Virus genome (UHGV): UHGV-0134280
Length of the DNA stretch: 39,537 nucleotides
Source: a virus
Direction: 5' to 3' (one strand)
In this document: one piece after another, positions 1-39,537 of the stretch
Position numbering within the stretch: the stretch's first letter is position 1
Layout: the number at the start of each line of letters is the position of its first letter
Notes under the pieces: generated by a model
Seen by the model: the letters and a program-made list of their open reading frames with translations, nothing else
Databases searched by the model: none
What the model was told of the DNA's origin: nothing
Made by a program: the position numbers and the translations under genes

Positions 1-554
1 TTAATGTAAGTACCGTCCACGGCGTGGGACATACTTCAAGGAACCTTTTGTGAGTCAGGCAACCAGTATGCGAAAACGACACCGATTTAACAGTCGCATG
101 ACCCGTATCGTACTGCTCATCAGCTTTATCTTCTTCTTTGGCCGTTTTATCTACTCGTCCGTCGGTGCATGGCAGCACCATCAGAGCAAAAAAGAAGCTC
201 AGCAATCCACACTCTCCGTCGAATCACCGGTACAACGTTAGCGGTTACCTTCTCCACTTTTACAGAACATAACGGCACCTCGCTGTCGGATGCTTTTGCT
301 CTTTGGGATTATCAAAGCGGCAGATATTCTTTCATCTTAAATTTTACGTCTTTGTCCTGACTGATGTTTATCCTGTTTGGCTGCGAAATAAATATAAAAT
401 TAATACATATGTTTTAATGATGTATTTTTATAAATTATTTTCCACATGAATTTTAATAAATTTAATCTATTCCTTTATACGCAATACATTTACTTTCCTC
501 TTTTGATGATCTTAAATGTCTTATTTTTCGTAATGTGTATAACAAGGAATAGTG

Positions 555-1070
555 ATGAAATTTAAAAAATGTCTTCTGCCTGTGGCAATGTTAGCGTCAT
601 TCACTCTGGCAGGATGCCAGTCAAATGCTGATGATCATGCCGCCGATGTTTATCAAACCGATCAACTGAATACCAAACAAGAAACTAAAACCGTTAATAT
701 TATTTCCATTCTTCCCGCAAAAGTTGCCGTAGACAACTCCCAAAATAAACGAAACGCACAAGCCTTCGGCGCGCTTATTGGTGCAGTCGCTGGCGGTGTT
801 ATTGGCCACAACGTCGGGTCTGGCAGCAATTCCGGAACGACGGCAGGTGCAGTTGGCGGCGGAGCTGTTGGCGCGGCAGCGGGTTCTATGGTGAATGATA
901 AAACCTTAGTGGAAGGTGTTTCTTTAACATATAAGGAAGGCACCAAAGTGTATACCTCCACCCAGGTGGGTAAAGAGTGCCAGTTTACGACAGGTTTAGC
1001 CGTTGTTATTACCACGACGTATAACGAAACGCGTATTCAGCCAAATACCAAATGTCCTGAAAAGAGCTAA
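555..1070 (+). CDS. Outer-membrane lipoprotein with glycine-zipper segment (YcfJ / 17-kDa surface antigen-like)
   Basis: Lipobox LAGC after signal peptide; Gly/Ala-rich stretch GALIGAVAGGVIGHNVGSG; AAGGAA RBS before ATG at 555 (track ORF starts at GTG 552). Confidence 0.6.
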   Translation: MKFKKCLLPVAMLASFTLAGCQSNADDHAADVYQTDQLNTKQETKTVNIISILPAKVAVDNSQNKRNAQAFGALIGAVAGGVIGHNVGSGSNSGTTAGAVGGGAVGAAAGSMVNDKTLVEGVSLTYKEGTKVYTSTQVGKECQFTTGLAVVITTTYNETRIQPNTKCPEKS

Positions 1071-1085
1071 TGATCAGGAGGAGTC

Positions 1086-1625
1086 ATGAAGAAAGTTTTT
1101 CTTTGCGCCATCTTAGCCTCCTTAAGCTATCCGGCTATCGCCTCATCATTGCAGGATCAACTCTCTGCTGTCGCAGAAGCGGAACAGCAAGGTAAAAATG
1201 AAGAGCAAAGGCAGCATGACGAATGGGTCGCGGAGCGCAACAGGGAAATCCAGCAAGAGAAGCAACGTCGCGCAAACGCCCAGGCCGCGGCTAATAAAAG
1301 AGCGGCAACGGCAGCAGCGAATAAGAAAGCTCGTCAGGATAAACTGGACGCCGAAGCCACTGCGGACAAAAAACGCGATCAAAGTTATGAAGATGAGCTA
1401 CGTAGCTTAGAGATTCAGAAACAAAAACTGGCGCTGGCGAAAGAAGAAGCCCGCGTCAAGCGCGAAAACGAATTTATCGATCAGGAACTGAAGCACAAAG
1501 CTGCGCAAACCGATGTGGTGCAATCTGAAGCTGACGCAAACAGAAATATGACTGAAGGCGGTCGCGATCTGATGAAAAGCGTGGGCAAAGCAGAAGAGAA
1601 CAAATCGGACAGCTGGTTTAATTAA
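1086..1625 (+). CDS. Secreted coiled-coil protein rich in K/E/A/Q, function unknown
   Basis: N-terminal signal peptide (MKKVFLCAILASLSYPAIASS); charged low-complexity body; GGAGG RBS; 15 bp after the preceding gene. Confidence 0.5.
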   Translation: MKKVFLCAILASLSYPAIASSLQDQLSAVAEAEQQGKNEEQRQHDEWVAERNREIQQEKQRRANAQAAANKRAATAAANKKARQDKLDAEATADKKRDQSYEDELRSLEIQKQKLALAKEEARVKRENEFIDQELKHKAAQTDVVQSEADANRNMTEGGRDLMKSVGKAEENKSDSWFN

Positions 1626-1662
1626 TCGATGTAAGTAACTTCAAGCCTATAATTCTTGAAGA

Positions 1663-1696
1663 TAAAAAACCCTCTGTAGTAACAGAGGGTTTTGTT
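1663..1696. terminator. Bidirectional rho-independent terminator
   Basis: A-run, 8-bp GC-rich stem ccctctgt/acagaggg, then T-run; sits between the convergent 1086..1625 (+) and Rz (-) genes. Confidence 0.6.
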
Positions 1697-1844
1697 CATT
1701 CATAGTGCAGGGATCAAAATCATTCCCACTCAATTATTCACGGACACCATAACCAATTGAGTGATAACATTTTTCCAAAGATGAATTTTTCCCATACCGT
1801 TTTATATACCGTCACCGGAAATCAGTACCATGAAAAATGCCATG

Positions 1845-2327
1845 CTATCTGGTCAGGGTGTCGTACTGTTTTTCGCAGACTCTTCCGGCTTCGGCTGCCC
1901 GGTCAGCATACTCTGCCAGTTGTCTGTTTCTCTCGAGAGATTTGCTGAGCACGTCGGCAAGCAAAACTCCGGTGTCTGCGGCTGACGACCCAGCGCCGAC
2001 AATGGCGTTATAGTGCCTGAGCTGCTCACGGATGGCAACGAGCTGTTGCTGCAACCGGCCAGCGCGAGCGGCAGCATCAAGAGCATCATTGCGCGCCTGG
2101 TCGATCCTCTGCTGCGATTCACGTTCATTGATCGCTTTCTCCTGTTCGTAGTGCTGACGAACTCTCTCATCTTCAGTTTTGCGGTCTTCTTTCGCCTGAG
2201 CATACCCGGCGTCGTACTGACGACTGCCGTGCACATTCCAGGCAACAACTCCTGATGTGGCAAGAACAGCAAGCATCGCCACGATAATCAACTGTTTCCA
2301 GTATGCTTTTACGAATGCCCAGATCAT
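1845..2327 (-). CDS. Rz-like i-spanin
   Basis: N-terminal TM helix then coiled-coil periplasmic domain; directly downstream of the endolysin with overlapping stop/start; contains an embedded lipoprotein ORF. Confidence 0.7.
1853..2089 (-). CDS. Rz1-like o-spanin lipoprotein embedded in the +1 frame of Rz
   Basis: Internal start [17 protein letters not shown] gives a lipobox; Pro/Ser/Thr-rich short product entirely inside Rz; start assigned by eye. Confidence 0.6.
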   Translation of the reverse strand: MMLLMLPLALAGCSNSSLPSVSSSGTITPLSALGRQPQTPEFCLPTCSANLSRETDNWQSMLTGQPKPEESAKNSTTP

Positions 2328-2953
2328 ACAGCCAGCACCTTACTGGCAATGATGTATCGGGCGCGGCGGTCATCAATGCCGTTCCGGCCACCATTGATAA
2401 TCAGAGTTACACGTGCAATATCGCCGGTATACTTCATGCAGCCTTTGCTGGAGAAGAACCAGGCCGCGCTACGGGCCGCGTATTCGTCCTGTGCCAGCAG
2501 TTCAGGATTCTCCAGCAGGTCAACTTTCAGACCGTTTCCGCAGTCACGATAGTTATTCAAGCCGGTAATCTGGATAAGTCCGCGCCCACGGTAGTTCCAG
2601 CCATCACCAGGGGCATTGTTCCCCATGCGTTTGCTGTACACCAGATTGGCGATAGCGCGCTGTCGCTCAAGTGGTAATGCTGCTTCACCAGCACGGCGAC
2701 CCAGTGCATTAGCCTGCCCCTGGGTGAGACGCCCAGTCCGAACGAAGTTAGCCAGTCCGGTGACACTGTAGTTGAAATTTTCCTGCAACCGGGTGAAGCC
2801 CCCAGACTCATGCCCGACCTGAGCAATAAACATTGCCTGATCTTCGGGTTTGCTGATTCCAAACTCTTTCATCGCAGAAGTTATATGCAAGAACCAGCGT
2901 TCGGCCAGCGCCTCGCTAATACCAGCAGCACGCTGGAATTGTTTAATCTCCAT
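2324..2953 (-). CDS. Endolysin, glycoside hydrolase family 19 (chitinase-like lysozyme)
   Basis: Motifs [12 protein letters not shown] and [13 protein letters not shown] typical of GH19; start trimmed to MEIKQF with RBS; track ORF extends upstream to 3118 into the holin. Confidence 0.8.
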
Positions 2954-3251
2954 GTTTAGACCTCGTTGTTTTGAAAATTTGAACGACGTTACCGCGAGTT
3001 TTAAGAACCGCAGCAAGCATGACAGCGTTAATAATGACCTCAGATAAATCCACAGCCATTGGCGTACGTAACCAGATTGCATAGGCGACTCGAACAGGAA
3101 TACTGGCCGCAGCAACAATCAGGAAATAAGCAAGCCATCCTCCCCACCTTCGGTGTTGAGAGCCGTTACGCCGGAATGTGACAACGCGAATTGCTATGCC
3201 AGTGCAAATAACTGCATTGGTGATAAGCAAAAAAAACTCATGCGTTACCAT
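2943..3251 (-). CDS. Putative holin
   Basis: 102 aa, hydrophobic helices, basic C-terminus, immediately upstream of and overlapping the endolysin start. Confidence 0.5.
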
Positions 3252-3642
3252 CGTCTTTTCTCCCCGGAATTAACTCGCGTGGATTATCGGAACGGTGATA
3301 GAGCCATATACCAATACGCACAGCGACAATTGCTGACACGAATGCGCCTGCAGAGAAAACAATCCCTTTTTCAAAAGAGTCCTGCGTGATGGTAGGGATC
3401 AGGCTAGCTATGCCGATAAGAATTGATGCTGCTGGTTTGTAAAAGAGAAGGCCGCAAAGAAAGCTGAGCATCGACAGGAGCACCCGGCGACGGATGGGGT
3501 ACTCTACTGCAGAGGTAACAAAAATTACCGCCCCAGCCAAAGCCCCTAAAGCAACCTCCGGAGGGACACCTGCAATAACCGCAGCAAGAGAACCAAAACT
3601 AAGCAACTGATTTAATTGCTCACTTGTTACTTGAGCAGACAT
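3238..3642 (-). CDS. Second holin-like small membrane protein (holin or antiholin)
   Basis: 134 aa, several predicted TM helices, charged C-terminus, overlaps the next holin gene; first gene of the lysis cassette. Confidence 0.45.
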   Translation of the reverse strand: MSAQVTSEQLNQLLSFGSLAAVIAGVPPEVALGALAGAVIFVTSAVEYPIRRRVLLSMLSFLCGLLFYKPAASILIGIASLIPTITQDSFEKGIVFSAGAFVSAIVAVRIGIWLYHRSDNPRELIPGRKDDGNA

Positions 3643-3923
3643 ACTTTCTCCTGTTTACTATCTATAAGCCAGTCAATTATTGATGACTAAACCCGCATAG
3701 TAAACCATATATGAATCATTATTGTTCCATATCATATATCTCAATAAAAGTACTAATGATTTTACAGAACGAGCCAGCAGAGTGGGGGCAGTTGTACAGG
3801 AACCATAGACTTAATTTTGTATTTAATAATGCTATGGTGTAATAAACCTGAACATGTATTTAAAATACGTACTGATTCATGATAGAATTCAAAGATAACT
3901 TTTCACCAACTCCGTTTTTGATA

Positions 3924-3950
3924 CCCGCAAAATATTGCGGGCTTTTTTTT
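3924..3950. terminator. Hairpin cccgcaa/ttgcggg with 8-T run at the 3' end of the tailspike gene
   Basis: Stem-loop 3924-3941; the T-run is on the plus strand and overlaps the tailspike stop codon, so the transcript it terminates is unclear. Confidence 0.4.
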
Positions 3951-6900
3951 AACGTTCTTCCAGAGACTGAATCCGCTCTTTTATCTTATCCATTTCTCTG
4001 CGCTGCCATGCTGCCTCGATATAGAATAAGAGATCAGGTCTGACCCCCCATCTAGATCCTGCTGGCGTTATTTCAACGCGCTCAATGATGTCTTCCATTA
4101 CCATCACTGGATTATCATCCTCATCAACAATGATGCTCCCGTCATTATCAGTCAGCGGAATTTCCCTTTGGCCAGTAATGACGTCATCATATACTGCGGG
4201 ATAATCGTCATAGCAAAGAAAGGCATAGCGGCATGTTGTGCTTTCTTCTTCCATGAGTCCGTGAGAAATAAGAACATCACGAAGTTGCTGCGCGATTACA
4301 CCATGATGTATCCTCGCCCCTTCTTCTCCCTTTATAGCGACAGCGTTCAGCCATTTATAAGCGATATACCTGACGTCACCCCAGGCATCCAGCAATGCTT
4401 CGTCAGGAGAGACCGGCTCTGTCTTTAATGTTCCGTCACTGGTAACCACAGGATTGGAGCCAAGATAAACTGTCGAGAACCTGTTTCCCGGACCACCAAG
4501 AGCATTTACATTATCAAGATAAGGTTTAACATCTCCGTTCTCAAAAAGATGTTCGAGTGCGTTATATACCGCGCGACGTGGAGTACTGCTTCCGGAACCA
4601 TGCAACGTTATCATTGCACCATCTGCTGAAGACGTTGTTTCACCGCCGCTAACGATTAATCTCTGAGCGGTAACATCATCAGACGGTACTTTCTTCGCAA
4701 TAATGGCGTAATTGCCCTCCAGTTTGACTTCCGCGCGAACTTGTCCTGATGTACCTGCATGGACAGTCAGTGACTGGACGGCAACATCATCTGTGAAATC
4801 AACGGGTACAGGAACCGTCCTCACGCCGGACGTCGACATAAAAGTAGGAAGCGTTCTGTTAGGAGTGGCTCCGTAGACAAAATCCCTTGAAACAAATTCT
4901 TCCTGTTTAATTTTCACCCTGAAACAATACAAATCAGCCGGGTGACCATCGTGAACATAAGGATATTTTCTGTTGTTATCCCCTATGCTCCATGGGTTTA
5001 GAAAGTCTTCCCCACCGAAAATGTAGTACAGCCAGTTGTCTTTGATACAAACTGAACCAACACCAACCGCAGAGTTAACTATTCCGCCCTGATAAATCTG
5101 ATCAGTAACATTAACCCACTCTACATTATCCAGACTCCACTCATTGACGTTAACTCTGGTCATAAATGTTCTTGGATAATTTCCTGCATAACGATTATCA
5201 GGTTCCCCTCCTTCCCACTCACCAAATGCGCGCTCACTGCCAAAAATAACCAGCTCATCGCCAACTTTGGCAAAAGGAAGGTTTGAGTGATGAACATTAT
5301 TTGGGAAGCGAAGAGAATTCCATGATGCACCTAAATCAGAGCTTCTGTGCAATGAACTACCAGGTTGAGTACTTAATGTCCCCCTGGTCGTCAGATACAG
5401 AATGCCATCATAATATTTTACACATGGCTCAGATGCATTCGCCTCATATTCTGCAGGTATGCGTCTGCGAACAAAGCTACCAGGAGAACCGAAAGCATCA
5501 GAGAAATAGAGTATCCCAAGCTCGCGTGGACCAATATCACCATTATGGTAGCCAACAGCAAAACTGTTATCGCTAATCGTCGCAAAACTGTGAATCTCAG
5601 TAACAGGAGTGCTTCCGTCAACAAAAGAAGGAATAGTTCCAAGACTGGTTTTTCTCCATGGTGACGAGTGAAATGATGTACCAAAACTCCAGTATCTACC
5701 CTCGTTATTCTGATCCACATCCTGAGTATTTTGCGTCGTAACTGTAAAAGTATTTTTATCAATAACAGTAGTCACCGTCATATTCCCGGTAACACCTGTA
5801 ACACCAGAGTTTGAGAAGTTGACAAAATCACCAGCAAATAATCCGTGATCAGTAATGCGAATATAAGCGACTTGCTGATTTGCTGCTTTCGTTATACCAC
5901 CATAAACGCGAAGGCTGCGACTCATTGGACGATCCCACAACTCTGCAACCTGCAGTTTATTTCCGCTCACGGTCCGCGTCTCAATTACAGCAAAAAGGCG
6001 ATTTCTGACAACCCCCATACTCATGCAGTGATAGTTAACTGTGGGATAGTTTTCATGTAAATCTGTAAGCCATTCCGGCGTTGTCCAGGTCTTCCCGTCA
6101 TCTCCTGAGCGAACCCATGCAACATGGAGGTTATTTACACCATGGCGGTCTCCAGCCATAAAAGGCGCATAGATGACATTGTCATATACAAACGTTTTAT
6201 CCTGCGTCCAGGCGTTGTACCACGGTGTATCTGTAATTTTAAATAACTCTCCCTGGATAAAATCTTCAGAAGCATAAAAAAGAGGCTGACCCGGTATTCT
6301 CTCAAATAAAAAACGAGCATTTTTAAATCGGCTGACATCCGGAAGAGTTGATACTTTAAAAGTAAGCCCTAATCCGTCAATTTTATAACCTGGAGATGAG
6401 GCTTCAAGGCACGCGCTTATTGCAGTGGAATCGTCATTTATACCATCACCAACAGCTCCAAAATCTTTGGGGCTAATAGCATCACGCATTTTATCCTGGA
6501 ACGTTCGGTATACTGCCCCAGAACCATACTGAATAAACCAACCAAAACCACCAACAACCCCGGCGATTGCAGCATCGACATAATTACGCATTGAGCGATT
6601 ATTTACAGCGTCCTGTTCAAGTGATGGATCTGCAAGGTTAGAAATTCTGTTTTGCTTTGCATCGTAATATTTTGCAAGCAAAGATGGTTTCATCAATGCA
6701 CGTCTGAACCATCCAAAACATTGCTGGATCAGCATCGTCAGGTAGTCAAAGGCATCTTCATGCACTTCGGGGAAAAACTTTCCCTGATTGCGAAGGTCTG
6801 TCTCCTGCACTACATCAAGCACACGATCTATCGTAATTCGCCAGCCAGCAGCAAGCGGCGACGGAAGAACAACAGAACCGCCACTATAAGTGCCCGCCCC

Positions 6901-7068
6901 AGTTACCGTATAACCGGTATCCAGAACCAATTCTGTTACGTTCCCGTTCAGGTCAGACACCTGAACAACCAGGTCGGATTTTTTGAAAATACGGAAGGTA
7001 TACGGAAATGATGTCGTAGCGCCGTTACCGGTGTATTCGTTGTGGTCAACTTCGGTTGAGACCGTCAT
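3949..7068 (-). CDS. Tailspike/tail fibre: T7 gp17-like N-terminal anchor, sialidase-type beta-propeller with Asp-boxes, C-terminal intramolecular chaperone (peptidase S74-like)
   Basis: N-terminal pattern resembles the T7 fibre anchor; Asp-boxes SGDDGKTW and SSDLGASW; C-terminal about 160 aa carries SDGTLK...YKW...GVIAQQL typical of auto-cleaving chaperone domains. Confidence 0.75.
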   Translation of the reverse strand: MTVSTEVDHNEYTGNGATTSFPYTFRIFKKSDLVVQVSDLNGNVTELVLDTGYTVTGAGTYSGGSVVLPSPLAAGWRITIDRVLDVVQETDLRNQGKFFPEVHEDAFDYLTMLIQQCFGWFRRALMKPSLLAKYYDAKQNRISNLADPSLEQDAVNNRSMRNYVDAAIAGVVGGFGWFIQYGSGAVYRTFQDKMRDAISPKDFGAVGDGINDDSTAISACLEASSPGYKIDGLGLTFKVSTLPDVSRFKNARFLFERIPGQPLFYASEDFIQGELFKITDTPWYNAWTQDKTFVYDNVIYAPFMAGDRHGVNNLHVAWVRSGDDGKTWTTPEWLTDLHENYPTVNYHCMSMGVVRNRLFAVIETRTVSGNKLQVAELWDRPMSRSLRVYGGITKAANQQVAYIRITDHGLFAGDFVNFSNSGVTGVTGNMTVTTVIDKNTFTVTTQNTQDVDQNNEGRYWSFGTSFHSSPWRKTSLGTIPSFVDGSTPVTEIHSFATISDNSFAVGYHNGDIGPRELGILYFSDAFGSPGSFVRRRIPAEYEANASEPCVKYYDGILYLTTRGTLSTQPGSSLHRSSDLGASWNSLRFPNNVHHSNLPFAKVGDELVIFGSERAFGEWEGGEPDNRYAGNYPRTFMTRVNVNEWSLDNVEWVNVTDQIYQGGIVNSAVGVGSVCIKDNWLYYIFGGEDFLNPWSIGDNNRKYPYVHDGHPADLYCFRVKIKQEEFVSRDFVYGATPNRTLPTFMSTSGVRTVPVPVDFTDDVAVQSLTVHAGTSGQVRAEVKLEGNYAIIAKKVPSDDVTAQRLIVSGGETTSSADGAMITLHGSGSSTPRRAVYNALEHLFENGDVKPYLDNVNALGGPGNRFSTVYLGSNPVVTSDGTLKTEPVSPDEALLDAWGDVRYIAYKWLNAVAIKGEEGARIHHGVIAQQLRDVLISHGLMEEESTTCRYAFLCYDDYPAVYDDVITGQREIPLTDNDGSIIVDEDDNPVMVMEDIIERVEITPAGSRWGVRPDLLFYIEAAWQRREMDKIKERIQSLEER

Positions 7069-7171
7069 GTTAAATCTCCAGATAGTCGCAGCACCCGTTG
7101 CGCCGCATATCTGGTTATTCTATTACCTGAAAAACCACATATGGATAGAAAGACTGTGAATACGAATAGAT

Positions 7172-7188
7172 ATTACCTTTCAGGTAAT
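7172..7188. promoter_or_regulatory. 17-bp palindrome ATTACC-TTTCA-GGTAAT (site A, perfect)
   Basis: Read directly; in the divergent region between tailspike and the KilAC gene; an extra half-site ATTACCT lies at 7122-7128. Confidence 0.6.
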
Positions 7189-7224
7189 TTGCAAAACGTG
7201 CTGGATAGCAAACAAATTATTTGC

Positions 7225-7244
7225 TACTGTATAAATATACAGTT
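7225..7244. promoter_or_regulatory. LexA (SOS) box TACTGTATAAATATACAGTT
   Basis: CTGT-N8-ACAG with AT-rich spacer matches the enterobacterial SOS box; about 20 bp upstream of the ATG at 7264. Confidence 0.6.
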
Positions 7245-7263
7245 ATTGCATGGAGAAGATAAG

Positions 7264-7521
7264 ATGCAGCAGTATCACTATCCACTGGAAGACGGATTTA
7301 CCGAAAGGATTCACACGCCGGGAGGCGTCAGGTCACTGGTGGAGGGATCGCACTTGATGAAATTACTCCGGGATCTCAATAAGGATGGATTTAATGTCGA
7401 TGGCCCACTTGCCGAACTGACTGCACTGATTAACTACGTCACCAGCTCACAGATGTCTATGCAGGATCTGCAAACACATCTCGACTATTGTGCCGAACAA
7501 TTACGAAAACAAACCAGGTAA
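7264..7521 (+). CDS. Small KilAC/ANT C-terminal-domain protein (candidate SOS-controlled antirepressor)
   Basis: 86 aa from MQQYHY with GGAGAAG RBS; paralogous to the C-terminal domain of the Bro-N protein at 8668..9360. Confidence 0.55.
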   Translation: MQQYHYPLEDGFTERIHTPGGVRSLVEGSHLMKLLRDLNKDGFNVDGPLAELTALINYVTSSQMSMQDLQTHLDYCAEQLRKQTR

Positions 7522-7527
7522 ATTTAA

Positions 7528-7552
7528 AGGCCGCAAGAGCGGCCTATCGTTT
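7528..7552. terminator. Hairpin ggccgc-aaga-gcggcc between convergent genes
   Basis: 6-bp GC stem right after the stop at 7521, overlapping the stop of the minus gene; weak T-tract. Confidence 0.4.
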
Positions 7553-8272
7553 CGCTTTGTGCTCGTCCCAGCACGTTTTGCACCATGCCATTAAGCCGTC
7601 CGCATTTTGATTATTAGGGTAAAAGCTGGTTCGTTTTCTGCGGACATTACAAATTGGGCACCACTTCATATGACGTGTATTCTTTGGGCCATCGAGACAC
7701 CTTGCACACCACTTAGTCAATCCATCCGGATTTTTTGACGATTTCCTGAATTTTTCATATGGAAGGTTTATTCTGCATCGCAAGCACTGCTTGCTACCGC
7801 TTGAAACTCTGTTAGCTGATTCTTCTTTTGGCGGCGATACAGAAGATATTCTTGCTGGCTCTGATACTGCCTGAGGTGCTTTTTTAAATGACTGAGACGA
7901 TATGTCATCACCAGGGAATCTTCCATGATATGCCGGACGCGTTGACACTCCAGGTGGAAGCTCAGCTGTAAACGGCTTTGGCTGAATCAGTTGCCTCTCT
8001 TTTGCTAACTCCTGCTGTTTATAATATGTCTGGATTACCGCACTATCATAAGCATGAGGTACGGAAATATCAGGAGCGTTACCTCCAGTTTTTTGAAACT
8101 GAGTAGATGTGTGCTCTATCACCTGTGTACGATTAATCGTTATCTCCCCATCTTCGGTCTTTATCGTTTTGTTCTGATTAACGACCGTACGATCAGAGAT
8201 CTTAGTCTTGTTCTGGTTGATAACGTAAATAATCACCGCAACCACACCAACAACTATCCAGAAAACTTCCAT
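7544..8272 (-). CDS. N-terminally membrane-anchored protein with two C-terminal zinc-ribbon repeats, function unknown
   Basis: TM helix at residues 4-20; duplicated C-x2-C...DGL..WC..C modules in a basic C-terminal domain; GAGGAAAA RBS. Confidence 0.5.
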   Translation of the reverse strand: MEVFWIVVGVVAVIIYVINQNKTKISDRTVVNQNKTIKTEDGEITINRTQVIEHTSTQFQKTGGNAPDISVPHAYDSAVIQTYYKQQELAKERQLIQPKPFTAELPPGVSTRPAYHGRFPGDDISSQSFKKAPQAVSEPARISSVSPPKEESANRVSSGSKQCLRCRINLPYEKFRKSSKNPDGLTKWCARCLDGPKNTRHMKWCPICNVRRKRTSFYPNNQNADGLMAWCKTCWDEHKAKR

Positions 8273-8291
8273 TGCTTTTCCTCACAATAAC

Positions 8292-8308
8292 ATTACCTTA
8301 AAGGTAAT
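8292..8308. promoter_or_regulatory. 17-bp palindrome ATTACC-TTAAA-GGTAAT (site B, perfect)
   Basis: Read directly; immediately upstream of the RBS of the 7544..8272 gene. Confidence 0.6.
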
Positions 8309-8384
8309 ATCTTGCTTTCAGGTGATCAAGCGTTAAACGCAATCAACCAAATACGGTTGATTTTAATGTTTTTTCGCGCTTATC

Positions 8385-8401
8385 ATTACCTTTTCGGTAA
8401 A
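8385..8401. promoter_or_regulatory. 17-bp palindrome ATTACC-TTTTC-GGTAAa (site C)
   Basis: Read directly; one mismatch in the right half; inside the structured 8273-8667 intergenic region. Confidence 0.5.
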
Positions 8402-8667
8402 TTTACATCGCACTCCTCTTGTGCCATAGTAATCGGGCACTGGCAAAATCCAGTGCCGGGATTGGTCTCCCGGATTACTACAGAGGCACATATGCCGCAT
8501 AAGCGGTTTTTTTATGTGTAAAGCGCACCTATTCTATGGTGGGCTGTGTGGGGGCACCGAAAGGTGCGCCGGGTTCCTTTGTAGCCGGTAAGACCAACTC
8601 TGCACAGTTCACCACCATCTGATTGGTCTCAGCGGTGGTGATTAACCTAACTACAAAGGTGATCGCC

Positions 8668-9360
8668 ATGAATACCAAACCTTCCATCTTTTCCTTTGAG
8701 TCATCCTGCCAGATCCGTATGTTCATGATTGACGGAGAACCTTGGTTTGTCACCAAAGATGTGTGCAATGCTTTGAATATTGATGTTACACAAGCGAGAA
8801 AACTTGATAAAAAAGGCTGGAACAAAAAGGGGCTGCATTCAATACAGACCCCTGGTGGAATACAAGAACTATCCATCGTTTCAGAATCAGGTCTCTACAT
8901 CCTTATTCTGCGTTGCAAAGAGGCAATGACAGAGGGAACGAGAGCATTCAGATTTCTTGAATGGGTTACAGGTGAGGTTCTTCCTCAGATCCGCCGCACC
9001 GGAAGCTACATTAAAAACTCGCTCCCGCAGGAAGAACGCATAAAGATGGTTGCCGACCAGGTTGCCAACGCCACGGCGTCAGCAGTGATGCAGGCAATGA
9101 AGATAGAGAACAAAACCTACAGCGCCCCACTGAAGCCCGGCTACCGCAGTCTGATTCACTCGCCGTCTGGTGTTCTCGGCCTGACGGAGAACTCACTGCT
9201 GATGAATCTGCTGAACCAGTTACAGGAAGACGGGCACGACGTATCGGGCGCGGCGGCGGAGCTGACCACCATGTTCTGCTACATCGTCGGTGTGAGCAAA
9301 TGCCTGCGTGATATCGAGACCCACGCGGAGTACATCAACGATAAAGCAGGATTTTTCTGA
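8668..9360 (+). CDS. Ant-like antirepressor (Bro-N domain plus KilAC/ANT C-terminal domain)
   Basis: N-terminal pattern IRMFMIDGEPWFVTKDVCNAL typical of Bro-N; C-terminal domain paralogous to 7264..7521; start trimmed to MNTKP. Confidence 0.7.
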   Translation: MNTKPSIFSFESSCQIRMFMIDGEPWFVTKDVCNALNIDVTQARKLDKKGWNKKGLHSIQTPGGIQELSIVSESGLYILILRCKEAMTEGTRAFRFLEWVTGEVLPQIRRTGSYIKNSLPQEERIKMVADQVANATASAVMQAMKIENKTYSAPLKPGYRSLIHSPSGVLGLTENSLLMNLLNQLQEDGHDVSGAAAELTTMFCYIVGVSKCLRDIETHAEYINDKAGFF

Positions 9361-9432
9361 CGGAACGGCGGCACAGGGATGTGCCTTTAAATAATTCTGT
9401 ACAGATTGCAGACTGGGGGTGAATAGCGTACT

Positions 9433-9449
9433 ATTACCTTAAAGGTAAA
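9433..9449. promoter_or_regulatory. 17-bp palindrome ATTACC-TTAAA-GGTAAa (site D)
   Basis: Read directly; abuts the AGGAGG RBS of the small ORF at 9461. Confidence 0.55.
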
Positions 9450-9460
9450 GGAGGCGCGAT

Positions 9461-9628
9461 ATGACAGCGTTGAAAAATCGTACTCAGCACAATGAACAAG
9501 CCAAGCAATGCTGGGATGTCATTGGAAAAGTTATGCTTGGCCGCGCAAGCAAAGAGCGCGACAAGGATATGGTTTACCAGACAGGAACATCTTTCAGCGA
9601 CTTCAAGGCGGCATTTCGCTCCAAATAG
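9461..9628 (+). CDS. Small 55-aa protein, first gene of a two-gene moron
   Basis: ATG with AAGGAGG RBS; not in the ORF track because under 60 aa; translation MTALKNRTQHNEQAKQCWDVIGK...; 20 bp before the next gene. Confidence 0.4.
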   Translation: MTALKNRTQHNEQAKQCWDVIGKVMLGRASKERDKDMVYQTGTSFSDFKAAFRSK

Positions 9629-9648
9629 AAGCACATTAGGAGTTTGTC

Positions 9649-10089
9649 TTGAAGTTTAACATTAGAATATCTAATAGTTTTCTAAATGGGGAAAGCAACA
9701 CCCCTTTCGCTGTAGACGGACCTTTCCTTACTGACGATGAAATAAAAATCATACAAAGGTTTTTAGAAGATGTTGCCAATGGAAGGGCGCTTGTTGGAAA
9801 AAACAAGCCATCGTGGGTTGATGATAACCATGATAAAATTCCCGGCTCAGACAATTATGAGCAAGAGAATTATTGGCATTATCATTGTGGGCCAACATGG
9901 TATCCAAACACATTTAAGAATTATACCATTAACTTAAATTTCAACCCCGGCGGAATGCATTCTAATGAATGCATTCATTATGCAAAAAATGATAATGAAA
10001 TTGTCGTTGTTGGATTTTCAAGAGAACACATACCTTTCCTTTCATCAGATGGAAACGACAATCCGCTTTTTTATGATGAAGAAGAATAG
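9649..10089 (+). CDS. Moron protein of unknown function in an AT-rich segment
   Basis: TTG start with AGGAG RBS 7 nt upstream; base composition visibly lower in GC than flanking virion genes; strong terminator downstream; no recognisable motifs. Confidence 0.5.
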   Translation: MKFNIRISNSFLNGESNTPFAVDGPFLTDDEIKIIQRFLEDVANGRALVGKNKPSWVDDNHDKIPGSDNYEQENYWHYHCGPTWYPNTFKNYTINLNFNPGGMHSNECIHYAKNDNEIVVVGFSREHIPFLSSDGNDNPLFYDEEE

Positions 10090-10110
10090 CCCGCGCCGCG
10101 GGCTTTTTTG
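10088..10110. terminator. Rho-independent terminator gcccgcg/cgcgggc plus T6
   Basis: GC-rich hairpin then TTTTTT right after the stop of 9649..10089; an A-run on the other side makes it potentially bidirectional. Confidence 0.6.
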
Positions 10111-10174
10111 TGTCTGCGGATTCCCGTCCGGGCGGCGGTGGCATTCGTTAAAAACAAGGCCGCGAAAGCGGCAT

Positions 10175-10186
10175 GTGACATGTCAC
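10175..10186. repeat. 12-bp perfect palindrome GTGACATGTCAC (copy 1)
   Basis: Read directly; 8 bp downstream of the small minus-strand ORF, at the end of the virion operon. Confidence 0.7.
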
Positions 10187-10193
10187 GCTCACG

Positions 10194-10334
10194 TTATGAC
10201 AAGCCTATGTACCCTGCTACACCAGATAATATCAAAATAACTGCAACAGCAAATTCGCCATCGTCAATGATACATTTACGGTTCATAACGCCAAGTGCAA
10301 CAAGCGCAAACACAACAAGAATAAAAGCAATCAT
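10194..10334 (-). CDS. 46-aa two-helix hydrophobic peptide, translationally coupled to the last internal virion gene
   Basis: ATG 9 nt after the upstream stop with AAGGATGAG RBS; translation MIAFILVVFALVALGVMNRKCIIDDGEFAVAVILILSGVAGYIGLS; not in the ORF track. Confidence 0.4.
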   Translation of the reverse strand: MIAFILVVFALVALGVMNRKCIIDDGEFAVAVILILSGVAGYIGLS

Positions 10335-10343
10335 TTCTCATCC

Positions 10344-12818
10344 TTATTGCGGAGTGACATCCTGTGGTCGCCACCAGTATGTCTGGTTAAACTCTTTCTT
10401 CGAACGTTGCTCCATTTTACGCAAATAACCTGGTGAAAAATACTCCTGCATCTGGTTAAAGATCATGTGATCGAGAGCCGCCTTCAAGTACCAGAGATTC
10501 GCACCTGGCATCAGACCTTTCCCCAGCTTAACCAGATCACCACCAGTCTGCTCACTCTTCCCTTCCACAGCATTTAACGGTATGCCCTGAGCAATCTTCA
10601 CTACGTCATCAACCAGACCAGCTACCGGGCCAAGCATCGACGCCAGCGCGCCGCTTCCGTACCTAGTGTGATCTGACAATAAAAAGTCACCGTAAAGGCC
10701 AAGACCACCACCTTTCAGTAGAGCACCAAGCCAAAATTTAGCAGCATCTTCTCCTGTCATCTCGCGAGGATTACGACCAGACGCAAGGTCGTTAAGTTGC
10801 TGCGACAAAGCGCCAAGAATGGTCGTACTGGCAATAAACGTCGCAATATATGCCGCACGCCCACCAGCAGACGGCATACCCATAGCGCGTGACCAGTGAC
10901 GCATAACCACCGAGATAGGGAACGATTTAAACAGGAAAACACTTCTCGTTAATTCACCTTTCCATGTTCCACGCTGAATACCAGAACCGGTTATCAGTTG
11001 CTCACGTGCTCCCGGTGTAATAACAGCCATATCAACTTCTTCAGTTATGGCACCGAGCAGTTTACGCATTGCCTCAAATTTCACGCGTTCAGGCTCACCA
11101 AGATGTTTAACTGCTGAATCAGGGATACGCATAATGCTTTCCGGTGTCAGCATCGTATTATTGCCGTTCCCCCAGTCCTCCTGTTGCGCCAGCTTCCATA
11201 CGCTCCAGTCTGTGTCAGTAATCCCTTTGCTTTTCAGGATGCGAAAATCAGAATCATCGAGGCTACGAAGGTCTGGTGTCCGTGACACTACTTCTCCCAA
11301 GCTTCCCATCATGGTTACGCCATAGGCGCGCTTGTGCGCATCTGACCATGCTGTAAGCCCACTGGCACGCATTACCGCCGTTGCAGCCCAACGAGACACA
11401 GACGGCCCCATATTATCCATCGCCCAGCGGTTAACGCTGCCAAGTAGAGATTCCATCGCCAGACCAGCGCGGCGCGCCCGCGCAAGTTCTGTACGGTTCG
11501 TTGGGTCCATAGCTTCAAGCTGGTTGCGGAATAACTGGTTCATTGGAAGGTTGGTCACCTTCGCAGACAGATACATGGTTCCAAGATCAGAGAACGATGA
11601 CAGCAACGCGGATCCGAGTCTGCTGGCAACCAGCCAGTTGCGGATATTGTCAGACCATCGCGCGATGTGCGGATTCGCTACAGGCTGTGTCTTTCCGGAA
11701 ATAAAGTTGTACAGATTCTCTGTGTTGTTCGCCAGCCGCTCGACTTTACCGGTTTTACTCGGGTTAGCTGTTGCCGTTTCTGCCTTCACCTGATCAAGAA
11801 GAGAGCGGAAAACATGATCGGGGTTTGGGCCATATGTTTCCACCAGTGCAATATCTTTACTGATACCTTCCAGGTGACCGACCATGATTTCCCATAGAGA
11901 GCGATCGCCATAAAGTTGCTGATATTGCAGATAGGAATCTGCATCTTTGAAATGTATCTGTCGTGATGTATTACCACGGTTAGCACGTGCGCCTGAAATT
12001 CGCATTCCGGTATCAGTAAGCTTATTCAGCCCACCAGTAGCGATCGTGTTATAAGCCTCTCCAAGAAATGCAGACAACTCGGAATCGTTCATCAGTTGTC
12101 CATCGGCTCGGATATAATATTTGCGATCCAGCTTACCTATAACATCGCTAACCCACTTATCCTTTGATACCGCCCCAACCTTTTCCATAGAATGATGTTG
12201 AGGGATTCCCCAGTTTTCGAGATAGCCAATGTCCCCACCAGCATCATTAAACCGGCGGCGCAGTAGATCTGTCACTTCTCTCCACGCCTTAGCACCTTTT
12301 CTTGCTTTAGCATTGCCAGTATTTTGCCCTCGCATTTCATATACCAGGTCACGCACGCCAGCTTCATCTTCAAACAGGCCAAAAAAGCGAGGATCAACTG
12401 CTTCAAATGCCTCTTGCAATTGACTCAATGCATAATCACGAGTGGCTTTTGTTCTGGACTCAACAGAGAGGAAATTCGATTTACCGTCTGCATTAAAAGC
12501 AATAGTACGGTTAAGAGCGCCAAGTTTCCCATCAGCCCCTTGATAGCTATTGATAAATTTATCCAATCTCTGACGTGCGGATATAGTGAGGGCCACACGA
12601 CGTTTCTTTAATGCCGCTTCTCGCTGTAATTCTTCAGATGCCAATTGTGCTGCACGATATAGCCGCTCTGATTCGGAAAGTTGTCTCCACGACATCGGGT
12701 CATCACGAGCAATGGAGCGCATATTTCGATAAATGCGGTCTTCAATGTTCTGTATTTCTCGCGCCGTTAACGTGCGCTGCGCCGCCTGCTGGACCGCTTG
12801 TATACATTCCTGTCTCAT
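10344..12818 (-). CDS. Internal virion/ejection protein (T7 gp16-like, C-terminal part)
   Basis: 824 aa; called by size and position in the gp13-gp16-like block upstream of the tailspike. Confidence 0.5.
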   Translation of the reverse strand: MRQECIQAVQQAAQRTLTAREIQNIEDRIYRNMRSIARDDPMSWRQLSESERLYRAAQLASEELQREAALKKRRVALTISARQRLDKFINSYQGADGKLGALNRTIAFNADGKSNFLSVESRTKATRDYALSQLQEAFEAVDPRFFGLFEDEAGVRDLVYEMRGQNTGNAKARKGAKAWREVTDLLRRRFNDAGGDIGYLENWGIPQHHSMEKVGAVSKDKWVSDVIGKLDRKYYIRADGQLMNDSELSAFLGEAYNTIATGGLNKLTDTGMRISGARANRGNTSRQIHFKDADSYLQYQQLYGDRSLWEIMVGHLEGISKDIALVETYGPNPDHVFRSLLDQVKAETATANPSKTGKVERLANNTENLYNFISGKTQPVANPHIARWSDNIRNWLVASRLGSALLSSFSDLGTMYLSAKVTNLPMNQLFRNQLEAMDPTNRTELARARRAGLAMESLLGSVNRWAMDNMGPSVSRWAATAVMRASGLTAWSDAHKRAYGVTMMGSLGEVVSRTPDLRSLDDSDFRILKSKGITDTDWSVWKLAQQEDWGNGNNTMLTPESIMRIPDSAVKHLGEPERVKFEAMRKLLGAITEEVDMAVITPGAREQLITGSGIQRGTWKGELTRSVFLFKSFPISVVMRHWSRAMGMPSAGGRAAYIATFIASTTILGALSQQLNDLASGRNPREMTGEDAAKFWLGALLKGGGLGLYGDFLLSDHTRYGSGALASMLGPVAGLVDDVVKIAQGIPLNAVEGKSEQTGGDLVKLGKGLMPGANLWYLKAALDHMIFNQMQEYFSPGYLRKMEQRSKKEFNQTYWWRPQDVTPQ

Positions 12819-12823
12819 TTAAT

Positions 12824-14626
12824 TTAACCTCTCAAGAAACACGCCACAGCGACATCAAACAGGCTGGAATCCTGTATTGCCTGCTCACTTTCCCTGTTCG
12901 CTTCATCCAGTACTTCACGCGCGCTGCGCGATTGTGGATTACCATCATCATCCAGCACGGTGATTATCATGTCAGGTGATTCAAGCAGCGAGTCTTCAGC
13001 TATGCGCAGATCAATATCTCCTGCCTGATCCGCCATCATTTTTTGTTCTGCCTGTTGCAATATTTTATCAGGCTCAAAAGGAGCTACTTCGTCTGGCGTC
13101 CTGACCTCTGCTGTTTTATAGAATGAAACAGCCTGAGCATTAAGTTCACTTTCTACCTGCAGTCGCCGTGCCAGTTCTGCTCGAGCTTCAAAAAACTGAC
13201 CGCCAGGCTCATGCGGTGCCAACGCGTTACGAGAAAATTCCAGGCGTTCTTGTGCCTGCCTGATTCGTTGGTCAATATCGCGAAGTCTGGCCTGTTTATC
13301 TGATCGAGCACGAGATAAAGCCTTACCGCTACCGGTTGGATCTTCTGCAAGAATTTGTGCGCGCTGTTCAGTGAGATTTTCAATAATTCGTTGGCTATTA
13401 GCGATTTCAGACTGGTAAACCTGTCTATCGCCACGCGGCAAAAGCTGTGCGGCCTGTTCTTCAAGCAACCGATTTTCTATAGCGCGCGCCGTTACTCCAT
13501 CATCTACAGATGACAGAGCCTCATTAACTGCCTGAGACAGCAGACTCTTGCGCCCAGGAATTTCACTGAAAGATGCAGACTCAACAATGCTGGCAACGTC
13601 TACAGGTCTCCCCTGGCTAACATCAGACATGGCTTTTCGCAGAGCCTGAATGTGTGAATTACGCGAAAGCACGTTGATCGGCACGCCGGGAGCAATATCA
13701 ATTTCAGCATGATGAGCGGCATTCGCCGCCAGTGCAGCATCGATATCAACTGGTGAAAAATTTGGTGCGCTTGTAGACTCGCCGCGAGAGTTAATAAATC
13801 TGCCGACACCACCAAACGCCACCCCAAGAACAGCATCAATAGCAATTGCCTGTCGATCCAACACATCATACTGGTTAGCCATTTCGCTATAGCCACCATC
13901 ACGAAGCGTTTTAGCAGTAAGCCCACGCTGTGCCATACCGAACGCAATATTTGTACCTGCGGCATAGGCAATATCTGGCGTTGCACGTACTGCTGTTGCT
14001 GCGGCGCGTCGCACTGAACTTTCACCCGTCCGCGCAAGCTGAGCCGCCACACCTTCCGCCAGCGCACCACCCGCACGTAACCCGAGGCTCATAGGGATCA
14101 GTGTTCCGGCACCAGCAGTAATACCCTGCACTAATCCAGCTTCCTGCGCCGTCCTGAAATCAACACCCTGTGCTGTCAGCCGTTCAAACTCAGAAAAACC
14201 CTGTAGAGAAGTTACCGCCGCAGCACCTCCGACCGGACCACCGAGCGTTGTACCGACAACAGCCTGCCCGCCCATATCGAACAACCCATAAAGAACCTGC
14301 CCGGCGGTTCCGGTTGTCGCGGCATCAGGCGTCAGCCGCTTAACCTGCTGCTCTGCTAGTTTTCTCTGCTCGGCAATGTATGAAACTGAAGTATCATTGA
14401 GCGAGGTGTTTTCGTTAACAAACTGAGCAATCGGGGATACGATTTTATCCATCCCTGCCCATAGCAACTGATCTGGCTTTGCCACCAGCCCGGAGTACAA
14501 ACCAGACAATGCCGCTCCTACAGCATTGTCGAAAAAACCAACATCGCTGTTAAAACCAGCTGGATTTGATGCTGCTTCGTCAAGCTGCTGATTCTGGTTT
14601 ACTGGATTAAGGCCAAAGTAACTCAT
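12824..14626 (-). CDS. Internal virion protein (gp16-like, N-terminal part), Gly/Ala-rich
   Basis: 600 aa; Gly/Ala-rich hydrophobic segments and coiled coil; synteny only. Confidence 0.45.
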   Translation of the reverse strand: MSYFGLNPVNQNQQLDEAASNPAGFNSDVGFFDNAVGAALSGLYSGLVAKPDQLLWAGMDKIVSPIAQFVNENTSLNDTSVSYIAEQRKLAEQQVKRLTPDAATTGTAGQVLYGLFDMGGQAVVGTTLGGPVGGAAAVTSLQGFSEFERLTAQGVDFRTAQEAGLVQGITAGAGTLIPMSLGLRAGGALAEGVAAQLARTGESSVRRAAATAVRATPDIAYAAGTNIAFGMAQRGLTAKTLRDGGYSEMANQYDVLDRQAIAIDAVLGVAFGGVGRFINSRGESTSAPNFSPVDIDAALAANAAHHAEIDIAPGVPINVLSRNSHIQALRKAMSDVSQGRPVDVASIVESASFSEIPGRKSLLSQAVNEALSSVDDGVTARAIENRLLEEQAAQLLPRGDRQVYQSEIANSQRIIENLTEQRAQILAEDPTGSGKALSRARSDKQARLRDIDQRIRQAQERLEFSRNALAPHEPGGQFFEARAELARRLQVESELNAQAVSFYKTAEVRTPDEVAPFEPDKILQQAEQKMMADQAGDIDLRIAEDSLLESPDMIITVLDDDGNPQSRSAREVLDEANRESEQAIQDSSLFDVAVACFLRG

Positions 14627-17136
14627 TGCGGAATATCTCCGGAGAATCTCTGACGCTTCTGTGTCAGATCAAGAACAACGGGAGAACCATCATCTTTCAG
14701 CAGATAACCAGTACCAAGTTTCACCAGGTACTGACTATCGCCGTAACTTTGCAAACCATACTGACCAGGCGGTGTTTTTATCCCAGAGCCGACAACTTGT
14801 TCATTCCAAGCCTGATTAACCTGCTTATCGAATTGCTCTGCAGACATTCCCCACGGCAAAAGGACATTCCCCATTCCGTTATAGTCATGCACGCCACCTG
14901 TAGCTACGTTAACAGCCTGTTTCCAGACATCATTGTCAATTTCGCCTGATACCACGCCTTTTTTCGCCATCACACCAGCGTAATAATCCTTTGCGATCTC
15001 GTATGCCATTGATGCCCCCTGAGCGTCACCAGCAAATGCATCCTTCACCATGTCAGAAAACTCAAGGCGAAGATCAGCATCTTTAGGCATCGGAATACCT
15101 TTCGCATCATCAGTACCTTTACGAGCCGCCGCGCCAGCAAGAATTGTCTGCGCAGCGGTTTCAGGAGACACGGAAACATCCGGATTAAACCAGTTTTTTT
15201 CTGCCAAAATACCACCAGGCTTATCCATCAGTATCCCGGCAACGGCAGCAGATGGAGCGTTGGCACTGATCTGCTGTAGTGCTGACATATACACCTGCCC
15301 ACCACCAGTGCTCTGCCTGATGGTATCGAGATATGCTGCCTGTTGGGAAACTGGAGCATCACGAAAGAAAACACCGATCTGATTGGCCTCGTCTTTGGAA
15401 AAGAACGTCAGTGGAGTGCCATATGACTTAGCAAGGTCACTGACCTGAGCGGCACGCAAGGCAACGCTCTGTCCAAAGTTATCCTTATTGCTCATGTCGA
15501 TAGGCTTTGCCTGTCCGGAGGCAAGAGAGAACTGCACAGGATCCGACTGCCGCTGCTTTATCACCTGATTTGCAGCCGAAACAACGTTGTCATAAAGATC
15601 TGCGCGTGCCGCATACCCCTCCCCTGTCTCACCAGTATCCGGGCGTAATTGCTCAACATATGCTGTAATGCTGCTTGTCGGCATATTGCGGAAAGAGCCT
15701 ATATACTGTCCGGCGATCTGCGTATTTCTGAACTCGGTATATCGCAGGTTTCCTTCTCTGACGCCATAAGCTGCAATAAAATCAGCCTCACCAGGTGGGT
15801 TAGGAAATTCAACGCCACGCATATACGCAGCCGTCGCATCGCGAACCCGACTGTCAATCATCGTTTTATATTCAGCCTGCTGCTGCCGACGAAGTTGATC
15901 CGCCTGTCGCATAAAACTTGCCTGCGCCTCAGGAGATGCCGCATCGAATGCTGCATTACCGGTATAGCGTTTAGTGTTGGTTGGAATTGTTGATAAACCA
16001 AGTGCTGCACTGACACCAGCAGTTAACTGCTGATCACTGTATGGCTGGCTACCGTTCTCATGATGGATAATGGCTGCACAAAGCGCCTTCAGGGTATCAG
16101 GATTAGATGCATCGAGAGGCTCATCAGCAGAAACGCCAAGTTGTTCGCACACTGCTTTGATATACGACATAGTGTCATTTTTATCAGTAGGCGGTGCCCA
16201 GCGATTAATTATCTCGCTGACGGTATCAATACCCTGCCTCTGATACGACATCAGGTTTCGCCCTAATGCACGAATCCCGTGTTCAGGTGTTTCGAATTTA
16301 GCAAATCGACCATCATCACCGGTCTGGCCTACCCACGGATTAGTTTTGCTGTATTCGAGATTTCCTGGGTTATTGTTGCGTATGCCACGGGCACTATCGG
16401 AAGAGTCACTATCGGCTACAGCACGGCGAGCTCCAGCAGCAGTATCACTTAACTCGCCATTACTTTGGATGAATGCGGTCGCATTGTTTGCCGACCACTG
16501 GGACAATGCGGCATCAGCAACCTTCTCTTTAAACTCGATTTTCTTGGCCTGGATTTGCTCGTCGCTCCAGCCATGCGCAATGCCGTAATCCTCAATTTGC
16601 TGGAAAGTTTGCTTATTAGCCAGTACGTATGCGGCGTTGTCGCCATACAATGCTGCGGCATTTTTACCATTGTTCAGCAACGTCGCCTGAAACTGGCCTT
16701 CTTCGTAGGCTTTTATTTGCCCTATCTCGTGCCGCCCGGCCTGCGTAGTGAACTGAATACGCTGCTGCTGCGCCTGCTGCATGAAAGCATTACGAGCCTG
16801 TTCATCCGGCAGCGACATAGCCAGTTGTTCGATCTGAGCATCAAACTGCTGCGTATACTCCTGACCTTTTCCAATAGCATTTTTCCCTTTCAGGTTAAGC
16901 AAACCTGTTTCAGGGTTATTCAACAGATCGCTGCTTATCTGGCTTAAGCTAAGAGAAGCATCCTGAGCCATAGCAACATTCGCACGCTGTTTTGCCTGCG
17001 CAACAATACCTGCATATTGCTCTGCAACATCGCCAAGTACATCACCGACATTTGGTGTCTGAAACGATGAGAATCCCTGAGTCGAAATCCCTCTGCTCTG
17101 AACCTGACGGCCCGATGTTGTTGGTACAACTGGCAT
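14623..17136 (-). CDS. Internal virion protein (gp15-like)
   Basis: 837 aa; size and order; contains a conserved-looking RNNNPGNL segment of uncertain meaning. Confidence 0.45.
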   Translation of the reverse strand: MPVVPTTSGRQVQSRGISTQGFSSFQTPNVGDVLGDVAEQYAGIVAQAKQRANVAMAQDASLSLSQISSDLLNNPETGLLNLKGKNAIGKGQEYTQQFDAQIEQLAMSLPDEQARNAFMQQAQQQRIQFTTQAGRHEIGQIKAYEEGQFQATLLNNGKNAAALYGDNAAYVLANKQTFQQIEDYGIAHGWSDEQIQAKKIEFKEKVADAALSQWSANNATAFIQSNGELSDTAAGARRAVADSDSSDSARGIRNNNPGNLEYSKTNPWVGQTGDDGRFAKFETPEHGIRALGRNLMSYQRQGIDTVSEIINRWAPPTDKNDTMSYIKAVCEQLGVSADEPLDASNPDTLKALCAAIIHHENGSQPYSDQQLTAGVSAALGLSTIPTNTKRYTGNAAFDAASPEAQASFMRQADQLRRQQQAEYKTMIDSRVRDATAAYMRGVEFPNPPGEADFIAAYGVREGNLRYTEFRNTQIAGQYIGSFRNMPTSSITAYVEQLRPDTGETGEGYAARADLYDNVVSAANQVIKQRQSDPVQFSLASGQAKPIDMSNKDNFGQSVALRAAQVSDLAKSYGTPLTFFSKDEANQIGVFFRDAPVSQQAAYLDTIRQSTGGGQVYMSALQQISANAPSAAVAGILMDKPGGILAEKNWFNPDVSVSPETAAQTILAGAAARKGTDDAKGIPMPKDADLRLEFSDMVKDAFAGDAQGASMAYEIAKDYYAGVMAKKGVVSGEIDNDVWKQAVNVATGGVHDYNGMGNVLLPWGMSAEQFDKQVNQAWNEQVVGSGIKTPPGQYGLQSYGDSQYLVKLGTGYLLKDDGSPVVLDLTQKRQRFSGDIPQ

Positions 17137-17148
17137 CTTATTATCCCC

Positions 17149-17688
17149 TTATCGACCGGTTGGAGTGCCAACAGCAGCAGAAATCGGCGCAGCCTTCTGA
17201 GAGAACGGGCTCCACGTTCCGCCGCCCATCTGGTATGCACCGTATGCTTTTAGTGGTGCCGTTAACAAAGTGCTGGTCATCGATGATTTAGCAGCCGACT
17301 GAGCAGCAGCCCCCTGTGCCTGAGCATTCATTCCCTGAACCTGATACCCATATGCCTCACGCTGAGCATTATTCACTGTCGTTAACGCATCAAGAGTGCC
17401 GAACTGAGCATTATCCGCAAAAACGTCAAGAGCTGTTCCGCTACTTAATTCCGCACCGGTAGCCCCCATAGTGGCCGCCGCAGTACCTGAGCGTTGACGC
17501 ATTTCACGACGACGCTGATCCGCTTCAATATTCCCACGATTGATTGAATCCTGTGCCTGAGCTTCAGCAATTTCAGCATTCCGATCAGCTATGGCTGACT
17601 GGTATTTTGCCTGCTTGCTCTGGCTGTACATTGACGCGGCTGTGGATGCCACTGTGACGGCAACCAAAGCGATGGCTGGGTTACACAT
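17149..17688 (-). CDS. Internal virion protein (gp14-like)
   Basis: 179 aa, Ala/Gln-rich with hydrophobic N-terminus; synteny. Confidence 0.4.
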   Translation of the reverse strand: MCNPAIALVAVTVASTAASMYSQSKQAKYQSAIADRNAEIAEAQAQDSINRGNIEADQRRREMRQRSGTAAATMGATGAELSSGTALDVFADNAQFGTLDALTTVNNAQREAYGYQVQGMNAQAQGAAAQSAAKSSMTSTLLTAPLKAYGAYQMGGGTWSPFSQKAAPISAAVGTPTGR

Positions 17689-18152
17689 TATTTTCTCTCC
17701 ATGTGAAATCTGTGGAAATTAAGACCAAGAGCACCATAAGGCGCGGCTTCTTCAAGCCTAAATCCAAGCCAGTGGAGCCATGCTTTGGCAACATGGTTTC
17801 GCTCGTCGACGTAGTTTTCCAGGCGCGGATAAACTGCCAGCATCTGCTGCAATACAGGGCGGCAGTGGCGAAGAAATGTCTTCTGATATTTTTCAATATG
17901 GCTGGTACCGACCAGCCAGGGCGTACCATTGCCACCGATCATTGACGCCGGAGATACACCAAACATGGTTACCAGTTCTCCGTTCGCGAACCCTGACCAG
18001 GCCATAGTCGCAGTGCGAAGACCAACACGCAGCGCATCTTCGGTAGTCATCAGTGATACCGCATACAGTTCGTCAATATCAGCCTGACGAACATCCGGCA
18101 AAATCATCTGAAGATGCTCTTCGGTAGCGGGAATAATTTGAACGTCGATCAT
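17688..18152 (-). CDS. Small virion protein (gp13-like)
   Basis: 154 aa, overlapping stop/start with neighbours; synteny only. Confidence 0.35.
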   Translation of the reverse strand: MIDVQIIPATEEHLQMILPDVRQADIDELYAVSLMTTEDALRVGLRTATMAWSGFANGELVTMFGVSPASMIGGNGTPWLVGTSHIEKYQKTFLRHCRPVLQQMLAVYPRLENYVDERNHVAKAWLHWLGFRLEEAAPYGALGLNFHRFHMERK

Positions 18153-20623
18153 CAGAATCCCCCAACAGTAAGGCGAGGAATAACGGCAAGAACAGACAGC
18201 GGCAACGGGTCAAGCTGACGGATTTTTACACGTCCGTTTTTGCCCCAGTTACTGTCCAGTTTCACTTCTACTTTTCCGGTAGCATCATCAACAGGATCAT
18301 CGTAGAACTCGAATTCACGCTGTGGATATTCGTACCATTTACCGCCGGGCGTAGTCGCCCAGATGCCGCGACTGGCATTCACAACCAGAGTAACGGACGG
18401 GATCACCTGTTTTTTGTCCAGCAGCGTTTCCTGTCCGTTAATGTTGATATCCAGTGTTTCGAATTCAGCAGTTATTGGCAGGCCGATGTGCACTACAGCC
18501 CCCGGAGATTCCAGCGTGACGGCACCTCCGGAAACCACTTTCTGTGGCTCCACGTTCGCATCAGAGAGAATGTTTACGGTCTGGCCTTCAAGATGAGACA
18601 GGCCTCCAAATGTCCGGCGCGCCATCTGCCAGTTCGTGGTGGCCACATTCCTGAGGGATGGCGGGACGTTCCTGTTAGCACGAACCACTACAGCGGTATT
18701 GCTGGTTACAGAAATAATGTCGCAACGTAATTCTTTTGACACTTCATCGCCAGTATCAGGATCAGTTCCGACATAAGGGAACTGTAGTTGCGCGCCGACA
18801 TCACTACTGGTGAAGTACGCACCACCAGAAACACTGATTGTATATTCCGCGCGATAATCCCATTCGCCAGAACCACCAGTGATGGTCATCGTTCTGTCAG
18901 ACGTATTTCTTCCATCATAGCTAAGGCCAGAATCAACAAAGAAAGCATCTTCATCGCTGGTAAATAAACGGCTGGACAGTCGCTCGATGTATCTCACTGT
19001 TTGCCCGTTAATAGTTCGGTTAACGACGAAATACACCGCATCTTCATTGCCTTCGCTGATACTGCATGTGCTTTCATATTTTCCGGTACTGGACTGTGGT
19101 GCCCATGCAAAAACCTGTTGATCACGCAGATAGGTCATCACCAGTAATTTGCCGTCATCACGAATGCAGAAGGCGCTGGAGTAAGGGACAATCGAGAAGC
19201 ACCAGTCAACAATGCTGTGCTTCTGAAAAAGATGATTGGCAAGGATGGTCAGGTCGTTCCCCTGATAGCCGTCAACATCGAATGAATAGGCCAGATCACG
19301 GACAACACTGCCTTTCTCCTGGACGAACAGAGCAATATTCGCCACAGCAATTGGTGGGACATTGCTCGAGCCATTTGATCCCTGAGAGCTGAATGCAAAT
19401 GATGATGGGGTTAACACTTTGTTCTGGTCGCCGGTGATGACGTACTCACCTCCGGAAGTCAGTGCCACCAGCGAACCGACATCAATCAGGTGGCGGATCT
19501 CATTAACCTGACGCCCGGCATAGGTGTAGATAATTCTGTCGTCATCCTGCGTAGGATTGCTTTTGCCAAAATCCTTATAATCCCCGGTACGGCTGGCCCA
19601 GATAGTCTGAGGGAACGCAGTCGATGCGGCGAAGTAAAGACGTTGTTGATAATAAACAACAGTGCCAGGATAACCATTAACACTGTTCCAGGCATATTTA
19701 GCCCATTTATAGCTGGCATTATCCTCGCCAACGACCTGCGAAGGGATATAGGAAATCACCTCGGCAGTTGCAGTAGTTCCATTTGCAGCAGTGATACGGG
19801 CAATGCCAAAACCACTGTGCAGATATTCCCACTCAATGCCAGTATCATCATCACCGGATCCGCCCCAGCCATCCCATGATGTGCCTTCTGTATGCGAAGG
19901 GCGCAAAGTGCCTGTTTTGCCTGCTGTAACGGCGCGATAGTAGTTACTGTCTGCACGGCGAATATCGCCAATCGACGTACTCTTACTGGTTTCCCATACC
20001 GGCACTGAATCCACTGCAGGCTGTTCCAGATAGAACAATTTGCCTACCTGCTCCGCGCCAAAAATAGAGGCGCTTGCCGTTAACGTAATTGTCCCAGTGC
20101 TGGCGCTGGCATAAACCGTCACTGACTCGTCAATATTGATATCTTCAAATGGCCCGTTCTTCGTTACCACATCAACCAGTTGCCAGTTGTCATGCGCATA
20201 GCGGCGCAACTCTTTCGGCGGGTATGCCGGGTGAACCAGCGTAAGCACGTCGGCGCTTTGCGTAAATTTAATTCGGAACAGATCGGCTTCAGTATATGGC
20301 GTGGCAATTTCATAAATAACATTGCTGCTGTTCAGCACCAACGCACCATCTTTGATAACGCGCATGTACTGGTGCCCGAACTCCAGAGCATAGGTCTGAA
20401 CCGTCGAGAACTGGAACGGGATCAGGCGGCATTTCCGATTTGGGTATTTGGCGGCACCGACAAAACGCGTACCAGGTCGATTCTCAACGCCGCCATACTG
20501 CCGCACGATAAAGTTATCGCACTTGCGCAATGCCACCTGGTACTTCGCCATGTCGATACGACCGTACAACGACGGTCCAATCTCACCACCGGCAAAGCTG
20601 GGCTGGATCCAACTGATAGCCAT
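18152..20623 (-). CDS. Tail tubular protein B / nozzle (gp12-like)
   Basis: 823 aa directly after the gp11-like gene; weak N-terminal resemblance to T7 gp12. Confidence 0.5.
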   Translation of the reverse strand: MAISWIQPSFAGGEIGPSLYGRIDMAKYQVALRKCDNFIVRQYGGVENRPGTRFVGAAKYPNRKCRLIPFQFSTVQTYALEFGHQYMRVIKDGALVLNSSNVIYEIATPYTEADLFRIKFTQSADVLTLVHPAYPPKELRRYAHDNWQLVDVVTKNGPFEDINIDESVTVYASASTGTITLTASASIFGAEQVGKLFYLEQPAVDSVPVWETSKSTSIGDIRRADSNYYRAVTAGKTGTLRPSHTEGTSWDGWGGSGDDDTGIEWEYLHSGFGIARITAANGTTATAEVISYIPSQVVGEDNASYKWAKYAWNSVNGYPGTVVYYQQRLYFAASTAFPQTIWASRTGDYKDFGKSNPTQDDDRIIYTYAGRQVNEIRHLIDVGSLVALTSGGEYVITGDQNKVLTPSSFAFSSQGSNGSSNVPPIAVANIALFVQEKGSVVRDLAYSFDVDGYQGNDLTILANHLFQKHSIVDWCFSIVPYSSAFCIRDDGKLLVMTYLRDQQVFAWAPQSSTGKYESTCSISEGNEDAVYFVVNRTINGQTVRYIERLSSRLFTSDEDAFFVDSGLSYDGRNTSDRTMTITGGSGEWDYRAEYTISVSGGAYFTSSDVGAQLQFPYVGTDPDTGDEVSKELRCDIISVTSNTAVVVRANRNVPPSLRNVATTNWQMARRTFGGLSHLEGQTVNILSDANVEPQKVVSGGAVTLESPGAVVHIGLPITAEFETLDININGQETLLDKKQVIPSVTLVVNASRGIWATTPGGKWYEYPQREFEFYDDPVDDATGKVEVKLDSNWGKNGRVKIRQLDPLPLSVLAVIPRLTVGGF

Positions 20624-21228
20624 CAGGACAACCTCGCAATGGTAAACTCATCAACAGGTGGCTGTGGTTCCTGTGATTCATTCTGGCTATGCGAGCCAGC
20701 ACTAAGAATCACGCGATTGTACATATTGAGGGCAAACGTACCGAGGTCTGCATTCCCAGTCAGCGCCATGTTAATAGCTGCCGCAAGACGCCAGGCCAGC
20801 GCCTCCATAAAAATGGCATCAAACATGTTCACATCTGTAACGCGAGAGACATACTTGAGCCATGCCTGCGGCTGGTCTGTGTAGATCAACTTTCCTGTTC
20901 CGTTGGTGTCTGCACCAACTTCGTACTGAACGCGCATTGCCGCTGTTGGATTGCGTACACCAGGAAGCATAATTTCAGTAATGCGCAGACAATCGGACGG
21001 GTACTGGTACGCATATTCCCAGTCAGGCGGTGGATTGCTCGTATCTGCAAGCGCCACGCGTTTGGTAGCAAAGTTCCAGTCAAAATCAGAAAGCACAGCA
21101 TCACGGCAGGCCTCAAAGTGCAGCGAACATTCCCCCGCTTCCTTGCTGGCTTCCGTCAGGCTGTTAATACTGCGGCTGTTGCCAATATTGGACAGCGCAC
21201 GATTGCAGATCTCTACTACAGAGGCCAT
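20623..21228 (-). CDS. Tail tubular protein A / head-tail adaptor (gp11-like)
   Basis: 201 aa between capsid genes and the nozzle gene; size matches T7 gp11. Confidence 0.45.
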   Translation of the reverse strand: MASVVEICNRALSNIGNSRSINSLTEASKEAGECSLHFEACRDAVLSDFDWNFATKRVALADTSNPPPDWEYAYQYPSDCLRITEIMLPGVRNPTAAMRVQYEVGADTNGTGKLIYTDQPQAWLKYVSRVTDVNMFDAIFMEALAWRLAAAINMALTGNADLGTFALNMYNRVILSAGSHSQNESQEPQPPVDEFTIARLS

Positions 21229-21284
21229 AAGTTTCTATACTCCTGCAATAAAGGGGCCGAAGCCCCTTGTCTGATTCGCGAGGC

Positions 21285-21629
21285 TTACACGCCCAGTTCT
21301 TTACGCTTATCTGCGATCTTCTCGCGGAGCGTTTCGGCTTTGGCGTTATGGTGTGGCTTCTCGTTAAAGAGCAATTCGTACTCTTCACGGAGCTTATCCA
21401 GTTCACCATCATCTGACACATCGTTGATGATTTTGGTGCTGGTTGCTGCCATAGACACCTTTCCTGTTACCTTTGCTTTTGCCTGTCTGGCTGCATCGTT
21501 AACAGGTTCCAGTGCGCTACCAGGCTCACCTTCGTATTCGATTTCTGCCCCCTCCGGCCACAGAGTGTTATGGATATGAGAGAGGCGCAGAACGCGGTAT
21601 CTTGGTTTCTCACCTGACATCGATATCAC
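21285..21629 (-). CDS. Hypothetical head-associated protein
   Basis: 114 aa in the capsid block; no recognisable motifs. Confidence 0.35.
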   Translation of the reverse strand: MISMSGEKPRYRVLRLSHIHNTLWPEGAEIEYEGEPGSALEPVNDAARQAKAKVTGKVSMAATSTKIINDVSDDGELDKLREEYELLFNEKPHHNAKAETLREKIADKRKELGV

Positions 21630-21630
21630 C

Positions 21631-22068
21631 TTAACCAGTTACTTTTGAGCGGATCGGATACGGCGTATTAGCATCAACATCAAGACTGATACCAGCAGTG
21701 AATTCGCCAGCCGTTAGTGGGCCAGTTGCGACGGAGTAGTTAACACGCAGATATCGCTGAACACCGGCAGGCACCTTTGCAGAAACAACTCGTTTACCTG
21801 CTGTCAGGGTGGTCTTTGCCAGTGCACCACTATCATAAATAGTGGTCCATGAGCTGTTATCCTCACTCGTCTGCAACTGGATGTTTACAGTTGCATCACC
21901 GCTTGCTGCGGCGGCTGTGTTAACCAGCGCCCAAAACTCAAGCGGGTAACCCACGCCGATATCACGACGTTTTCCGTCAATTGGACCGAGATCGATTACG
22001 TCAGTAGAAGCCGCGGTATCAGTTACCGCCTGTGCTTCGGAGAACATCAACAGTTTGTCGGTGATCAT
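21631..22068 (-). CDS. Possible capsid decoration/minor capsid protein
   Basis: 145 aa, Thr/Ala/Val-rich, immediately after the major capsid gene. Confidence 0.35.
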   Translation of the reverse strand: MITDKLLMFSEAQAVTDTAASTDVIDLGPIDGKRRDIGVGYPLEFWALVNTAAAASGDATVNIQLQTSEDNSSWTTIYDSGALAKTTLTAGKRVVSAKVPAGVQRYLRVNYSVATGPLTAGEFTAGISLDVDANTPYPIRSKVTG

Positions 22069-22119
22069 CTTCTTTCTCCATTAGTGGGTCTGTTACGACC
22101 CACAGGTTAATAACAGGCG

Positions 22120-23112
22120 TTACACCACGCGGGCTTCTGTTTCCAGAAGCGCATCAGTTTCACGGATTGGTACACCACGGAATGACGTCCACCACTCGCC
22201 TTCAGTCTCTTTTACGCTAATCGCCAGAGATGTTTTCTCCAGAGACTGCAAATCAAGAGCCTGGCCTACAGTGCGGTTCATGTAGAACACCGGGCGACCC
22301 ATGCCACGGTTTGGAATGCGATGCAGTGCTTTAACCATCAACTTCGCAATATTTGCGGCAGAGGAAGGTTCTGAAAGATTGCTGACATCGATGTTTGCAA
22401 TGCGAACAACATAACGCCAGTCACGCAGAGCAAGTCCGTTATCCCATTTGTAATGGGTACGGTAGCCTTCGTACTTGCCGCCATTAGCATCTTCCAGTGT
22501 CACCTGGCCTTTATCTTCCATCTGAATGCCAGCCTTCTGCCCTTTCGGGAAGATGCCATGCACGGTGTTTTCGCCCCACACCACTAACCAGATTGAGGTG
22601 TTATCTGTACCCGTGCCACCAGCATCAATGATGTTCTGAGCATTACCTGCAGACAGGCTGGAATAGCGGGAGGACAGTCCCATAAACTGCTGAGGGTTAA
22701 CGCTGGAATCACCATAAAACAGCGTCTGCGCCATCTGCTGATTCATCGCTTCAATAAATGCGCGGTCTTCAGACAGGCGGAATTCGGCGGTATTTCCGTT
22801 CAGATCAGCCAGTGACTTATCGACTTCAGCATAGGTTTCCAGCATGCCAACGGAATCGGTTACCTGCACTGTGGTTGATTTGCTTGGCTGTACGCCATAG
22901 TTCAGCAAACGCCAGGTAGCTGAAGGTAAACCAGAACGAATGGTGGTTCGGTGTCCGGTAGGAAGGTTCCCTTCGACAAAAGGCATATCCTGAAGGATCG
23001 GGTTAGTTTGACCGAGAAGCTCGATAATCTTATCGACTTTCCCGTTTGGATCGACGCGCTTACCCCAGTCAGCCAGCGTTAGCGCAGTTAAGCCTTTAAC
23101 AGTCATTGTCAT
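22120..23112 (-). CDS. Major capsid protein
   Basis: 330 aa directly downstream of the scaffold gene; size and position as in T7 gene 10. Confidence 0.7.
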   Translation of the reverse strand: MTMTVKGLTALTLADWGKRVDPNGKVDKIIELLGQTNPILQDMPFVEGNLPTGHRTTIRSGLPSATWRLLNYGVQPSKSTTVQVTDSVGMLETYAEVDKSLADLNGNTAEFRLSEDRAFIEAMNQQMAQTLFYGDSSVNPQQFMGLSSRYSSLSAGNAQNIIDAGGTGTDNTSIWLVVWGENTVHGIFPKGQKAGIQMEDKGQVTLEDANGGKYEGYRTHYKWDNGLALRDWRYVVRIANIDVSNLSEPSSAANIAKLMVKALHRIPNRGMGRPVFYMNRTVGQALDLQSLEKTSLAISVKETEGEWWTSFRGVPIRETDALLETEARVV

Positions 23113-23120
23113 TTCCTCTC

Positions 23121-23822
23121 TTATTTGCCATAGAGCACTTCGGCCGCACTACGCTGGCCTTCATTACCACCGGTGACCATGCCATCTTCAGACATCGCCT
23201 TTCCGATTTTCACGAACGTTTTGACCAGATCAGGGTGATTACCCAGCCCGGTGGTCTTCAGATATTCTTTGAGTTCAGGTGTCCCGAACTGGTCAAGCGC
23301 ACGCTGTGCAGCGCTAAGGTTAGAAATCAACTTGTCGCCACCGATTTCTTTGTCAGCTTTTACATCCGCAGCCCACTGCTCGGTTGTTTTCTGCCAGGCT
23401 TCTGCCTGGCGCTGCTGAACACCTGCCAGAATCTTCGGATAAGCATCAACCAGCTTTTGCGCTTGCTCGTTGGTCAGGTTAAGTTCTCGCGCCACCGGCT
23501 CGAATTCCTTCAACGCTTCTGTATCCAGCTCTACGCCTTCGGCAGCCTGAAACTCGTACTTCTCAGGCGCACCCTCTGGTTTATCGCCGTCCTTTTTTTC
23601 ACCCTGCTTATCGTTTTCAGGCTTTTTGTCATCAGCAGGTTTATCGCCATCAGCAACAGGTTGTGGCTTATCACCTTCCTGTTGTGATGGATCACCAACT
23701 GGAGCAGGGTTATCACCTGCAGGCGCTGACGGTTCTGACGCAGCCGGAGCTGCTCCACCATCGACTGGTTGCTCATTGCAAAGACGGCGATACAGCAAAC
23801 GCTCAAATAAATTCATGATCAC
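23121..23822 (-). CDS. Scaffolding protein
   Basis: 233 aa, acidic, Pro/Asp/Lys-rich low-complexity N-terminal half; between portal and capsid genes. Confidence 0.6.
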   Translation of the reverse strand: MIMNLFERLLYRRLCNEQPVDGGAAPAASEPSAPAGDNPAPVGDPSQQEGDKPQPVADGDKPADDKKPENDKQGEKKDGDKPEGAPEKYEFQAAEGVELDTEALKEFEPVARELNLTNEQAQKLVDAYPKILAGVQQRQAEAWQKTTEQWAADVKADKEIGGDKLISNLSAAQRALDQFGTPELKEYLKTTGLGNHPDLVKTFVKIGKAMSEDGMVTGGNEGQRSAAEVLYGK

Positions 23823-24115
23823 TCCTGTTCACTGGCCTCTTTGGCCATCTTCAAATACTGTTCAGGGCAATGCGCCATAACGCGCTGAAACAGTTCCAGC
23901 GCCAGATTGCGTTGCCCCTCATTAAATGCCATTGCCATAGCGTCCATCGGTGAGATAGCGGAAAACACACGGCCTTTCTCCAGCACCGACCAGACAACTC
24001 GACGCCCCTGTTCACTGCTCATGACAAAGCGAATGTCATCAATTTCACGCTGTGCCATGTCACGTTGCTTACGGGCGTTTTCTTCTTTCAGTTGATCGTC
24101 TTCGTAATCTGTCAT
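23819..24115 (-). CDS. Small acidic protein between portal and scaffold
   Basis: 98 aa, overlapping stop/start with both neighbours. Confidence 0.35.
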   Translation of the reverse strand: MTDYEDDQLKEENARKQRDMAQREIDDIRFVMSSEQGRRVVWSVLEKGRVFSAISPMDAMAMAFNEGQRNLALELFQRVMAHCPEQYLKMAKEASEQE

Positions 24116-25791
24116 TGTGATTGCCCACCCTGACCACTAACTGCATTCGCCATAGCTGACAAAACACTCGGATCCGAAGTTTTAGCTTCGCTTAGCGTCT
24201 TGACACCCTGTGCCGCCGCCATCCCCATCGCCATCATTTGTTGCTGCTGTTGTTGCTGTGCCCGTTGCTGGCGAGCCTGCTCAACCTGTTCCTGAGGAAC
24301 AATGACGGTTGGAGACACTCCGGACATATCAGCGAATGCATCGATCGCCTGATCAACGTTGAGTTTGTCGAGAGCTTCTGGTTTCGCTTGCGCAAGTTGA
24401 CCAATGAAGTTGACCGTGGACGCCAGACTGGACAGGCCGATAGACTTCTGCGCCTGAGCCATGACGGAAATGTATTCGACCTTCAGGGGCATACCTTCCA
24501 TCACGTCTGGCGGTGGCGGCAGCATGTTTTTACGAACCATCATCGAGAAAGCGCGGTCAATGAGAGGATTAAGACATTCGTCGTTCAGACGCTCCAGAAC
24601 CGGCCCCAACATCAGAAGTTTTTCTTCTTTCATTTCGATCACCGCTTCAACAGGCATCGAGCGGGTATTGATGTTCTGCAACATCATGAACAGATCGACA
24701 AAGTAGGCGCTGTTAATGATTTGGCGGGTGTCCTGAATGTCTGCTACCAGATCTGCTGTACTGGGGTTAACCAGATAAGCAGGCCTGAAACCATCCTGAC
24801 CAGTAATCTGATCGATATACGTGATGTCGCCAGGAAGAAGGGAGGCGCGCTGATTCTTGAGGGAAGTCGGAGCAACCATCGGCGGATTGGTGGCTTTATC
24901 AATCAACTGCGACTTGCGCTTCTGGAGAAGCTGCAATGCCTTAACAGGTCCAAGCGCCAGCATACCAGGGCATGATGATCCATAAACATCTTCGCCGTTA
25001 ACTTCCCAGCGCGGAGCCATAATTGGAAACTCATCGAATCCGGACTCACGCAACAACTTGTCGTTATCGCCACCAACCTCGTAATAAACCGATTTGAATG
25101 GCTTGTTCTTGCTATCCAGCTTCGATGTATCGCGGTCAATGTTCGGGTAAACCGAATGCATCACTTCAATCCACTTCTCGTAGGTGCCGCTTTCCCACAT
25201 GCTTTTTACGGATTCGCTGACGTTATTTAGCCCGAACTCCTGAACAAGCTGACGAACAGTCATAGAGAACTTGCGAAAACAGGTGTCCACACTGCCACGA
25301 GGTGAGTTAGCCAGGTAGTAACTGCCTATCGGGAATGGCATTGTGCGAATGATGTCCTCGTCATCCTCCAGCACCGCCATTGCACCAGTGCTGTATGTGC
25401 CTAGGCTTCCGTATAACTGCGGAAGAGACTGATAGAGATTCGACTTATTGAACATATCGTTCATGCGGTTCTGCACCGCCTCAAGCCACAACTTAACAGG
25501 GCCATAATCCATCATTTCAGGATCTGGCGTAGCCAGGCGAAACCACGGACGCGCGGGGCTTGTGATGCCTGACATCATGCCGCTGGCGAGAGTGCGCGCC
25601 GCCATTGTCCCGGTCGAATCAATAATGCGTGTATTGCGTCGATCGTTACGGTTGACCTCAGAAGTCAGAAAGCGGGAACCACGCGGGTTGATGTAATCAC
25701 TCAACTCGCGCCAGTGCGGCTCGAACGACTGACGCTCGCTTTCAAGTTGTGCGAACTGTTTGTTCAATCGCTCTTTAGTTGTTTCCGCCAT
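24112..25791 (-). CDS. Portal protein (T7 gp8-like)
   Basis: 559 aa; Gln/Ala/Met-rich C-terminal tail like T7 gp8; GGAG RBS; follows the terminase genes. Confidence 0.75.
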   Translation of the reverse strand: MAETTKERLNKQFAQLESERQSFEPHWRELSDYINPRGSRFLTSEVNRNDRRNTRIIDSTGTMAARTLASGMMSGITSPARPWFRLATPDPEMMDYGPVKLWLEAVQNRMNDMFNKSNLYQSLPQLYGSLGTYSTGAMAVLEDDEDIIRTMPFPIGSYYLANSPRGSVDTCFRKFSMTVRQLVQEFGLNNVSESVKSMWESGTYEKWIEVMHSVYPNIDRDTSKLDSKNKPFKSVYYEVGGDNDKLLRESGFDEFPIMAPRWEVNGEDVYGSSCPGMLALGPVKALQLLQKRKSQLIDKATNPPMVAPTSLKNQRASLLPGDITYIDQITGQDGFRPAYLVNPSTADLVADIQDTRQIINSAYFVDLFMMLQNINTRSMPVEAVIEMKEEKLLMLGPVLERLNDECLNPLIDRAFSMMVRKNMLPPPPDVMEGMPLKVEYISVMAQAQKSIGLSSLASTVNFIGQLAQAKPEALDKLNVDQAIDAFADMSGVSPTVIVPQEQVEQARQQRAQQQQQQQMMAMGMAAAQGVKTLSEAKTSDPSVLSAMANAVSGQGGQSQ

Positions 25792-25805
25792 TTCAATGAC
25801 TCCGG

Positions 25806-26012
25806 TTACTGACCAAGCAGCGTTTTACCGCTGGTATTAGCAGTTGATGTGTCGCCCTGAGAACCGGTAAGCAGCGTAGAACTACGACCAGCAGCAGCGC
25901 GACGGCGACGAGTTTCTTCGTCGCGGGCATCAACAACGGCGGCATCCTGCTCCTGTGGTGCTGCCTGAACTTCTGGTGTTGCAGGCACTGATGGTGAGCT
26001 ACCCATGCACAT
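25806..26012 (-). CDS. Small Ala/Pro/Arg-rich protein upstream of portal
   Basis: 68 aa, GGAG RBS 8 nt upstream; function unknown. Confidence 0.35.
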   Translation of the reverse strand: MCMGSSPSVPATPEVQAAPQEQDAAVVDARDEETRRRRAAAGRSSTLLTGSQGDTSTANTSGKTLLGQ

Positions 26013-26101
26013 ATCAATGACTCCGTACGCAATTAAATTATTACCAATTTAACCACATATGATTTATTTATCGTAGACGGTTGACATTTAACGCGTGAAT
26101 T

Positions 26102-26118
26102 ATTACCTTTCAGGTAAC
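26102..26118. promoter_or_regulatory. 17-bp palindrome ATTACC-TTTCA-GGTAAc (site E)
   Basis: Read directly; about 16 bp after a TTGACA hexamer at 26081-26086; upstream of the tRNA island. Confidence 0.5.
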
Positions 26119-26439
26119 CAAAGAGTTCATTCCGGTTACTAACCTGACTGGCTTGTCGTTAAATTGAACAGGTGGAGTGAGCTTTTATTTTGAGCAGTAC
26201 GGCGTATGGCACATGCGCCGATAGCGGTCTGGATACGTTTAAGGGGCACCCTCCCTTGCTCGGGCAAACGAACCAGGTAGCCGGAATGTGCAAGTCGAGC
26301 GGTTTTATTCCGCGCACGGGGATTCACCATCCAGGCGATTCGGTGTGACACCTCGGAAGAGACGAGGGTACAACGATGAGAGCATTTATGGAGCCGCGAC
26401 AAAGTGTGGCGCCTTAACAGGCTAAGTGCTCTCAGCGTT

Positions 26440-26516
26440 GTGGCATTAGCTCAGCTGGACAGAGCAACCGCCTTCTAAGCGGTTGGTCGCAGGTTCGAAT
26501 CCTGCATGCCACGCCA
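26440..26516 (+). tRNA. tRNA-Arg (anticodon UCU)
   Basis: Cloverleaf folded by hand: 7-bp acceptor stem GTGGCAT/ATGCCAC, D-arm, anticodon loop CTTCTAA, T-loop TTCGAAT, discriminator G and encoded CCA. Confidence 0.85.
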
Positions 26517-26714
26517 GAATCACACCTAAGGACCGTGATGCCAGAAGTTCCAGGGGCTTGGCGGTGATGGTTTCCCTTGAAGGACTATCACCGCCCTTTT
26601 TACAGCAGGACGCCATTGCGATGACTTCATGCTGTAAACCCGTACAGCCACGGAAGGCAGAACCCATTGCTTCCAGTTCGCCCGGTTCGCCGGGCATTTT
26701 TTTAAGGTGAGATT

Positions 26715-27086
26715 ATGAACGACCAGCAAATCGAAAAAGAAATCGTTGAGAAAGGCAAAACTGCTCCGCGCGTTACGCCAGACCATATCGAAAGCATTAT
26801 TGCTCAGGAGGCATATTTCACAGCAGAGGATGGTGCCTTTGGCAAAGCCATAAAAGAGAAACATACTGGCGGAGAGGTAAACTACCAGCCGCACGAATCA
26901 CTTTCTCTGCTGACGTTCTGCGTCCTGGTGCTGCGCAACGGCTTCACCGTCACCGGAGTGAGCGCCTGTGCAAGCCCGGAAAACTTTGATGCAGAAATTG
27001 GTCGGAAGATTGCCCGGCAGAATGCTGTAAACAAAATCTGGATGCTTGAAGGTTACTTGCTGAAGCAGAAGTTAAGCGAGCAATAA
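26715..27086 (+). CDS. Small phage protein, possibly N4 gp49 / Sf6 gp66 family
   Basis: 123 aa with AAGGTGAG RBS on the strand opposite the structural genes; family assignment from memory only. Confidence 0.4.
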   Translation: MNDQQIEKEIVEKGKTAPRVTPDHIESIIAQEAYFTAEDGAFGKAIKEKHTGGEVNYQPHESLSLLTFCVLVLRNGFTVTGVSACASPENFDAEIGRKIARQNAVNKIWMLEGYLLKQKLSEQ

Positions 27087-27090
27087 CACC

Positions 27091-27102
27091 GTGACATGTC
27101 AC
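27091..27102. repeat. 12-bp perfect palindrome GTGACATGTCAC (copy 2)
   Basis: Read directly; 5 bp after the stop of 26715..27086 and next to the terminator hairpin downstream of the large terminase gene. Confidence 0.7.
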
Positions 27103-27104
27103 AA

Positions 27105-27134
27105 ACAGCCAGCCTACGAGCTGGCTTTGTTTTA
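27105..27134. terminator. Terminator hairpin agccagc/gctggct with T-tract
   Basis: 7-bp stem, 6-nt loop, TTGTTTT downstream on plus and an A-run on the other side; between convergent genes. Confidence 0.5.
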
Positions 27135-27176
27135 TCCTCACCAGAGGATATCAACGACATTATCCCCACCAGCGGA

Positions 27177-28652
27177 TTAAGCATAGGGATCGTAATCTGT
27201 AATGGCCTTGCCTTGCTGGTTCTGCTGACCTGGAATTCGCAGACGCTTCGACACAGGGAAAGCAAACGTCAGCAATAGCGCATCGCCTTTACCAGGAGAA
27301 CGCCCAAGCCGCTCCTTGATATCTTCCTTCGGTTCGATAACGATTTTACCGTCCACTCGAACTTTGTACTCTGCCGCCGACAGGTCGTCCGCTGTTTCCT
27401 GGTCATCAAGCATGCCGCCCAGCCTCAGCCATGTCTTGCATGAGTTGAACATCTCCCCGCGCTTATTGAGCATCTGCGGGTCAGTAGACGCGCCACCGAA
27501 CGGAACAAGTTGCCATGTACGACCCCAGCCGTCACCGATTGACTTCAGACCAGTTCCGTAACCGAAGTCGATGAACACTGCGTCAGCCTGGTACTGGTCT
27601 TCAAAGTCAGCGATACGCTTCGCCATAATCAGATCGTCAGTAGTCTTGTTGCCAGTCCACAGCACCTTACTGTGCAGCCCCTGCCGCAGGTATATCACCG
27701 CGTCATCAACGCCTGAGTATGCCGGGTCAACGCCGATTATCACCGGAGCATGTGCAACCTGCGCAGCGGTTACCACCCGTTTCATTGCCTCATCAGTAAG
27801 ACCGGTAGGGATAAACTGCAATTCAGATGCATCAGGGAATATGCCGCGCACACGGATTTTAACGAAGTCGCTGTCTTCCCCGTAGTCATCAACCCATTTC
27901 TGCAACTGCTGTTTGTTAGTGCCTTCCACCGTCCGGCTGTCAATCTGCGCAGTTTTCCAGCGGTGTTTATATTTGCGGAAACATTCGCGGAAACGCCCGG
28001 TGTTACGTGTAGGGTTTCCGAACGCCACCCAGATAATCTCAGTGTCTTCGTCCGTAAGCGCACCCTCGGCAACTTCCCACACCAGATCGGCAATGTTGGA
28101 TGCTTCGTCGAATACCACGATGATGCGTTTGCGCTCGTTGTGTAGTCCGGCGAATGCCTCAGTGTTGTGCTCAGACCAGGGGATTGCGTCAGCTCGCCAC
28201 CGCTTGTCGTGCCCAGGATCATTGCTGTACATCGCGGTAGCGGTACAGGTAAACCAGTCTTTCGTGATAGCAAGGTTCGACCACTTGATAATTTCCGGCC
28301 AGGTCTTCGTTCGTAGCTGGTTGTCGGTGTTGGCGGTCACCACGACCTTACAATCCTCGCAAGTGGACATGCCCCAGTTGATCAGCATTGAGATGAATGC
28401 GGATTTACCAATACCGTGACCAGAAGCGCGTGCCAGCATAAGCGGCTGATAACGCGTCTCTGGATTCTGCAGGTGATCACGTATCTCTCGGAACGCATCG
28501 GCCTGCCACTGACGTGGACCGGTAGCATGTGCCAGTTCAGTCCCCTCTTCCCCCCAAGGGAACGCATAGAGGGCATAGCCAAGCGGATCGTGAGTGAACC
28601 CTGCAATATCCTCGATCAACTGCTCTTCAGGAGATAACGCTGTATCTGTCAC
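27177..28652 (-). CDS. Terminase large subunit
   Basis: 491 aa; Walker A-like GHGIGKS near the N-terminus; overlapping stop/start with the small subunit gene. Confidence 0.85.
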   Translation of the reverse strand: MTDTALSPEEQLIEDIAGFTHDPLGYALYAFPWGEEGTELAHATGPRQWQADAFREIRDHLQNPETRYQPLMLARASGHGIGKSAFISMLINWGMSTCEDCKVVVTANTDNQLRTKTWPEIIKWSNLAITKDWFTCTATAMYSNDPGHDKRWRADAIPWSEHNTEAFAGLHNERKRIIVVFDEASNIADLVWEVAEGALTDEDTEIIWVAFGNPTRNTGRFRECFRKYKHRWKTAQIDSRTVEGTNKQQLQKWVDDYGEDSDFVKIRVRGIFPDASELQFIPTGLTDEAMKRVVTAAQVAHAPVIIGVDPAYSGVDDAVIYLRQGLHSKVLWTGNKTTDDLIMAKRIADFEDQYQADAVFIDFGYGTGLKSIGDGWGRTWQLVPFGGASTDPQMLNKRGEMFNSCKTWLRLGGMLDDQETADDLSAAEYKVRVDGKIVIEPKEDIKERLGRSPGKGDALLLTFAFPVSKRLRIPGQQNQQGKAITDYDPYA

Positions 28653-29245
28653 TGATTACCATCCTGACGTTCTTTGAGTCGCTTCCTGGCTGCTGCTATG
28701 CGATCAGCAATTGTCACATTCACATTAACATCCAGACGTTCTTTGAACGCGTTGACATCAACATGCTTACCAATCAGCTCAAGGTTCTTCACCTTGTCAG
28801 GCCATTTAATTTTTTTGAGGATTGTCTCTATCGAATCCTCGTTCATGTTCATGATGGTCGATGACAGATCAAAGCCACTAAGCGTAGTGCGCCAGATTTT
28901 CGGCCACTCACGGATTGGTTTAAGGCTCCCATCGTCGTTGAGGATATCGATCACGTCCATCTGGTCGATCTCCACCAGGCGCATGAGAACGTAATCAGCA
29001 CTGACGCGCATTCGTTTGTTGCGCTCCTCCATCAACTCGGCAATCCGTTTTTGAATGCGTTCATCGCGCATCATGACACTGGCTTTAACTGCCGCTGTAT
29101 TTGGGGAGAATCCTGCGTTAATCGCAGCCTGAGTCTGGTTTTCAGGCGTTTTGATGTATGACTGGCAATAAGCCTCCTGCATTGCTGTGAGCGGCTTAAA
29201 TTGCGTTGATTTGCGTTTATAGGTTTTAGGTTCAGCAGGCATCAT
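28649..29245 (-). CDS. Terminase small subunit
   Basis: HTH-like segment QAAINAGFSPNTAA; start trimmed to ATGATG with GGTGG RBS because the track extension to 29323 runs through a terminator hairpin. Confidence 0.65.
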   Translation of the reverse strand: MMPAEPKTYKRKSTQFKPLTAMQEAYCQSYIKTPENQTQAAINAGFSPNTAAVKASVMMRDERIQKRIAELMEERNKRMRVSADYVLMRLVEIDQMDVIDILNDDGSLKPIREWPKIWRTTLSGFDLSSTIMNMNEDSIETILKKIKWPDKVKNLELIGKHVDVNAFKERLDVNVNVTIADRIAAARKRLKERQDGNQ

Positions 29246-29261
29246 AACCACCCTGGTAATT

Positions 29262-29278
29262 GTTACCGTTGTGGTAAT
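29262..29278. promoter_or_regulatory. 17-bp palindrome gTTACC-GTTGT-GGTAAT (site J) with an extra GGTAAT half-site at 29255-29260
   Basis: Read directly; between the terminator at 29286-29314 and the small terminase RBS. Confidence 0.5.
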
Positions 29279-29285
29279 AGTACCA

Positions 29286-29314
29286 TGCAAAATAAAGCCG
29301 CCATAGTTGGCGGC
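29286..29314 (-). terminator. Rho-independent terminator gccgcca/tggcggc upstream of the terminase genes
   Basis: 7-bp GC stem with 4-nt loop; on the minus-strand transcript it is followed by UUUAUUUUG. Confidence 0.55.
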
Positions 29315-29355
29315 AGTATTCAAAACCCATCAAATTCATCATGCATAATCTACTC

Positions 29356-29367
29356 GTGACATGTCAC
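29356..29367. repeat. 12-bp perfect palindrome GTGACATGTCAC (copy 3)
   Basis: Read directly; overlaps the stop codon of 29364..29705, about 40 bp upstream of the terminator before the small terminase gene. Confidence 0.7.
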
Positions 29368-29705
29368 ACTATTAATTTAGTTTCATGCCAGCCTTTAGTC
29401 ACCCAGCATTGTGAGTCACCATTACACGGGCATGAATTCACAGGAACTCTCTCGCCGCACTTACCGCAACGTTTTCTGCTGATCGATTTTATACGCCCGT
29501 GCACGCGAGCATCATCCTGGCGGATAAGTAACGCAATATACTCACCAAATTCGTAAGGCACACGCCCGGGGCGACGCGTGGCACAGTTACGCTCCAGCAT
29601 TTCAATTTCCTGAGCATCAAGCACAATCTCCAGCTTACGTACACCGGATGCAGCTTGTCTGGCTCTCTGAGCGGCTTTGCGCTCTGCTGCTGATTTAGCC
29701 ATCAA
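29364..29705 (-). CDS. Small basic protein with C-terminal Cys cluster (possible zinc-ribbon regulator)
   Basis: 113 aa; KRCGKCG...CPCNGDSQC motif; last gene before the terminator that precedes the late operon. Confidence 0.4.
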   Translation of the reverse strand: MMAKSAAERKAAQRARQAASGVRKLEIVLDAQEIEMLERNCATRRPGRVPYEFGEYIALLIRQDDARVHGRIKSISRKRCGKCGERVPVNSCPCNGDSQCWVTKGWHETKLIV

Positions 29706-30015
29706 TATTCACCTTTATCGCGTAAACCTTTACCGGTTTATCGCCGAAGTGGGGATGTGTGATTGTCTTGATTTCATATCCGTCATACGGGACATCAATT
29801 CTGCGACTGAAGTCGTCGCGCTTCGGATATCCCTTTGTGATAATCAGGCGGTCATACTCGCGGAACATAATTCGCTTATTCCAGTAGTCATTACACAGGC
29901 GATACTCTTCCGTTTTCTCTCCGCGAATCATGGCATCGAAGTATTCACCTTTAACGGCAAGTTGCAGGTTAGCCACGGTTAACCTCCTGCGGCGGTTTTG
30001 CTGCAAAATGCGCAA
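29695..30015 (-). CDS. ASCH/DUF3850-like (PUA-fold) protein
   Basis: 106 aa; pattern resembles ASCH-type domains common in phage early regions; from memory. Confidence 0.4.
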   Translation of the reverse strand: MRILQQNRRRRLTVANLQLAVKGEYFDAMIRGEKTEEYRLCNDYWNKRIMFREYDRLIITKGYPKRDDFSRRIDVPYDGYEIKTITHPHFGDKPVKVYAIKVNIDG

Positions 30016-31000
30016 TACCTTTATCCCAGATGGATTTTATGGTCGTCCACGTGACTGGTACTTTAATTTCAATTCGTCCGCTCCCGTCACAGGTATCGCA
30101 ATCATCATCGCCAAAGCATTCCGGGCAGCTTATAAACGTAGTTTCTGAAAATTCACCGGATAGCACACCCTTAGCGCCGTTCTCAGCGGTTAGTTTCTTC
30201 GGCACCATAACCCAACCATCCGGAGTTACCGGAAGCGAGAACGGCAGCACATCTCTGTGAACAAGTTTTTGCTGTGACAGGTTATCCAGAACTTTCTGTA
30301 CTGCTGCATCACCGAATACACCAAGCGCATCTGCCATAACTCCTACAACCTGATAAGCCTCAGCGCATACCGTGGATAAACCATCCGGAATTACCGGAGA
30401 GTTGCCTGCCAGTCTACGCAAAACAGCCTTAACAGCCTCAATACGGTCATCATCGCAACTTTCCAGCGTATCTATGCGATCGAGCATGATGATGGCGTTA
30501 TCAATATCAGGATTGCCGGTCCACTCATTACCGCGATTGGATTCGGCAGCCTGGTTGCCGCGTACTGGTTGATTCTCGGCTTTACCCAGTCTGTCGTTGC
30601 TGCATGAATGCCCTTCCAGCCAGGCCAATGCTTGTCGCATGAAATACGCAATATGTTTGCCGTGGTAATCGTCTTCATCTATGTGAAAAGCGATACTGCG
30701 AATGTATTCAATTGCATTTTCAATAGCCTCCAACGCTATCGGCGCTGGCGGCGCAGCGAATAGATATCCGCCAAAATCAGGAAGCTCTCCAATGGCCTGT
30801 ACGAACTTTTGTTTGCCTACGTCAATTCCTAATGGGTAGTGAGCTATAATCTTTGCCACTGGCTCTGCTTCCAGCGATGCCAGAGCAATTCGTGCCAGTT
30901 CTTCCGCTTCTTCTGCTGGCAGTACAACGTTGCTACCAGGTCCGTATGTTTCGCGCCACTGCTTGATTGTCAGCAGGCGTTCTTTGGTAATAGTGGTCAT
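29969..31000 (-). CDS. Hypothetical protein with C-terminal DnaJ-type zinc finger
   Basis: C-terminal CPEC...CDTCDGSG; start trimmed to MTTITKE with AAGGAGAG RBS (track start 31081). Confidence 0.45.
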   Translation of the reverse strand: MTTITKERLLTIKQWRETYGPGSNVVLPAEEAEELARIALASLEAEPVAKIIAHYPLGIDVGKQKFVQAIGELPDFGGYLFAAPPAPIALEAIENAIEYIRSIAFHIDEDDYHGKHIAYFMRQALAWLEGHSCSNDRLGKAENQPVRGNQAAESNRGNEWTGNPDIDNAIIMLDRIDTLESCDDDRIEAVKAVLRRLAGNSPVIPDGLSTVCAEAYQVVGVMADALGVFGDAAVQKVLDNLSQQKLVHRDVLPFSLPVTPDGWVMVPKKLTAENGAKGVLSGEFSETTFISCPECFGDDDCDTCDGSGRIEIKVPVTWTTIKSIWDKGIAHFAAKPPQEVNRG

Positions 31001-31095
31001 CTCACTCTCCTTTGATGCGAATACCAGCGGCGCGTGGCACATTAACTTCCACGATGCGCACTGTTGGTTTGTACATCTCAATCGCTGTCAGCCAG

Positions 31096-31533
31096 TCAGC
31101 TCCTGTCATGCGCTTTTCCGCAACCAGTAAAACCAGATACAACGACCAGAACTTCACCTTTGGCTGGTTTTATTTCCCGTGCTTCCAGTTCTGCAATGCG
31201 CTTACTTCCATCCGAGATAACGCCCTCGTAATACTCACGCTGCTCGTTGAGTTTTGATTTTGCCAACTCCAGTTGTTTTGTTAGTTCTGCAATACGACAA
31301 ACATCGTTGATACGCGTTTCCTCTAATGCGTTGCTCTCATCCAGTAGCGCCAGCACGGTTTCTGGTCCGGCCAGAAATTTGAAGGCGTTGAGGGCATCAA
31401 TATCAACACCGCTATCTTTAAGTTCCTGTTCGCTTATCAGATCATCATCAACTGGCAACATTAACAGGCGTTCCATTGCTGGAGTTGCACGTTCTGCCGC
31501 CTCACGTAGTGCCTGGTAATTAATTTCGCTCAC
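31096..31533 (-). CDS. Ead/Ea22-like protein
   Basis: N-terminus MSEINYQALREAAERATP resembles lambdoid Ea22-like proteins; from memory. Confidence 0.45.
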   Translation of the reverse strand: MSEINYQALREAAERATPAMERLLMLPVDDDLISEQELKDSGVDIDALNAFKFLAGPETVLALLDESNALEETRINDVCRIAELTKQLELAKSKLNEQREYYEGVISDGSKRIAELEAREIKPAKGEVLVVVSGFTGCGKAHDRS

Positions 31534-32144
31534 TGGTTGCCTCCTTTGCGAAGCTGGGCAGCAAAGTCAACTAACCACTCAGTCATTTCAACCTTCCCTA
31601 CCAGGTCTGAACCAGGGTGCATACAGCAATCACTCTGCGCCGCTTTGAAATCCTTATACTCATATTCTTGGACCACCAGATTTTTTGCAGCTTCTATAGC
31701 AGCATCCACCCCCTGCGCCCGCACTTCAGACAGGAAAGCATCAGTGGCTGGAATGGGCTTTTGTGGTGATATAGCAATGCGAATTGTCTCAAGGTCTGGA
31801 TCTGTTTCCGCTGCTGGCACCTTGATATAACCCATCTGCACCCCATTCATGATGAACCTGCGACGGTCATCACATATCGCCTTTAGCCCCGCACTCTCCG
31901 CTGCCAGCGCCGAAAACTTCTCGTGTGCCAACTTAACAGCCGAATCAGCCTGCTTAATTGACTCAATCGCTTTCTGCTGGTCTTCGGCCAGCGCATTAGC
32001 ACGCACCAGTTGCACTTCCAGTTGCGTTGCCAAATCGCTGATCAGCTTTGCCACACTGCGCATATCAACGGCACCACATTCTGCTTTCAGTTCCGAAGCC
32101 ATCTCATGCCCGGCGGAAACTAACCCTTTGATATTACTTTCCAT
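31530..32144 (-). CDS. Hypothetical early protein, coiled-coil N-terminal half
   Basis: 204 aa; overlapping stop/start with the next gene. Confidence 0.35.
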   Translation of the reverse strand: MESNIKGLVSAGHEMASELKAECGAVDMRSVAKLISDLATQLEVQLVRANALAEDQQKAIESIKQADSAVKLAHEKFSALAAESAGLKAICDDRRRFIMNGVQMGYIKVPAAETDPDLETIRIAISPQKPIPATDAFLSEVRAQGVDAAIEAAKNLVVQEYEYKDFKAAQSDCCMHPGSDLVGKVEMTEWLVDFAAQLRKGGNQ

Positions 32145-32205
32145 CTTTACCCTCGCTTATCCATATAACTTATTGATTACATTGATAACTAAAAAGATCG
32201 TCGAT

Positions 32206-32550
32206 TCAGAACTCTTCGATGTTCCAGCCACCACCTGCTTTCTTTGGTTTAACCGTTACCCCGATGATTCGGAACGGATACTGATCTGCGGCGACTTTGG
32301 TTTTCACCCTGGCGTCGTCGGTCCAGAAACCTTTCACTTCGTGCAGTTCCATCTCGCCGGTGGCGAGCATCACAGCAAAATCGGGCGTATAGAACGTGTT
32401 GTCAGCTAATCGCAGCTTGATACCCTCAAATCGATACCAGGCGATTTCCCCTGCACGTTTACGCAGCTCAAGGTGCTGGCAATACGCAGATTCTGTTTTG
32501 TTCATCTGGCCTGTTTTGAGTCGACCAAGAGCCTGTATCTGTTTTCTCAT
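32206..32550 (-). CDS. PD-(D/E)XK nuclease-like protein (DUF1064-type)
   Basis: Motif YTPDF...HEVKG fits D...E-x-K; N-terminal KTESAYCQHLEL pattern; has its own promoter-like TTGATT-N17-TTTAAT and RBS AGGGGGAAA. Confidence 0.5.
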   Translation of the reverse strand: MRKQIQALGRLKTGQMNKTESAYCQHLELRKRAGEIAWYRFEGIKLRLADNTFYTPDFAVMLATGEMELHEVKGFWTDDARVKTKVAADQYPFRIIGVTVKPKKAGGGWNIEEF

Positions 32551-32614
32551 AATTTCCCCCTGAGGTAATTAAAAACCACATAAGACACGAAATCAATAGA
32601 GTTTAGAATATTTT

Positions 32615-32631
32615 ATTACCTCACAGGTAAT
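32615..32631. promoter_or_regulatory. 17-bp palindrome ATTACC-TCACA-GGTAAT (site F, perfect)
   Basis: Read directly; between a weak terminator after the P-like gene and the nuclease gene promoter. Confidence 0.6.
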
Positions 32632-32667
32632 TATCGAGACGTAAAAAAATGCGCTATCGCGCTGGTA

Positions 32668-33468
32668 TTACTTGATAAATCCTGCCGCCTTTCCCCGCCT
32701 GTATTCCTCCATCAGCCACTGCGCCGGTGTTATTCCCCCAAGGGTGGCGGCGTTAGGCATGCACCCGAAACTTCGCCCTGGTGGATGGTAAACGTCTCTC
32801 CCTGTGTCCGGAGGCGTACTCATGGGTTCTGGCTTTGCCTGTATGCTGATCACCGGATCGGGTATCTGCTGTCCGGAAGCTACCTTTTTCGCCCAATCAT
32901 CGAGCAGCCTGCGCGCGTGTTTCTCAACCTCAATCTCGCTAAGCTGGCGCTGATACATTGCACGGCGGGTATCACATACGACCCAGTACATAACCGGATG
33001 TCGCCACGGGAATCTTTCGGGACCACCAGGATATAAACTTTTTTCCTTGCTGTACCGGTGAAACTCCGCCATCACATCGTCAATGGTGACGCCAAGAACC
33101 ATCTTGCTGTCTTTACACCACTTGATGAATTGCCCTGGCGACGGCCAGAACGGAGATTCACTGGCGCGGGCGTGGCGCATACCAGCAGAAACCTGTTCAC
33201 GGGTTCGGATCCCCCCTTCGGCAAACGCAGCAATCCACTGCTGTTTTGCAGCAACTTCCTGCTCTGGCGTCTTCAGGTTGGTTACTACTGCCGCCGGAAA
33301 CAGTTGTTTCAGCTGTTTGAAAAGGGCATCAACAAGCCTCTCTGCTGACATGTTCACCACATTGTCATTGTTGACGTACTGATGCTCATAACCTGACATG
33401 CGAGAAAGGGCTTCTCCGTCACGGTTTTGTATCGCGGTAAAAACGTTGTTCACAAGAAATCCTCCCAC
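32668..33468 (-). CDS. Replication protein P-like helicase loader
   Basis: Clear similarity to lambda P as recalled: QQWIAAFAEGGIRTREQVSAGMRHARASESPFWPSPGQFIKWC against EIRRQWVLAFRENGITTMEQVNAGMRVARRQNRPFLPSPGQFVAWC. Confidence 0.8.
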   Translation of the reverse strand: MGGFLVNNVFTAIQNRDGEALSRMSGYEHQYVNNDNVVNMSAERLVDALFKQLKQLFPAAVVTNLKTPEQEVAAKQQWIAAFAEGGIRTREQVSAGMRHARASESPFWPSPGQFIKWCKDSKMVLGVTIDDVMAEFHRYSKEKSLYPGGPERFPWRHPVMYWVVCDTRRAMYQRQLSEIEVEKHARRLLDDWAKKVASGQQIPDPVISIQAKPEPMSTPPDTGRDVYHPPGRSFGCMPNAATLGGITPAQWLMEEYRRGKAAGFIK

Positions 33469-34265
33469 GCTTCAGGGCTGTTCCAGTGCGGAACGTTGTT
33501 ATCAGGTAATGTTGATTGCTTCTGTCTGCTAATCTGCAGCCGCCTTGCCAGCTTCTGCTCCCACTGTGCCTGATGGTATGCCTTACCCTCAGCCATCCAG
33601 TAAATTCTGAACTCTGCAAGCTCCTGTGCCGTTGGCAGGCTGTCCAGGTAGATCCCCTGCAATGAGCTTTTCCGAAGAAAGTCATCTGATGGCTGCCATT
33701 GTTCATGCATGACAAATTTGCCTAATTGCCCTGGCCCACCAGGAGGAACAAAGTTATTCATCACGGCGTTGTTTGCGCCGGGGTCATGAGGCACAGAATC
33801 CCCGCTTTTTGTCCTGCTCTCCCTCTCTTGGTTAAATGACTGGTTATATGACTGGTTCTGGATCCCGTTTTTGGGATCATTCAACATCCCGTTTTTGGGA
33901 TCATTCAACATCCCGTTTTTGGGTATATTCCCGTTTTCGGTAACATTACCGTTTTCGGGTTCATTACCCCCTTCCCGGTTGCCTTTAATGTTCCCGTTTT
34001 TGGTTATATTAAGAGAGAAAACCCGCACTCTTTTCGTCGCACCCTTTCTCTCTCCGGTATCTGAAATAAGCCCCATTTTCATGAGCGATATAAGCCCGGC
34101 CTGCACGGTTTTTTTATTCAGGCAAGTGTCTTTAACGAGGCGTTCTATGCTGGGGTAGCAGAGGTTATATTCATCGGCTCTGTCAGCCATCGAGAGCAGT
34201 ATGAGCTTTAATGACGAGCTACCTGGATCTGTCTCCCAGGCCCAATCTGTTGCATGTCTGCTCAT
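33450..34265 (-). CDS. Replication initiator, O-like (N-terminal winged-HTH, iteron-encoded Asn/Gly-rich linker, DnaT-like C-terminal domain)
   Basis: Directly upstream of and overlapping the P-like gene; internal peptide repeats NGMLNDPKNG encoded by DNA iterons; GGAG RBS. Confidence 0.65.
   Translation of the reverse strand: MSRHATDWAWETDPGSSSLKLILLSMADRADEYNLCYPSIERLVKDTCLNKKTVQAGLISLMKMGLISDTGERKGATKRVRVFSLNITKNGNIKGNREGGNEPENGNVTENGNIPKNGMLNDPKNGMLNDPKNGIQNQSYNQSFNQERESRTKSGDSVPHDPGANNAVMNNFVPPGGPGQLGKFVMHEQWQPSDDFLRKSSLQGIYLDSLPTAQELAEFRIYWMAEGKAYHQAQWEQKLARRLQISRQKQSTLPDNNVPHWNSPEAWEDFL
33861..34017. repeat. Candidate origin iterons (ATCCCGTTTTTGGGATCATTCAAC and variants, 5-6 copies)
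   Basis: Tandem near-identical repeats of about 24 bp inside the O-like gene, each with an internal dyad ATCCC...GGGAT; arrangement mirrors ori-lambda inside gene O. Confidence 0.6.
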
Positions 34266-34280
34266 GATTAATCTCCGCTA

Positions 34281-34480
34281 TCAGCTTGAATGTTGTGGGG
34301 AGGAATTAATCATGATCTGCTTAATCTCTGCCCTGATGCGACGGTTTGATTCCATAGTGCACTCAACACAGTGTCCGTTGTAAACCCAGCGTTCACTGTC
34401 ATGTCCGTGCTTACATGGTTTTCCGGTGTAGTAGCGTTTAAGTCCGCGCTTTGCGGCATCAATACGTGTAATGATTTCCA
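34281..34480 (-). CDS. Small Cys/His-rich protein (possible zinc-binding regulator)
   Basis: 66 aa from MEIITR; motif CKHGHDSERWVYNGHCVEC; first gene after the terminator that follows the Cro-like gene. Confidence 0.4.
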
Positions 34481-34560
34481 TGGTAAGCCCTGTTATTAGT
34501 ATTGGGATTACGGTCATTTTGTGCTGACACAAAAAAAAGATCAACCAGATTTGGTTTTTT

Positions 34561-34577
34561 ATTACCTTTGAGGTACG
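34561..34577. promoter_or_regulatory. 17-bp palindrome ATTACC-TTTGA-GGTAcg (site G)
   Basis: Read directly; right half degenerate; lies just after the terminator hairpin that follows the Cro-like gene. Confidence 0.45.
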
Positions 34578-34586
34578 AATAGATAT

Positions 34587-34610
34587 GAAAAGACCGCCGG
34601 ATGGCGGTCT
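34587..34610 (-). terminator. Terminator hairpin agaccgcc/ggcggtct after the Cro-like gene (tR1-like position)
   Basis: 8-bp GC stem with 4-nt loop, followed on the minus transcript by UUUUC. Confidence 0.5.
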
Positions 34611-34631
34611 ACAGAGGGTTGTGGATGGATA

Positions 34632-34862
34632 TCATGAGTAGAAGAAGTATGCCAGTTCTGCTTTTGAGCGCAGCCATTGTCTTGTTTTACAGGCTTTAAA
34701 AAGCCCATTCATCAATACCTTACCTGGCATTTTGCGCTTACCTGTTAAGTGAGTCTGGATATAGTGACTCGTCGTTCCGGCTTCCTGTGCGAAGGCTTCA
34801 CGCTCATCCGGAGTAAGTGCAAGCCAGTGCTTTTTGAAATCGAAATGTCCGTTATCGCTCAT
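34632..34862 (-). CDS. Cro-like HTH regulator (XRE family)
   Basis: 76 aa; HTH-like segment QEAGTTSHYIQTHLTGKRKMPG; first gene of the early operon divergent from the repressor. Confidence 0.55.
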   Translation of the reverse strand: MSDNGHFDFKKHWLALTPDEREAFAQEAGTTSHYIQTHLTGKRKMPGKVLMNGLFKACKTRQWLRSKAELAYFFYS

Positions 34863-34906
34863 AGCTATTGCCTGATATTTATTTCAGATAATAAATATTC
34901 ACCCAT

Positions 34907-34961
34907 AAGGTAACAAAAATCAAGGATAGTTACCTATGAGGTGCATTTACCTGTTGGGTAA
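34907..34961. promoter_or_regulatory. Operator array in the divergent immunity region (overlapping TTACC/GGTAA sites K and L plus a half-site)
   Basis: AGGTAAC at 34907-34913, TTACC-TATGA-GGTgc at 34929-34945, TTACC-TGTTG-GGTAAT at 34945-34961; between the Cro-like start (34862) and repressor start (35017). Confidence 0.55.
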
Positions 34962-35016
34962 TATTGCTTTAAATTGAATCATCTACTGATTCATATATGA
35001 GGCGATTTTCCAGAAA

Positions 35017-35601
35017 ATGAAAAGTATCCAGGACGTCCGCAGGCAAAATCTCAACGACTTGATCGACCGTGAATTCAATGGTGTTCAGACGCGGATGGCA
35101 GAAAAACTTGGAACTCAGGCAAATCTGGTAAACCGCTGGGCTCTTGGCAAGAAGGTTATCGGCGACCAGGTTGCGCGAAAAATTGAAGCTGCCGCCAATA
35201 AACCCCGTAACTGGCTTGATATCGATCGCTCGCTTTCTCAGGAAGGTTTTCAGCCTGTCGGCCCAAGCGACATTGGTCAGCTGGCGGCTCACAACCTGGA
35301 ACGCTGGATGAGCGAAAGCCGCGACCTTTCAACACAGGGAAAACTTCACCGCGCATCCGGCGTCGCCCAGGTAACAATCAGCCGCCTGTTAAACAATGAG
35401 GTCAGCGTTTCCATTTCCACCCTGGAGAATGTTGCATCCGCATTCGGGCGTCACGGCTATGAATTACTGATTCACCCGCACGACCCTGCGACCATCAACT
35501 ATGACCGCTCGCGCTACGCATTGTTACCCGAAACCGAGAAAGCAAAGATCGAAAGTTACATTGAATTTGTCATCAACCAGAACGAAAAAAATAAACAATA
35601 A
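35017..35601 (+). CDS. Immunity repressor candidate with two XRE-type HTH domains and no S24 peptidase domain
   Basis: HTH-like segments around residues 20-55 and 105-150; no LexA-like Ser/Lys autocleavage module seen; no obvious RBS (possibly leaderless). Confidence 0.65.
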   Translation: MKSIQDVRRQNLNDLIDREFNGVQTRMAEKLGTQANLVNRWALGKKVIGDQVARKIEAAANKPRNWLDIDRSLSQEGFQPVGPSDIGQLAAHNLERWMSESRDLSTQGKLHRASGVAQVTISRLLNNEVSVSISTLENVASAFGRHGYELLIHPHDPATINYDRSRYALLPETEKAKIESYIEFVINQNEKNKQ

Positions 35602-35621
35602 AACTATAGTTTTCAGCAAGT

Positions 35622-35647
35622 AAGCCGCCTCATGGCGGCTTTTTTAT
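35622..35647 (+). terminator. Rho-independent terminator aagccgcc/ggcggctt plus T6 after the repressor gene
   Basis: 8-bp GC stem, 4-nt loop, TTTTTT tract. Confidence 0.65.
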
Positions 35648-35657
35648 TGCCATCAAG

Positions 35658-35674
35658 ATTACCTTATGGGTAAT
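35658..35674. promoter_or_regulatory. 17-bp palindrome ATTACC-TTATG-GGTAAT (site H, perfect)
   Basis: Read directly; between the repressor terminator and the TTGACA hexamer at 35693. Confidence 0.6.
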
Positions 35675-35692
35675 TTTTTTAACTCATATCTA

Positions 35693-35736
35693 TTGACATC
35701 AAACCAAATACGCATAATCATTACCTAAACGGTAAC
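35693..35736 (+). promoter_or_regulatory. Candidate early-left promoter (TTGACA ... CATAAT/TAATCA) with overlapping palindrome ATTACC-TAAAC-GGTAAc (site I, 35720-35736)
   Basis: Consensus -35 hexamer; -10-like hexamers 14-16 bp downstream; operator-like palindrome over the predicted start region. Confidence 0.4.
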
Positions 35737-35754
35737 AAGCCGAGGTAACAAGTT

Positions 35755-35907
35755 ATGCAGTGGAAAATCATCAACGGTTGGTACTGCGTTACTGCATGCG
35801 GATTCATGAGCTGGAAGTTCCGCACCTTACAGGAAGGCATCAAGTGGGCTTTCGTCAGCAAAGAAGCTCGCGATGTAGCCAACGATAACGAGATATGGGA
35901 GGGCTGA
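35755..35907 (+). CDS. Small 50-aa Trp/Cys-containing protein, first gene of the early-left operon
   Basis: ATG with GAGGT RBS; translation MQWKIINGWYCVTACGFMSWKFRTLQEGIKWAFVSKEARDVANDNEIWEG; not in the ORF track. Confidence 0.35.
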   Translation: MQWKIINGWYCVTACGFMSWKFRTLQEGIKWAFVSKEARDVANDNEIWEG

Positions 35908-35909
35908 TA

Positions 35910-36209
35910 ATGAACGTTAATCAGCAGAAAAATCTTCAAAAAATCATGCTGGCATTCGACAAGGACTACCGCCTGTCAGAACAGCTATATGACCGACAAG
36001 TTGAACTGATTGAGAGCGTCCGACTTCATCAACTGTCCTCAACTTTCGACGTTGTAACAGGCAAAGGCGTTCGTCAGGAAGTACTGGAGGCTGCTAAAGA
36101 CAGCCCTGAGTTCGAAGAACTGATGGATGCCTACCGGCGAGATGCAATGGCAATTATCGCCCGCTGGGATCTGGCGGATCAGCTTGATGGGCAGAGGGAC
36201 GCGGCATGA
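35910..36209 (+). CDS. Hypothetical early protein
   Basis: 99 aa from MNVNQQ with GGGAGG RBS; overlapping stop/start with the exonuclease gene. Confidence 0.4.
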   Translation: MNVNQQKNLQKIMLAFDKDYRLSEQLYDRQVELIESVRLHQLSSTFDVVTGKGVRQEVLEAAKDSPEFEELMDAYRRDAMAIIARWDLADQLDGQRDAA

Positions 36210-37105
36210 TGCGGAACGCTGGAATCATGGATAGAACAAAATACATCGGAGGAAGCGATGTTGCAGGTATTCTTGGAATTAGCCCATGGCGCACCCCGCT
36301 TGAGGTTTATCTGGATAAAGTCCAGCCACGTGTCAAACCAGTAGACCCAAGCAAGCAGAAAGTTTTCACGCGTGGCCAGCGTATGGAGCCATACGTAATA
36401 GACCTGCTTTCTGAGGAAACAGGGATGGAAATCGTTCATCGCGGAAACCGCTATATCCACCGTGATTACGATTTTATTGCAGCTGAGATCGATGCAGAAG
36501 CAGCGTCAGGCGAGAACATTGAGATCAAAACAGTTAGTCCGTTCAAAGCCAAAGAATGGGGAGAAATCCAGACAGATGCAATTCCTGTGCATTACACGGC
36601 CCAGGCCATGCACGGGTTGATGGTTACAAACAAACAGGTATGCGTTTTCGGTGTGCTTATCGGTGGCGACGACTTCCGAATCTATCGGGTTGAGCGTGAT
36701 GAAGAAACTATCCAGGCGATCTTAGAAAAAGAAATCGCTTTCTGGGACCGAGTGAAAAATCTTAACCCGCCGGAAGCTACCAGCGTAAGCGATGTATCGC
36801 TGATGTTTGAGAAAGATGCCGGGACAAGTATCGAGGCTGACGGAAAGGCACTCGCACTATTCAACGATCTACGAGACATGAAGTCACGCAGAAAATCACT
36901 GGAAGAAGAAATAGCTATATCAGAAGAGAAGCTGAAGATGTACATGCAAGAGCACTCAGTCCTGACCCTGGACGGAAAGCCGCTCTGCACATGGAAATCT
37001 CAGATCAGCAACAGATTCGACCAGAAGCTATTCCAGTCAGTACACCCTGAGTTATTCGAAAAATTCAAAACAACAACGACACAACGCGTCTTCAGAATGA
37101 AGTAA
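36206..37105 (+). CDS. YqaJ-type viral recombinase exonuclease
   Basis: N-terminal KYIGGSDVAGILGISPWRTPLEVY pattern typical of YqaJ/lambda-Exo-like nucleases; paired with RecT downstream. Confidence 0.75.
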   Translation: MMRNAGIMDRTKYIGGSDVAGILGISPWRTPLEVYLDKVQPRVKPVDPSKQKVFTRGQRMEPYVIDLLSEETGMEIVHRGNRYIHRDYDFIAAEIDAEAASGENIEIKTVSPFKAKEWGEIQTDAIPVHYTAQAMHGLMVTNKQVCVFGVLIGGDDFRIYRVERDEETIQAILEKEIAFWDRVKNLNPPEATSVSDVSLMFEKDAGTSIEADGKALALFNDLRDMKSRRKSLEEEIAISEEKLKMYMQEHSVLTLDGKPLCTWKSQISNRFDQKLFQSVHPELFEKFKTTTTQRVFRMK

Positions 37106-37114
37106 GGAGAAAAA

Positions 37115-38137
37115 ATGTCTATCAATGCACTTAAGGCAGCGGCTACCGGTAACCAAGTTGCACATCATAATGAGAAACCAACAACTCTGGCCGGACTTCT
37201 GGCAGACCCAAAAATAAAAGCCCAGATGGCTTTGGCACTTCCAAAGCACATGACAGCAGACCGTCTGGCGCGCATAGCAACCACAGAGATCCGAAAGGTT
37301 CCAAAACTTGCATCATGCGACCAAGCCAGCTTCCTGGGGGCAATTATGCAATGTGCCCAATTGGGTCTTGAACCAGGTGGAGCTCTTGGACACGCTTACC
37401 TGATACCGTTCGACAAACGCCAGAAAGTAAATGGAAGATGGGAAACCGTATCTACAGAAGCACAGCTGATTATCGGCTATCGCGGAATGATTGACCTTGC
37501 CCGCCGCTCTGGGCAGATCCTGAGTATCTCGGCTCGTACCGTACATACAAACGACAAATTCAGCTACTCATACGGCCTGGAAGAAACGCTCGAGCATTTA
37601 CCTTGCGAAACAGGTGACCGCGGAGAATTAACGCACGTTTACGCCGTTGCACGACTGAAAGATGGTGGAGTCCAATTTGAAGTTATGAGCCGGGCAGACG
37701 TTGAGAAAGTTCGTGCACTGAGCAAAGCCGGTAGCAGTGGCCCATGGGTTGATCACTTCGATGAGATGGCTAAAAAAACAGTAATTCGCCGACTGTTCAA
37801 ATATCTTCCTGTTTCTATTGAGATGCAGAAGGCTGTTGTTATGGATGAGCGCGCTGAAGCTGGACTTAGCCAAGATAACGCAGCTGTTATCACTGGTGAA
37901 TATTCCGTAGTTGACGATGAGCGTCAACACCTATCGCCAATTTCAGATTCAGAACGAGAAGAAGCTCGAGAATATATCATCGCGATACTTAATAGCCTGG
38001 ATCCATCTGCTGAAGATGCAAAAACGATGTTCAAGCGCGCTGAAAATGAAATTAACACCATGGCTGAAAAGCTCGGTGATGAATATCACCAAAAATTCAT
38101 GATGACGCTTAACGATATGCGTACAGAATTCGAGTAA
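37115..38137 (+). CDS. recT: RecT-family single-strand annealing protein
   Basis: Central segment LIIGYRGMIDLARRSG characteristic of RecT/Red-beta-like proteins; directly follows the exonuclease gene. Confidence 0.8.
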   Translation: MSINALKAAATGNQVAHHNEKPTTLAGLLADPKIKAQMALALPKHMTADRLARIATTEIRKVPKLASCDQASFLGAIMQCAQLGLEPGGALGHAYLIPFDKRQKVNGRWETVSTEAQLIIGYRGMIDLARRSGQILSISARTVHTNDKFSYSYGLEETLEHLPCETGDRGELTHVYAVARLKDGGVQFEVMSRADVEKVRALSKAGSSGPWVDHFDEMAKKTVIRRLFKYLPVSIEMQKAVVMDERAEAGLSQDNAAVITGEYSVVDDERQHLSPISDSEREEAREYIIAILNSLDPSAEDAKTMFKRAENEINTMAEKLGDEYHQKFMMTLNDMRTEFE

Positions 38138-38186
38138 CCACCACCGCGGCGCCACGCGCGCCGCACTGCAACCAAGAGAGGTATTT

Positions 38187-38435
38187 ATGAAAGGTGCATT
38201 AGGTAAGAAGGAACTCCTGGCGGTGGTGCCACTGTCATGGAGCACTATCGACCGTATGGAGCGCGCAGGTGAATTTCCTAAACGCTGGTATATCACTGAC
38301 AAACGCTGCGCATGGAACCGTGACGAAGTTGAGCGTTGGCTTGATGAACGTCAGGCAGCAAGCCCGGCAGAGTTCCAGGGTAAAAAACCTCCTGTTCAGC
38401 AACGTGTATATCGTCCTGTGAGCAACGCGGCATGA
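38187..38435 (+). CDS. AlpA/Xis-like small DNA-binding protein (excisionase-type)
   Basis: 82 aa; pattern LSWSTIDRMERAGEFPKRWYITDKRCAWNRDEVERWL resembles AlpA-family HTH proteins. Confidence 0.55.
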   Translation: MKGALGKKELLAVVPLSWSTIDRMERAGEFPKRWYITDKRCAWNRDEVERWLDERQAASPAEFQGKKPPVQQRVYRPVSNAA

Positions 38436-38544
38436 GTGTGCTGCTAAGGCACTGGAGCAAATGGTCAGGATGGTACTTATTCCTGGCCTCTGTTTCAGCA
38501 TGGCTTTATCTGCTGGCATTAATTTTCAGAGAGGGTTGGATTAA

Positions 38545-38844
38545 GTGAGAAAGTTAAGCCGACTTGAAAAATATCACATGAACAAGGTTTCAATGCGCAG
38601 TCCGTCAAAGATTGTCGCCGTTACTCCTGCGGCGATAGAGATCGAAAAACGCGCGATTGAAAGAGAGAAAAAAGGGCAGTTCCGCATTGCCGCTCACCTT
38701 TGGCTTCAGTGTATGGATGTTGCTTCTGGTGATGTTGAGCGTGCAAGGATCGCGGTTCGCAGGGACCAATGTATCACAAAAGGTAACGGCCTTCGCCGTG
38801 GAGACTATAGCGGTATAGGATGTTGCGGGGTGGTTTATGACTAA
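38545..38844 (+). CDS. PerC-family-like regulator
   Basis: Segment GQFRIAAHLWLQCMD...RRDQC resembles the conserved PerC/Pch core (G.WRRAA.RWLEVMD ... RR.QC) as recalled; GTG start. Confidence 0.4.
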   Translation: MRKLSRLEKYHMNKVSMRSPSKIVAVTPAAIEIEKRAIEREKKGQFRIAAHLWLQCMDVASGDVERARIAVRRDQCITKGNGLRRGDYSGIGCCGVVYD

Positions 38845-39487
38845 GAAATACACACTAATCTATGCAGATCCACCCTGGGTATACCGGGACAAAGCCGCAG
38901 ATGGTAATCGCGGTGCCGGTTTTAAATATCCGGTTATGAGTGTGATGGATATCTGCCGCCTTCCTGTGTGGGATTTGGCCGATGAAAACTGTCTGTTGGC
39001 CATGTGGTGGGTGCCAACACAACCACTCGAAGCACTAAAAGTTGTTGAAGCCTGGGGGTTCCGTCTGATGACCATGAAGGGCTTCACGTGGATAAAATGT
39101 GGTAGTCGACAACCAGATAAACTGGTTATGGGTATGGGACACATGACTCGCGCCAATAGTGAAGATTGCCTGTTTGCAGTTAAGGGAAAACTACCTCCGC
39201 GCATTAATGCAGGGATCGTTCAGTCATTTACCGCACCGCGGCTTGAGCATTCAAGAAAACCAGATGTCGTTCGTGAAAAACTTGTGCAATTGTTAGGCGA
39301 TGTTTCTCGCATTGAACTGTTCGCCCGCCAGACGTCTCATGGCTTCGATGTTTGGGGTAATCAGTGCGAAGACCCAGCAGTGCAACTACACCCTGGATAC
39401 GCGTTGTATATTGCCGGATTAACAAATGCATTCAGCAATGCTCCGCTGTCACCAACAGACAACCAGGGGCGGGAGCGTGCAGCATGA
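38837..39487 (+). CDS. MT-A70-family N6-adenine DNA methyltransferase
   Basis: N-terminal LIYADPPW catalytic motif; 216 aa; overlaps the start of the next gene. Confidence 0.8.
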   Translation: MTKKYTLIYADPPWVYRDKAADGNRGAGFKYPVMSVMDICRLPVWDLADENCLLAMWWVPTQPLEALKVVEAWGFRLMTMKGFTWIKCGSRQPDKLVMGMGHMTRANSEDCLFAVKGKLPPRINAGIVQSFTAPRLEHSRKPDVVREKLVQLLGDVSRIELFARQTSHGFDVWGNQCEDPAVQLHPGYALYIAGLTNAFSNAPLSPTDNQGRERAA

Positions 39488-39537
39488 ACAGGGCATCACC
39501 AGCAGATTTAAGGAAATGCCTTGAAACTGCAAACATG
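39484..39537 (+). CDS. Start of a further gene, truncated by the window end
   Basis: ATG overlapping the methyltransferase stop; only 18 codons visible. Confidence 0.3.
   Translation, partial: MNRASPADLRKCLETANM

What the first reader, a model, noticed from the sequence alone, without database searches (positions are those of the whole stretch)
3949..7068. Tailspike combines a T7-fibre-type anchor, a sialidase-fold propeller with two Asp-boxes and a C-terminal auto-cleaving chaperone domain
Canonical Asp-box motifs (SGDDGKTW, SSDLGASW) mark a sialidase-like beta-propeller, and the last roughly 160 residues match the intramolecular chaperone pattern of endosialidase-type spikes (predicted cleavage near residue 877 at VVT/SDGTLK). 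This predicts a capsule or polysaccharide depolymerase and therefore the surface glycan of the host; whether the substrate is polysialic acid or another sugar cannot be read from sequence.
Basis: partly seen in the sequence, partly recalled or inferred. Interest (0 to 1): 0.6.

Follow-up and report, generated by a model that had tools for sequence, protein, structure and literature searches.

The report
Prophage endosialidase tailspike for K1 capsule
This gene encodes a well-known kind of phage tailspike, an endosialidase that cuts the polysialic-acid (K1) capsule of E. coli; a nearly identical gene has already been published and annotated, so it is an ordinary, correctly read feature.

Summary
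The ORF is real: window 3949-7068, minus strand, 1039 aa.

- **Endosialidase core.** Residues 205-876 match all four Pfam endosialidase domains. They match the crystal structure of phage K1F endosialidase (EndoNF) at E=0. All five residues the K1F mutational scan lists as key catalytic residues are conserved.
- **C-terminal chaperone.** Residues 877-1039 are a Peptidase_S74 chaperone domain. Its Ser877/Lys882 dyad aligns with EndoNF Ser911/Lys916, so the predicted cut at T876|S877 is correct.
- **Anchor.** Residues 1-204 are the tail anchor of epsilon15/phiV10-like phages (genus Uetakevirus). The anchor resembles T7 gp17 in fold only and fails the Pfam threshold.
- **Substrate.** It can be named. 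Gene nt 699-3091 (aa 234-1030) is 99% identical in DNA to the CUS-3 endosialidase, whose GenBank record cites a direct activity assay. The whole gene is 98.9% identical to that of phage vB_EcoP_ZX5, which infects a K1 strain.
- **Prior description.** The ZX5 paper already describes this domain architecture. Seventy-two complete E. coli genomes carry the full gene.
- **Context.** The window is a prophage integrated at the guaA-side att site.

Verdict: correct, already known, low interest.

The parts
3949..7068 (-). Complete tailspike gene, 1039 aa, 115.5 kDa precursor (stop codon 3949-3951)
   Evidence: ORF list. 98.9% DNA identity over all 3120 nt to the phage vB_EcoP_ZX5 tail gene. Up to 99.5% identity to genes annotated 'endosialidase catalytic beta-propeller domain-containing protein' in 72 complete E. 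coli genomes. Masses.
6457..7068 (-). N-terminal virion anchor, aa 1-204. Beta-sandwich at aa 9-82 followed by helices. Uetakevirus (epsilon15/phiV10) type, T7 gp17-like in fold only.
   Evidence: 68% identity to the phiV10 tail fibre over aa 1-166. PDB Dpo31 of podovirus Carin-1, E 7e-33. AF2 model has pLDDT above 90 for roughly aa 10-80. Foldseek hits to 8CK1, 7EY9, 7BOZ and 9JZ0. Pfam PF03906 is below its cut-off.
6370..6480 (-). Junction segment, aa 197-233 (gene nt 589-699). It includes the FGAVGDGINDDS motif that opens the endosialidase N-terminal extension and is not closely matched by either parent lineage.
   Evidence: Uetakevirus anchor DNA homology (Phi05_1387 B, 96.4%) stops at nt 588 and CUS-3 homology (99%) starts at nt 699. 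A blastn search spanning the junction (gene nt 549-729) found full-length matches only in ZX5 and the two Phi05 contigs. Fifteen of the 32 protein differences from CUS-3 downstream of aa 205 lie in aa 206-233.
6256..6456 (-). Endosialidase N-terminal extension, aa 205-271
   Evidence: Pfam PF12218, E 5.9e-32, 1-67/67. Aligned to EndoNF crystal chains from aa 205.
4906..6255 (-). Catalytic six-bladed beta-propeller, aa 272-721. Active-site residues H309, R515, E547, R562, R613.
   Evidence: Pfam PF12217, E 5.2e-233, 1-367/367. 99.6% identical to CUS-3 and 70% to K1F EndoNF. EndoNF H350, R549, E581, R596 and R647 are all conserved. Residue roles from PMC12632334.
6085..6108 (-). Asp-box 1, SGDDGKTW, aa 321-328
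   Evidence: Aligned with SGDDGQTW of EndoNF.
5674..5922 (-). Beta-barrel domain inserted in the propeller, aa 383-465. A polysialic-acid binding site in EndoNF.
   Evidence: Pfam PF12195, E 3.2e-46, 1-83/83. 100% identical to CUS-3. Binding-site role from PMC12632334.
5320..5343 (-). Asp-box 2, SSDLGASW, aa 576-583
   Evidence: Aligned with SRDIGQTW of EndoNF and SSDLGTSW of CUS-3.
4441..4905 (-). Stalk, aa 722-876, which is the C-terminus of the mature spike. It includes R863, the equivalent of EndoNF R897.
   Evidence: Pfam PF12219, E 8.4e-78. EndoNF crystal chains end at the residue aligned with T876. R863; role of R897 from PMC8326128.
3952..4440 (-). C-terminal intramolecular chaperone / autoprotease domain, aa 877-1039 (18.7 kDa). 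Ser877-Lys882 dyad. Predicted cut between T876 and S877 (window 4441|4440).
   Evidence: Pfam PF13884, 41.4 bits against a cut-off of 22, aa 877-937. PDB 3GW6, E 7e-94. S911→S877, K916→K882, G956→G923, N912→D878. Dyad role from PMC8326128 and PMC3742443.
3924..3941 (+). GC-rich hairpin just beyond the tailspike stop codon. It reads as an intrinsic terminator on the + strand (followed by T8). On the tailspike strand it is preceded by A8 and has no U-tract.
   Evidence: It lies in the 306-nt non-coding gap where phiV10 carries oac.

Best explanation
The gene encodes the receptor-destroying tailspike of an epsilon15/phiV10-like (Uetakevirus) prophage integrated at the guaA-side att site of an E. 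coli chromosome.

Inferred by homology, the protein trimerises and works as follows. Its N-terminal beta-sandwich anchor (aa 1-204) fixes it to the short tail. Residues 205-876 form an endo-N-acetylneuraminidase (endosialidase) that binds and cleaves the alpha-2,8-polysialic acid of the K1 capsule, so that the virion can tunnel to the outer membrane. The C-terminal 163 residues act as an intramolecular chaperone for folding of the trimeric stalk, and then cut themselves off between Thr876 and Ser877 using a Ser877-Lys882 dyad helped by Arg863. This would leave a 96.8 kDa mature subunit.

What is shown here: domain content, conservation of every checked catalytic residue, near-identity to the CUS-3 enzyme and to the tail gene of a phage that infects a K1 strain, and a mosaic build of a Uetakevirus anchor joined to a CUS-3-type enzyme cassette.

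What is inferred: activity, processing, trimer state and use in infection by this particular prophage.
For: - **Domains and structures.** Pfam finds four endosialidase domains plus Peptidase_S74, each covering essentially its whole profile and all above cut-off. PDB matches are EndoNF 1V0E/3GVL at E=0 over aa 205-876, phi92 endosialidase 4HIZ at E 1.5e-271, and the chaperone-domain structure 3GW6 at E 7e-94.
- **Conserved residues.** H309, R515, E547, R562, R613, S877, K882, G923 and R863 are all conserved. Their roles are given in PMC12632334, PMC8326128 and PMC3742443.
- **CUS-3.** Gene nt 699-3091 is 99.0% identical to CUS-3 siaK1. That GenBank record carries 'endo-alpha-sialidase activity, Evidence IDA, PMID 16689790'.
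- **ZX5.** The whole gene is 98.9% identical to that of temperate phage vB_EcoP_ZX5. ZX5 forms plaques on an O87:H52:K1 strain and integrates at the 3' end of guaA.
- **Integration site.** The same att core lies at window 1718-1734, next to yfgI and yfgH.
- **Hosts.** Genomes carrying the gene include O2:K1:H5 APEC, APEC O1 and a cerebrospinal-fluid isolate.
- **Anchor.** 68% identity to phiV10, and fold matches to virion-attached fibre N-termini.
Against: - Nothing was tested experimentally for this allele.
- EndoNF Asn912, reported as essential for chaperone-domain function, is Asp878 here. CUS-3 has the same Asp, and human MYRF has Asp at this position.
- The second Asp-box has Ala where CUS-3 has Thr (A581).
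- Whether the prophage in this window is inducible is unknown. The integrase end lies outside the window.
- The host's capsule type cannot be read from the window.
Confidence: 0.93

Rival explanations
1. It is a sialidase-fold depolymerase for some other capsule or O-antigen sugar, not polysialic acid. This is the possibility the first reader left open.
For: Asp-boxes and propellers occur in many glycosidases. Pfam BNR_2 gives only a weak hit (E 0.0022, below cut-off). The same anchor is fused to unrelated enzymes in other E. coli prophages, namely GH28-related and SGNH/GDSL proteins.
Against: The match is to the endosialidase-specific families over their whole length. The propeller is 99.6% and the beta-barrel 100% identical to the assayed CUS-3 enzyme. 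All EndoNF sialic-acid catalytic residues are kept. The near-identical phage ZX5 was isolated on a K1 strain.
Confidence: 0.02
2. It is a binding-only or decaying copy: a prophage relic whose spike no longer cleaves or no longer matures.
For: Prophage genes often decay. Most lysogens appear to hold a second, CUS-3-type endosialidase copy, which could relax selection. N912→D878 and T→A in Asp-box 2 differ from the best-studied enzymes.
Against: The ORF is intact and has the same length as in the plaque-forming phage ZX5. Every catalytic and processing residue checked is conserved, and D878 is shared with CUS-3. The gene is 98.9-99.5% conserved across dozens of genomes without truncation.
Confidence: 0.04
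3. The N-terminal module is a true member of the T7 gp17 tail-fibre family and docks as T7 fibres do, at the adaptor-nozzle (gp11/gp12) interface.
For: Foldseek with the aa 1-204 model returns T7 gp17 N-terminal chains: 7EY9_a E 1.9e-4, 7BOZ_a E 2.8e-4, and 9JZ0_b with rmsd 2.4 Å over 82 columns. The ZX5 paper labels the domain 'T7 like'.
Against: Pfam PF03906 scores 14.2 bits against a cut-off of 25.2 and covers only aa 135-161. BLASTP against the K1F gp17 N-terminus gives E 0.41. A profile of 27 anchor homologues did not list T7 gp17 among PDB hits up to E=10. Identity in the structural matches is 15-19%. The model is confident only for the beta-sandwich, with mean pLDDT 67.
Confidence: 0.35

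Closest known systems
Tail protein ORF7 (QTH80017.1) of temperate Escherichia phage vB_EcoP_ZX5 (Uetakevirus, MW722083; Pathogens 2022, PMC9782041)
   Same: Same length (3120 nt) at 98.9% DNA identity, and the same position upstream of the holin/endolysin genes. The same att core is present. The paper describes the same three domains and a K1 host.
   Different: About 1% sequence divergence. The rest of the two phage genomes is only partly alike: in the search with window 1-25000, the best ZX5 match was window 10113-25000 at 98.2%. No enzymatic assay of the ZX5 protein was found in the passages read.
CUS-3 endosialidase tailspike SiaK1 (ABQ88383.1; P22-like Lederbergvirus prophage of E. coli K1 RS218)
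   Same: aa 234-1030 are nearly identical (99% DNA; propeller 99.6%, barrel 100%, stalk 98.7% protein identity), including D at the N912 position. Its GenBank record cites direct-assay evidence for activity.
   Different: The N-terminus is a P22-type head-binding domain instead of the Uetakevirus anchor. The last ~14 residues differ. CUS-3 has the neuO poly-psi repeat downstream, whereas here a 306-nt non-coding gap follows.
EndoNF, gp17 of lytic phage K1F (PDB 1V0E, 3GVL, 3GW6)
   Same: Same domain order from the N-terminal extension to the chaperone domain. Identity is 70% in the propeller, 56% in the stalk and 54% in the C-terminal domain. All catalytic and processing residues except N912 are conserved, and both have two Asp-boxes.
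   Different: K1F uses a genuine T7-type N-terminus with no detectable sequence similarity to this anchor. This protein has a 7-residue insertion (FVDGSTP, aa 482-488) and a longer loop in the C-terminal domain.
Tail fibre/tailspike of phiV10 and epsilon15 (Uetakevirus) and Dpo31 of marine podovirus Carin-1 (PDB 8CK1)
   Same: The N-terminal anchor is shared: 68% identity to phiV10 over aa 1-166 and E 7e-33 to Dpo31. Dpo31 domain D1 is a beta-sandwich of residues 8-87 that sits at the virion base, and Dpo31 also sheds an 18 kDa C-terminal domain.
   Different: Their enzyme modules are unrelated to endosialidase. phiV10 also carries an O-antigen acetylase gene (oac) next to the spike gene, which is absent here.

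Membership tests
Endosialidase (endo-N-acetylneuraminidase, EC 3.2.1.129; CAZy family GH58 from my own knowledge) | Endosialidase-type six-bladed beta-propeller catalytic domain (Pfam PF12217) above the curated cut-off | tested here: met
   772.9 bits against a cut-off of 24, profile 1-367/367, aa 272-721. PDB 1V0E/3GVL at E=0.
Endosialidase (endo-N-acetylneuraminidase, EC 3.2.1.129; CAZy family GH58 from my own knowledge) | Accessory domains in canonical order: N-terminal extension, beta-barrel inserted in the propeller, and stalk (tail-spike) domain | tested here: met
   PF12218 at aa 205-271, PF12195 at aa 383-465 and PF12219 at aa 722-876, all full-length and above cut-off.
Endosialidase (endo-N-acetylneuraminidase, EC 3.2.1.129; CAZy family GH58 from my own knowledge) | Active-site residues equivalent to EndoNF E581, R596 and R647 (plus H350 and R549) | tested here: met
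   E547, R562, R613, H309 and R515. Residue list from PMC12632334.
Endosialidase (endo-N-acetylneuraminidase, EC 3.2.1.129; CAZy family GH58 from my own knowledge) | Two Asp-boxes in the propeller | tested here: met
   aa 321-328 and 576-583, aligned with those of EndoNF.
Endosialidase (endo-N-acetylneuraminidase, EC 3.2.1.129; CAZy family GH58 from my own knowledge) | [quoted passage not shown] | not testable with these tools
   Only indirect support. The catalytic part is 99% identical to CUS-3 SiaK1, annotated with direct-assay evidence, and the host of the near-identical phage ZX5 is K1.
Peptidase S74 / C-terminal intramolecular chaperone (ICA) domain | Pfam PF13884 above cut-off at the C-terminus of a fibre or spike protein | tested here: met
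   41.4 bits against a cut-off of 22, aa 877-937. 3GW6 at E 7e-94 over aa 757-1038.
Peptidase S74 / C-terminal intramolecular chaperone (ICA) domain | Ser-Lys catalytic dyad (EndoNF S911/K916) with the scissile bond before the Ser | tested here: met
   S877 and K882. EndoNF mature crystal chains end at the residue aligned with T876. Dyad role from PMC8326128.
Peptidase S74 / C-terminal intramolecular chaperone (ICA) domain | Stalk arginine needed for autocleavage (EndoNF R897) and conserved G956 | tested here: met
   R863 and G923. Roles.
Peptidase S74 / C-terminal intramolecular chaperone (ICA) domain | Asn at the EndoNF N912 position, reported as essential in K1F | tested here: not met
   Asp878 here. 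CUS-3 has the same Asp (D819), and MYRF has Asp at this position, where D579A reduces processing. I read this as a natural variant rather than a loss.
Peptidase S74 / C-terminal intramolecular chaperone (ICA) domain | Actual self-cleavage and chaperone dependence of folding | not testable with these tools
   Predicted products are 96.8 and 18.7 kDa.
Phage T7 tail-fibre N-terminal domain (Pfam PF03906) | Sequence match above the Pfam gathering score | tested here: not met
   14.2 bits against 25.2, E 0.035, only aa 135-161. BLASTP against the K1F gp17 N-terminus gives E 0.41. The anchor profile did not retrieve T7 gp17 from the PDB at E up to 10.
Phage T7 tail-fibre N-terminal domain (Pfam PF03906) | Same fold as the gp17 N-terminus in solved T7 tails | tested here: met
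   Foldseek hits to 7EY9_a/b/c, 7BOZ_a/b/c, 7EY7_a and 9JZ0_b with E from 1.9e-4 to 6.2e-3 and probability 1.00. Rmsd is 2.4-3.0 Å over 82-86 columns for the beta-sandwich. The model is confident only for roughly aa 10-80.
Uetakevirus (epsilon15/phiV10) tailspike anchor | Close sequence similarity of the first ~165 residues to the phiV10/epsilon15 tail fibre, in a phiV10-like gene order | tested here: met
   68% identity over aa 1-166. nt 1-588 is 96.4% identical to the Uetakevirus contig Phi05_1387 B. Window 1718-25000 is 96-97% identical to phiV10 and phiv142-3 over about 70% of the query.

The most novel reading that the evidence does not exclude
The endosialidase cassette may have moved very recently between two unrelated temperate podoviruses that share K1 hosts: P22-like CUS-3 and this guaA-integrated epsilon15-like prophage.

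The 5' crossover would lie in the conserved GDGxxDD entry of the endosialidase N-terminal extension and the 3' crossover about 30 nt before the stop codon. A 37-residue junction piece appears to come from a third, unsampled lineage.

Most lysogens of the epsilon15-like type seem to carry both copies, so ongoing gene conversion between co-resident prophages could keep the two spikes 99% identical.
Probability: 0.45. Interest if true: 0.25.

Novelty: already known. Interest (0 to 1): 0.12.

Why it matters
It tells us that the host of this prophage lineage carries the K1 polysialic-acid capsule, the main virulence factor of neonatal-meningitis, avian-pathogenic and many urinary E. coli. It adds one more allele of an enzyme used as a polysialic-acid reagent and as an anti-capsule agent.

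It is also a clean example of tailspike cassette exchange. The same enzyme module sits on T7-like, P22-like and epsilon15-like anchors. None of this is new: the architecture is published for phage vB_EcoP_ZX5, and RefSeq annotates the gene as endosialidase-domain-containing.

Tried and rejected
- **T7 membership by sequence.** Pfam PF03906 was below cut-off, BLASTP against the K1F gp17 N-terminus gave nothing, and an anchor-profile hmmsearch of the PDB did not list T7 gp17. I therefore rejected 'member of the T7 fibre family' and kept 'same fold'.
- **NCBIfam.** It gave only a spurious TolR hit far below cut-off.
- **Capsule or O-antigen acetylase next to the spike.** CUS-3 has neuO and phiV10 has oac in this position. 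Here there is only a 306-nt non-coding gap with a hairpin.
- **Origin of the junction segment.** A blastn search spanning it (gene nt 549-729) found full-length matches only in the same endosialidase Uetakevirus records.
- **First structure job.** I re-ran it without that row.
- **Modelling aa 205-1039.** I did not do this. With 54-70% identity to crystal structures, a model would add nothing.
- **Stalk binding-site residues.** The EndoNF processivity paper (PMC2666599) is not held, so these residues were not mapped.
Full report
**Observation.** The coordinates 3949-7068 hold one ORF of 1039 aa on the minus strand, with ATG at 7068 and its stop codon at 3949-3951. They are the only matches to S-x-D-x-G-x-[TS]-W in the protein, and none of 20,000 shuffles of the protein gave two such motifs.

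**The enzyme core.** Pfam gives full-length matches far above cut-off to the four domains that are specific to phage endosialidases:
- End_N_terminal, aa 205-271
- End_beta_propel, aa 272-721, E 5e-233
- End_beta_barrel, aa 383-465, inserted in the propeller
- End_tail_spike, aa 722-876

Peptidase_S74 follows at aa 877-937.

Against solved structures, aa 205-876 align end to end with the K1F endosialidase EndoNF (1V0E, 3GVL; E=0) and with the phi92 endosialidase (4HIZ). Residues 757-1038 align with the EndoNF stalk-plus-chaperone structure 3GW6 at E 7e-94.

I aligned the protein with full-length K1F gp17 and the CUS-3 endosialidase. The residues that a deep mutational scan of K1F lists as key catalytic positions are H350, R549, E581, R596 and R647 (PMC12632334). 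All are conserved here, as H309, R515, E547, R562 and R613. At 70% identity to a crystal structure I did not think a model was needed.

**C-terminal domain.** The mature EndoNF crystal chains end at the residue aligned with Thr876. EndoNF Ser911 and Lys916 form the catalytic dyad of self-cleavage (PMC8326128; PMC3742443), and they align with Ser877 and Lys882. Arg897, the stalk arginine needed for cleavage, is Arg863 here. Gly956 is Gly923.

The one deviation is Asn912, which is Asp878 here. CUS-3 has the same Asp, and human MYRF carries Asp at this position in a working domain. I read it as a natural variant. The predicted products are 96.8 kDa (aa 1-876) and 18.7 kDa (aa 877-1039) from a 115.5 kDa precursor.

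**Substrate.** With comparison it can.
- Gene nt 699-3091 is 99.0% identical to siaK1 of prophage CUS-3. At protein level the propeller is 99.6% identical, the barrel 100% and the stalk 98.7%.
- The CUS-3 GenBank record annotates endo-alpha-sialidase activity with direct-assay evidence, PMID 16689790.
- The whole gene is 98.9% identical to ORF7 of temperate phage vB_EcoP_ZX5, which was isolated on an O87:H52:K1 strain.
- Genomes carrying the gene include O2:K1:H5 APEC, APEC O1 and a cerebrospinal-fluid isolate.

The substrate is alpha-2,8-polysialic acid, the K1 capsule. This is an inference from near-identity, not an assay of this allele.

**The anchor.** Residues 1-166 are 68% identical to the phiV10 tail fibre, and nt 1-588 is 96.4% identical to another Uetakevirus contig. 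The closest solved relative is Dpo31 of the marine podovirus Carin-1 (E 7e-33). Its domain D1 is a beta-sandwich of residues 8-87 that sits at the base of the virion (PMC13317679).

The label 'T7-fibre type' fails as family membership:
- Pfam Phage_T7_tail scores 14.2 bits against a cut-off of 25.2.
- BLASTP against the true T7-like N-terminus of K1F gp17 gives E 0.41.
- A 27-sequence anchor profile did not pull T7 gp17 out of the PDB.

It holds as fold resemblance. An AlphaFold model of aa 1-204 had mean pLDDT 67, but above 90 for the beta-sandwich at roughly aa 10-80. By Foldseek its 14 hits with E ≤ 0.001 were all chains from podovirus tail or fibre complexes. They include T7 gp17 N-terminal chains 7EY9 and 7BOZ, and 9JZ0 at rmsd 2.4 Å over 82 columns. 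It works like a T7-type anchor and is at best a distant relative.

**Mosaic build and context.** Uetakevirus homology ends near nt 588 and CUS-3 homology begins at nt 699. The piece between (aa 197-233) carries the FGAVGDGINDDS motif. A search spanning it found full-length matches only in the same endosialidase Uetakevirus records. The last ~14 residues again differ from CUS-3.

Among 5,426 complete E. coli genomes:
- 72 carry the full gene.
- 181 carry the catalytic module at 80% coverage or more.
- 281 carry the anchor at 80% coverage or more. The listed examples include GH28-related genes, and SGNH/GDSL hydrolase genes share only the first ~110 nt.

There are 263 places in 194 genomes for the catalytic module. 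Rows for the Uetakevirus-type gene mostly show two places per genome. This suggests that these lysogens usually also hold a CUS-3-type copy. That is an inference I did not verify genome by genome.

The window itself is chromosome plus prophage. The host genes yfgH and yfgI lie at 552-1625. The att core ATTGAGTGGGAATGATT reported for ZX5 lies at 1718-1734, and phage homology starts at 1718. The same layout is seen in strain VR50. The spike gene sits upstream of two holin-like genes, a GH19 endolysin and a DUF2514 gene.

**Comparison and novelty.** This is the modular pattern already described for endosialidases: the same enzyme on a T7-like anchor in K1F and on a P22-like anchor in CUS-3 (review PMC5380687). 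The epsilon15-like version is also published. The ZX5 paper states that ORF7 has an N-terminal T7-like tail-fibre domain, a central endosialidase and a C-terminal endosialidase chaperone. RefSeq annotates the gene as endosialidase-domain-containing.

The finding is correct and already known. The only mildly open points are the recent exchange between co-resident prophages and the third-party junction segment. Interest is low.

Noticed in passing
window 552-1734: The window is not a free phage genome. The host genes yfgH (552-1070) and yfgI (1086-1625) are followed by the att core ATTGAGTGGGAATGATT at 1718-1734, the same core reported for ZX5 integration at the 3' end of guaA. The prophage runs from there to the end of the window, and its integrase end is not included.
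   Followed up: yes
window 3643-3948: There is a 306-nt AT-rich non-coding gap between the tailspike and the first holin-like gene, where phiV10 carries the O-antigen acetylase gene oac. It holds a strong + strand terminator-like hairpin (3924-3941, then T8) that faces the tailspike stop codon. This may be a relic of a lost convergent gene or a bidirectional terminator.
   Followed up: partly
window 7544-8272 (-): A 242-aa ORF just upstream of the tailspike has an N-terminal hydrophobic segment and C-terminal CxxC pairs. It matches PHROG 6762 (unknown function) over its full length, with weaker matches of the Cys-rich part to endonuclease VII and Lar-like zinc ribbons. It is annotated as hypothetical in VR50.
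   Followed up: partly
window 26440-26516 (+): A tRNA-Arg (anticodon TCT) gene lies inside the prophage. A tRNA-Arg is annotated at the corresponding place in the VR50 prophage.
   Followed up: no
window 3949-7068; E. coli genome hits: Most genomes with this Uetakevirus-type endosialidase gene show a second match to the catalytic module, probably a CUS-3-type prophage. If so, two unrelated prophages in one cell carry 99%-identical 2.4-kb enzyme cassettes.
   Followed up: partly
protein P0010: A 277-aa Kluyvera cryocrescens protein, named 'N terminal extension of bacteriophage endosialidase' by its source, is 80% identical to the anchor region. This hints at endosialidase-type spikes, or fragments of them, outside E. 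coli.
   Followed up: no
window 10344-17136 (-): Three large virion proteins (824, 600 and 837 aa) have no Pfam family. PHROGs links the 837-aa one to endolysin and tail-injection transglycosylase families. They are probably ejection or internal core proteins, as in epsilon15 and phiV10.
   Followed up: partly
window 36206-39487 (+): The early region encodes a YqaJ-type exonuclease and RecT recombination pair (36206-38137) and an MT-A70 adenine methyltransferase (38837-39487).
   Followed up: no

Follow-up and report, generated by a model that had tools for sequence, protein, structure and literature searches.

Dispersed 17-bp palindromes as probable operators of the lysogeny repressor in an Escherichia coli Uetakevirus prophage

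Why should a single 17-bp palindrome, ATTACC-N5-GGTAAT, recur between the genes of one prophage, and which protein reads it? The stretch of DNA analysed here (the window, 39,537 nucleotides) is an Escherichia coli Uetakevirus prophage of the phiV10/epsilon15 type, adjoining yfgG-yfgI. We found that the palindrome is a genuine feature, and sequence comparison makes it very probable that its copies serve as operators for Rep (35017-35601), the lysogeny repressor that the prophage itself encodes. The finding is a rediscovery, because the same sites have previously been marked in the related Salmonella phage epsilon15, whose GenBank record (AY150271.2) carries seven features labelled "protein_bind, repressor, lysogeny" (Kropinski et al. 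2007, Virology 369:234). All seven fit ATTACC-N5-GGTAAT, and each annotated position save the third OL site has an orthologue in the window, in agreement with the prophage-wide operator set proposed in an initial annotation of this DNA. The sites of epsilon15 gp38 have an identical consensus, genus and gene order are shared, and in both phages terS, gp3/portal and the gene next after the replication genes are each preceded by a site, with others in the gap between ant and tailspike and to the left of rep. Unlike epsilon15, the window has no site before the lysis operon, and three additional sites, at 8292, 8385 and 9433, go with its accessory cassettes; the epsilon15 record leaves unannotated both the OR sites and the second member of each pair.

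The window was scanned for the motif with shuffled sequences as controls. Four perfect copies were present, at exactly the positions first reported (7172, 8292, 32615 and 35658), against 0.00 expected from 100 dinucleotide shuffles, and 14 matches with at most two mismatches were obtained against 1.00 +/- 0.95 in the shuffles, where the maximum was 4. The earlier expectation of 0.002 copies is arithmetically correct (39537 / 4^12). With curated gene starts, on which the coding/non-coding tally rests, 13 of the 14 matches fell in non-coding DNA, which makes up 7.6% of the prophage (binomial P = 3.7e-14), and to that extent the sites do lie outside coding sequence. The remaining match, at 3283 with two mismatches, is within a membrane-protein gene (3238-3642) and probably reflects chance. 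Among the eight sites originally listed as near-perfect, those at 8385, 9433, 26102, 29262 and 35720 have one mismatch each and that at 34561 has two, but 34929 has four mismatches, and the site placed at 34945 begins at 34946 (one mismatch). Sites at 29244, 32553 and 34898, with one, two and three mismatches, respectively, were absent from that list.

Motif and placement were found again in eleven further genomes examined, which represent seven host genera. Phages phiV10, SPC32H, Tyrion and BUCT711 share both motif and layout, as do prophages of Superficieibacter, Erwinia, Klebsiella, Citrobacter and Scandinavium. A dispersed set, described initially as unusual in extent, is thus normal in every Uetakevirus examined. 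Dispersed operator regulons are classical, as with P1 C1 and mycobacteriophage L5 gp71.

Across 70 distinct sites, TTACC/GGTAA was conserved to at least 87% at every position and to at least 94% at eight of the ten, whereas T at position 7 was present in 38 sites (54%) and A at position 11 in 29 (41%). Conserved half-sites with variable spacers form, as had been noted, the type of palindrome bound by a dimeric HTH protein. The invariant part is therefore TTACC/GGTAA, and not the MqsA-type core ACCT-N3-AGGT to which the motif had been likened. A host factor such as an MqsA-like XRE regulator, whose control the phage had recruited, would be an extremely unlikely reader. That core is present at 7172, 8292 and 32615, MqsA (ACCT-N(2-4)-AGGT) also acts as an XRE-type HTH dimer on a short A/T-spaced palindrome, and the Uetakevirus hosts examined are all Enterobacterales, so that a common factor is conceivable. 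However, the bases that would extend the half-site to this core are among the poorly conserved ones, a Pfam search gave no MqsA match in Rep, there is no MqsR partner, and the sites are arranged about rep and cro as OL and OR in every genome.

Could the palindrome instead act as a hairpin, in RNA or as cruciform DNA, controlling processing, pausing or translation in 5' leaders? Several sites have a promoter on one side and an RBS on the other and would thus be transcribed, and 12 of the 13 non-coding window sites can fold at -2.2 to -4.5 kcal/mol (32553 does not fold). These folds are weak, however, the distal operators described below lie 5' of the -35 and would fall outside the transcript, and the sites are strand-symmetric, yet the genes are on both strands. 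Most directly, the 420 arm pairs of the 70 distinct sites contained 62 departures from consensus that were broken, 4 that were G-U and only 2 that were compensated; selection has therefore acted on the half-site sequence and not on pairing. The absence of arm covariation leads us to exclude the RNA hairpin, an alternative that the initial annotation had named, and a structural role for the palindrome is almost certainly wrong.

Rep (35017..35601, + strand, 194 aa) is homologous over its full length to SPC32H Rep (PDB 5D50, E = 4e-42). Its sequence matches phiV10 p40 and ZX5 ORF21 at 100% identity and shares 42% identity with both epsilon15 gp38 and SPC32H Rep; despite identity down to 42%, the helix NLVNRW of its N-terminal domain is invariant in five aligned phage Rep proteins. 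SPC32H Rep is a tetramer that binds palindromic sites and is released and inactivated by Ant (PDB 5D50). Its N-terminal domain binds DNA, its middle domain dimerises and its C-terminal domain serves tetramerisation and Ant binding; its DNA-binding pairs are contributed by different dimers. The description of the window protein as a two-HTH repressor thus has to be revised, since in the SPC32H homologue the N-terminal domain alone binds DNA and the second HTH-like domain serves dimerisation. No S24 autocleavage domain was detected in Rep. Over-expression of the ZX5 repressor, which is identical to Rep, lowered the transcript levels of holin and endolysin by more than 99.9%. An independent link between the Rep-type fold and the half-site is suggested by Pseudomonas phage PseuP_224, whose cI has an N-terminal domain homologous to that of Rep (E = 1e-12); four TTACC-N4-GGTAA sites lie on its flanks, where 0.04 would be expected. 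The same half-site beside a homologue of the Rep N-terminal domain in a Pseudomonas phage also argues against a host factor.

The initial annotation had left open a second candidate, the Cro-like HTH protein of 76 aa (phrog_35; 34632..34862, - strand). That this protein reads the dispersed sites, with Rep acting at OL and OR only or never on the motif, is very unlikely. Its predicted HTH helix AGTTSHYIQ.HLT is invariant in five aligned Uetakevirus sequences, and at 58-84% identity it is better conserved overall than Rep; lambdoid Cro and CI, moreover, act at common operators. Yet the epsilon15 annotators credited the sites to the repressor, and in PseuP_224 the half-sites accompany a homologue of the Rep N-terminal domain, whereas BLAST detected no similarity between the divergent 76-aa ORF there and the Cro-like protein of Uetakevirus. 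A small Cro would also fit operator pairs 62 bp apart less well than would a tetramer carrying two DNA-binding pairs. From its sequence, the Cro-like protein is a possible second binder of the motif, and the OR sites are likely to be used by both proteins, which is compatible with Rep as the main reader.

The sites of the immunity region flank and separate the divergent rep and cro-like genes, as first described, and recur before other transcription units. OR (34898..34962) comprises three sites. The site at 34898 (TTCACCCATAAGGTAAC; epsilon15 counterpart 33387) overlaps the -35 of TTGTTA-17-TATTAT, a promoter directed toward cro (PR). That at 34929 is 17 bp from 34946, matching the epsilon15 pair 33340/33357, and 34946 has the rep ATG 71 bp downstream, a distance kept at 69-71 bp in prophage loci examined from other host genera. 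Beyond the other end of rep, the OL/PL module (35658..35736, + strand) contains two operators 62 bp apart, centre to centre. The distal one (35658-35674, perfect) is directly past the rep terminator (35622-35641), the promoter TTGACA-17-AATCAT occupies 35693-35721, and the proximal operator (35720-35736) begins on the final two -10 bases, bearing out the earlier placement of a site over a candidate early-left promoter. The same arrangement, again with 62 bp between centres, precedes the DUF1064 gene (32206-32550, minus strand) in a module at 32553..32631 (- strand), where the distal operator (32615-32631) is perfect and the right arm of the proximal one (32553-32569) also serves as Shine-Dalgarno sequence. 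This module of distal operator, -35, and -10 with proximal operator was found with its 62-bp spacing at two loci in 6/6 phage genomes. At PL, PR, 8385 and the DUF1064 module, operators coincide in part with promoter-like hexamers; the hand-called promoters at 9433, terS and DUF1064 (TTGATT-17-TTTAAT) were not recovered in a strict promoter scan.

The proximal operators cover a -10 and a Shine-Dalgarno sequence, the module looks like a duplication shared by PL and the DUF1064 promoter, and neighbouring sequences such as TATGTGGTT recur alongside the motif. The palindrome could on these grounds be a by-product of duplicated promoter/RBS cassettes (-10 ..AT|TA, SD-like AGGT) that binds no protein. 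We regard this as very unlikely: distal operators and the tandem sites at OR and terS are away from -10 and Shine-Dalgarno positions, the two-fold symmetry of both arms is kept across seven host genera while flanks and spacer diverge, and the spacing to rep is fixed.

Several sites directly follow terminators and precede an RBS, as the initial annotation had stated. The operator at 34561..34577 (counterparts at phiV10 33111 and Tyrion 35364) is directly past the cro-like terminator (34610-34591) and before the replication operon. Two adjoining operators, 29244 and 29262 (29244..29278), are 18 bp apart between a terminator (29314-29297) and the terS ATG at 29243, and are orthologues of epsilon15 11-27 and 29-45. 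Both fall inside a long TTG-started ORF (28649-29323, start per the phiV10 annotation) but upstream of ATG 29243, where similarity to epsilon15 and SPC32H TerS begins. The operator at 26102..26118 (orthologue of epsilon15 2931-2947) precedes the gp3/portal late operon (25806-26012, minus strand), and the perfect operator ATTACCTTTCAGGTAAT at 7172..7188 (orthologue of epsilon15 19895-19911) lies between ant and the tailspike gene (3949-7068, minus strand). The regulatory role of these two late-operon sites is the least certain, because no convincing sigma-70 promoter was found near either.

Rep is predicted to be tetrameric by homology with SPC32H Rep. The TTACC/GGTAA half-sites are about one helical turn apart, and a pair of Rep N-terminal HTH domains would bind each operator; a tetramer, having two DNA-binding pairs, could therefore hold two operators at once. 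In front of DUF1064, as at PL, one such operator would be occupied 16 nt 5' of the -35 and a second 62 bp (about six helical turns) downstream, from the last two bases of the -10 into the Shine-Dalgarno sequence. The inter-operator loop, at 45 bp, leaves little room for one tetramer to bridge the pair. Further single or tandem operators would act at PR/rep, past the cro terminator, before terS and the portal operon, in the ant-tailspike gap, and ahead of both an isrK-C4-Bro-N::Ant cassette and two accessory ORFs; Rep may thus directly silence every prophage unit, including the late ones, beyond the two early promoters. Lambda CI/Cro likewise has several operators between divergent rep and cro and a further set, past the rep terminator, governing the leftward early operon, and by analogy an oligomeric repressor could plausibly occupy such sites cooperatively and over long range. 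Unlike in lambda, it is an antirepressor that would inactivate Rep; late, packaging and accessory units, too, have operators, and pairs straddle the promoter at 62 bp where those of lambda are in tandem. The stoperators of the L5/Bxb1 gp71 type, dozens across a prophage and many in transcribed leaders or between genes, are asymmetric, orientation-dependent and block elongation, whereas the window sites are symmetric and mostly over or flanking promoters.

How might such a set of operators be opened? The window encodes a small antirepressor, Ant (7264..7521, + strand, 85 aa), with 87% identity to SPC32H Ant, and a perfect LexA box, CTGTATAAATATACAG (7227..7242, + strand), lies 21 nt 5' of its start codon. 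The SPC32H Rep-Ant switch (PDB 5D50/5D4Z) also has a LexA box before ant, and its genome has the same operator motif and layout; the host differs. The SPC32H Ant system is reportedly under LexA control. By the same route, DNA damage would cause LexA to leave the 7227-7242 box, and the Ant then made would strip Rep from DNA and open all transcription units together.

A second antirepressor may be among the opened units. The perfect operator at 8292..8308, with the start codon of a 242-aa ORF (7544-8272, minus strand) 20 nt downstream, is 93 bp from that at 8385..8401, which covers the -10 of TTGATT-18-TATCAT and adjoins the -35 of TTTACA-17-CATAGT. Downstream of 8385 are an isrK-like sRNA (8437-8513, + strand), a C4 antisense RNA (8532-8619, + strand) and a Bro-N antirepressor (8668..9360, + strand), consistent with the earlier report of a site before an antirepressor-like moron. 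The C-terminal ~80 aa of the Bro-N protein are homologous to small Ant (41% identity), and control of this second antirepressor by Rep would give positive feedback. This arrangement, a Bro-N-fused Ant behind isrK and C4 RNAs, appears in neither the SPC32H gene table nor the epsilon15 Rfam scan; phiV10 and Tyrion have the same isrK/C4 cassette. In P1, one repressor, C1, acts at genome-dispersed operators, including that of the immI c4-icd-ant operon. The likeness extends to a 17-bp site, to direct control of many separate units and to a controlled unit in which C4 antisense RNA is followed by an antirepressor. P1 operators are asymmetric, and C1, which is unrelated in sequence, acts as one monomer per site, whereas the operators of the window are palindromic and their repressor is a predicted XRE-type HTH tetramer. 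The last operator of this region (9433..9449) is immediately 5' of the AGGAGG and ATG of ORF 9461-9628 and is overlapped by the hand-called promoter TTGCAG-17-TACTAT; the ORF corresponds to phrog_8607.

The palindrome ATTACC-N5-GGTAAT (sites are named here by start coordinate) was present in four perfect copies, at 7172, 8292, 32615 and 35658, exactly where the initial annotation had placed them, and was not found in any of 100 dinucleotide-preserving shuffles. Allowing up to two mismatches, 14 matches were detected, against 1.0 ± 0.95 expected from the shuffles. The earlier list of imperfect sites was essentially right, except that the site given as 34945 starts at 34946, the one at 34929 has four mismatches, and those at 29244, 32553 and 34898 had been missed. 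The sites lie outside coding sequence, as had been proposed: non-coding DNA accounts for 7.6% of the prophage, yet holds 13 of the 14 matches (binomial P = 3.7e-14) when gene starts are curated using published annotations and homology, while greedy ORF picking mislabels 7172, 8385 and the sites beyond the repressor gene (OL) of epsilon15 and SPC32H as coding. The sole coding match, at 3283 inside a membrane-protein gene, probably arose by chance.

Recurrence of the motif was then assessed in relatives. There were 18 sites in epsilon15 (1.2 expected), 15 in phiV10 (1.3 expected) and, with at most one mismatch, 12 in SPC32H, 10 in Tyrion and 8 in BUCT711, against about 0.06 expected. In the window and its relatives alike, the motif is strongly over-represented. 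The epsilon15 record (AY150271.2) contains seven features annotated as 'protein_bind: repressor; lysogeny', all seven of which are ATTACC-N5-GGTAAT, and sites in the window occupy orthologous positions. The epsilon15 site before terS corresponds to 29244/29262, that before gp3/portal to 26102, that between gp19 (ant) and the tailspike gene to 7172, the three sites left of the repressor gene to 35658/35720 (OL), and that ahead of the first gene after the replication genes to 32615/32553. No operator features are annotated in phiV10-type E. coli prophage records, to which the epsilon15 annotation is directly transferable; the ZX5 paper speaks of operators in general terms only.

As a set of repressor sites the motif is already known for the genus Uetakevirus. 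P1 C1 and L5 gp71 likewise control dispersed operator regulons, and the earlier suggestion that the regulon is unusual in its extent is not supported. The stoperators of L5 gp71 are asymmetric and orientation-biased with respect to transcription, whereas the sites in the window are two-fold symmetric and promoter-associated.

Not every operator is shared. An operator before the lysis operon, present in epsilon15 (24703), phiV10 (24691), SPC32H (24781) and Tyrion (26407), was looked for in the window and not found, the region there being different. At 3643-3948, replacement sequence occupies the stretch between the tailspike gene (3949-7068, minus strand) and the lysis genes, and the window lacks the O-antigen modification genes. 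All five comparison phages have a two-mismatch operator-like site (L001 26881, L002 26869, L003 26959, L004 28567, L005 12619) about 50-60 bp upstream of the integrase gene, which reads ATTACC-N5-GGTATA in four of the five and TATACC-N5-GGTAAT in BUCT711. Conservation of this site, whose corresponding integrase region is outside the window, suggests that int may likewise be controlled by the repressor.

Over 70 distinct non-coding sites, the arms TTACC and GGTAA were nearly invariant, with each position at least 87% conserved, while positions 1 and 17 were looser and the spacer was A/T-rich. This distribution does not support the resemblance to an MqsA-like operator that had been noted, since the conserved positions are TTACC/GGTAA: the core ACCT-N(2-4)-AGGT requires a T at position 7 and an A at position 11, found in 38 and 29 of the 70 sites, respectively. 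The repressor (Rep, 35017-35601, plus strand) has no MqsA Pfam match and was rejected as a member of that antitoxin family. Action as a structured RNA hairpin was also rejected. The 68 non-consensus arm pairs comprised 62 broken, 4 G-U and 2 compensated pairs, and the scarcity of compensated pairs indicates that base pairing is not what is conserved.

Rep is 100% identical to phiV10 p40 and ZX5 ORF21, is homologous to epsilon15 gp38, and is a full-length homologue of SPC32H Rep (PDB 5D50, E = 4e-42); its gene sits between the OL and OR sites. Papers citing the structural work on SPC32H Rep describe the protein as a tetramer on palindromic sites, with each DNA-binding pair drawn from different dimers; a single tetramer is enough for repression, and tetrameric Ant releases it. 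In the domain order that they give, an N-terminal DNA-binding domain comes first, dimerisation is assigned to the middle domain, and tetramerisation and Ant binding to the C-terminal one. The initial annotation had described a two-HTH repressor, but by this domain order the second HTH (HTH_3, residues 106-147, Pfam) is the dimerisation domain and not a second DNA reader. The only Pfam matches of Rep were HTH_3, HTH_26, LacI, YdaS_toxin and HTH_31. No Peptidase_S24 match was found in this search, unlike lambda-type CI, whose RecA-stimulated autocleavage depends on an S24 peptidase domain at the C-terminus. Over-expression of the ZX5 repressor, identical to Rep, lowered holin and endolysin transcripts by >99.9%.

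Across the genus, identity of Rep drops to 42%, while the helix NLVNRW of its N-terminal domain is invariant, in keeping with the invariant half-site. Invariance of operator and recognition helix across hosts is a point of modest biological value. The helix of the Cro-like protein (34632-34862, minus strand) is invariant too, so that this protein may share the operator sites. Prophages of Superficieibacter, Erwinia, Klebsiella, Citrobacter and Scandinavium also showed over-representation of the motif at matching relative positions, although these enterobacterial hits are biased, as the peptide patterns used for the scan included the Rep helix itself. At these loci the strongest site between rep and the cro-like gene (OR) lies 69-71 bp ahead of the rep start, and OL sites lie about 54-67 and 115-129 bp past the rep stop codon. 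It could be argued that a host factor binds the sites, or that the motif is a by-product of promoter sequence. Neither is likely, because in every genome the sites are organised as OL/OR around rep and their two-fold symmetry is conserved. Homology and comparative evidence support the palindromes as predicted Rep operators. The earlier reading of a prophage repressor regulon would therefore stand, without its claims of unusual extent and MqsA relatedness. In Uetakevirus, every transcription unit appears to be under direct Rep control.

Beyond the genus, the N-terminal domain of the cI protein of Pseudomonas phage PseuP_224 is 39% identical to that of Rep (E = 1e-12), and its gene is flanked by four TTACC-N4-GGTAA palindromes (2422-2474 and 3297-3336; 0.04 expected), in which the Uetakevirus half-site is kept with a spacer shortened by one base. 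This is an independent hint that the half-site may be tied to the fold of the Rep N-terminal domain. The PseuP_224 protein appears to have a lambda-type C-terminal S24 domain, judging from its translated sequence and its annotation as 'repressor protein cI', and its divergent small ORF showed no similarity to the Uetakevirus Cro-like protein. More distant homologues of the Rep N-terminal domain, from Paraburkholderia, Hydrogenovibrio and Thiomicrospira, have different helices; neither ATTACC-N5-GGTAAT nor a recurrent palindrome of their own was found in the five loci scanned.

One promoter/operator module was kept in all six phage genomes, at PL (35658-35736 in the window) and ahead of the DUF1064/RuvC gene (32206-32550, minus strand). 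A distal operator is followed after 16 nt by the -35 element (TTGACA, TTGATT or TTGAAA) and, 17 nt further on, by the -10 element; the proximal operator begins with the final two bases of the -10, and the two operators are 62 bp apart, centre to centre. At the DUF1064/RuvC locus, the Shine-Dalgarno sequence is supplied by the proximal operator's right arm (GAGGTAAA). A strict promoter scan scored PL at 10/12 and PR and the 8385 promoters at 9/12; at the DUF1064 module it found an alternative promoter spanning the distal operator (9/12). Promoters called by hand at 9433 and terS were weaker, and no clear sigma-70 promoter was found at the late-operon sites. The sequence TATGTGGTT occurs in three exact copies, all on the minus strand (7133-7141, 26051-26059, 32574-32582), 47-59 nt downstream of operators and ahead of the tailspike gene, the portal operon and the DUF1064 gene. 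It could be a late/middle promoter element or an activator site; copies with one mismatch (12 versus 8.4) were not above chance. Related versions of TATGTGGTT were seen in the corresponding module of other Uetakeviruses.

The small antirepressor Ant (7264-7521, plus strand) is 87% identical to SPC32H Ant, and its gene has a perfect LexA box at 7227-7242. A LexA-boxed small Ant homologue is thus found together with a Rep without an autocleavage domain, as in the SPC32H-type Rep/Ant switch. A second antirepressor, Bro-N::Ant (8668-9360, plus strand), has a C-terminal domain homologous to small Ant (41% identity over 74 aa, phrog_450), and the prophage would therefore encode two proteins with a Rep-binding Ant module. 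Directly upstream of its gene are, in tandem, an isrK-like sRNA (8437-8513, plus strand; Rfam, 74.7 bits) and a C4 antisense RNA (8532-8619, plus strand; Rfam, 78.6 bits). At the head of this cassette is operator 8385, with two promoter-like sites that it overlaps or adjoins; the cassette is present in phiV10 and Tyrion and absent from epsilon15. The arrangement is like that of Gifsy-1 isrK-orf45-anrP and P1 immI, but lies under a predicted Rep operator. Between ant and the cassette is an insertion relative to phiV10, a 242-aa ORF (7544-8272, minus strand; phrog_6762) with a C-terminal endonuclease VII/Lar-like zinc-finger region; perfect operator 8292 is 20 nt upstream of its start codon.

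We tentatively propose, with rather limited confidence, a joint reading of these observations. One immunity specificity would be frozen across the whole genus, in at least seven host genera, since operator drift would be costly if 10-18 dispersed operators all have to be recognised by a single Rep tetramer. The unit of repression would be a promoter clamp, in which one tetramer bridges both operators of the 62-bp pair, one lying 16 nt upstream of the -35 element and the other fusing the -10 element, transcription start and Shine-Dalgarno sequence. This unit would be duplicated at PL and the middle promoter, with degenerate copies at late promoters, and Rep-controlled isrK-C4-Bro-N::Ant would add positive feedback onto the LexA-Ant trigger. 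No description of the 62-bp layout or of a single genus-wide specificity was found in the literature searched. The findings do not overturn current understanding and their biological value is modest, and the paired layout offers a simple test of the trans-dimer tetramer binding mode proposed for SPC32H Rep.

Positions 1-1718 are the E. coli chromosomal genes yfgG-yfgH-yfgI, which all 5,426 complete E. coli genomes contain. The remainder is Uetakevirus prophage; its junction with the chromosome is near 1718-1845, and its integrase end is cut off where the window stops at 39537. Large parts of the prophage are ~97% identical to phiv142-3, PAS61, ZX5 and phiV10, and the recombination genes are ~80% identical to those of epsilon15. 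In ZX5 the integration site is the 3' end of guaA. A tRNA-Arg gene (anticodon TCT; 26440-26516, plus strand) sits between terL and the portal operon, runs in the opposite direction to the structural genes and overlaps a mechanically called ORF (26446-26697); SPC32H and the O157 typing phages have annotated homologues of this tRNA.

Follow-up and report, generated by a model that had tools for sequence, protein, structure and literature searches.

Two antirepressor modules, one behind a LexA box and one behind an isrK/C4-type leader, probably aimed at one repressor in an Escherichia coli Uetakevirus phage

Genes and sites of the region

The 39.5-kb stretch of DNA analysed here (the window) belongs to an E. 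coli temperate podophage of the epsilon15/phiV10-like group (Uetakevirus). Several phiV10-like prophages, this phage included, carry K1-capsule endosialidase tailspikes. Two antirepressor genes lie close together in the window: ant (7264..7521, + strand) and the gene for a 230-residue paralogue (8668..9360, + strand), with a gene on the opposite strand and an RNA leader between them. The gene rep (35017..35601, + strand) encodes a 194-residue repressor, the predicted target of Ant. An earlier note on this DNA had described the first gene as encoding an 86-residue KilAC-domain protein. The gene is borne out, with a length of 85 rather than 86 residues, but the domain label is not: Pfam ANT/KilAC (PF03374) matches neither this protein nor the paralogue even at E ≤ 10; the Bro-N domain assigned to the 230-residue product is confirmed by Pfam. 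As sequence matches indicate, the domain common to both antirepressors is the fold of the phage SPC32H Ant (PDB 5D50_E; phrog_450).

The 85-residue protein matches 5D50_E with E = 2e-46 over residues 2–84, where 5D50 is the structure of SPC32H Ant solved in complex with Rep. It is 86.7% identical to the annotated SPC32H ant by tblastn and is assigned to phrog_450, which identifies it as the SPC32H Ant orthologue. Thirty-five phage records carry the gene, in every case intact, and almost the same set of records carries Rep. The gene is divergent from the tailspike gene, in the same gene order as in SPC32H. The placement of the antirepressor genes had been considered unusual; a position beside the tailspike gene is in fact the norm for the genus, and in SPC32H, epsilon15, phiV10, TL-2011b, Tyrion and others ant is flanked by the tailspike gene on one side and the injection-protein genes on the other. 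The combination of LexA box, ant and position beside the tailspike gene is conserved in all of the 10 epsilon15/phiV10-like phages compared.

A scan for terminator-like sites identified a GC-rich hairpin at 7528..7545, a probable terminator between ant and a convergent gene of 242 codons (7544..8272, − strand). The latter belongs to phrog_6762, of unknown function, and is not part of the circuit described here. Its product has an N-terminal hydrophobic segment (by reading) and two Cys-rich zinc-ribbon-like repeats, with a weak Pfam match to Stc1 and no match in PADLOC; the gene is missing from the corresponding position in ZX5 and SPC32H. It forms part of approximately 2.8 kb of extra genes inserted after ant (7544–10340), which include the second antirepressor module and are absent from SPC32H. 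A PADLOC search of five proteins from this island gave no defence-system match.

The window also contains a family of 17-bp palindromes with the consensus ATTACC-N5-GGTAAT. A search with an N3 spacer found 10 sites in the window against 0.06 expected, and a looser core gave 14 sites against about 1.1 in shuffled sequence. One of these palindromes, ATTACCTTTCAGGTAAT (7172..7188), precedes the LexA box by about 37 bp and is conserved in 10 of 10 aligned phages; the epsilon15 GenBank record annotates the homologous site as 'protein_bind: repressor'. A second, ATTACCTTAAAGGTAAT (8292..8308), is located 20 bp upstream of the ATG of the 242-codon gene. A third (8385..8401) abuts the −35 element of the promoter-like site preceding the isrK/C4 leader, and its right half GGTAAA, together with the adjoining TTTACA, is conserved in all nine phages that carry this module. 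The palindromes thus adjoin both antirepressor modules. They also cluster around rep, in the window as in SPC32H: one group (34899..34962) lies between rep and a divergent cro-like gene (34632–34862, − strand), equivalent to a triple cluster at 34390–34451 in SPC32H, and two further sites spaced 62 bp apart (35658..35736) stand on either side of a promoter, TTGACA...CATAAT, located downstream of rep. Pairs with this 62-bp spacing recur at 32554/32616 in the window, and SPC32H has them at 33604/33666 and 35972/36034. From their sequence and distribution, we consider these palindromes to be probable Rep operators.

The LexA box, Ant and the repressor Rep

The LexA (SOS) box TACTGTATAAATATACAGTT is found at 7225..7244, with its CTGT-N8-ACAG core at 7227–7242. 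It agrees with the 20-mer E. coli LexA consensus at 18 of 20 positions (two mismatches), and is the sole site in the window with three or fewer mismatches, none being expected from shuffled sequence. The end of the box is separated from the ant ATG (7264) by 19 bp, so that the near-consensus box described earlier at about 20 bp upstream of the gene stands. Two further CTGT-N8-ACAG sites, at 22090 and 26632, were rejected as LexA boxes because they have GC-rich spacers, differ from the 20-mer at more than three positions, and lie in late-gene and tRNA regions.

The spacer flanking the box varies, but the box itself is retained in 10 of 10 aligned Uetakevirus phages from four host genera. It matches the SPC32H box column for column. 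A comparison of SPC32H with its mutant SPC32N found just two base differences across the 1,449-bp stretch compared, one of which is a C to A change in the ACAG half-site of the aligned box. The box would overlap the presumed ant promoter. A scan with the sigma-70 consensus reported no promoter here; the best candidate by reading is TGGATA-17-TACTGT, which matches 7 of 12 positions and has both hexamers conserved in the ten-phage alignment. Its assignment as the ant promoter is weak and unproven.

Rep matches 5D50_A, the SPC32H Rep, with E = 4e-42 over residues 1–190, which represents homology along the full length of the protein. It shares 42% identity with SPC32H Rep, and ZX5 and phiV10 have exactly the same repressor (100% identity). 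The only Pfam families matched, even at E ≤ 10, are helix-turn-helix families, namely HTH_3 at residues 106–147 and a weak N-terminal match to the HTH-like YdaS; the C-terminal domain, itself of HTH type, is homologous to 5D4Z. The earlier note had seen no LexA-like autocleavage domain in this repressor, and had named a peptidase S24 domain as the finding that would count against its proposal. We looked for Peptidase_S24 with Pfam at E ≤ 10 and obtained no match. SPC32H Rep is reportedly not cleaved.

These results support the proposed mechanism, in which a small LexA-repressed antirepressor inactivates a non-cleavable repressor, both by orthology to SPC32H (5D50_E, E = 2e-46; 5D50_A, E = 4e-42) and by the alignment of the box, within which the SPC32N mutation falls. 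It is very probable that this first module works as it does in SPC32H, with a LexA-gated 85-residue Ant disabling a non-cleavable Rep and so inducing the prophage. What the window itself shows is the orthology, the box and its conservation, and a repressor that lacks a peptidase domain. In the lysogen, host LexA would sit on 7225–7244, overlapping the presumed ant promoter. Following DNA damage, LexA self-cleavage would allow the 85-residue Ant to be made, and Ant would then bind the non-cleavable Rep and cause the DNA-binding Rep tetramer to dissociate. Rep would thereby leave its ATTACC-N5-GGTAAT operators and lytic transcription would start. By analogy with SPC32H we expect LexA to bind the box, Ant to bind Rep, and Rep to escape cleavage; since Rep is 42% identical to its SPC32H counterpart, against 87% for Ant, the conservation of Ant–Rep binding is an assumption. 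A review describes the SPC32H-type Ant as being made after LexA self-cleavage and as inhibiting the repressor (PMC7380047), tetrameric Ant has been described as breaking up the Rep tetramer (PMC9638917), and further literature support is found in bioRxiv 10.1101/2025.11.27.690993.

A non-functional box, with induction occurring by RecA-stimulated self-cleavage of Rep (as in lambda) or by another route, would be in keeping with the observation that no strong consensus promoter overlaps it. This explanation is extremely improbable, given that Rep has no S24 domain and is homologous along its whole length to SPC32H Rep, that the box is the one near-consensus site in the window and is conserved across four host genera while its spacer varies, and that one of the two SPC32H/SPC32N differences in 1,449 bp falls within the aligned box.

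The isrK/C4 leader and the Bro-N paralogue

The 230-residue paralogue consists of an N-terminal Bro-N domain and a C-terminal domain resembling SPC32H Ant. Bro-N (PF02498) is matched at residues 16–106 with E = 9.9e-14 (52.2 bits against a cut-off of 25.6), whereas the match to P22_AR_N falls below threshold (17.8 bits against a cut-off of 30.7). Residues 149–222 are 41% identical to the 85-residue Ant (E = 2e-15), the Ant-like C-terminal domain (149–225) matches 5D50_E with E = 2.6e-13, and the protein is assigned to phrog_130, 'anti-repressor Ant'. The claim that this gene combines Bro-N with a C-terminal domain common to the 7264 product is therefore correct. The fused domain is 35–37% identical to free-standing Ant proteins, and 17 positions are invariant between the two forms. 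The protein is 80% identical to ORF4 of ZX5, with only one difference in the last 124 aligned residues. In phiv142-3 the N-terminal domain has been swapped while the C-terminal domain is kept nearly unchanged.

The gene is preceded by an RNA leader, all elements of which are on the + strand. A conserved promoter-like site, TTTACA-17-CATAGT (TG-extended; 8402..8430), is suitably placed for an isrK/C4/Bro-N transcript. It is followed by an isrK-type leader RNA with an intrinsic terminator (8437..8513; Rfam RF01394, 74.7 bits against a gathering score of 50) and by a C4-type antisense RNA (8532..8619; RF01695, 78.6 bits against 45) with three compensatory pairs in its consensus fold; the match to the c4-a1b1 family (RF03163), at 39.9 bits, is below its gathering score of 46.7. 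Within C4, b′ (8576–8584) occupies a hairpin loop and a′ (8591–8597) a single-stranded bulge. Their target sites lie downstream at 8623..8659: a2 (UUGGUCU, 8623–8629) is exactly complementary to a′ over 7 nt, and b2 (CUACAAAGG, 8651–8659) to b′ over 9 nt. The b2 site covers the Shine–Dalgarno sequence of the Bro-N gene and ends 8 nt before its ATG. The isrK leader holds matching decoy sites, of which a1 (UUGGUCU, 8462–8468) is exactly complementary to a′, and b1 (CUACAGAGG, 8478–8486) is complementary to b′ with one G–U wobble. The a′, a1 and a2 sequences change together between phages, as do b′, b1 and b2, giving four combinations in nine phages; phages in which Rep is 98.5–100% identical carry at least four different combinations of C4 specificity. 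Reading the ant leader by eye, we saw no site resembling a2 or b2.

The paralogue had been drawn into the SOS circuit together with ant, but it does not belong to the LexA regulon: no LexA box precedes the C4/Bro-N module in the window scan (three or fewer mismatches to the 20-mer, or CTGT-N8-ACAG), and the gene sits behind the isrK/C4 leader. We consider it likely, with less confidence than for the first module, that the Bro-N gene is controlled after transcription by this leader and encodes a second antirepressor of Rep, because its C-terminus carries the same Ant-type domain. In this second module, C4 a′ and b′ would pair with a2 and b2, the latter covering the ribosome-binding site of the Bro-N gene, as in P1/P7 immI, with the upstream isrK segment supplying the matching decoys. 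As the Rep operator abuts the leader promoter, loss of Rep may also raise transcription of this module and so reinforce the switch. IsrK is highly transcribed in Gifsy-1 lysogens (PMC7067206), which counts against tight repression of the isrK/C4 promoter by Rep.

RNA control may run in either direction, since it is repression in P1 and trans-activation by the short IsrK in Gifsy-1. On the Gifsy-1 pattern, the long transcript would be silent in cis and the short isrK RNA would activate Bro-N translation in trans, in which case C4 would not be a classical trans-acting immunity repressor. The isrK match with its own intrinsic terminator upstream would fit such an arrangement, as would the complementarity of a1/b1 to C4 a′/b′, by which isrK could titrate C4; in Gifsy-1 itself, a PisrK-isrK-orf45-anrP fusion is transcribed but remains untranslated unless IsrK is given in trans (PMC4825925). 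The overlap of b2 with the antirepressor gene's own ribosome-binding site points the other way, and the concerted changes in a′/a2 and b′/b2, like those that distinguish P1 from P7, are a hallmark of trans-acting immunity. We therefore regard operation of the Gifsy-1 type as a minority possibility, noting that the two models of the leader are compatible with each other and not mutually exclusive.

A different division of labour between the proteins was assumed in the study of ZX5, a phage whose Rep is identical to that of the window and whose Ant is 98.8% identical. ZX5 is inducible by mitomycin C, and its authors annotated the Bro-N ORF4 as the only anti-repressor; its overexpression favours lysis and lowers lysogeny, cutting prophage titre approximately 1000-fold and repressor mRNA by 75% (PMC9782041). 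On that assumption the Bro-N protein would be the main inducer and the 85-residue ORF accessory or irrelevant, in keeping with the annotation of the small gene as a 'hypothetical protein' in the listed records of E. coli phages and genomes. However, SPC32H and epsilon15 have neither a Bro-N gene nor a C4 RNA, yet both carry ant with its LexA box. Moreover, ant is intact in 35 of 35 carrying records, a set nearly that of Rep, whereas the Bro-N gene of phiV10 is frameshifted within the Ant-like domain, so that the second module is dispensable; and no LexA box precedes the Bro-N gene. A leading role for the Bro-N protein in induction is consequently very unlikely.

It is also conceivable, but improbable, that the Bro-N antirepressor acts on the repressors of other resident prophages or has a function unrelated to repression. 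Functions of Bro-N proteins vary, the fused domain is just 35–37% identical to the free-standing Ant, and Gifsy antirepressors are described as acting in trans on other prophages (Lemire et al. 2011, as cited in PMC7380047). Yet the near-identical ZX5 protein, in a phage with an identical Rep, lowered lysogeny of ZX5 itself, the C-terminal domain was kept in phiv142-3 while the N-terminal domain was swapped, and the 17 invariant positions span the fused and free-standing forms. We therefore retain Rep as the probable target of both proteins: overall, the best explanation of the region is that it holds two antirepressor modules with one repressor as their common target, to which we assign a probability of roughly 0.8.

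Known systems and implications for phiV10-like phages

The LexA–Ant–Rep switch has already been published for SPC32H (Kim & Ryu 2013, J Virol 87:11775; Kim et al. 2016, PNAS 113:E2480; PDB 5D50 and 5D4Z), and the window holds its E. coli copy. The two phages share an orthologous Ant (~87% identity), a homologous two-domain Rep without a peptidase domain, a LexA box at the same aligned position 5′ of ant, an ant gene between the tailspike and injection-protein genes, and the same palindromes around rep and upstream of ant. The window differs in its E. coli host, its endosialidase tailspike, the 42% identity of its Rep and its 2.8-kb insert with the second module. The precedents first suggested were coliphage 186 Tum and the Gifsy-type prophages. 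Their logic is indeed alike, and SPC32H is the closer precedent; in the case of 186 Tum (LexA box, small antirepressor, non-cleavable repressor) the likeness seen here is one of logic. Kim & Ryu reportedly described the SPC32H Ant as differing in structure from sipho- and myovirus antirepressors.

For the second module the nearest parallel is immI of P1 and P7 (Citron & Schuster 1990), where a C4-family RNA likewise precedes the antirepressor gene on the same strand, its a′/b′ loops are complementary to upstream a1/b1 and downstream a2/b2, and the downstream site covers a ribosome-binding site. There too, specificity types differ by concerted changes (P1 versus P7) and an operator for the primary repressor is present at the promoter. 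The operon runs c4-icd-ant, and P1 Ant is controlled by C1, C4 RNA and Icd (PMC8201110). In the window no icd-like gene is annotated or evident upstream of the Bro-N gene, an isrK-type terminator separates a1/b1 from C4, and the antirepressor is a Bro-N protein with an SPC32H-Ant domain, the primary repressor being Rep rather than C1. Because b2 covers the Bro-N gene's own Shine–Dalgarno sequence, and the ATG lies only 48 nt beyond the end of C4, we describe the leader as an immI-like variant and not as an orthologue of P1 immI.

Gifsy-1 (Hershko-Shalev et al. 2016; Lemire et al. 2011) likewise combines a LexA-repressed antirepressor with a second, antirepressor-like gene that follows an isrK leader and is gated by RNA at the level of translation; IsrK there gates translation of the antirepressor-like AnrP (PMC4825925). 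The Gifsy phages are lambdoid siphophages, and the read-out described for Gifsy-1 is the antiterminator AntQ and growth arrest. P22 is a temperate podophage that also has its antirepressor locus near the tailspike gene and an antisense RNA; no homologues of Mnt or Arc were noted in the window. Within P22 immI (ant, mnt, arc, sar RNA), which lies beside the tailspike gene, ant is under the control of Mnt and Arc and not LexA. The P22 c2 repressor is RecA-cleavable. P22 Ant and Mnt are mentioned in PMC7380047.

The dual control of two antirepressors, by LexA and by antisense RNA, is a modest new detail, and the C4-gated module is built wholly from known parts. A literature search found no paper describing a system of this kind in Uetakevirus. 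More tentatively, E. coli phiV10-like podophages may possess a two-key immunity, in which two antirepressors sharing a Rep-binding domain are gated by LexA and by isrK/C4, respectively. If so, the N-terminal domain of the fused antirepressor would be swappable, phages sharing Rep immunity would, like P1 and P7, be distinct in their C4 immunity, and the Rep operator at the C4 promoter could make the second antirepressor a positive-feedback amplifier of SOS induction.

The practical value of the analysis lies in annotation. Of 5,426 complete E. coli genomes, 543 contain matches to the 2.4-kb region and 102 hold nearly all of it, and in the listed E. coli records of phages and genomes ant bears the label 'hypothetical protein'. 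In the sole experimental paper on a near-identical phage, that on ZX5, induction was credited to Bro-N and the SPC32H-type Ant went unrecognised (PMC9782041). Recognition of the LexA–Ant–Rep circuit explains the mitomycin C inducibility of phiV10-like prophages, and a modest lead on superinfection immunity among otherwise homoimmune podophages comes from the second, C4-gated antirepressor and the co-variation of its specificity types.

The SPC32H-type antirepressor, its repressor and the LexA box

The 85-residue protein encoded at 7264–7521 (+) and the 194-residue repressor encoded at 35017–35601 (+) were compared with PDB sequences. Each matched one chain of entry 5D50, which is the Rep–Ant complex of Salmonella phage SPC32H: the small protein matched chain E, ‘Anti-repressor protein’ (E = 2e-46, residues 2–84), and the repressor matched chain A, ‘Repressor’ (E = 4e-42, residues 1–190), with an additional match of its C-terminal half to 5D4Z. 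The two proteins are thus orthologues of the SPC32H pair, to which their identity is 86.7% for Ant and 42% for Rep; the GenBank records of SPC32H and SPC32N name the genes ant and rep. A tblastn search returned 35 phage records with Ant and 37 with Rep, nearly identical sets. The ant gene is labelled ‘hypothetical protein’ in ZX5 (stretch L011, 3501–3758), phiV10, TL-2011b and the listed E. coli chromosomes (RefSeq hits H60–H74).

Pfam bears out the earlier note's description of a repressor with helix-turn-helix domains and no autocleavage domain: Rep gave helix-turn-helix matches alone, and no Peptidase_S24 match even at E ≤ 10. That note also assigned a KilAC domain to the small protein and to a larger paralogue encoded at 8668–9360 (+). 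The genes and their shared C-terminal domain are real, but neither protein matches Pfam ANT/KilAC, so the domain name is wrong. The Bro-N domain expected in the 230-residue paralogue was found (Pfam Bro-N, E = 1e-13).

The proposed LexA box upstream of the small gene is present at 7225–7244 (TACTGTATAAATATACAGTT), and the ATG of ant starts 19 bp after its end. The loose pattern CTGT-N8-ACAG has three matches in the window, where 0.52 would be expected. When scored against the 20-mer consensus TACTGTATATATATACAGTA, the 7225–7244 site, with two mismatches, is the sole site in the window at three or fewer, and 100 shuffles gave none. The other two loose matches, at 22090–22105 and 26632–26647, have GC-rich spacers and more than three mismatches to the 20-mer, and were therefore judged to be chance matches.

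We aligned the tailspike–ant intergenic region of ten phages of E. coli, Salmonella, Enterobacter and Klebsiella (alignment A1). All ten have a LexA box at the same position, with two to four mismatches to the consensus. Both Klebsiella phages have ATGT as the left half; the remaining eight keep TACTGT and ATACAGT nearly constant and vary in the centre of the box. Over 1,449 bp just two bases distinguish SPC32H from SPC32N, one within the tailspike gene and the other a C to A change that turns the ACAG half-site of the aligned box into AAAG. This links the window's box to a LexA operator that has been defined genetically, and fits the work of Kim and Ryu from 2013. There, and in the work of Kim et al. 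from 2016, SPC32H Rep is reportedly not cleaved in the SOS response and is instead inactivated by Ant, and LexA is said to repress ant from a site overlapping its promoter; SPC32N, two nucleotides away from SPC32H, reportedly has a point mutation in the LexA site and produces Ant constitutively.

The earlier note regarded the location of the antirepressor as unusual, a view that does not survive comparison: all phages examined have ant at this position, transcribed divergently from the tailspike gene, and its position beside the tailspike is therefore a rule of the genus.

Operator-type palindromes around rep and beyond

A 17-bp palindrome of the form ATTACC-N5-GGTAAT (candidate Rep operator sequence ATTACCTTTCAGGTAAT) recurs through the window. 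ATTACCT-N3-AGGTAAT occurs 10 times at two or fewer mismatches, against 0.06 expected, and the core TTACC-N5-GGTAA occurs at 14 sites with at most one mismatch, against about 1.1 in shuffles. The palindromes flank rep and many intergenic promoters. A cluster lies at 34899–34962, in the interval that separates rep from the divergent cro-like gene, and a pair 62 bp apart (35658–35736, sites at 35659 and 35721) brackets a TTGACA...CATAAT promoter just after rep. The pattern search also located a second pair with the same 62-bp spacing at 32554–32631 (32554 and 32616), a single site at 26102–26118, further sites at 29263–29277 and 34561–34577, and four in the region studied here, at 7172–7188, 8292–8308, 8385–8401 and 9433–9449.

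SPC32H has the same palindrome arranged likewise: three sites flank rep on either side, pairs are 62 bp apart, and, like the window, it has a site upstream of ant. The epsilon15 GenBank record marks these palindromes as ‘protein_bind: repressor’, including one upstream of gp19, the ant orthologue. Given this arrangement and annotation, the palindromes are very probably Rep operators, and their distribution is such that Rep appears to bind genome-wide, beyond the immunity region. The 7172–7188 site precedes the LexA box by about 37 bp and may act on ant, on the divergent tailspike promoter, or on both.

A probable second antirepressor behind an isrK/C4 leader

Residues 149–222 of the Bro-N protein align with the 85-residue Ant at 41% identity (E = 2e-15), in agreement with the suggestion that the larger gene encodes an Ant-like paralogue, and its C-terminal domain matches 5D50_E (E = 2.6e-13). 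Seventeen positions are invariant across this domain and the free-standing Ant of five phages. ORF4 of ZX5 is 80% identical to the Bro-N protein overall, with a single difference in the last 124 aligned residues. Overexpression of ORF4 lowered the prophage titre from ~1e9 to 1e6 and repressor mRNA by 75%; ZX5 is induced by mitomycin C, and its study treats the Bro-N protein alone as the anti-repressor (PMC9782041). Since the Rep of ZX5 is identical to that of the window and the C-terminal domain is of Ant type, the Bro-N protein probably targets this Rep too and serves as a second antirepressor.

Immediately before the Bro-N gene, Rfam identifies two RNAs that exceed their gathering scores: isrK at 8437–8513 (+; 74.7 bits) and the C4 antisense RNA at 8532–8619 (+; 78.6 bits). 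The Rfam family of C4 a1/b1 targets gives a sub-threshold match at 8424–8476. The C4 hairpin loop b′ (8576–8584, CCUUUGUAG) is the exact complement of b2 (8651–8659, CUACAAAGG), which covers the Shine-Dalgarno sequence 8 nt ahead of the ATG at 8668, and b′ also pairs with b1 (8478–8486) with one G-U wobble. The single-stranded a′ (8591–8597) is complementary to UUGGUCU, found both at a2 (8623–8629) and, within isrK, at a1 (8462–8468).

The module recurs in phiV10, TL-2011b, Tyrion, ZX5, EC.W1-9, a Klebsiella prophage, phiv142-3 and HEMP4. Across nine phages, a′, a1 and a2 co-vary as TTGGTCT or TTGGCGT, and b′, b1 and b2 co-vary as CTACAAAGG, CTAAAAGG or CTAAGTGG. Four a/b combinations occur, and complementarity is always kept, bar the single G-U wobble that three phages have at b1; the first hairpin of the C4 fold has three compensatory pairs. 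These concerted changes are good comparative evidence that the RNA–target pairings are functional. The C4 specificities differ among phages whose Rep proteins are 98.5–100% identical; ZX5 (type aII/bII), phiv142-3 (aI/bIII) and HEMP4, for example, have C4 RNAs of different types.

The antirepressor of phiv142-3 (L013, 1440–2096) has an unrelated N-terminus and a nearly identical Ant-like C-terminal domain, and its gene is preceded by a C4 RNA with a different b specificity, which suggests that N-domains and RNA specificities are exchanged as modules. The free-standing Ant of Klebsiella phage BUCT711 (L008, 595–852) carries the motif DGHDVSGAAAEL, otherwise typical of fused Bro-N C-terminal domains, which suggests exchange between the two paralogue classes. 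In phiV10 the Bro-N ‘anti-immunity’ gene gp23 (L001, 3890–4569) is frameshifted within the Ant-like domain, the remainder being the small ORF gp22, so that its second antirepressor is probably inactive. Because of this frameshift, and because the whole isrK/C4/Bro-N module is absent from SPC32H and epsilon15, the module is dispensable, as judged from these genomes.

The loops and targets before the Bro-N gene have the same arrangement as the immI operon of P1 and P7, in which the antirepressor Ant is under the control of C4 RNA, C1 and Icd (PMC8201110, including its account of Citron & Schuster 1990). The isrK element has been described in Gifsy-1, where the isrK promoter drives the antirepressor-like anrP, which is untranslated unless short IsrK is given in trans (PMC4825925). 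The sign of RNA control here could therefore be P1-like, with C4 repressing, or Gifsy-1-like, with isrK activating, or the two could combine, isrK then titrating C4. Speculatively, positive feedback would arise if the Rep-flanked C4 promoter were derepressed; IsrK is strongly transcribed in Gifsy-1 lysogens, which argues against tight repression of this promoter by Rep.

Relatives, neighbouring genes and the proposed switch

A megablast search with 6900–9700 matched the E. coli phages TL-2011b, EC.W1-9, HEMP4, phiv142-3, ZX5 and phiV10 and, more weakly, Enterobacter phage Tyrion and Salmonella epsilon15-like phages; the majority of the phages matched are assigned to the genus Uetakevirus. The 2.4-kb stretch 7069–9460 is 99.9% identical to a prophage in the E. 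coli VR50 chromosome, and is matched in 543 of 5,426 complete E. coli genomes, nearly over its full length in 102 of these.

To the left of ant is the tailspike gene (3949–7068, −), 99% identical to that of ZX5, with an epsilon15-type N-terminus, the full endosialidase domain set and an S74 chaperone. The endosialidase domains point to specificity for polysialic-acid (K1) capsule. Near its start, a block at 7110–7150 (TTCTATTACC..AAACC.TATATG.AT) is kept in all ten aligned phages; on the minus strand it reads as a GGTAAT half-operator followed by a good −10 (TAGAAT), which makes the block a possible tailspike promoter.

Between the two antirepressor modules, 7544–8272 (−) encodes a 242-residue protein (phrog_6762, function unassigned) with two Cys-rich zinc-ribbon-like repeats, weak matches to Stc1 and the endonuclease VII N-terminus, and, on reading the sequence, a putative N-terminal hydrophobic segment. 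An operator-type palindrome lies 20 bp upstream of its start, and the gene is missing at the equivalent position in ZX5 and SPC32H. Two small genes of unassigned function follow the Bro-N gene, at 9461–9628 (+; phrog_8607) and 9649–10089 (+; phrog_5954); neither product matched Pfam or PADLOC. The ribosome-binding site of the first is immediately preceded by an operator-type palindrome. To the right of the island, the 2,475-nt gene at 10344–12818 (−) has a counterpart at the same position in phiV10 and SPC32H. The late region contains a tRNA-Arg (anticodon TCT) at 26440–26516 (+), as does that of SPC32H.

In PMC9638917, DNA is described as bound by a Rep tetramer, and tetrameric Ant as taking two Rep dimers and splitting that tetramer; the mechanism of SPC32H Ant is cited in a 2025 preprint as well. 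A review (PMC7380047) describes this Ant as produced once LexA has cleaved itself, and as an inhibitor of the repressor. By analogy with SPC32H, LexA would occupy the box at ant, the SOS response would lead to Ant synthesis, and Ant would bind Rep and dissociate its tetramer. From P1, Gifsy-1 and ZX5, we would expect the Bro-N antirepressor to be RNA-gated and to act on Rep as well.

The LexA–Ant–Rep switch proposed for the window corresponds to that of SPC32H, a published and structurally characterised system that is found throughout the genus. In the literature searched we found no account of LexA-gated and C4-gated antirepressors paired on one shared domain, nor any description of how C4 specificity types vary in E. 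coli phages that have an identical Rep. The dual pairing is a modest variant built from known parts.

Follow-up and report, generated by a model that had tools for sequence, protein, structure and literature searches.

What does a short membrane-anchored protein with two zinc modules do for the temperate phage that carries it as an accessory? The question is raised by the gene at 7544..8272 (minus strand, ATG start) of UHGV virus genome UHGV-0134280, a stretch of 39,537 nucleotides that we refer to as the window. The encoded protein has 242 amino acids and consists of a transmembrane (TM) anchor, a hairpin, a linker, and tandem zinc fingers. A preliminary description of the sequence had regarded the gene as an independent moron, had likened its product to anti-sigma factors or membrane-tethered DNA/RNA binders, and had been unable to name a family.

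A conserved accessory gene of an epsilon15-like prophage

The window represents a temperate E. coli podophage of the epsilon15/phiV10 type (Uetakevirus). Its tailspike, encoded at 3949..7068 (minus strand), is an endosialidase, and the phage therefore targets K1-capsulated strains. The zinc-finger gene is located in an accessory region between the tailspike gene and a large virion-protein gene (10344..12818, minus strand). The product of the latter is homologous to phiV10 p20, a "virion structural protein," has no match in Pfam, and is presumed to be an ejection or internal protein. The replication genes of the window lie at 32.6-34.3 kb, unlinked to the zinc-finger gene.

For the region of the gene, the nearest deposited phage is TL-2011b (96% nucleotide identity), which is also the only one to carry the gene among 15 distinct phages with nucleotide matches (16 records). 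An identical protein is encoded on one IMG/VR contig. The open reading frame of TL-2011b is intact, although the record labels the region only as a misc_feature of 1089 bp. The 1089-bp label raised the possibility that the gene is a piece of a longer open reading frame; we rejected this, given that the frame is intact and co-linear; the extra 360 bp of the misc_feature correspond to the isrK/C4 RNA genes on the opposite strand. The full-length gene is present, always on the chromosome, in 129 of 5426 complete E. coli genomes (2.4%), K1 strains among them. Judged by this pattern of presence and absence, it is a dispensable accessory gene.

The 53 E. coli-type copies represent 37 alleles, all of which are intact at 729 nt, with dN/dS values of 0.12-0.33. 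Homologs form 33 clusters from Escherichia, Superficieibacter, Enterobacter, Citrobacter, Salmonella, Serratia, Providencia, Buttiauxella, and Pectobacterium, at least nine Enterobacterales genera in all, and are 39-97% identical. An exhaustive profile search returned 23 representatives at E<1e-30, and the wider family comprises about 60 clusters at 50% identity that have in common a hydrophobic N terminus, four CxxC motifs, and a length of 180-240 amino acids. A family can thus be named after all: the protein matches PHROG 6762 over its full length (positions 1-242 of 242, E=1.8e-147, 490.8 bits), a group annotated as of unknown function. The zinc-finger open reading frame is a genuine gene, conserved and accessory, and the epsilon15-like E. 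coli prophage that carries it is specific for K1.

Protein anatomy and membrane topology

AlphaFold2 predicts a helix at residues 3-21 (EVFWIVVGVVAVIIYVI; 8210..8266, minus strand) with a pLDDT of about 90, and the Kyte-Doolittle mean of residues 1-19 is 2.33, in line with a single TM helix. A conserved beta-hairpin near the membrane (residues 29-52, TIKTEDGEI.I.RTQV; 8117..8188, minus strand) is modeled at moderate confidence, with a pLDDT of about 68. Residues 57-158 (7799..8104, minus strand) form a variable, mostly disordered tether rich in Pro, Ser, and Gln, which differs in length by about 40 residues among homologs. AlphaFold2 predicts a short helix at residues 77-89, and both the model and the composition mark residues 90-158 as disordered and Pro/Ser/Gln-rich. 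The compact zinc domain that follows (residues 160-241) has a pLDDT of 92-96 in the full-length model and a mean of 89 when modeled alone. With a pI of 9.9 and 20 Lys and Arg versus 6 Asp and Glu residues, the C-terminal domain (residues 159-242) is strongly basic. The single N-terminal TM helix, long linker, and basic C-terminal domain of the preliminary description are thus borne out, and the structure prediction that it had proposed as a check returned both the helix and a confidently modeled zinc-finger domain.

By far the most likely arrangement is that the single N-terminal helix anchors the protein in the inner membrane in an N-out/C-in orientation, leaving 2 residues outside. This orientation follows from the charges flanking the helix (Met-Glu before it and NQNKTKISDR after it), the lack of a positive n-region and of a signal-peptidase site, and the eight zinc-binding cysteines. 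The zinc modules are most probably cytoplasmic, because eight such cysteines would not suit the periplasm. A periplasmic protein with a cleavable signal peptide was rejected: there is no positive n-region and no AxA site, the hydrophobic core spans 17 residues, and there are 8 Cys to accommodate.

Within the close family, V7, G9, and V11 of the TM helix are invariant, E2, F4, W5, and V10 are conserved in at least 90% of sequences, and the juxtamembrane motif N-Q-N-K/R-T comes directly after the helix. Because the sequence of the helix is conserved far beyond the needs of an inert anchor, it suggests a specific interaction within the membrane.

Zinc modules resembling HNH-associated and Stc1-like fingers

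Zinc module 1 spans residues 160-194 (7691..7795, minus strand; C163, C166, C189, and C192, with W188) in the order strand-strand-strand-strand-helix. Module 2, residues 202-236 (7565..7669, minus strand; C205, C208, C231, and C234, with W230), is an internal repeat of module 1. Each unit opens with a CxxC motif and continues through three short strands and a DG loop to a strand that ends in WC, with an xxC at the start of the helix. The repeated Cys4 motifs pointed out earlier (KWCARC, KWCPIC, and AWCKTC) are present, together with a first knuckle, CLRC, and the conserved tryptophan ascribed to each module also stands up to comparison. In an alignment of 51 relatives with identities down to 19-30%, the 8 Cys and W188 are invariant, and K161, F175, D183, G184, K203, R212, D225, G226, L227, and W230 are nearly so. 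By module, conservation falls on F175, S178, K180, D183, G184, and W188 (module 1) and on R212, D225, G226, L227, and W230 (module 2). The zinc domain is 84% identical to those of the Superficieibacter and Providencia homologs.

Beyond PHROG 6762, the zinc modules have matches in PHROGs annotated as endonuclease VII or HNH endonuclease, in the N-terminal parts of those families. The sole Pfam match is Stc1 (PF12898), at 21.2 bits (E=4.3e-4) and below the gathering threshold of 24.8 bits; relatives with more zinc repeats pass this threshold. PF27269 is precomputed as a match for three distant relatives (P0079, P0088, and P0092). NCBIfam gave nothing above threshold and no anti-sigma match, no component of PADLOC-DB 2.0 was matched (best TniQ, E=0.13), and a sequence-profile search of the PDB gave only a sub-threshold match to PacI (E=0.26). 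Among the viral models of BFVD, there were 43 structure matches at E<=1e-3, phages and giant viruses included, and those with informative names were mostly HNH, beta-beta-alpha-Me, EndoVII, or "Stc1 domain" proteins. In the models, the zinc modules have the zinc-stabilized beta-beta-alpha scaffold that is shared by HNH enzymes such as Hpy99I and PacI and by Stc1-like fingers.

Neither module has the catalytic His at the end of strand 1 or the His/Asn metal ligand in the helix in the alignment of 51 sequences, and the protein has no match to Pfam HNH or Endonuclease_7. The modules are nuclease-derived or nuclease-associated binding fingers and not nucleases: with the catalytic residues lost, they bind a ligand rather than cut it. 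In HNH and EndoVII proteins, finger modules of this type are followed by a nuclease domain, whereas the protein described here lacks such a domain and has its fingers fused to a membrane anchor. Nucleic acid is the most probable ligand, with protein as a possibility. The same module occurs, in up to ten repeats, in large proteins with ResIII/DEAD or SF1 helicase domains, wHTH domains, and HEAT repeats, and the fusions to helicase and wHTH proteins thus fit a nucleic-acid context. The fingers of yeast Stc1 bind protein in the one case studied (PMC2875855).

Cassette structure and putative repressor control

The gene is part of a cassette of roughly 850 bp (approximately 7521..8375) that is present in the window and in TL-2011b and absent from phiV10 and most relatives. 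It begins just after a convergent small gene, ends just before the isrK promoter, and contains a terminator hairpin, the open reading frame, a ribosome binding site, a palindrome, and a second hairpin. The signals listed in the preliminary description were all found. A Shine-Dalgarno sequence, GAGGA, lies 6 nt before the ATG (8279..8283, minus strand), and a perfect 17-bp palindrome, ATTACCTTTAAGGTAAT, lies just upstream (8292..8308). The 3' terminator-like hairpin (7518..7545, minus strand) is formed by AGGCCGC-TCTT-GCGGCCT at 7528..7545, overlapping the stop codon, followed by TTAAATTT; it is common to the zinc-finger gene and the convergent small gene. At the upstream edge of the cassette, a terminator-like hairpin at 8341..8362 (AATCAACC..GGTTGATT) is followed by a T-run (8341..8375 in all, plus strand) and would stop antisense read-through before the isrK promoter. 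A sigma-70 promoter, TTGATC-N17-TACCTT (8301..8329, minus strand), is predicted from our reading of the sequence, with its -10 element inside the palindrome; a consensus promoter scan did not list it.

The palindrome is a putative repressor operator, TTACC-N5-GGTAA. It is kept perfect in 52 of 53 E. coli-type loci. The window contains 14 such sites with at most one mismatch versus 0.68 expected, and none of 100 shuffled sequences reached 14. Two copies and a weaker middle one lie between a cro-like open reading frame (34632..34862, minus strand) and the gene of an HTH_3 protein of 194 amino acids (35017..35601, plus strand); two further copies are located just past the HTH_3 gene, over a TTGACA-N17-AATCAT promoter of the rightward operon. 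The palindrome had been presented as a feature of the zinc-finger gene itself; it is real, but it is one of 14 operator-like sites that also bracket the repressor gene. The HTH_3 protein and the ORF21 repressor of vB_EcoP_ZX5 have the same sequence (100% identity); overexpression of ORF21 was shown to control the lytic-lysogenic switch of that phage (PMC9782041).

Copies of the operator also precede the small gene at 7264 and the open reading frame at 9461. The copy before the isrK-C4-Bro-N operon abuts a -10 element, TATCAT, and the copy before a tRNA-Arg unit accompanies TTGACA-N17-TACCTT (26082..26117) in the same geometry as at the zinc-finger gene. The placement of the -10 element within the operator recurs upstream of homologs in four other epsilon15-like lineages (L079, L084, L002, and L006), in which the flanking sequence differs. 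The upstream sequence is TTGACC-N17-TACCTT for the L079 and L084 homologs, TTGAAC-N17-TACCTT for the Serratia homolog, and TTGAAT-N17-TAACCT for the Providencia homolog, where the palindrome is altered to TTAACC-N5-GGTTAA.

Because a copy of the operator overlaps its predicted -10 element, the gene looks wired into the prophage repressor regulon. From these sequence features, the gene in the window is probably under repressor control and not a moron with constitutive expression; it is probably off in the lysogen and expressed early after infection or induction. The notion of an independent minus-strand moron thus holds in part. The structural side of the Juhala/Hendrix definition is present, that is, an independent, self-contained cassette with a terminator and a predicted promoter, carried by only some relatives and absent from phiV10. 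A classical moron is, however, expressed from the repressed prophage (PMC3594210), and here repressor control is predicted. Nor does the GC content of the gene (0.44) stand out from that of the flanking genes (0.43-0.46).

Genomic neighborhoods of the homologs

In epsilon15-like prophages of E. coli, Serratia, Providencia, Yersinia, Superficieibacter, and Acinetobacter, the gene is always found between the tailspike gene and the upstream large virion-protein genes, in an orientation that varies within the accessory region. Its neighbors there include Bro-N, KilA-N/ANT, or pRha antirepressors, isrK/C4 or sar RNAs, Arc-like repressors, and toxin-antitoxin genes, for example, YafO in TL-2011b. 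This region corresponds to the immI region of P22, in which sieA-mnt-arc-ant lie between gene 16 and gene 9. In an epsilon15-like Acinetobacter prophage (L012), the gene follows an Arc-like gene, which in turn diverges from the gene of a KilA-N antirepressor; the order resembles mnt followed by sieA in P22. An obligatory functional link to the isrK-C4-Bro-N operon was rejected, as Serratia has an intervening gene and a different orientation.

In lambda-like prophages, the homolog comes immediately after cI and shares its strand, in the slot occupied by rexAB in lambda. Examples are Aeromonas phiARM81mr and prophages of Acinetobacter (L013), Marinobacterium (L015), and Neptunomonas (L020); the homologs of L095-L104 and L107 likewise lie directly 3' of cI on the same strand. 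Four cI junctions have a gap of 15-19 bp, a ribosome binding site, and no terminator, so that the homolog would be co-transcribed with cI; at L013, a hairpin lies between cI and the homolog. In Oceanobacter (L016) and Pseudoalteromonas (L019), the homolog and cI converge, with the homolog adjoining the 3' end of cI, and in Buttiauxella, the gene is part of a small integrative element with a CI-like repressor and serine recombinases. The family thus recurs beside prophage repressor genes in Enterobacterales, Aeromonas, Acinetobacter, and several marine genera of Gammaproteobacteria. A PADLOC scan of the genes flanking the homologs gave two weak, unrelated matches and no defense-island signal.

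Discussion

Cargo beside prophage repressor genes has repeatedly proved to be antiphage defense, as in rexAB, sieA, BstA, and mycobacteriophage systems. Nearly all relatives of the zinc-finger gene are located beside a phage repressor gene, and this placement points to phage exclusion or defense; the anatomy of the protein, its immunity-region neighborhoods, and its dispensable pattern together lead us to favor such a role. Our preferred reading, which we put forward tentatively, is that the protein is an inner-membrane-tethered exclusion or defense factor that captures DNA or protein. Its one N-terminal helix would hold it at the inner membrane, on the cytoplasmic side, and its basic tandem zinc fingers would hang on a flexible tether of about 100 residues. 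At the point where foreign phage DNA enters the cell, the fingers would trap or obstruct either that DNA or the cytoplasmic end of its injection apparatus. The gene of the window would be switched on whenever the repressor is missing, in the early phase of an infection or following induction; the homologs of lambda-like prophages would be made together with cI. Exclusion of this kind would be functionally analogous to that by P22 SieA, HK97 gp15, or T4 Imm. The membrane-tethered DNA/RNA binder of the preliminary description remains plausible alongside, given fingers like those attached to HNH and EndoVII enzymes and a strongly basic domain.

Several points count against exclusion. Classical prophage exclusion genes do not show the repression predicted here for the lysogen, and the homologs co-transcribed with cI would behave in the opposite way. 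The high conservation of the zinc domain is more readily reconciled with an unchanging ligand than with a sensor in an arms race, and nonspecific DNA binding would also grab host DNA. Protein binding by Stc1-type fingers (PMC2875855), the lack of any PADLOC match, and the lack of similarity to SieA also weigh against it.

Of the known accessory membrane proteins, P22 SieA is similar in that both proteins are encoded in an immI-type region of a temperate podophage, near regulators of the mnt/arc/ant type (PMC10883804). The flanking genes are ejection-protein genes and the tailspike gene for P22 sieA, and large virion-protein genes and the tailspike gene here. SieA differs in having 164 amino acids, three TM segments, and no zinc fingers, and we observed no sequence similarity between the two proteins (BLASTP E=0.23 over 7 residues). 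The SieA family is marked by three to four TM segments and an FxRYPxEAxxFNK motif (PMC10883804), neither of which is found in the zinc-finger protein. SieA is expressed in lysogens, whereas the zinc-finger gene carries a putative repressor operator. Similarly, HK97 gp15 is a small inner-membrane protein encoded in an independent cassette with a promoter and a terminator in only some relatives (PMC3594210), but it is YebO-like and expressed from the repressed prophage, whereas here the predicted promoter overlaps a putative operator and the GC content is like that of the neighbors. The homologs in lambda-like prophages share with lambda rexAB the position 15-19 bp after cI on the same strand; by contrast, the zinc-finger gene is single and unrelated to RexA and RexB, and the copy in the window is not beside the repressor gene.

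Among proteins of other functions, phi29 p16.7 and E. coli ZipA both have an N-terminal anchor, almost nothing outside, a flexible tether, and a cytoplasmic C-terminal binding domain. The zinc-finger protein follows a similar plan, but the binding domains differ (homeodomain-like in p16.7 and FtsZ-binding in ZipA), and the analogy is one of architecture only.

The plan of ZipA, in which an N-terminal anchor and a flexible Pro/Gln-rich tether carry a globular binding domain, also invites another explanation that we regard as unlikely, an early-phase regulator that acts by sequestration. Its tethered fingers would recruit a cytoplasmic protein to the membrane and thereby bias the choice between lysis and lysogeny or alter host physiology; candidate targets are a host factor, a repressor, an antirepressor, or a division or protease component. 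Such a role would suit a gene of decision-making regions, near cI, cro, Arc, and antirepressors, which in the window is separated from the isrK-C4-Bro-N antirepressor operon by a common intergenic region under operator control. The period just after infection is, moreover, the one phase in which both designs, control by the operator and co-transcription with cI, would be certain to provide expression. The strong conservation of the zinc domain and the TM helix and the binding of protein by Stc1-type fingers (PMC2875855) are in agreement. Yet the gene is dispensable: phiV10, ZX5, and others are without it, and ZX5 was shown to lysogenize all the same (PMC9782041). No candidate partner co-varies in the loci examined, and the strongly basic domain and the nuclease and helicase fusions favor nucleic acid as the ligand.

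The basic C-terminal domain and the early, repressor-controlled expression predicted for the window phage would also fit an early protein that tethers the replicating or incoming DNA of the phage itself to the membrane. The arrangement of p16.7, with an N-terminal TM segment, an oligomerizing segment, a linker, and a DNA-binding C-terminal domain, is a precedent for this. We consider such an organizer improbable, however: homologs co-transcribed with cI would be made in lysogens, where the phage does not replicate, and the gene is accessory within one genus and unlinked to the replication genes at 32.6-34.3 kb. An abortive-infection effector, in which the fingers would sense a phage component and the TM helix and hairpin would oligomerize and depolarize the membrane, could account for the unusual sequence conservation of helix and juxtamembrane hairpin and for the rexAB-like position of homologs 3' of cI. 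It appears very improbable for a protein with a single TM helix and an outside tail of 2 residues, without similarity to known TM effectors in PADLOC, the more so as the gene in the window would be expressed in the phage's own lytic cycle with no obvious self-immunity. A membrane-bound anti-sigma factor, which the zinc-binding cysteines and TM segment had brought to mind in the preliminary description, is essentially excluded by its missing defining features, as is an active HNH nuclease. Pfam and NCBIfam gave no anti-sigma match (ZAS and zf-HC2 included), the topology is inverted with the TM helix at the N terminus, and there is neither an extracytoplasmic sensor domain nor an HxxxCxxC motif. 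For a nuclease, the conserved catalytic His, the His/Asn ligand, and a Pfam HNH or Endonuclease_7 match are all lacking.

Accessory membrane-protein cargo in prophage immunity regions is of a kind already well known. As far as could be determined, the combination of a single anchor with tandem dead-HNH/Stc1-like fingers, in tight association with cI, is apparently undescribed: we found no characterized member, and no Pfam, NCBIfam, or PADLOC model matched above threshold. A broader and rather doubtful proposition is that proteins of this architecture constitute a hitherto unrecognized class of immunity-region proteins of temperate phages, widespread in Gammaproteobacteria. They would serve as an inner-membrane "molecular flypaper" that excludes rival phages by catching foreign DNA on entry or the cytoplasmic tip of the injection conduit. 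If phage exclusion is indeed the function, this would be a new mechanism built from a nuclease-derived binding module and would be relevant to phage therapy against K1 E. coli. If it is not, the protein is still a clean case in which a zinc-finger module of nuclease origin has been put to new use as a binder tethered to the membrane. Its architecture is unusually simple and testable. The regulon of scattered operators shows, in addition, how epsilon15-like phages wire acquired cassettes into repressor control.

A dispersed operator family

The putative repressor site TTACC-N5-GGTAA is scattered across the window, where 14 copies were found against 0.68 expected, and the window in this respect resembles the dispersed regulon of P1 C1. 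The 15-bp sites start, in plus-strand coordinates, at 7173, 8293, 8386, 9434, 26103, 29245, 29263, 32554, 32616, 34562, 34899, 34947, 35659, and 35721. Those at 34899 and 34947, together with a weaker site near 34923, form a three-site operator cluster in the intergenic region between the cro-like and repressor genes, and an operator pair overlies the rightward early promoter. Several accessory cassettes of the window are each preceded by one operator copy. At the tRNA-Arg unit (26082..26516, plus strand; anticodon TCT), which lies on the strand opposite to the head genes and is followed by an ORF of the N4 gp49/Sf6 gp66 family (26715..27086), a near-consensus promoter (TTGACA-N17-TACCTT) lies upstream of the tRNA and has its -10 element within an operator copy.

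Surroundings of the zinc-finger cassette

At its upstream edge, the cassette that carries the zinc-finger gene has a hairpin with a T-run (8341..8375, plus strand), which reads as a plus-strand terminator. This hairpin and the one at 7528..7545 would jointly shield the cassette from antisense read-through originating in a small plus-strand gene (7264..7521) that adjoins the tailspike gene and has its own operator copy at 7173. This gene encodes an 85-aa protein of the epsilon15 gp19/phiV10 p24 family, which shares 41% identity over 74 residues (E=2e-15) with the C-terminal part of the window's Bro-N antirepressor (8623..9360) and, by this alignment, looks like a free-standing copy of its C-terminal domain.

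The antirepressor gene (plus strand, 8623/8670..9360) lies 3' of tandem plus-strand RNAs, the Hfq-binding RNA isrK (8437..8513; 74.7 bits) and a C4 antisense RNA (8532..8619; 78.6 bits), and the module is oriented divergently from the zinc-finger gene. It resembles both P1 immI and Gifsy-1 isrK. The same trio is found in Serratia prophages and in TL-2011b, the nearest deposited phage to this region, which additionally carries a P22-type sar RNA with Arc/Ant.

The tailspike gene (3949..7068, minus strand) encodes a complete endosialidase with End_N_terminal, beta-propeller, beta-barrel, and End_tail_spike domains and a Peptidase_S74 chaperone; at its N terminus it is joined to an adaptor of the epsilon15 type. 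The window therefore represents a temperate podophage specific for the K1 capsule. The spikes of TL-2011b and phiV10 are different ones.

Homologous loci in other genera

In several other genera, an unrelated small gene lies 3' of the zinc-finger homologue, and in some cases its start codon overlaps the stop codon of the homologue. The products of these partners (L088, 6645..7073; L010, 6748..7284; L015, 6654..7307; L020, 6383..6931) have a signal-peptide-like start, and that of L015 is SNase-like (PADLOC C3a212, E=6e-8); the window contains no counterpart of such a gene.

A second conserved palindrome, TGTGACATGTCACA, occurs about 60-75 nt 5' of the homologue ATG in L010, L079, and L084. In the versions from Superficieibacter, L079, and L084 it precedes the operator-promoter, and the E. 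coli version lacks it.

Pasteurellaceae variants of the zinc-finger family occur in Aggregatibacter (L017) and Haemophilus (L018). In both, the tandem zinc fingers are retained and a predicted coiled coil takes the place of the hairpin and linker; the TM helix is missing from the Aggregatibacter copy, and a Bro-N/P22_AR_C antirepressor gene is divergent from the Haemophilus copy.

Follow-up and report, generated by a model that had tools for sequence, protein, structure and literature searches.

The window, meaning the whole 39,537-nt stretch of viral DNA analysed here (UHGV virus genome UHGV-0134280), is the K1-endosialidase podovirus prophage of E. coli VR50. Between a minus-strand gene (7544–8272) and a plus-strand Ant-like gene (8668–9360) lies a 395-bp gap, and the locus adjoins the tailspike gene. 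Both flanking genes have coordinates that agree with those called by RefSeq for E. coli VR50, and the module described below is unannotated there. Many E. coli genomes contain an identical or nearly identical region, and 47 records match it at 99% or more. Homology with other phages begins at about 8378, and the module is one that passes between phages as a cassette. In sequence order it consists of an operator, a promoter, the a1 and b1 sites (inside IsrK), C4, the a2 and b2 sites and the gene start. Together with a second operator copy outside the module, the features are:

8292–8308, no strand: operator copy 1, ATTACCTTAAAGGTAAT, a perfect 8+1+8 palindrome and perfect TTACC-N5-GGTAA site
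8385–8401, no strand: operator copy 2, ATTACCTTTTCGGTAAA, an imperfect palindrome with both TTACC-N5-GGTAA half-sites intact
8402–8430, plus strand: PisrK, a sigma-70 promoter-like site from the promoter scan, with −35 TTTACA (8402–8407) and extended −10 TGc-CATAGT (8422–8430)
8437–8513, plus strand: IsrK-type small RNA, 77 nt (Rfam RF01394, 74.7 bits against a gathering score of 50)
8462–8468, plus strand: a1 site (UUGGUCU), in the loop of IsrK hairpin 2, identical to a2 and complementary to a' of C4
8478–8486, plus strand: b1 site (CUACAGAGG), in the IsrK linker, pairing with b' of C4 with one G-U
8494–8513, plus strand: IsrK intrinsic terminator, 5-bp stem GCCGC/GCGGU, loop AUAA, U7
8532–8619, plus strand: C4 antisense RNA (Rfam RF01695, 78.6 bits against a gathering score of 45)
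8576–8584, plus strand: b' (CCUUUGUAG), loop of C4 hairpin 2, antisense to b2 and b1
8591–8597, plus strand: a' (AGACCAA), single-stranded junction of C4, antisense to a2 and a1
8623–8629, plus strand: a2 target site (UUGGUCU), 4 nt past the Rfam C4 match
8651–8659, plus strand: b2 target site (CUACAAAGG), overlapping the Shine-Dalgarno AAGGUGA (8656–8662) of the Ant-like gene
8668–9360, plus strand: Ant-like gene, the predicted object of regulation, encoding a 230-aa Bro-N/Ant-family antirepressor-like protein

An earlier sequence-only reading of the gap had proposed a small RNA or regulatory leader that adds an RNA layer of control over the Ant-like gene, and two plus-strand RNA genes are indeed present. 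Both kinds of RNA, IsrK and C4 antisense RNA, are already catalogued, and the layer of control is a known one. Most of the individual features listed in that reading lie where it placed them; one terminator and one stem lack support from conservation.

Two structured RNAs and their putative promoter

The isrK match is full length (model positions 1–77 of 77), and the minimum-energy fold is the family structure: hairpin 1 (8437–8456), hairpin 2 (8457–8472), a single-stranded linker and the intrinsic terminator. Two GC-rich stems noticed earlier are real parts of this RNA, with ggcactgg/ccagtgcc (8436–8443 with 8450–8457) forming hairpin 1 and ccggga/tcccgg (8456–8461 with 8468–8473) forming hairpin 2. 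Compensatory changes were found at all seven pairs of hairpin 1 and at four of the five pairs of hairpin 2 (11/12 together). The hairpin with T-run at 8494–8513 had also been recognized correctly, and it ends IsrK. This terminator is weak, and read-through is therefore expected. The terminator plus U-tail is the only visible feature typical of Hfq-bound RNAs.

The a1 and a2 words sit within a 10-nt direct repeat, GATTGGTCTC, at 8460–8469 and 8621–8630. Further 9-mers resembling b1 occur at 1671, 21216 and 34609, and we took these as chance because an a site lies beside none of them. Overlapping isrK at 8424–8476 is a match to the c4-a1b1 motif (Rfam RF03163, 39.9 bits, E 1.2e-8) that falls below the gathering score of 46.7, compared with 50.1 bits in a Stx phage locus and 51.0 bits in P1; the a1 and b1 words are present despite the sub-threshold score. 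The P1 region also matches isrK weakly (35 bits), including a hairpin plus U-run.

The C4 match likewise spans its model (positions 1–87 of 87), and its minimum-energy fold reproduces the family structure, a 17-bp closing stem around two hairpins. Folding had been suggested as a check of the RNA proposal, and it favored the plus strand: C4 alone reached −43.6 kcal/mol (z = −4.5) on the plus strand versus −32 kcal/mol (z = −2.1) on the minus strand, a difference due to G-U pairs. Across homologues, the closing stem is 99.9% paired with five compensatory pairs, and stem and hairpins overall are 98–100% paired, with compensatory changes at 5/5 pairs of hairpin 1 and 3/5 of hairpin 2. Mature C4 is predicted to extend over approximately 8538–8616, by analogy with the ends annotated for P1 c4. 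A previously listed gcgcacc/ggtgcgc stem (8523–8530 with 8562–8569) is present as a repeat, but conservation does not support it as a functional stem. Its formation is at the expense of the conserved C4 hairpin gcacc/ggtgc (8554–8558 with 8563–8567), and the spacer containing its 5' arm shows no conservation in homologues; we conclude that this pairing is probably not the functional one.

Over 8437–8690 the plus strand folds with z = −5.0, a level that none of 200 shuffles equalled. On the minus strand the fold of the region likewise surpassed that of shuffled sequence (z = −8.5), as will the reverse complement of any structured RNA. The promoter scan returned no promoter-like site on the minus strand in 8437–8667, and the search for the sar family was negative both across the whole window at the family's gathering score and within 8200–8800 at E up to 1. 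A lysM-TM7 match on the minus strand (19 bits, E 0.5) was regarded as noise. Upstream of the module, the second hairpin-plus-T-run element that had been listed, at 8341–8380, exists, but its role as a terminator is unsupported. Its hairpin (8341–8362, with a T-rich tail) has eight pairs, three of them G-C, at −10.2 kcal/mol (z = −2.4), and in TL-2011b, the only homologue covering 8341–8380, other bases stand in place of the T-run and the stem differs at its base.

Both 17-bp palindromes reported earlier were recovered, although the second copy is imperfect. We rejected them as RNA elements and regard them as protein operators, two of ten perfect TTACC-N5-GGTAA sites in the window (14 with one mismatch allowed, versus 0.68 expected). 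These sites are dispersed over the prophage and clustered round an HTH repressor gene (35017–35601) and its flanking promoters, and their positions suggest that the product of this gene may bind the operator. Copy 1 precedes the start of the minus-strand gene at 7544–8272 by 20 nt, is kept in TL-2011b, and is part of that gene's control region, outside the RNA module. Copy 2 abuts the −35 hexamer of the isrK promoter and is presumably the binding site of the prophage's main repressor. In four related Uetakevirus-type loci the same motif, with varying central bases, immediately precedes TTTACA, and phiV10 has a TTACC-N6-GGTAA variant in a different flanking sequence.

The position of PisrK, with a 17-nt spacer between its −35 and extended −10 elements, would place the transcript start at about 8437. 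Three bases of the −10 hexamer (A, A and T at 8426, 8428 and 8430) are nearly invariant among 99 homologues and lie 7 nt before the isrK 5' end. The only plus-strand promoter-like sites before 8668 are 8357–8386 and 8402–8430, which adjoin the operator at 8385–8401. From 8430 to 8668 the scan found none on the plus strand, including the interval between the isrK terminator and 8668. Neither C4 nor the Ant-like gene has a predicted promoter of its own, and both would be transcribed by read-through from PisrK.

The Ant-like protein matches Pfam Bro-N (9.9e-14) and PHROG 130 'anti-repressor Ant' (2.8e-50), and its intact reading frame is named a BRO-N domain protein in RefSeq. In the related phage vB_EcoP_ZX5, over-expression of the Bro-N protein ORF4 lowers lysogeny (PMC9782041); this gene is annotated beside a homologous RNA module. 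The start codon occupies 8668–8670, and its U and G are invariant alignment columns in the 99 homologues, with the A nearly so, despite differing downstream genes. Upstream, the a2 site is able to occupy the loop of a hairpin formed by 8610–8616 (CACCACC) and 8634–8640 (GGUGGUG). Both of its arms have changed in step in P1 and Moraxella Mcat4, whereas in our anchor-selected set they are invariant, which makes that set uninformative about their co-variation.

Complementarity and co-variation of C4 with two target copies

The exposed loops of C4 are complementary to the ribosome-binding region of the gene at 8668, in line with the RNA layer proposed earlier. Segment b' forms an exact 9-nt inverted repeat with b2 (8576–8584 with 8651–8659) over the Shine-Dalgarno, and a' is complementary both to a2 and to a1 in the loop of IsrK hairpin 2. 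Loop-to-target duplexes were predicted at −16.1 and −9.5 kcal/mol, and among 1000 trials with shuffled loops, 43 and 204, respectively, were as strong. No gain came from cofolding of C4 and either the leader or IsrK, because short loop-loop (kissing) contacts are outside its model. The case for RNA pairing rests on co-variation, and the thermodynamics of the single sequence are unremarkable.

We assembled 107 unique homologous modules from IMG/VR and GenBank phages and counted exact complements of at least 7 nt in cognate and non-cognate pairs. This count was alignment-free because MAFFT columns blur the b helices, where differences in loop length yielded column-based values of 59–74% paired. 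Segment a' had its complement in a2 in 107/107 modules and in a1 in 98/107, versus 14% of non-cognate a pairs. For b', the complement was present in b2 in 89/107 and in b1 in 78/107, versus 8.7% of non-cognate b pairs. The modules contain approximately 51 different (a,b) codes, and the a and b words assort independently. In the aligned columns, the a':a2 helix is 99.4% paired and the a1:a' helix 97.5% paired (99 sequences), each with compensatory changes at five of seven pairs, such that a1, a' and a2 co-vary three ways across homologues. Covariance was another check suggested for the proposed RNA, and it was borne out for the structure as a whole, which is 95.7% paired with 26/44 pairs compensatory in 99 homologues. 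None of 500 shuffles reached this level, and slid controls reached at most 44%.

Gene order is constant. The window and each of the 11 annotated phage loci that we examined have isrK, C4 and a gene start in this order, and in those loci C4 follows isrK by about 18–25 nt. The downstream gene in these 11 loci is of Bro-N/Ant type in at least eight and encodes a hypothetical protein in the rest.

A proposed RNA switch and its alternatives

Taken together, we put at roughly 80% the probability that 8385–8667 is a P1 immI-type RNA switch that holds the prophage antirepressor silent. The model system is P1 c4 together with Gifsy-1 IsrK, rather than P22 sar. Both the direction and the size of the regulatory effects in this phage are predictions from sequence. 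Transcription would start at about 8437 from the sigma-70 promoter at 8402–8430, which adjoins an operator (8385–8401) for the main repressor. Many transcripts would end at the weak terminator at 8494–8513, yielding the 77-nt IsrK with a1 and b1, and those reading through would carry C4 (approximately 8538–8616) followed by the Ant-like leader with a2 and b2. By analogy with P1 and P7, C4 is probably excised by RNase P and other nucleases. Its two exposed segments would then pair with the leader, b' with b2 on the Shine-Dalgarno and a' with a2, keeping ribosomes off so that leaky or early transcripts yield no antirepressor. IsrK bears the leader's two words and may compete for C4. By analogy with Gifsy-1 IsrK, an excess of the short RNA would titrate C4 and allow the antirepressor to be translated.

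Experiments on Gifsy-1 bear on this proposal. Read-through from PisrK past the homologous terminator has been demonstrated, and IsrK supplied in trans raises antirepressor translation 139-fold (PMC4825925). This effect depends on pairing with the region that we identify here as C4. However, when a1 is mutated in cis, basal translation of the antirepressor increases (PMC4825925, Table 1D), an outcome that a purely decoy role for IsrK does not predict. The a1 and b1 sites may also serve C4 as a target in cis, allowing it to exert feedback on read-through.

We considered whether C4 might act mainly on transcription, with translational block secondary, as in P4 CI-type attenuation. Pairing of nascent a1/b1 would favor the IsrK terminator, and pairing of a2/b2 would favor termination before the Ant-like gene. 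Such a mechanism accounts for the cis a1 mutations, and Biere, Citron and Schuster are said to have found in 1992 that the translational block by P1 c4 itself leads to Rho-dependent termination. The layout equals that of P4 seqA, CI (seqB) and seqC, a resemblance noted by the Gifsy-1 authors, and over-production of Gifsy-1 IsrK raises a transcriptional fusion 8-fold (PMC4825925). Nevertheless, the translational effect in the same system is far larger (139-fold), IsrK alone has no predicted alternative anti-terminator fold, and b2 always lies on the Shine-Dalgarno at a fixed distance from the invariant start-codon column, which points to ribosome occlusion. Attenuation as the main mode of action has some chance of being correct but is unlikely.

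The Gifsy-1 authors explained their results with a small open reading frame and two alternative folds, without a C4 repressor (PMC4825925). Applied to the window, the equivalent of 'orf45' would be 8536–8622 (28 codons), its translation coupled to that of the Ant-like gene, with IsrK acting in trans to open a fold that hides the frame's ribosome-binding site. Mutating the orf45 start or introducing an early stop cuts IsrK activation from 114-fold to 8–23-fold, and native gels show two Gifsy-1 conformers (PMC4825925). The start AUG of the frame is invariant across all homologues, an invariance that is explained by its position in the conserved 5' arm of the C4 stem. From this AUG, however, the length of the open stretch varies between 3 and more than 51 codons among the 99 homologues, in differing frames and with unrelated peptides, and we rejected it as a conserved coding gene. 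Coupling is also unlikely in the window because the frame stops 45 nt before the ant start codon. Moreover, the region fits the C4 RNA family with structural co-variation, and a stable processed RNA (STnc1160) has been reported from its Salmonella counterpart. Hence, we consider the small-frame explanation improbable here.

As prophages decay and this module is exchanged as a cassette, it could also be mosaic DNA that this prophage has inherited and in which any regulatory function has been lost. This is very improbable given that every element is intact, the pieces still match (b' with b2, and a' with a2 and a1, all exactly), scores are as high as in functional phages, the region is kept in the 47 near-identical E. 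coli records, and the downstream reading frame is intact.

The chance of P22-type control, with a minus-strand sar-like antisense RNA over the ant leader and Arc/Mnt-like repressors on the palindromes, is close to negligible: the adjoining tailspike gene, the resemblance of the palindromes to the P22 Mnt operator and the folding of the minus strand would suit it, but both RNA family matches are on the plus strand, where C4 folds much better, the palindrome is one of ten dispersed sites centered on the immunity region rather than a local Mnt-type operator, and neither a sar match nor a minus-strand promoter was found. The P22 analogy drawn in the sequence-only reading accordingly fails, as sar is a cis-antisense RNA from the opposite strand whereas the RNA here lies on the same strand as its target and, like P1/P7 c4 and Gifsy-1 IsrK, is predicted to be co-transcribed with it and to work in trans.

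Related immunity systems and a possible pairing code

The closest published counterpart is immI of P1 and P7, in which c4 with a1, b1, a2 and b2 controls icd-ant (Citron and Schuster 1990; NC_005856). P1 shares with the window the order of operator, promoter(s), a1, b1, hairpin plus U-run, C4, a2, b2 on a ribosome-binding site, and gene. Spacings are similar: 14 nt in P1 versus 16 nt in the window between a1 and b1, 29 versus 28 nt between a2 and b2, and 11 versus 9 nt from the end of b2 to the ATG. The two loci are also alike in the C4 RNA family and fold, in having RNA and target on the same strand (with co-transcription predicted here), and in an antirepressor product. They differ in that b2 of the window lies on the Ant-like gene's own ribosome-binding site, with no icd-like leader gene, and in that its Bro-N type protein is unrelated to P1 Ant1/2. 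The operator of the window is palindromic and predicted to serve an HTH_3-type repressor, whereas the P1 C1 site is asymmetric. The a and b words differ as well, implying a different immunity specificity. Finally, P1 is a plasmid prophage and the window an integrated epsilon15/phiV10-like podovirus.

Salmonella Gifsy-1, with IsrK, orf45 (STnc1160) and AnrP (Hershko-Shalev et al. 2016, PMC4825925), has an isrK-family RNA as in the window, a leaky terminator (weak here), a conserved structured region with which the short RNA pairs, and an antirepressor gene. Numbering on close homologues such as our locus L019 suggests that its mutant positions G28/G31 and C159/C162 fall in a1 (UUGGCGU) and a' (ACGCCAA). 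In the published model the C4-like region is a 45-codon coding frame coupled to anrP, as against a non-conserved 28-codon frame in the window, and the Gifsy-1 cascade to the AntQ antiterminator has no visible counterpart next to the window locus.

In P4 immunity, a processed small RNA, CI (seqB), lies between two target copies, seqA and seqC, on one transcript, and the upstream copy is in a structured leader, as in the window. The Gifsy-1 authors cited CI as a structural homologue of IsrK (PMC4825925). P4 CI differs in acting by premature transcription termination on replication genes, with no antirepressor, whereas the window matches the C4 family. P22 immI (sar, Arc, Mnt, Ant) resembles the window in RNA and repressor control of an antirepressor gene beside a tailspike gene, but sar is read from the opposite strand over the ant ribosome-binding site. 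Rouil et al. (2020, PMC7313666; LR794147) annotated an isrK-C4 tandem upstream of a Bro-N gene in the APSE phages of Hamiltonella defensa and marked putative a' and b' segments in it. The APSE a and b words differ from those of the window (GUCUCAA and CCUUGUUAG), and the authors drew no link between isrK and a1/b1 sites (PMC7313666).

For this locus, the result chiefly concerns annotation: the 395-bp gap stands empty, or is filled with spurious open reading frames, in RefSeq and in most phage records, while by analogy its two RNA genes probably decide antirepressor synthesis and hence prophage silence. More broadly, in our survey isrK and C4 always travel together, isrK contains the a1/b1 target copies of c4 systems, and the Gifsy-1 'orf45' region is a C4 RNA. 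One module thereby joins three literatures, those of P1 c4, P4 CI and Salmonella IsrK.

Tentatively, and at well below even odds, we suggest that IsrK is the long-unexplained a1/b1 element of c4 systems generally, a separately terminated anti-antisense RNA, and that the a and b words together make up a combinatorial code for RNA-based immunity. If so, phages sharing a code, whether co-resident or incoming, could silence each other's antirepressor through C4 or activate it through IsrK, and phages with different codes would ignore each other. The window code (AGACCAA / CCUUUGUAG) is common to Enterobacter phage Tyrion and a Klebsiella prophage, so that cross-talk between genera would be possible under such a code; that of phiV10 is ACGCCAA/CCUUUUAG. 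The module displays dozens of pairing specificities, and approximately 9% of complete E. coli genomes carry it.

isrK and C4 RNAs upstream of the Ant-like gene

The 395-bp gap at 8273-8667 separates a minus-strand gene (7544-8272) from the plus-strand Ant-like (Bro-N) gene (8668-9360), and RefSeq has the same flanking gene calls for E. coli VR50. An Rfam search of the whole window at gathering thresholds returned three matches: isrK, C4 antisense RNA and, outside the gap, tRNA-Arg. The first two occupy the right-hand two thirds of the gap, and the family consensus structure is the minimum-energy fold of each when folded alone. The sequence-only reading, which proposed RNA-based control of the Ant-like gene, was right in that both RNAs are matched here. 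Its description of the gap as highly structured agrees with a fold z of -5.0 relative to shuffled sequence for the plus strand at 8437-8690. Pairing words were found by direct reading and a repeat search.

Elements of the RNA module (window positions, strand, description)
8402-8430, +: promoter-like site PisrK (TTTACA, 17 nt, TGc-CATAGT), from a promoter scan
8437-8513, +: isrK (RF01394), full length, 74.7 bits against a gathering score of 50
8478-8486, +: b1 CUACAGAGG, isrK linker, near copy of b2
8532-8619, +: C4 antisense RNA (RF01695), full length, 78.6 bits against a gathering score of 45
8576-8584, +: b' CCUUUGUAG, loop of C4 hairpin 2
8591-8597, +: a' AGACCAA, single-stranded C4 junction
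8623-8629, +: a2 UUGGUCU, complement of a', directly 3' of C4
8651-8659, +: b2 CUACAAAGG, exact complement of b'

Two stems noted earlier, ggcactgg/ccagtgcc and ccggga/tcccgg, are present as isrK hairpins 1 and 2. A third, gcgcacc/ggtgcgc, exists as a repeat and is probably not functional, its 5' part lying in a non-conserved spacer and its partner being one arm of a conserved C4 hairpin. Two hairpin-plus-T-run elements had also been proposed: the one at 8494-8513 is the isrK terminator, and the one at 8341-8380 (hairpin 8341-8362) is weaker. Homology with other phages starts at ~8378, which makes 8273-8377 a mosaic piece of its own; the weaker element falls within it and lacks conservation in the one phage that shares the piece, TL-2011b.

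Pairing words and their co-variation

C4 carries two antisense segments, a' and b', with targets a2 and b2 in the ant leader and upstream target copies a1 and b1. The b2 word overlaps the Shine-Dalgarno sequence AAGGUGA, 5 nt ahead of the ATG at 8668, and the 10-nt word GAUUGGUCUC, which contains a2, is found again at 8460-8469, where it contains a1, within the hairpin 2 loop of isrK. The six words correspond to those named a', b', a2, b2, a1 and b1 in phage P1. The annotated P1 immI order is operator Oc4, promoters, a1, b1, c4, a2, b2 and icd start, and spacings are nearly equal in P1 and the window: 14 and 16 nt from a1 to b1, 29 and 28 nt from a2 to b2, and 11 and 9 nt from the end of b2 to the ATG, respectively. 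The P1 a1b1 stretch matches the Rfam model c4-a1b1 (51 bits) and, weakly, isrK (35 bits, taking in a hairpin and then a U-run); isrK and 'c4-a1b1' are therefore one element. On the window, the c4-a1b1 model scored 39.9 bits, under its threshold.

Single-sequence thermodynamics was non-discriminating for the C4/target contacts, so the argument rests on co-variation. In all 11 annotated phage loci examined (APSE-7, APSE-2, phiV10, TL-2011b, Tyrion, two Klebsiella prophages, Hafnia yong2, Moraxella Mcat4, a Yersinia phage and an Stx phage), isrK is followed by C4 18-25 nt on and then by a gene start; at least eight of these genes are annotated as antirepressor or Bro-N and the others as hypothetical proteins. 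Searching IMG/VR with the two conserved C4 stem arms gave 120 loci, which combined with the annotated phages yielded 107 unique modules. Counted without alignment, perfect complementarity over 7 nt or more was present in 107/107 modules for a':a2, 98 for a':a1, 89 for b':b2 (102 at 6 nt or more) and 78 for b':b1, compared to 14% (a) and 8.7% (b) of non-cognate C4/target pairs. These modules hold 51 distinct (a,b) combinations, with a and b assorting independently.

In a 99-sequence alignment, the intramolecular structure was 95.7% paired and 26 of 44 pairs had changed on both sides; none of 500 shuffles equaled this and slid controls reached at most 44%. The a':a2 and a1:a' helices were 99.4% and 97.5% paired, each with 5/7 pairs compensatory, while the column-based count for the b helices is blurred by loop-length differences. 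The start-codon U and G are invariant columns and the A is nearly so. Covariation across relatives, proposed earlier as a check, bears out the RNA layer: the intramolecular structure and the a helices are kept with compensatory changes across the 99 aligned sequences.

A nearly invariant GGUGGUGA 3' of a2 (8634-8640) is able to pair with the C4 stem 3' arm (8610-8616), which would place a2 in a hairpin loop, like a1 within IsrK. The arms co-change in P1 (CCUGCCACC/GGUAGCAGG) and Moraxella Mcat4 (CUACCACC/GGUGGUAG), and this hairpin may represent another fold of the transcript before processing. IMG/VR contig 2671181028_000005 has two complete isrK-C4 modules (9640-9920 and 10952-11232) 1.3 kb apart, with different a/b codes (GTTCCAA/TCCGTATGC and CTGCGAA/TCCTTGATCG) and an ATG-initiated reading frame after each. 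At another homologous locus (L016, 1177-1456), isrK hairpin 1 is present in exactly inverted form, with GCACTGGATTTTGCCAGTGC in place of GCACTGGCAAAATCCAGTGC, and its loop GCAAAAUC, conserved elsewhere, is flipped. The b1-like 9-mer CTACAGAGG has six matches in the window against 0.45 expected; three lie outside the module, at 1671-1679 (-), 21216-21224 (+) and 34609-34617 (+), none with an a-type site beside it, and the last overlaps the terminator of a cro-like gene on the opposite strand.

Transcription and candidate operators

The predicted start from PisrK, ~8437, coincides with the isrK 5' end, and in 99 homologues the PisrK -10 hexamer hardly varies at its key positions. The isrK terminator is weak, with a 5-bp stem. 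The promoter scan found no further plus-strand promoter-like site between PisrK and 8668, which would leave C4 and the Ant-like gene dependent on read-through of this terminator.

The palindromes noted earlier are present, perfect over 17 bp at 8292-8308 and imperfect at 8385-8401. We ruled them out as RNA features, as they are dispersed TTACC-N5-GGTAA sites with constant arms and a variable central 5 nt. The window holds 10 perfect sites, and 14 with one mismatch allowed, versus 0.68 expected.

Perfect TTACC-N5-GGTAA sites (window positions, description)
7173, 8293, 8386, 9434, 26103, 29263, 32616, 34947, 35659, 35721: from a motif count

Next to an HTH_3 repressor-like gene (35017-35601), sites bracket a strong promoter (35659/35721) and also occur at 34899-34961, between divergent genes. 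We infer from this arrangement that the prophage's main repressor uses them as operators. The ten sites, spread over the whole prophage as a dispersed repressor regulon, recall the scattered P1 C1 operators. Candidate operator 8385-8401 abuts the PisrK -35 hexamer, much as Oc4 overlaps the c4 promoter in P1, and operator 8292-8308 belongs to the divergent gene 7544-8272. In the interval bounded by the tailspike gene and an 824-aa phage-protein gene (10344-12818), four perfect sites precede the small genes.

Probable antirepressor control and prophage context

A P1-type mechanism, in which C4 blocks ant translation and IsrK competes for C4, is the most likely reading of these sequences (probability roughly 0.8). 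The C4 mechanism is textbook knowledge for P1, and RNase P excision is established for P1/P7 c4. By analogy, C4 would be produced from read-through transcripts, probably excised by RNase P, and would occlude the ant ribosome-binding site by pairing b' with b2 and a' with a2. The short IsrK, bearing the same words as the leader, would compete for C4, such that excess IsrK would turn the antirepressor on. The repressor operator would be an added transcriptional lock.

IsrK was previously studied in Salmonella Gifsy-1, where supplying it in trans raised antirepressor translation 139-fold and transcription 8-fold, and IsrK G28/G31 and downstream C159/C162 mutations act as a base-paired helix (PMC4825925). 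Numbered on close homologues, these positions would fall on a1 (UUGGCGU) and a' (ACGCCAA). In the same study, a1 mutations in cis increased basal expression (PMC4825925), a misfit with a pure decoy role. This rise would be accommodated if a1/b1 were also a cis target where C4 limits read-through, as P4 CI RNA does on seqA, a refinement or rival that we consider improbable.

The Gifsy-1 stretch that we assign to C4 was published as orf45, an ORF of 45 codons coupled to the antirepressor, and a stable processed RNA, STnc1160, was reported from this region (PMC4825925). The orf45 start AUG is the invariant AUGG of the C4 stem 5' arm. Among homologues, the ORF from this AUG spans 3 to >51 codons in differing frames (28 codons in the window, stopping 45 nt ahead of ant), and we rejected orf45 as a conserved coding gene because of this variation.

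The isrK-C4 tandem upstream of a Bro-N gene was already annotated in APSE phages of Hamiltonella defensa (PMC7313666). In the related Uetakevirus vB_EcoP_ZX5, the homologous RNA module adjoins an annotated Bro-N ORF, which behaves as an antirepressor (PMC9782041). None of the open-access papers found equates IsrK with the a1/b1 element or 'orf45' with C4 RNA. A prophage of E. coli VR50, in which RefSeq annotates no RNA at the locus, matches the window at 100% identity, and matches occur in 482 of 5426 complete E. coli genomes.

Other genes of this epsilon15/phiV10-like (Uetakevirus-type) prophage surround the module. The divergent gene 7544-8272 (-), with its own operator in front, encodes a 242-aa protein (PHROG 6762) that has a membrane anchor at its N-terminus and, at its C-terminus, two Cys-rich repeats resembling endonuclease VII/Stc1 zinc ribbons. 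An 85-aa gene (7264-7521, +), homologous to phiV10 p24/epsilon15 gp19 and with its own operator upstream (7173-7187), encodes a stand-alone paralogue of the Ant-like protein's C-terminal domain (41% identity to residues 149-222, E 2e-15; PHROG 450 for both), which could modulate or mimic the antirepressor. The tRNA-Arg gene (anticodon TCT; 26440-26516, +) lies inside the prophage, with operator site 26103 320 nt upstream. The tailspike gene (3949-7068, -) encodes a complete K1 endosialidase (N-terminal extension, beta-propeller, beta-barrel, tail-spike domain and S74 chaperone), from which a K1-capsule-specific temperate podovirus is predicted in E. coli VR50.

Follow-up and report, generated by a model that had tools for sequence, protein, structure and literature searches.

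A two-gene cassette in an accessory slot of an epsilon15/phiV10-like prophage of E. coli: a possible toxin-antitoxin-like module behind a probable immunity operator

Two small genes located between the antirepressor gene and the virion genes of a prophage raise the question of what they encode, and of which regulator decides when they are expressed. The window analysed here, the whole stretch of 39,537 nucleotides (UHGV virus genome UHGV-0134280), belongs to an epsilon15/phiV10-like (Uetakevirus) prophage of E. coli. An initial annotation had described positions 9433–10110 as an AT-rich moron of two genes and had considered defence functions as well as a toxin-antitoxin-like layout. We hypothesize, with moderate confidence, that the two genes form a type II toxin-antitoxin-like module whose family had not been annotated before and which occupies an accessory slot of the phage genome as exchangeable cargo. 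Nothing was found on the orf55/orf146 family in the literature searched, including any experimental report of toxicity.

The cassette region (9380–10130) displays 100% identity to E. coli VR50 and to several avian and poultry isolates, and 98% identity to phage phiv142-3. Over the whole window, VR50 aligns in blocks of 97.4–99.7% identity, with an offset beyond about 17 kb; for this reason the coordinates of the right half and of the immunity region were derived from the window itself. Rfam identifies a C4 antisense RNA together with its a1/b1 targets ahead of the antirepressor gene, upstream of the cassette, and no RNA family inside the cassette. The region comprises the following features.

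8668–9360, plus strand: BRO-N antirepressor gene (ant), upstream neighbour of the cassette
9406–9434, plus strand: promoter-like element recognised by eye, TTGCAG (9406–9411), a 17-nt spacer and TACTAT (9429–9434)
9433–9449, no strand assigned: palindrome ATTACCTTAAAGGTAAA, one copy of the motif TTACC-N5-GGTAA
9450–9454, plus strand: Shine-Dalgarno sequence GGAGG of orf55
9461–9628, plus strand: orf55, ATG start at 9461, TAG stop at 9628, 55 aa
9638–9642, plus strand: Shine-Dalgarno sequence AGGAG, 6 nt ahead of the TTG of orf146
9649–10089, plus strand: orf146, TTG start at 9649, TAG stop at 10089, 146 aa
10088–10112, plus strand: intrinsic terminator, stem AGCCCGC/GCGGGCT, loop GCC and T run, overlapping the orf146 stop codon
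10113–10151, plus strand: 3′ remnant (last 39 nt) of a 53-aa gene (TL-2011b gp43 / WP_000708858-like)
10194–10334, minus strand: 46-aa gene of the virion internal-protein operon, convergent with the cassette
10344–12818, minus strand: 824-aa gene of the virion internal-protein operon, convergent with the cassette

Both open reading frames, the Shine-Dalgarno sites, the TTG start, the 20-nt gap, the palindrome and the strong terminator were all recovered where the initial annotation had placed them. The genes are separated by exactly 20 nt, have a Shine-Dalgarno sequence each and share a single terminator, whose stem (10088–10104) consists of 7 pairs, 6 of them G-C, and is followed by the T run. 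Such a co-oriented arrangement with a short gap and one transcription unit is the two-gene layout of type II toxin-antitoxin systems; across 9 loci of the pair, the intergenic gap amounts to 0–31 nt. The flanks had been described as virion genes, which applies to the downstream convergent neighbours with their virion internal proteins, whereas the upstream neighbour encodes the BRO-N antirepressor. Likewise, AT-richness of the cassette is confined to one gene: orf146 has a GC content of 35.8%, whereas orf55 (47.0%) lies near the window mean of 48.7%. The large gene is low in GC in every host examined (33–42% versus 38–56% in the flanks).

We regard orf55 and orf146 as real genes, since both display end-to-end matches to PHROG entries of function unknown (orf55 to PHROG 8607, E 3.6e-39; orf146, E 2e-73), and since the proteins are conserved across genera despite divergence of the DNA, the Pectobacterium pair sharing 47% (orf55) and 59% (orf146) protein identity with the window copy. 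The TTG start of orf146 is supported by its homologues, which begin at the same residue. Neither product has a curated match in Pfam, NCBIfam or PADLOC, in agreement with the earlier remark that no recognised motif was to be seen.

A word-indexed search retrieved 34 homologues of orf146, distributed over Enterobacterales and Pasteurellaceae, and a profile search of 1.84 billion representatives yielded 117 clusters. No Pfam toxin family was detected in 26 members of the family even at E ≤ 10, and no Pfam domain at the reporting threshold (E ≤ 0.01) in 19 more distant members. The NCBIfam scan of orf146 returned no toxin family, comparison of the family profile with PDB sequences produced noise only, and orf146 was not placed in any of the curated ParE_toxin/RelE, YoeB, YafQ, HigB, BrnT or YafO families. 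Computed from the alignment of the family, the AlphaFold model reaches high confidence (pLDDT 90.6, pTM 0.85) and predicts the alpha/beta fold of the RelE/ParE superfamily, with an N-terminal strand, two helices and an antiparallel sheet. In a Foldseek search with this model, RelE/ParE-type families rank first, but with weak E-values; the search against viral structures was uninformative. Because the model is confident and Foldseek ranks the same families first, we read orf146, as modelled, as a RelE-fold protein that is enlarged through loop insertions.

Conservation within the family points in a similar direction. Among 96 diverged members, N52, K53, H77 and H79 are invariant, H110, Y111 and H127 are at least 94% conserved, and G50, Y78 and N99 are nearly invariant; in the model, the conserved residues map to predicted beta-strands or lie beside them. 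Judged from the aligned sequences, this pattern would suit an acid-base RNase site, and we consider orf146 most likely to be a putative endoribonuclease toxin. The conserved histidines further suggest that the toxin is more akin to the RNase branch than to the gyrase-poisoning ParE.

The AF2 model of orf55 consists of a long helix (residues 2–42) and a short helix (45–53) at pLDDT 74 and displays neither a globular nor a DNA-binding fold; comparison with Pfam and PDB sequences gave zero matches, no Phd/YefM domain was found, and a direct search retrieved close homologues only. In the loci of orf146 homologues that were read, an orf55 homologue of 55–64 aa directly precedes the large gene every time, and the partners have in common the pattern W-D-x-I-G-x-x-[IL]-L-x-R ... 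Y-x-x-G-[TM]-[ST] ... D-F. One Pasteurellaceae prophage has a partner of 159 aa that retains the orf55-family motif at its C-terminal end, which suggests a conserved C-terminal segment for contact with the toxin and a variable N-terminus. Compared with the window copy, partners are 24–61% and large proteins 47–59% identical, the partner being the faster-diverging one in most comparisons. Two helices without a fold of their own are typical of antitoxin segments that wrap around a toxin, such as those of PaaA2. We propose orf55 as a candidate neutralising, antitoxin-like partner, which displays neither the DNA-binding domain nor the operator of its own that autoregulation by an antitoxin involves. 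Frameshifted orf55 variants (P0044, P0045) were considered as cases of a partnerless toxin and were rejected as sequencing errors, because scattered 1-nt deletions also occur in the non-coding DNA of those contigs.

The position of the cassette within the phage genome is itself informative. Prophages without the orf55/orf146 cassette share the 70 nt at the 5′ end of the region as well as the terminator, and the corresponding junction is found in about 330 E. coli genomes, 77 of which contain the cassette. In TL-2011b, the same junction is followed by a 59-aa gene and a 181-aa "YafO family toxin" (gp45/gp44), and this cassette, found in 61 genomes, ends in a nearly identical terminator. Other cargo of the slot includes a 108-aa plus 170-aa YafO-family pair, a 210-aa hypothetical protein and a DUF4760 protein. 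By these contents, three of the five cargo types seen are pairs of a small gene and a RelE/YafO-like gene. The description as a self-contained cassette is thus borne out in the sense of an exchangeable accessory unit in a cargo hotspot, which elsewhere carries YafO-family toxin cassettes. Downstream of the slot, about 192 bp are deleted relative to phiv142-3, and the 53-aa gene represented here by its 3′ remnant is intact in other genomes; positions 10113–10187 of the window correspond to 7024–7098 of L001. The pairs seen in the slot so far comprise the acidic orf146 family and at least two YafO-type families.

The palindrome ahead of orf55 had been taken for an operator-like site belonging to the cassette. 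It is instead one copy of a prophage-wide motif, TTACC-N5-GGTAA, with matching sites at the cI-cro switch. Allowing at most one mismatch, the window contains 14 copies versus 0.68 expected, a number reached by none of 100 shuffles, and 12 of the 14 are intergenic. Three copies are located in the intergenic region between the cI-like and cro-like genes, the third of which has 2 mismatches and is outside the 14. The two genes of the switch are given below.

34632–34862, minus strand: cro-like gene, divergent from the cI-like gene
35017–35601, plus strand: HTH_3 cI-like repressor gene (194 aa; Pfam HTH_3, E 1.2e-9), with motif copies on both sides

Just downstream of cI, two copies flank a TTGACA-17-AATCAT promoter, with an operator at 35720–35736. 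Further copies precede the 85-aa gene at 7264, a 242-aa gene, the ant promoter and the tRNA/late region, and another follows the replication genes. At the ant promoter (TTGATT-18-TATCAT, 8357–8386) the copy lies at 8385–8401. Here, as well as at the promoter downstream of cI and at the promoter-like element of orf55, the motif begins within the -10 hexamer, and repeat family D3 aligns the promoter/operator versions of ant and orf55. A scan of the DNA upstream of orf55 gave no sigma-70 consensus above the threshold of the scanner. Ahead of the small gene, TL-2011b and the Pectobacterium and Serratia prophages keep the motif at their equivalent promoters of the accessory region; at the plasmid loci and on the Erwinia chromosome, it is absent upstream of the pair.

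Since the palindrome is part of a dispersed motif of 14 copies that includes the cI-cro region, TTACC-N5-GGTAA is probably the immunity operator for the cI-like repressor, with Cro as a probable second ligand. The epsilon15 genome paper, by Kropinski et al. in 2007, is said to have proposed ATTACC...GGTAAT as the epsilon15 repressor operator. We infer that the HTH_3 cI-like repressor binds the cassette operator and regulates it in trans. An immunity operator placed over the promoter implies that the cassette is probably under repression in the lysogen and free of it at induction or infection. The designation as a moron therefore fits in part: the terminator, the promoter-like element and the deviant GC content of orf146 agree with it, whereas the predicted repression by the prophage repressor, whose putative operator copy covers the -10 and +1 positions, argues against independence. 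Beyond the cassette, the 14-site regulon maps the likely repressor-controlled promoters of the epsilon15/phiV10-like phage group.

The same operator invites a second explanation, which we consider unlikely, namely that orf146 is an early host-takeover nuclease of the lytic phase that degrades host transcripts or stops translation once the repressor is removed, with orf55 acting as timing factor, chaperone or specificity subunit rather than as antidote. Overlap of the immunity operator with the promoter would predict expression at induction or infection only, and the RelE-like fold with its conserved histidines and lysine would fit an enzyme of this kind too. In the immI region of P1/P7, a C1-controlled promoter and the C4 antisense RNA are followed by icd-ant and then by the C1-controlled kilA-repL. 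The prophage resembles this arrangement in that a C4 RNA precedes the antirepressor gene and in that the ant and cassette promoters both carry predicted repressor operators, the cassette following the C4-RNA-controlled antirepressor operon as the repressor-controlled kilA follows ant in P1. However, the resemblance is one of context alone: the two cassette proteins have no relation to KilA/RepL, and the antirepressor belongs to the BRO-N type.

The distribution of the pair argues against a takeover factor. The two genes were found together in at least nine distinct settings, among them the following.

Uetakevirus-like prophages of E. coli, Pectobacterium and Serratia: pair downstream of BRO-N
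Arc/Ant region of P22 type: pair downstream of it
Pantoea prophage: pair within the tail-gene region
Klebsiella aerogenes: pair in a prophage remnant
Erwinia persicina chromosome: pair alone beside accA
Small Rep/Rop plasmids: pair as plasmid cargo

With a terminal overlap of 110 nt, one Proteus contig is a circular plasmid of about 3.1 kb, and it carries rep, the pair and little else. Mobilised as a unit, in the manner of type II toxin-antitoxin systems, the pair thus occurs in prophages of at least three types, on small plasmids and at a chromosomal site, with the partner always present. Copies alone on a 3.1-kb plasmid and at a chromosomal intergenic site, away from any phage context and lacking the TTACC-N5-GGTAA operator, are better explained by a self-sufficient selfish module than by a phage-specific takeover factor. 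The large gene starts with TTG or GTG in 6 of 9 loci; mobility of the intact pair, these non-ATG toxin starts and the faster-diverging partner are together typical of type II toxin-antitoxin modules. Among complete E. coli genomes, about 1.4% contain the orf55/orf146 family.

A function in defence, anti-defence or superinfection exclusion, as raised by the initial annotation, found no direct support. Here the pair would be expressed in the lysogen, constitutively or by leakage, and would cause abortive infection upon depletion or inactivation of orf55 by an incoming phage. In its favour, abortive infection is a frequent role of toxin-antitoxin modules, the slot is a hotspot of varying cargo in prophages, and with a single operator and a weak promoter repression might be incomplete. 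On the other hand, PADLOC returned no match, there are no known defence genes near the cassette, and the operator predicts repression during lysogeny, exactly when defence is needed. We therefore consider this explanation quite unlikely.

Comparison with characterised systems supports the toxin-antitoxin-like reading in part and also marks its weak points. YafO is an experimentally established, translation-dependent and RelE-related mRNA interferase that has been assigned to the RelE superfamily (PMC2814082). The cassette resembles YafN-YafO of E. coli K-12 and the phage YafO cassettes as a two-gene operon with the small gene first, and like YafO, orf146 is larger than canonical RelE. The YafO-type cassettes of phages, exemplified by TL-2011b gp45/gp44, even share with orf55/orf146 the slot, the upstream junction, the operator and the terminator. 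The motif pattern had led us to expect that orf146 is a YafO protein, and low-stringency hhalign does pair GKNKPSW with GRDAxY, WHYHCG with AHIHLA, IHY with LVY and the C-terminal histidines. This assignment was rejected at a P of 0.026 and a probability of 1.9%. In an hmmsearch, the orf146-family profile scored about 0 bits against YafO sequences, and the YafO_toxin model (PF13957) matched none of the 26 family members scanned; the TL-2011b-type protein, used as a control, matches it at 26.3 bits. As the similarity is not significant, orf146 is treated as a family distinct from YafO. The partners differ as well, YafN being of the Phd/YefM type and orf55 a helical protein of 55 aa outside any known family.

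In length, orf146 exceeds the toxins of RelBE, YoeB-YefM, DinJ-YafQ and HigBA by about 55 residues, loops being inserted at 55–74 and 80–107, and in contrast to the antitoxins of the RelBE type, orf55 has no RHH, Phd or HTH DNA-binding domain. A comparable layout is that of paaR2-paaA2-parE2 of E. coli O157 prophages, in which a small helical antitoxin lacks a DNA-binding domain and a separate repressor runs transcription. The cassette shares with this system the location in a prophage, the purely helical small partner and the delegated transcription, here putatively to the phage repressor. It differs in that the putative regulator is the immunity repressor, acting via a genome-wide operator, with no dedicated third gene.

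Several points count against the toxin-antitoxin-like reading. There is no sequence link to any known toxin family, PADLOC has no match, and the charge pattern of classical RelE/RelB is reversed. Should the repressor silence the cassette in lysogens, a prophage copy would moreover not provide the addiction or defence that toxin-antitoxin modules usually afford. While the mRNA interferases of the RelE superfamily are basic, orf146, which has no sequence match to them, is acidic (pI 4.7, net charge -12; homologues pI 4.7–5.8), and orf55 is basic (pI 9.8), a pattern kept in most orthologous pairs, where the partners are mostly basic. The basic character that serves RelE/ParE-superfamily proteins in binding the ribosome or RNA is thus not displayed by orf146, which is odd for a protein expected to bind ribosomal or messenger RNA. 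It might be argued that orf146 is no toxin but a different or inert reuse of a RelE-like fold (an inhibitor, a decoy or a nucleic-acid mimic), with orf55 as an unrelated small basic protein or even as the active partner, for which the pI of 4.7, the reversed charges, the weak Foldseek E-values and the missing similarity to characterised toxins may be cited, but His, Lys, Asn and Tyr residues that are invariant among the 96 diverged members indicate an enzyme, and the tight two-gene linkage on plasmids and the slot shared with YafO toxin cassettes render this improbable.

The type II toxin-antitoxin-like reading is hence the one we pursue. The layout suggested at the outset is strengthened by the predicted RelE/ParE fold of the large protein, by the movement of the pair as a unit and by the slot that it shares with YafO-type cassettes. 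A possible mechanism can be outlined as follows. When the repressor is absent, transcription would start near 9441 from the weak promoter, would include both orf55 and orf146, and would end at the strong terminator. The orf55 product would be translated efficiently from its ATG and strong Shine-Dalgarno sequence, and orf146 probably less so owing to its TTG start. The orf55 protein would then bind and mask orf146, and free orf146 may cleave RNA, most likely ribosome-bound mRNA in the manner of RelE, YoeB and YafO, with K53, H77, H79, H110, Y111 and H127 as a candidate Lys/His/Tyr active site. The promoter would not be autoregulated by the antitoxin; the cI-like repressor would keep the pair off or low in the lysogen, and the pair would be switched on at induction or infection. 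On plasmids and the chromosome, the pair may act as a conventional addiction or selfish module, and within the Uetakevirus prophage it would be subordinate to the immunity circuit.

We tentatively extend this model to the slot as a whole, although we rate such an extension as rather doubtful at present: the Uetakevirus slot may hold swappable pairs of a RelE-fold toxin and its partner, all wired to the immunity repressor via a shared operator and terminator. If this is true, the phage repressor would complete a toxin-antitoxin system as its third component and tie release of the toxin to loss of immunity, be it at induction or at failed establishment of lysogeny. In the same tentative vein, the acidic orf146 family might act on another target, or in another way, than ribosome-dependent RelE toxins do.

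The kind of system considered here, a type II toxin-antitoxin system of the RelE superfamily, is already known; the family is new. If confirmed, it would be a RelE-superfamily toxin family that sequence-based finders of toxin-antitoxin and defence systems have missed, as it has no Pfam, NCBIfam or PADLOC model, with a range covering E. coli, small plasmids and prophages across Enterobacterales and Pasteurellaceae. Its unusual traits are the reversed charge, the putative antitoxin without a DNA-binding domain and, in a cargo hotspot, the predicted subjection to a phage immunity operator. A hotspot in which RelE-like toxin cassettes alternate behind immunity operators would be a tractable place to ask why a temperate phage puts a toxin under the control of its own repressor.

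The slot 3' of the BRO-N antirepressor gene (8668-9360), which in the window is occupied by orf55 and orf146, is a cargo hotspot. The alternative contents found at corresponding loci of other genomes (L016, L023/L024, L025 and L026) all have one junction in common and comprise the following:

L016 3630-4329: 59-aa protein and 181-aa YafO-family toxin
L023/L024 2401-3226: 108-aa protein and 170-aa YafO-family toxin
L025 2418-3050: 210-aa hypothetical protein
L026 2481-3020: DUF4760 protein

A 53-aa gene follows the slot on its 3' side and is whole in phiv142-3, in TL-2011b and in further E. coli prophages. In the lineage of the window about 192 bp are deleted, and a remnant of the gene is left:

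10113-10151: 3' remnant of the 53-aa gene (TL-2011b gp43 'transmembrane anchored protein', WP_000708858-like)

A second variable slot is occupied by another gene:

7544-8272, minus strand: 242-aa protein, hydrophobic at the N-terminus and bearing Cys-rich repeats at the C-terminus

This protein displays a weak match to Pfam Stc1, together with PHROG matches to endonuclease VII, HNH and Lar-like zinc modules. At the same position, E. coli Combat2C1 carries a different YafO-family toxin pair (L024 148-1159).

The 146-aa gene itself is intact in phage phiv142-3 (MN187550, 6368-6808), yet it is absent from the GenBank annotation, which instead lists a 52-aa Orf10 inside it in another frame. Homologues of orf146 at eight loci (L004, L005, L006, L009, L012, L017, L019, L022) have a GC content of 33-42%, compared with 47-56% in the flanking host DNA, whereas the GC content of the small partner gene at these loci follows the host. 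The low GC content of the large gene could be due to amino-acid composition, to a recent transfer from a lineage of low GC (Proteus or Pasteurellaceae), or to selection.

The prophage further carries a tRNA-Arg gene (anticodon tct, 26440-26516), and is adjoined by yfgG-yfgH-yfgI. Its tailspike gene (3949-7068, minus strand) encodes a K1-capsule-specific endosialidase according to the annotation of the near-identical VR50 record.

The BRO-N antirepressor gene has a leader with three Rfam matches (8424-8619):

8424-8476: c4-a1b1 targets (39.9 bits, under the gathering score of 46.7 bits)
8437-8513: isrK Hfq-binding RNA (74.7 bits)
8532-8619: C4 antisense RNA (78.6 bits)

By sequence, this leader is a predicted antisense control region matching the type of P1/P7 immI, with a putative repressor operator at the promoter (8357-8401). 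Upstream lies the gene (7264-7521) for an 85-aa protein paralogous to the antirepressor's C-terminal domain. The two are 41% identical across 74 residues and have PHROGs 450 and 15539 in common, and the P22-type Ant of TL-2011b ends in the same domain. The 85-aa protein may represent a repressor-binding or regulatory domain in free-standing form.

In a palindrome count over the whole prophage, TTACC-N5-GGTAA (extended form ATTACCTTnnnGGTAAT) was found at 14 sites of 15 nt each, versus 0.68 expected, starting at:

7173, 8293, 8386, 9434, 26103, 29245, 29263
32554, 32616, 34562, 34899, 34947, 35659, 35721

All sites are intergenic, except for a neighbouring pair (29245-29277) that falls in the 5' portion of the minus-strand gene for the small terminase (28649-29323) and may reflect regulation, a pac-related function, or chance. 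Copies are concentrated at the cI-cro switch, 3' of cI, and at promoters of the accessory region, and the palindrome is also kept in Serratia and Pectobacterium relatives. Judged from this distribution, the 14 sites appear to make up the immunity operator regulon in this Uetakevirus group.
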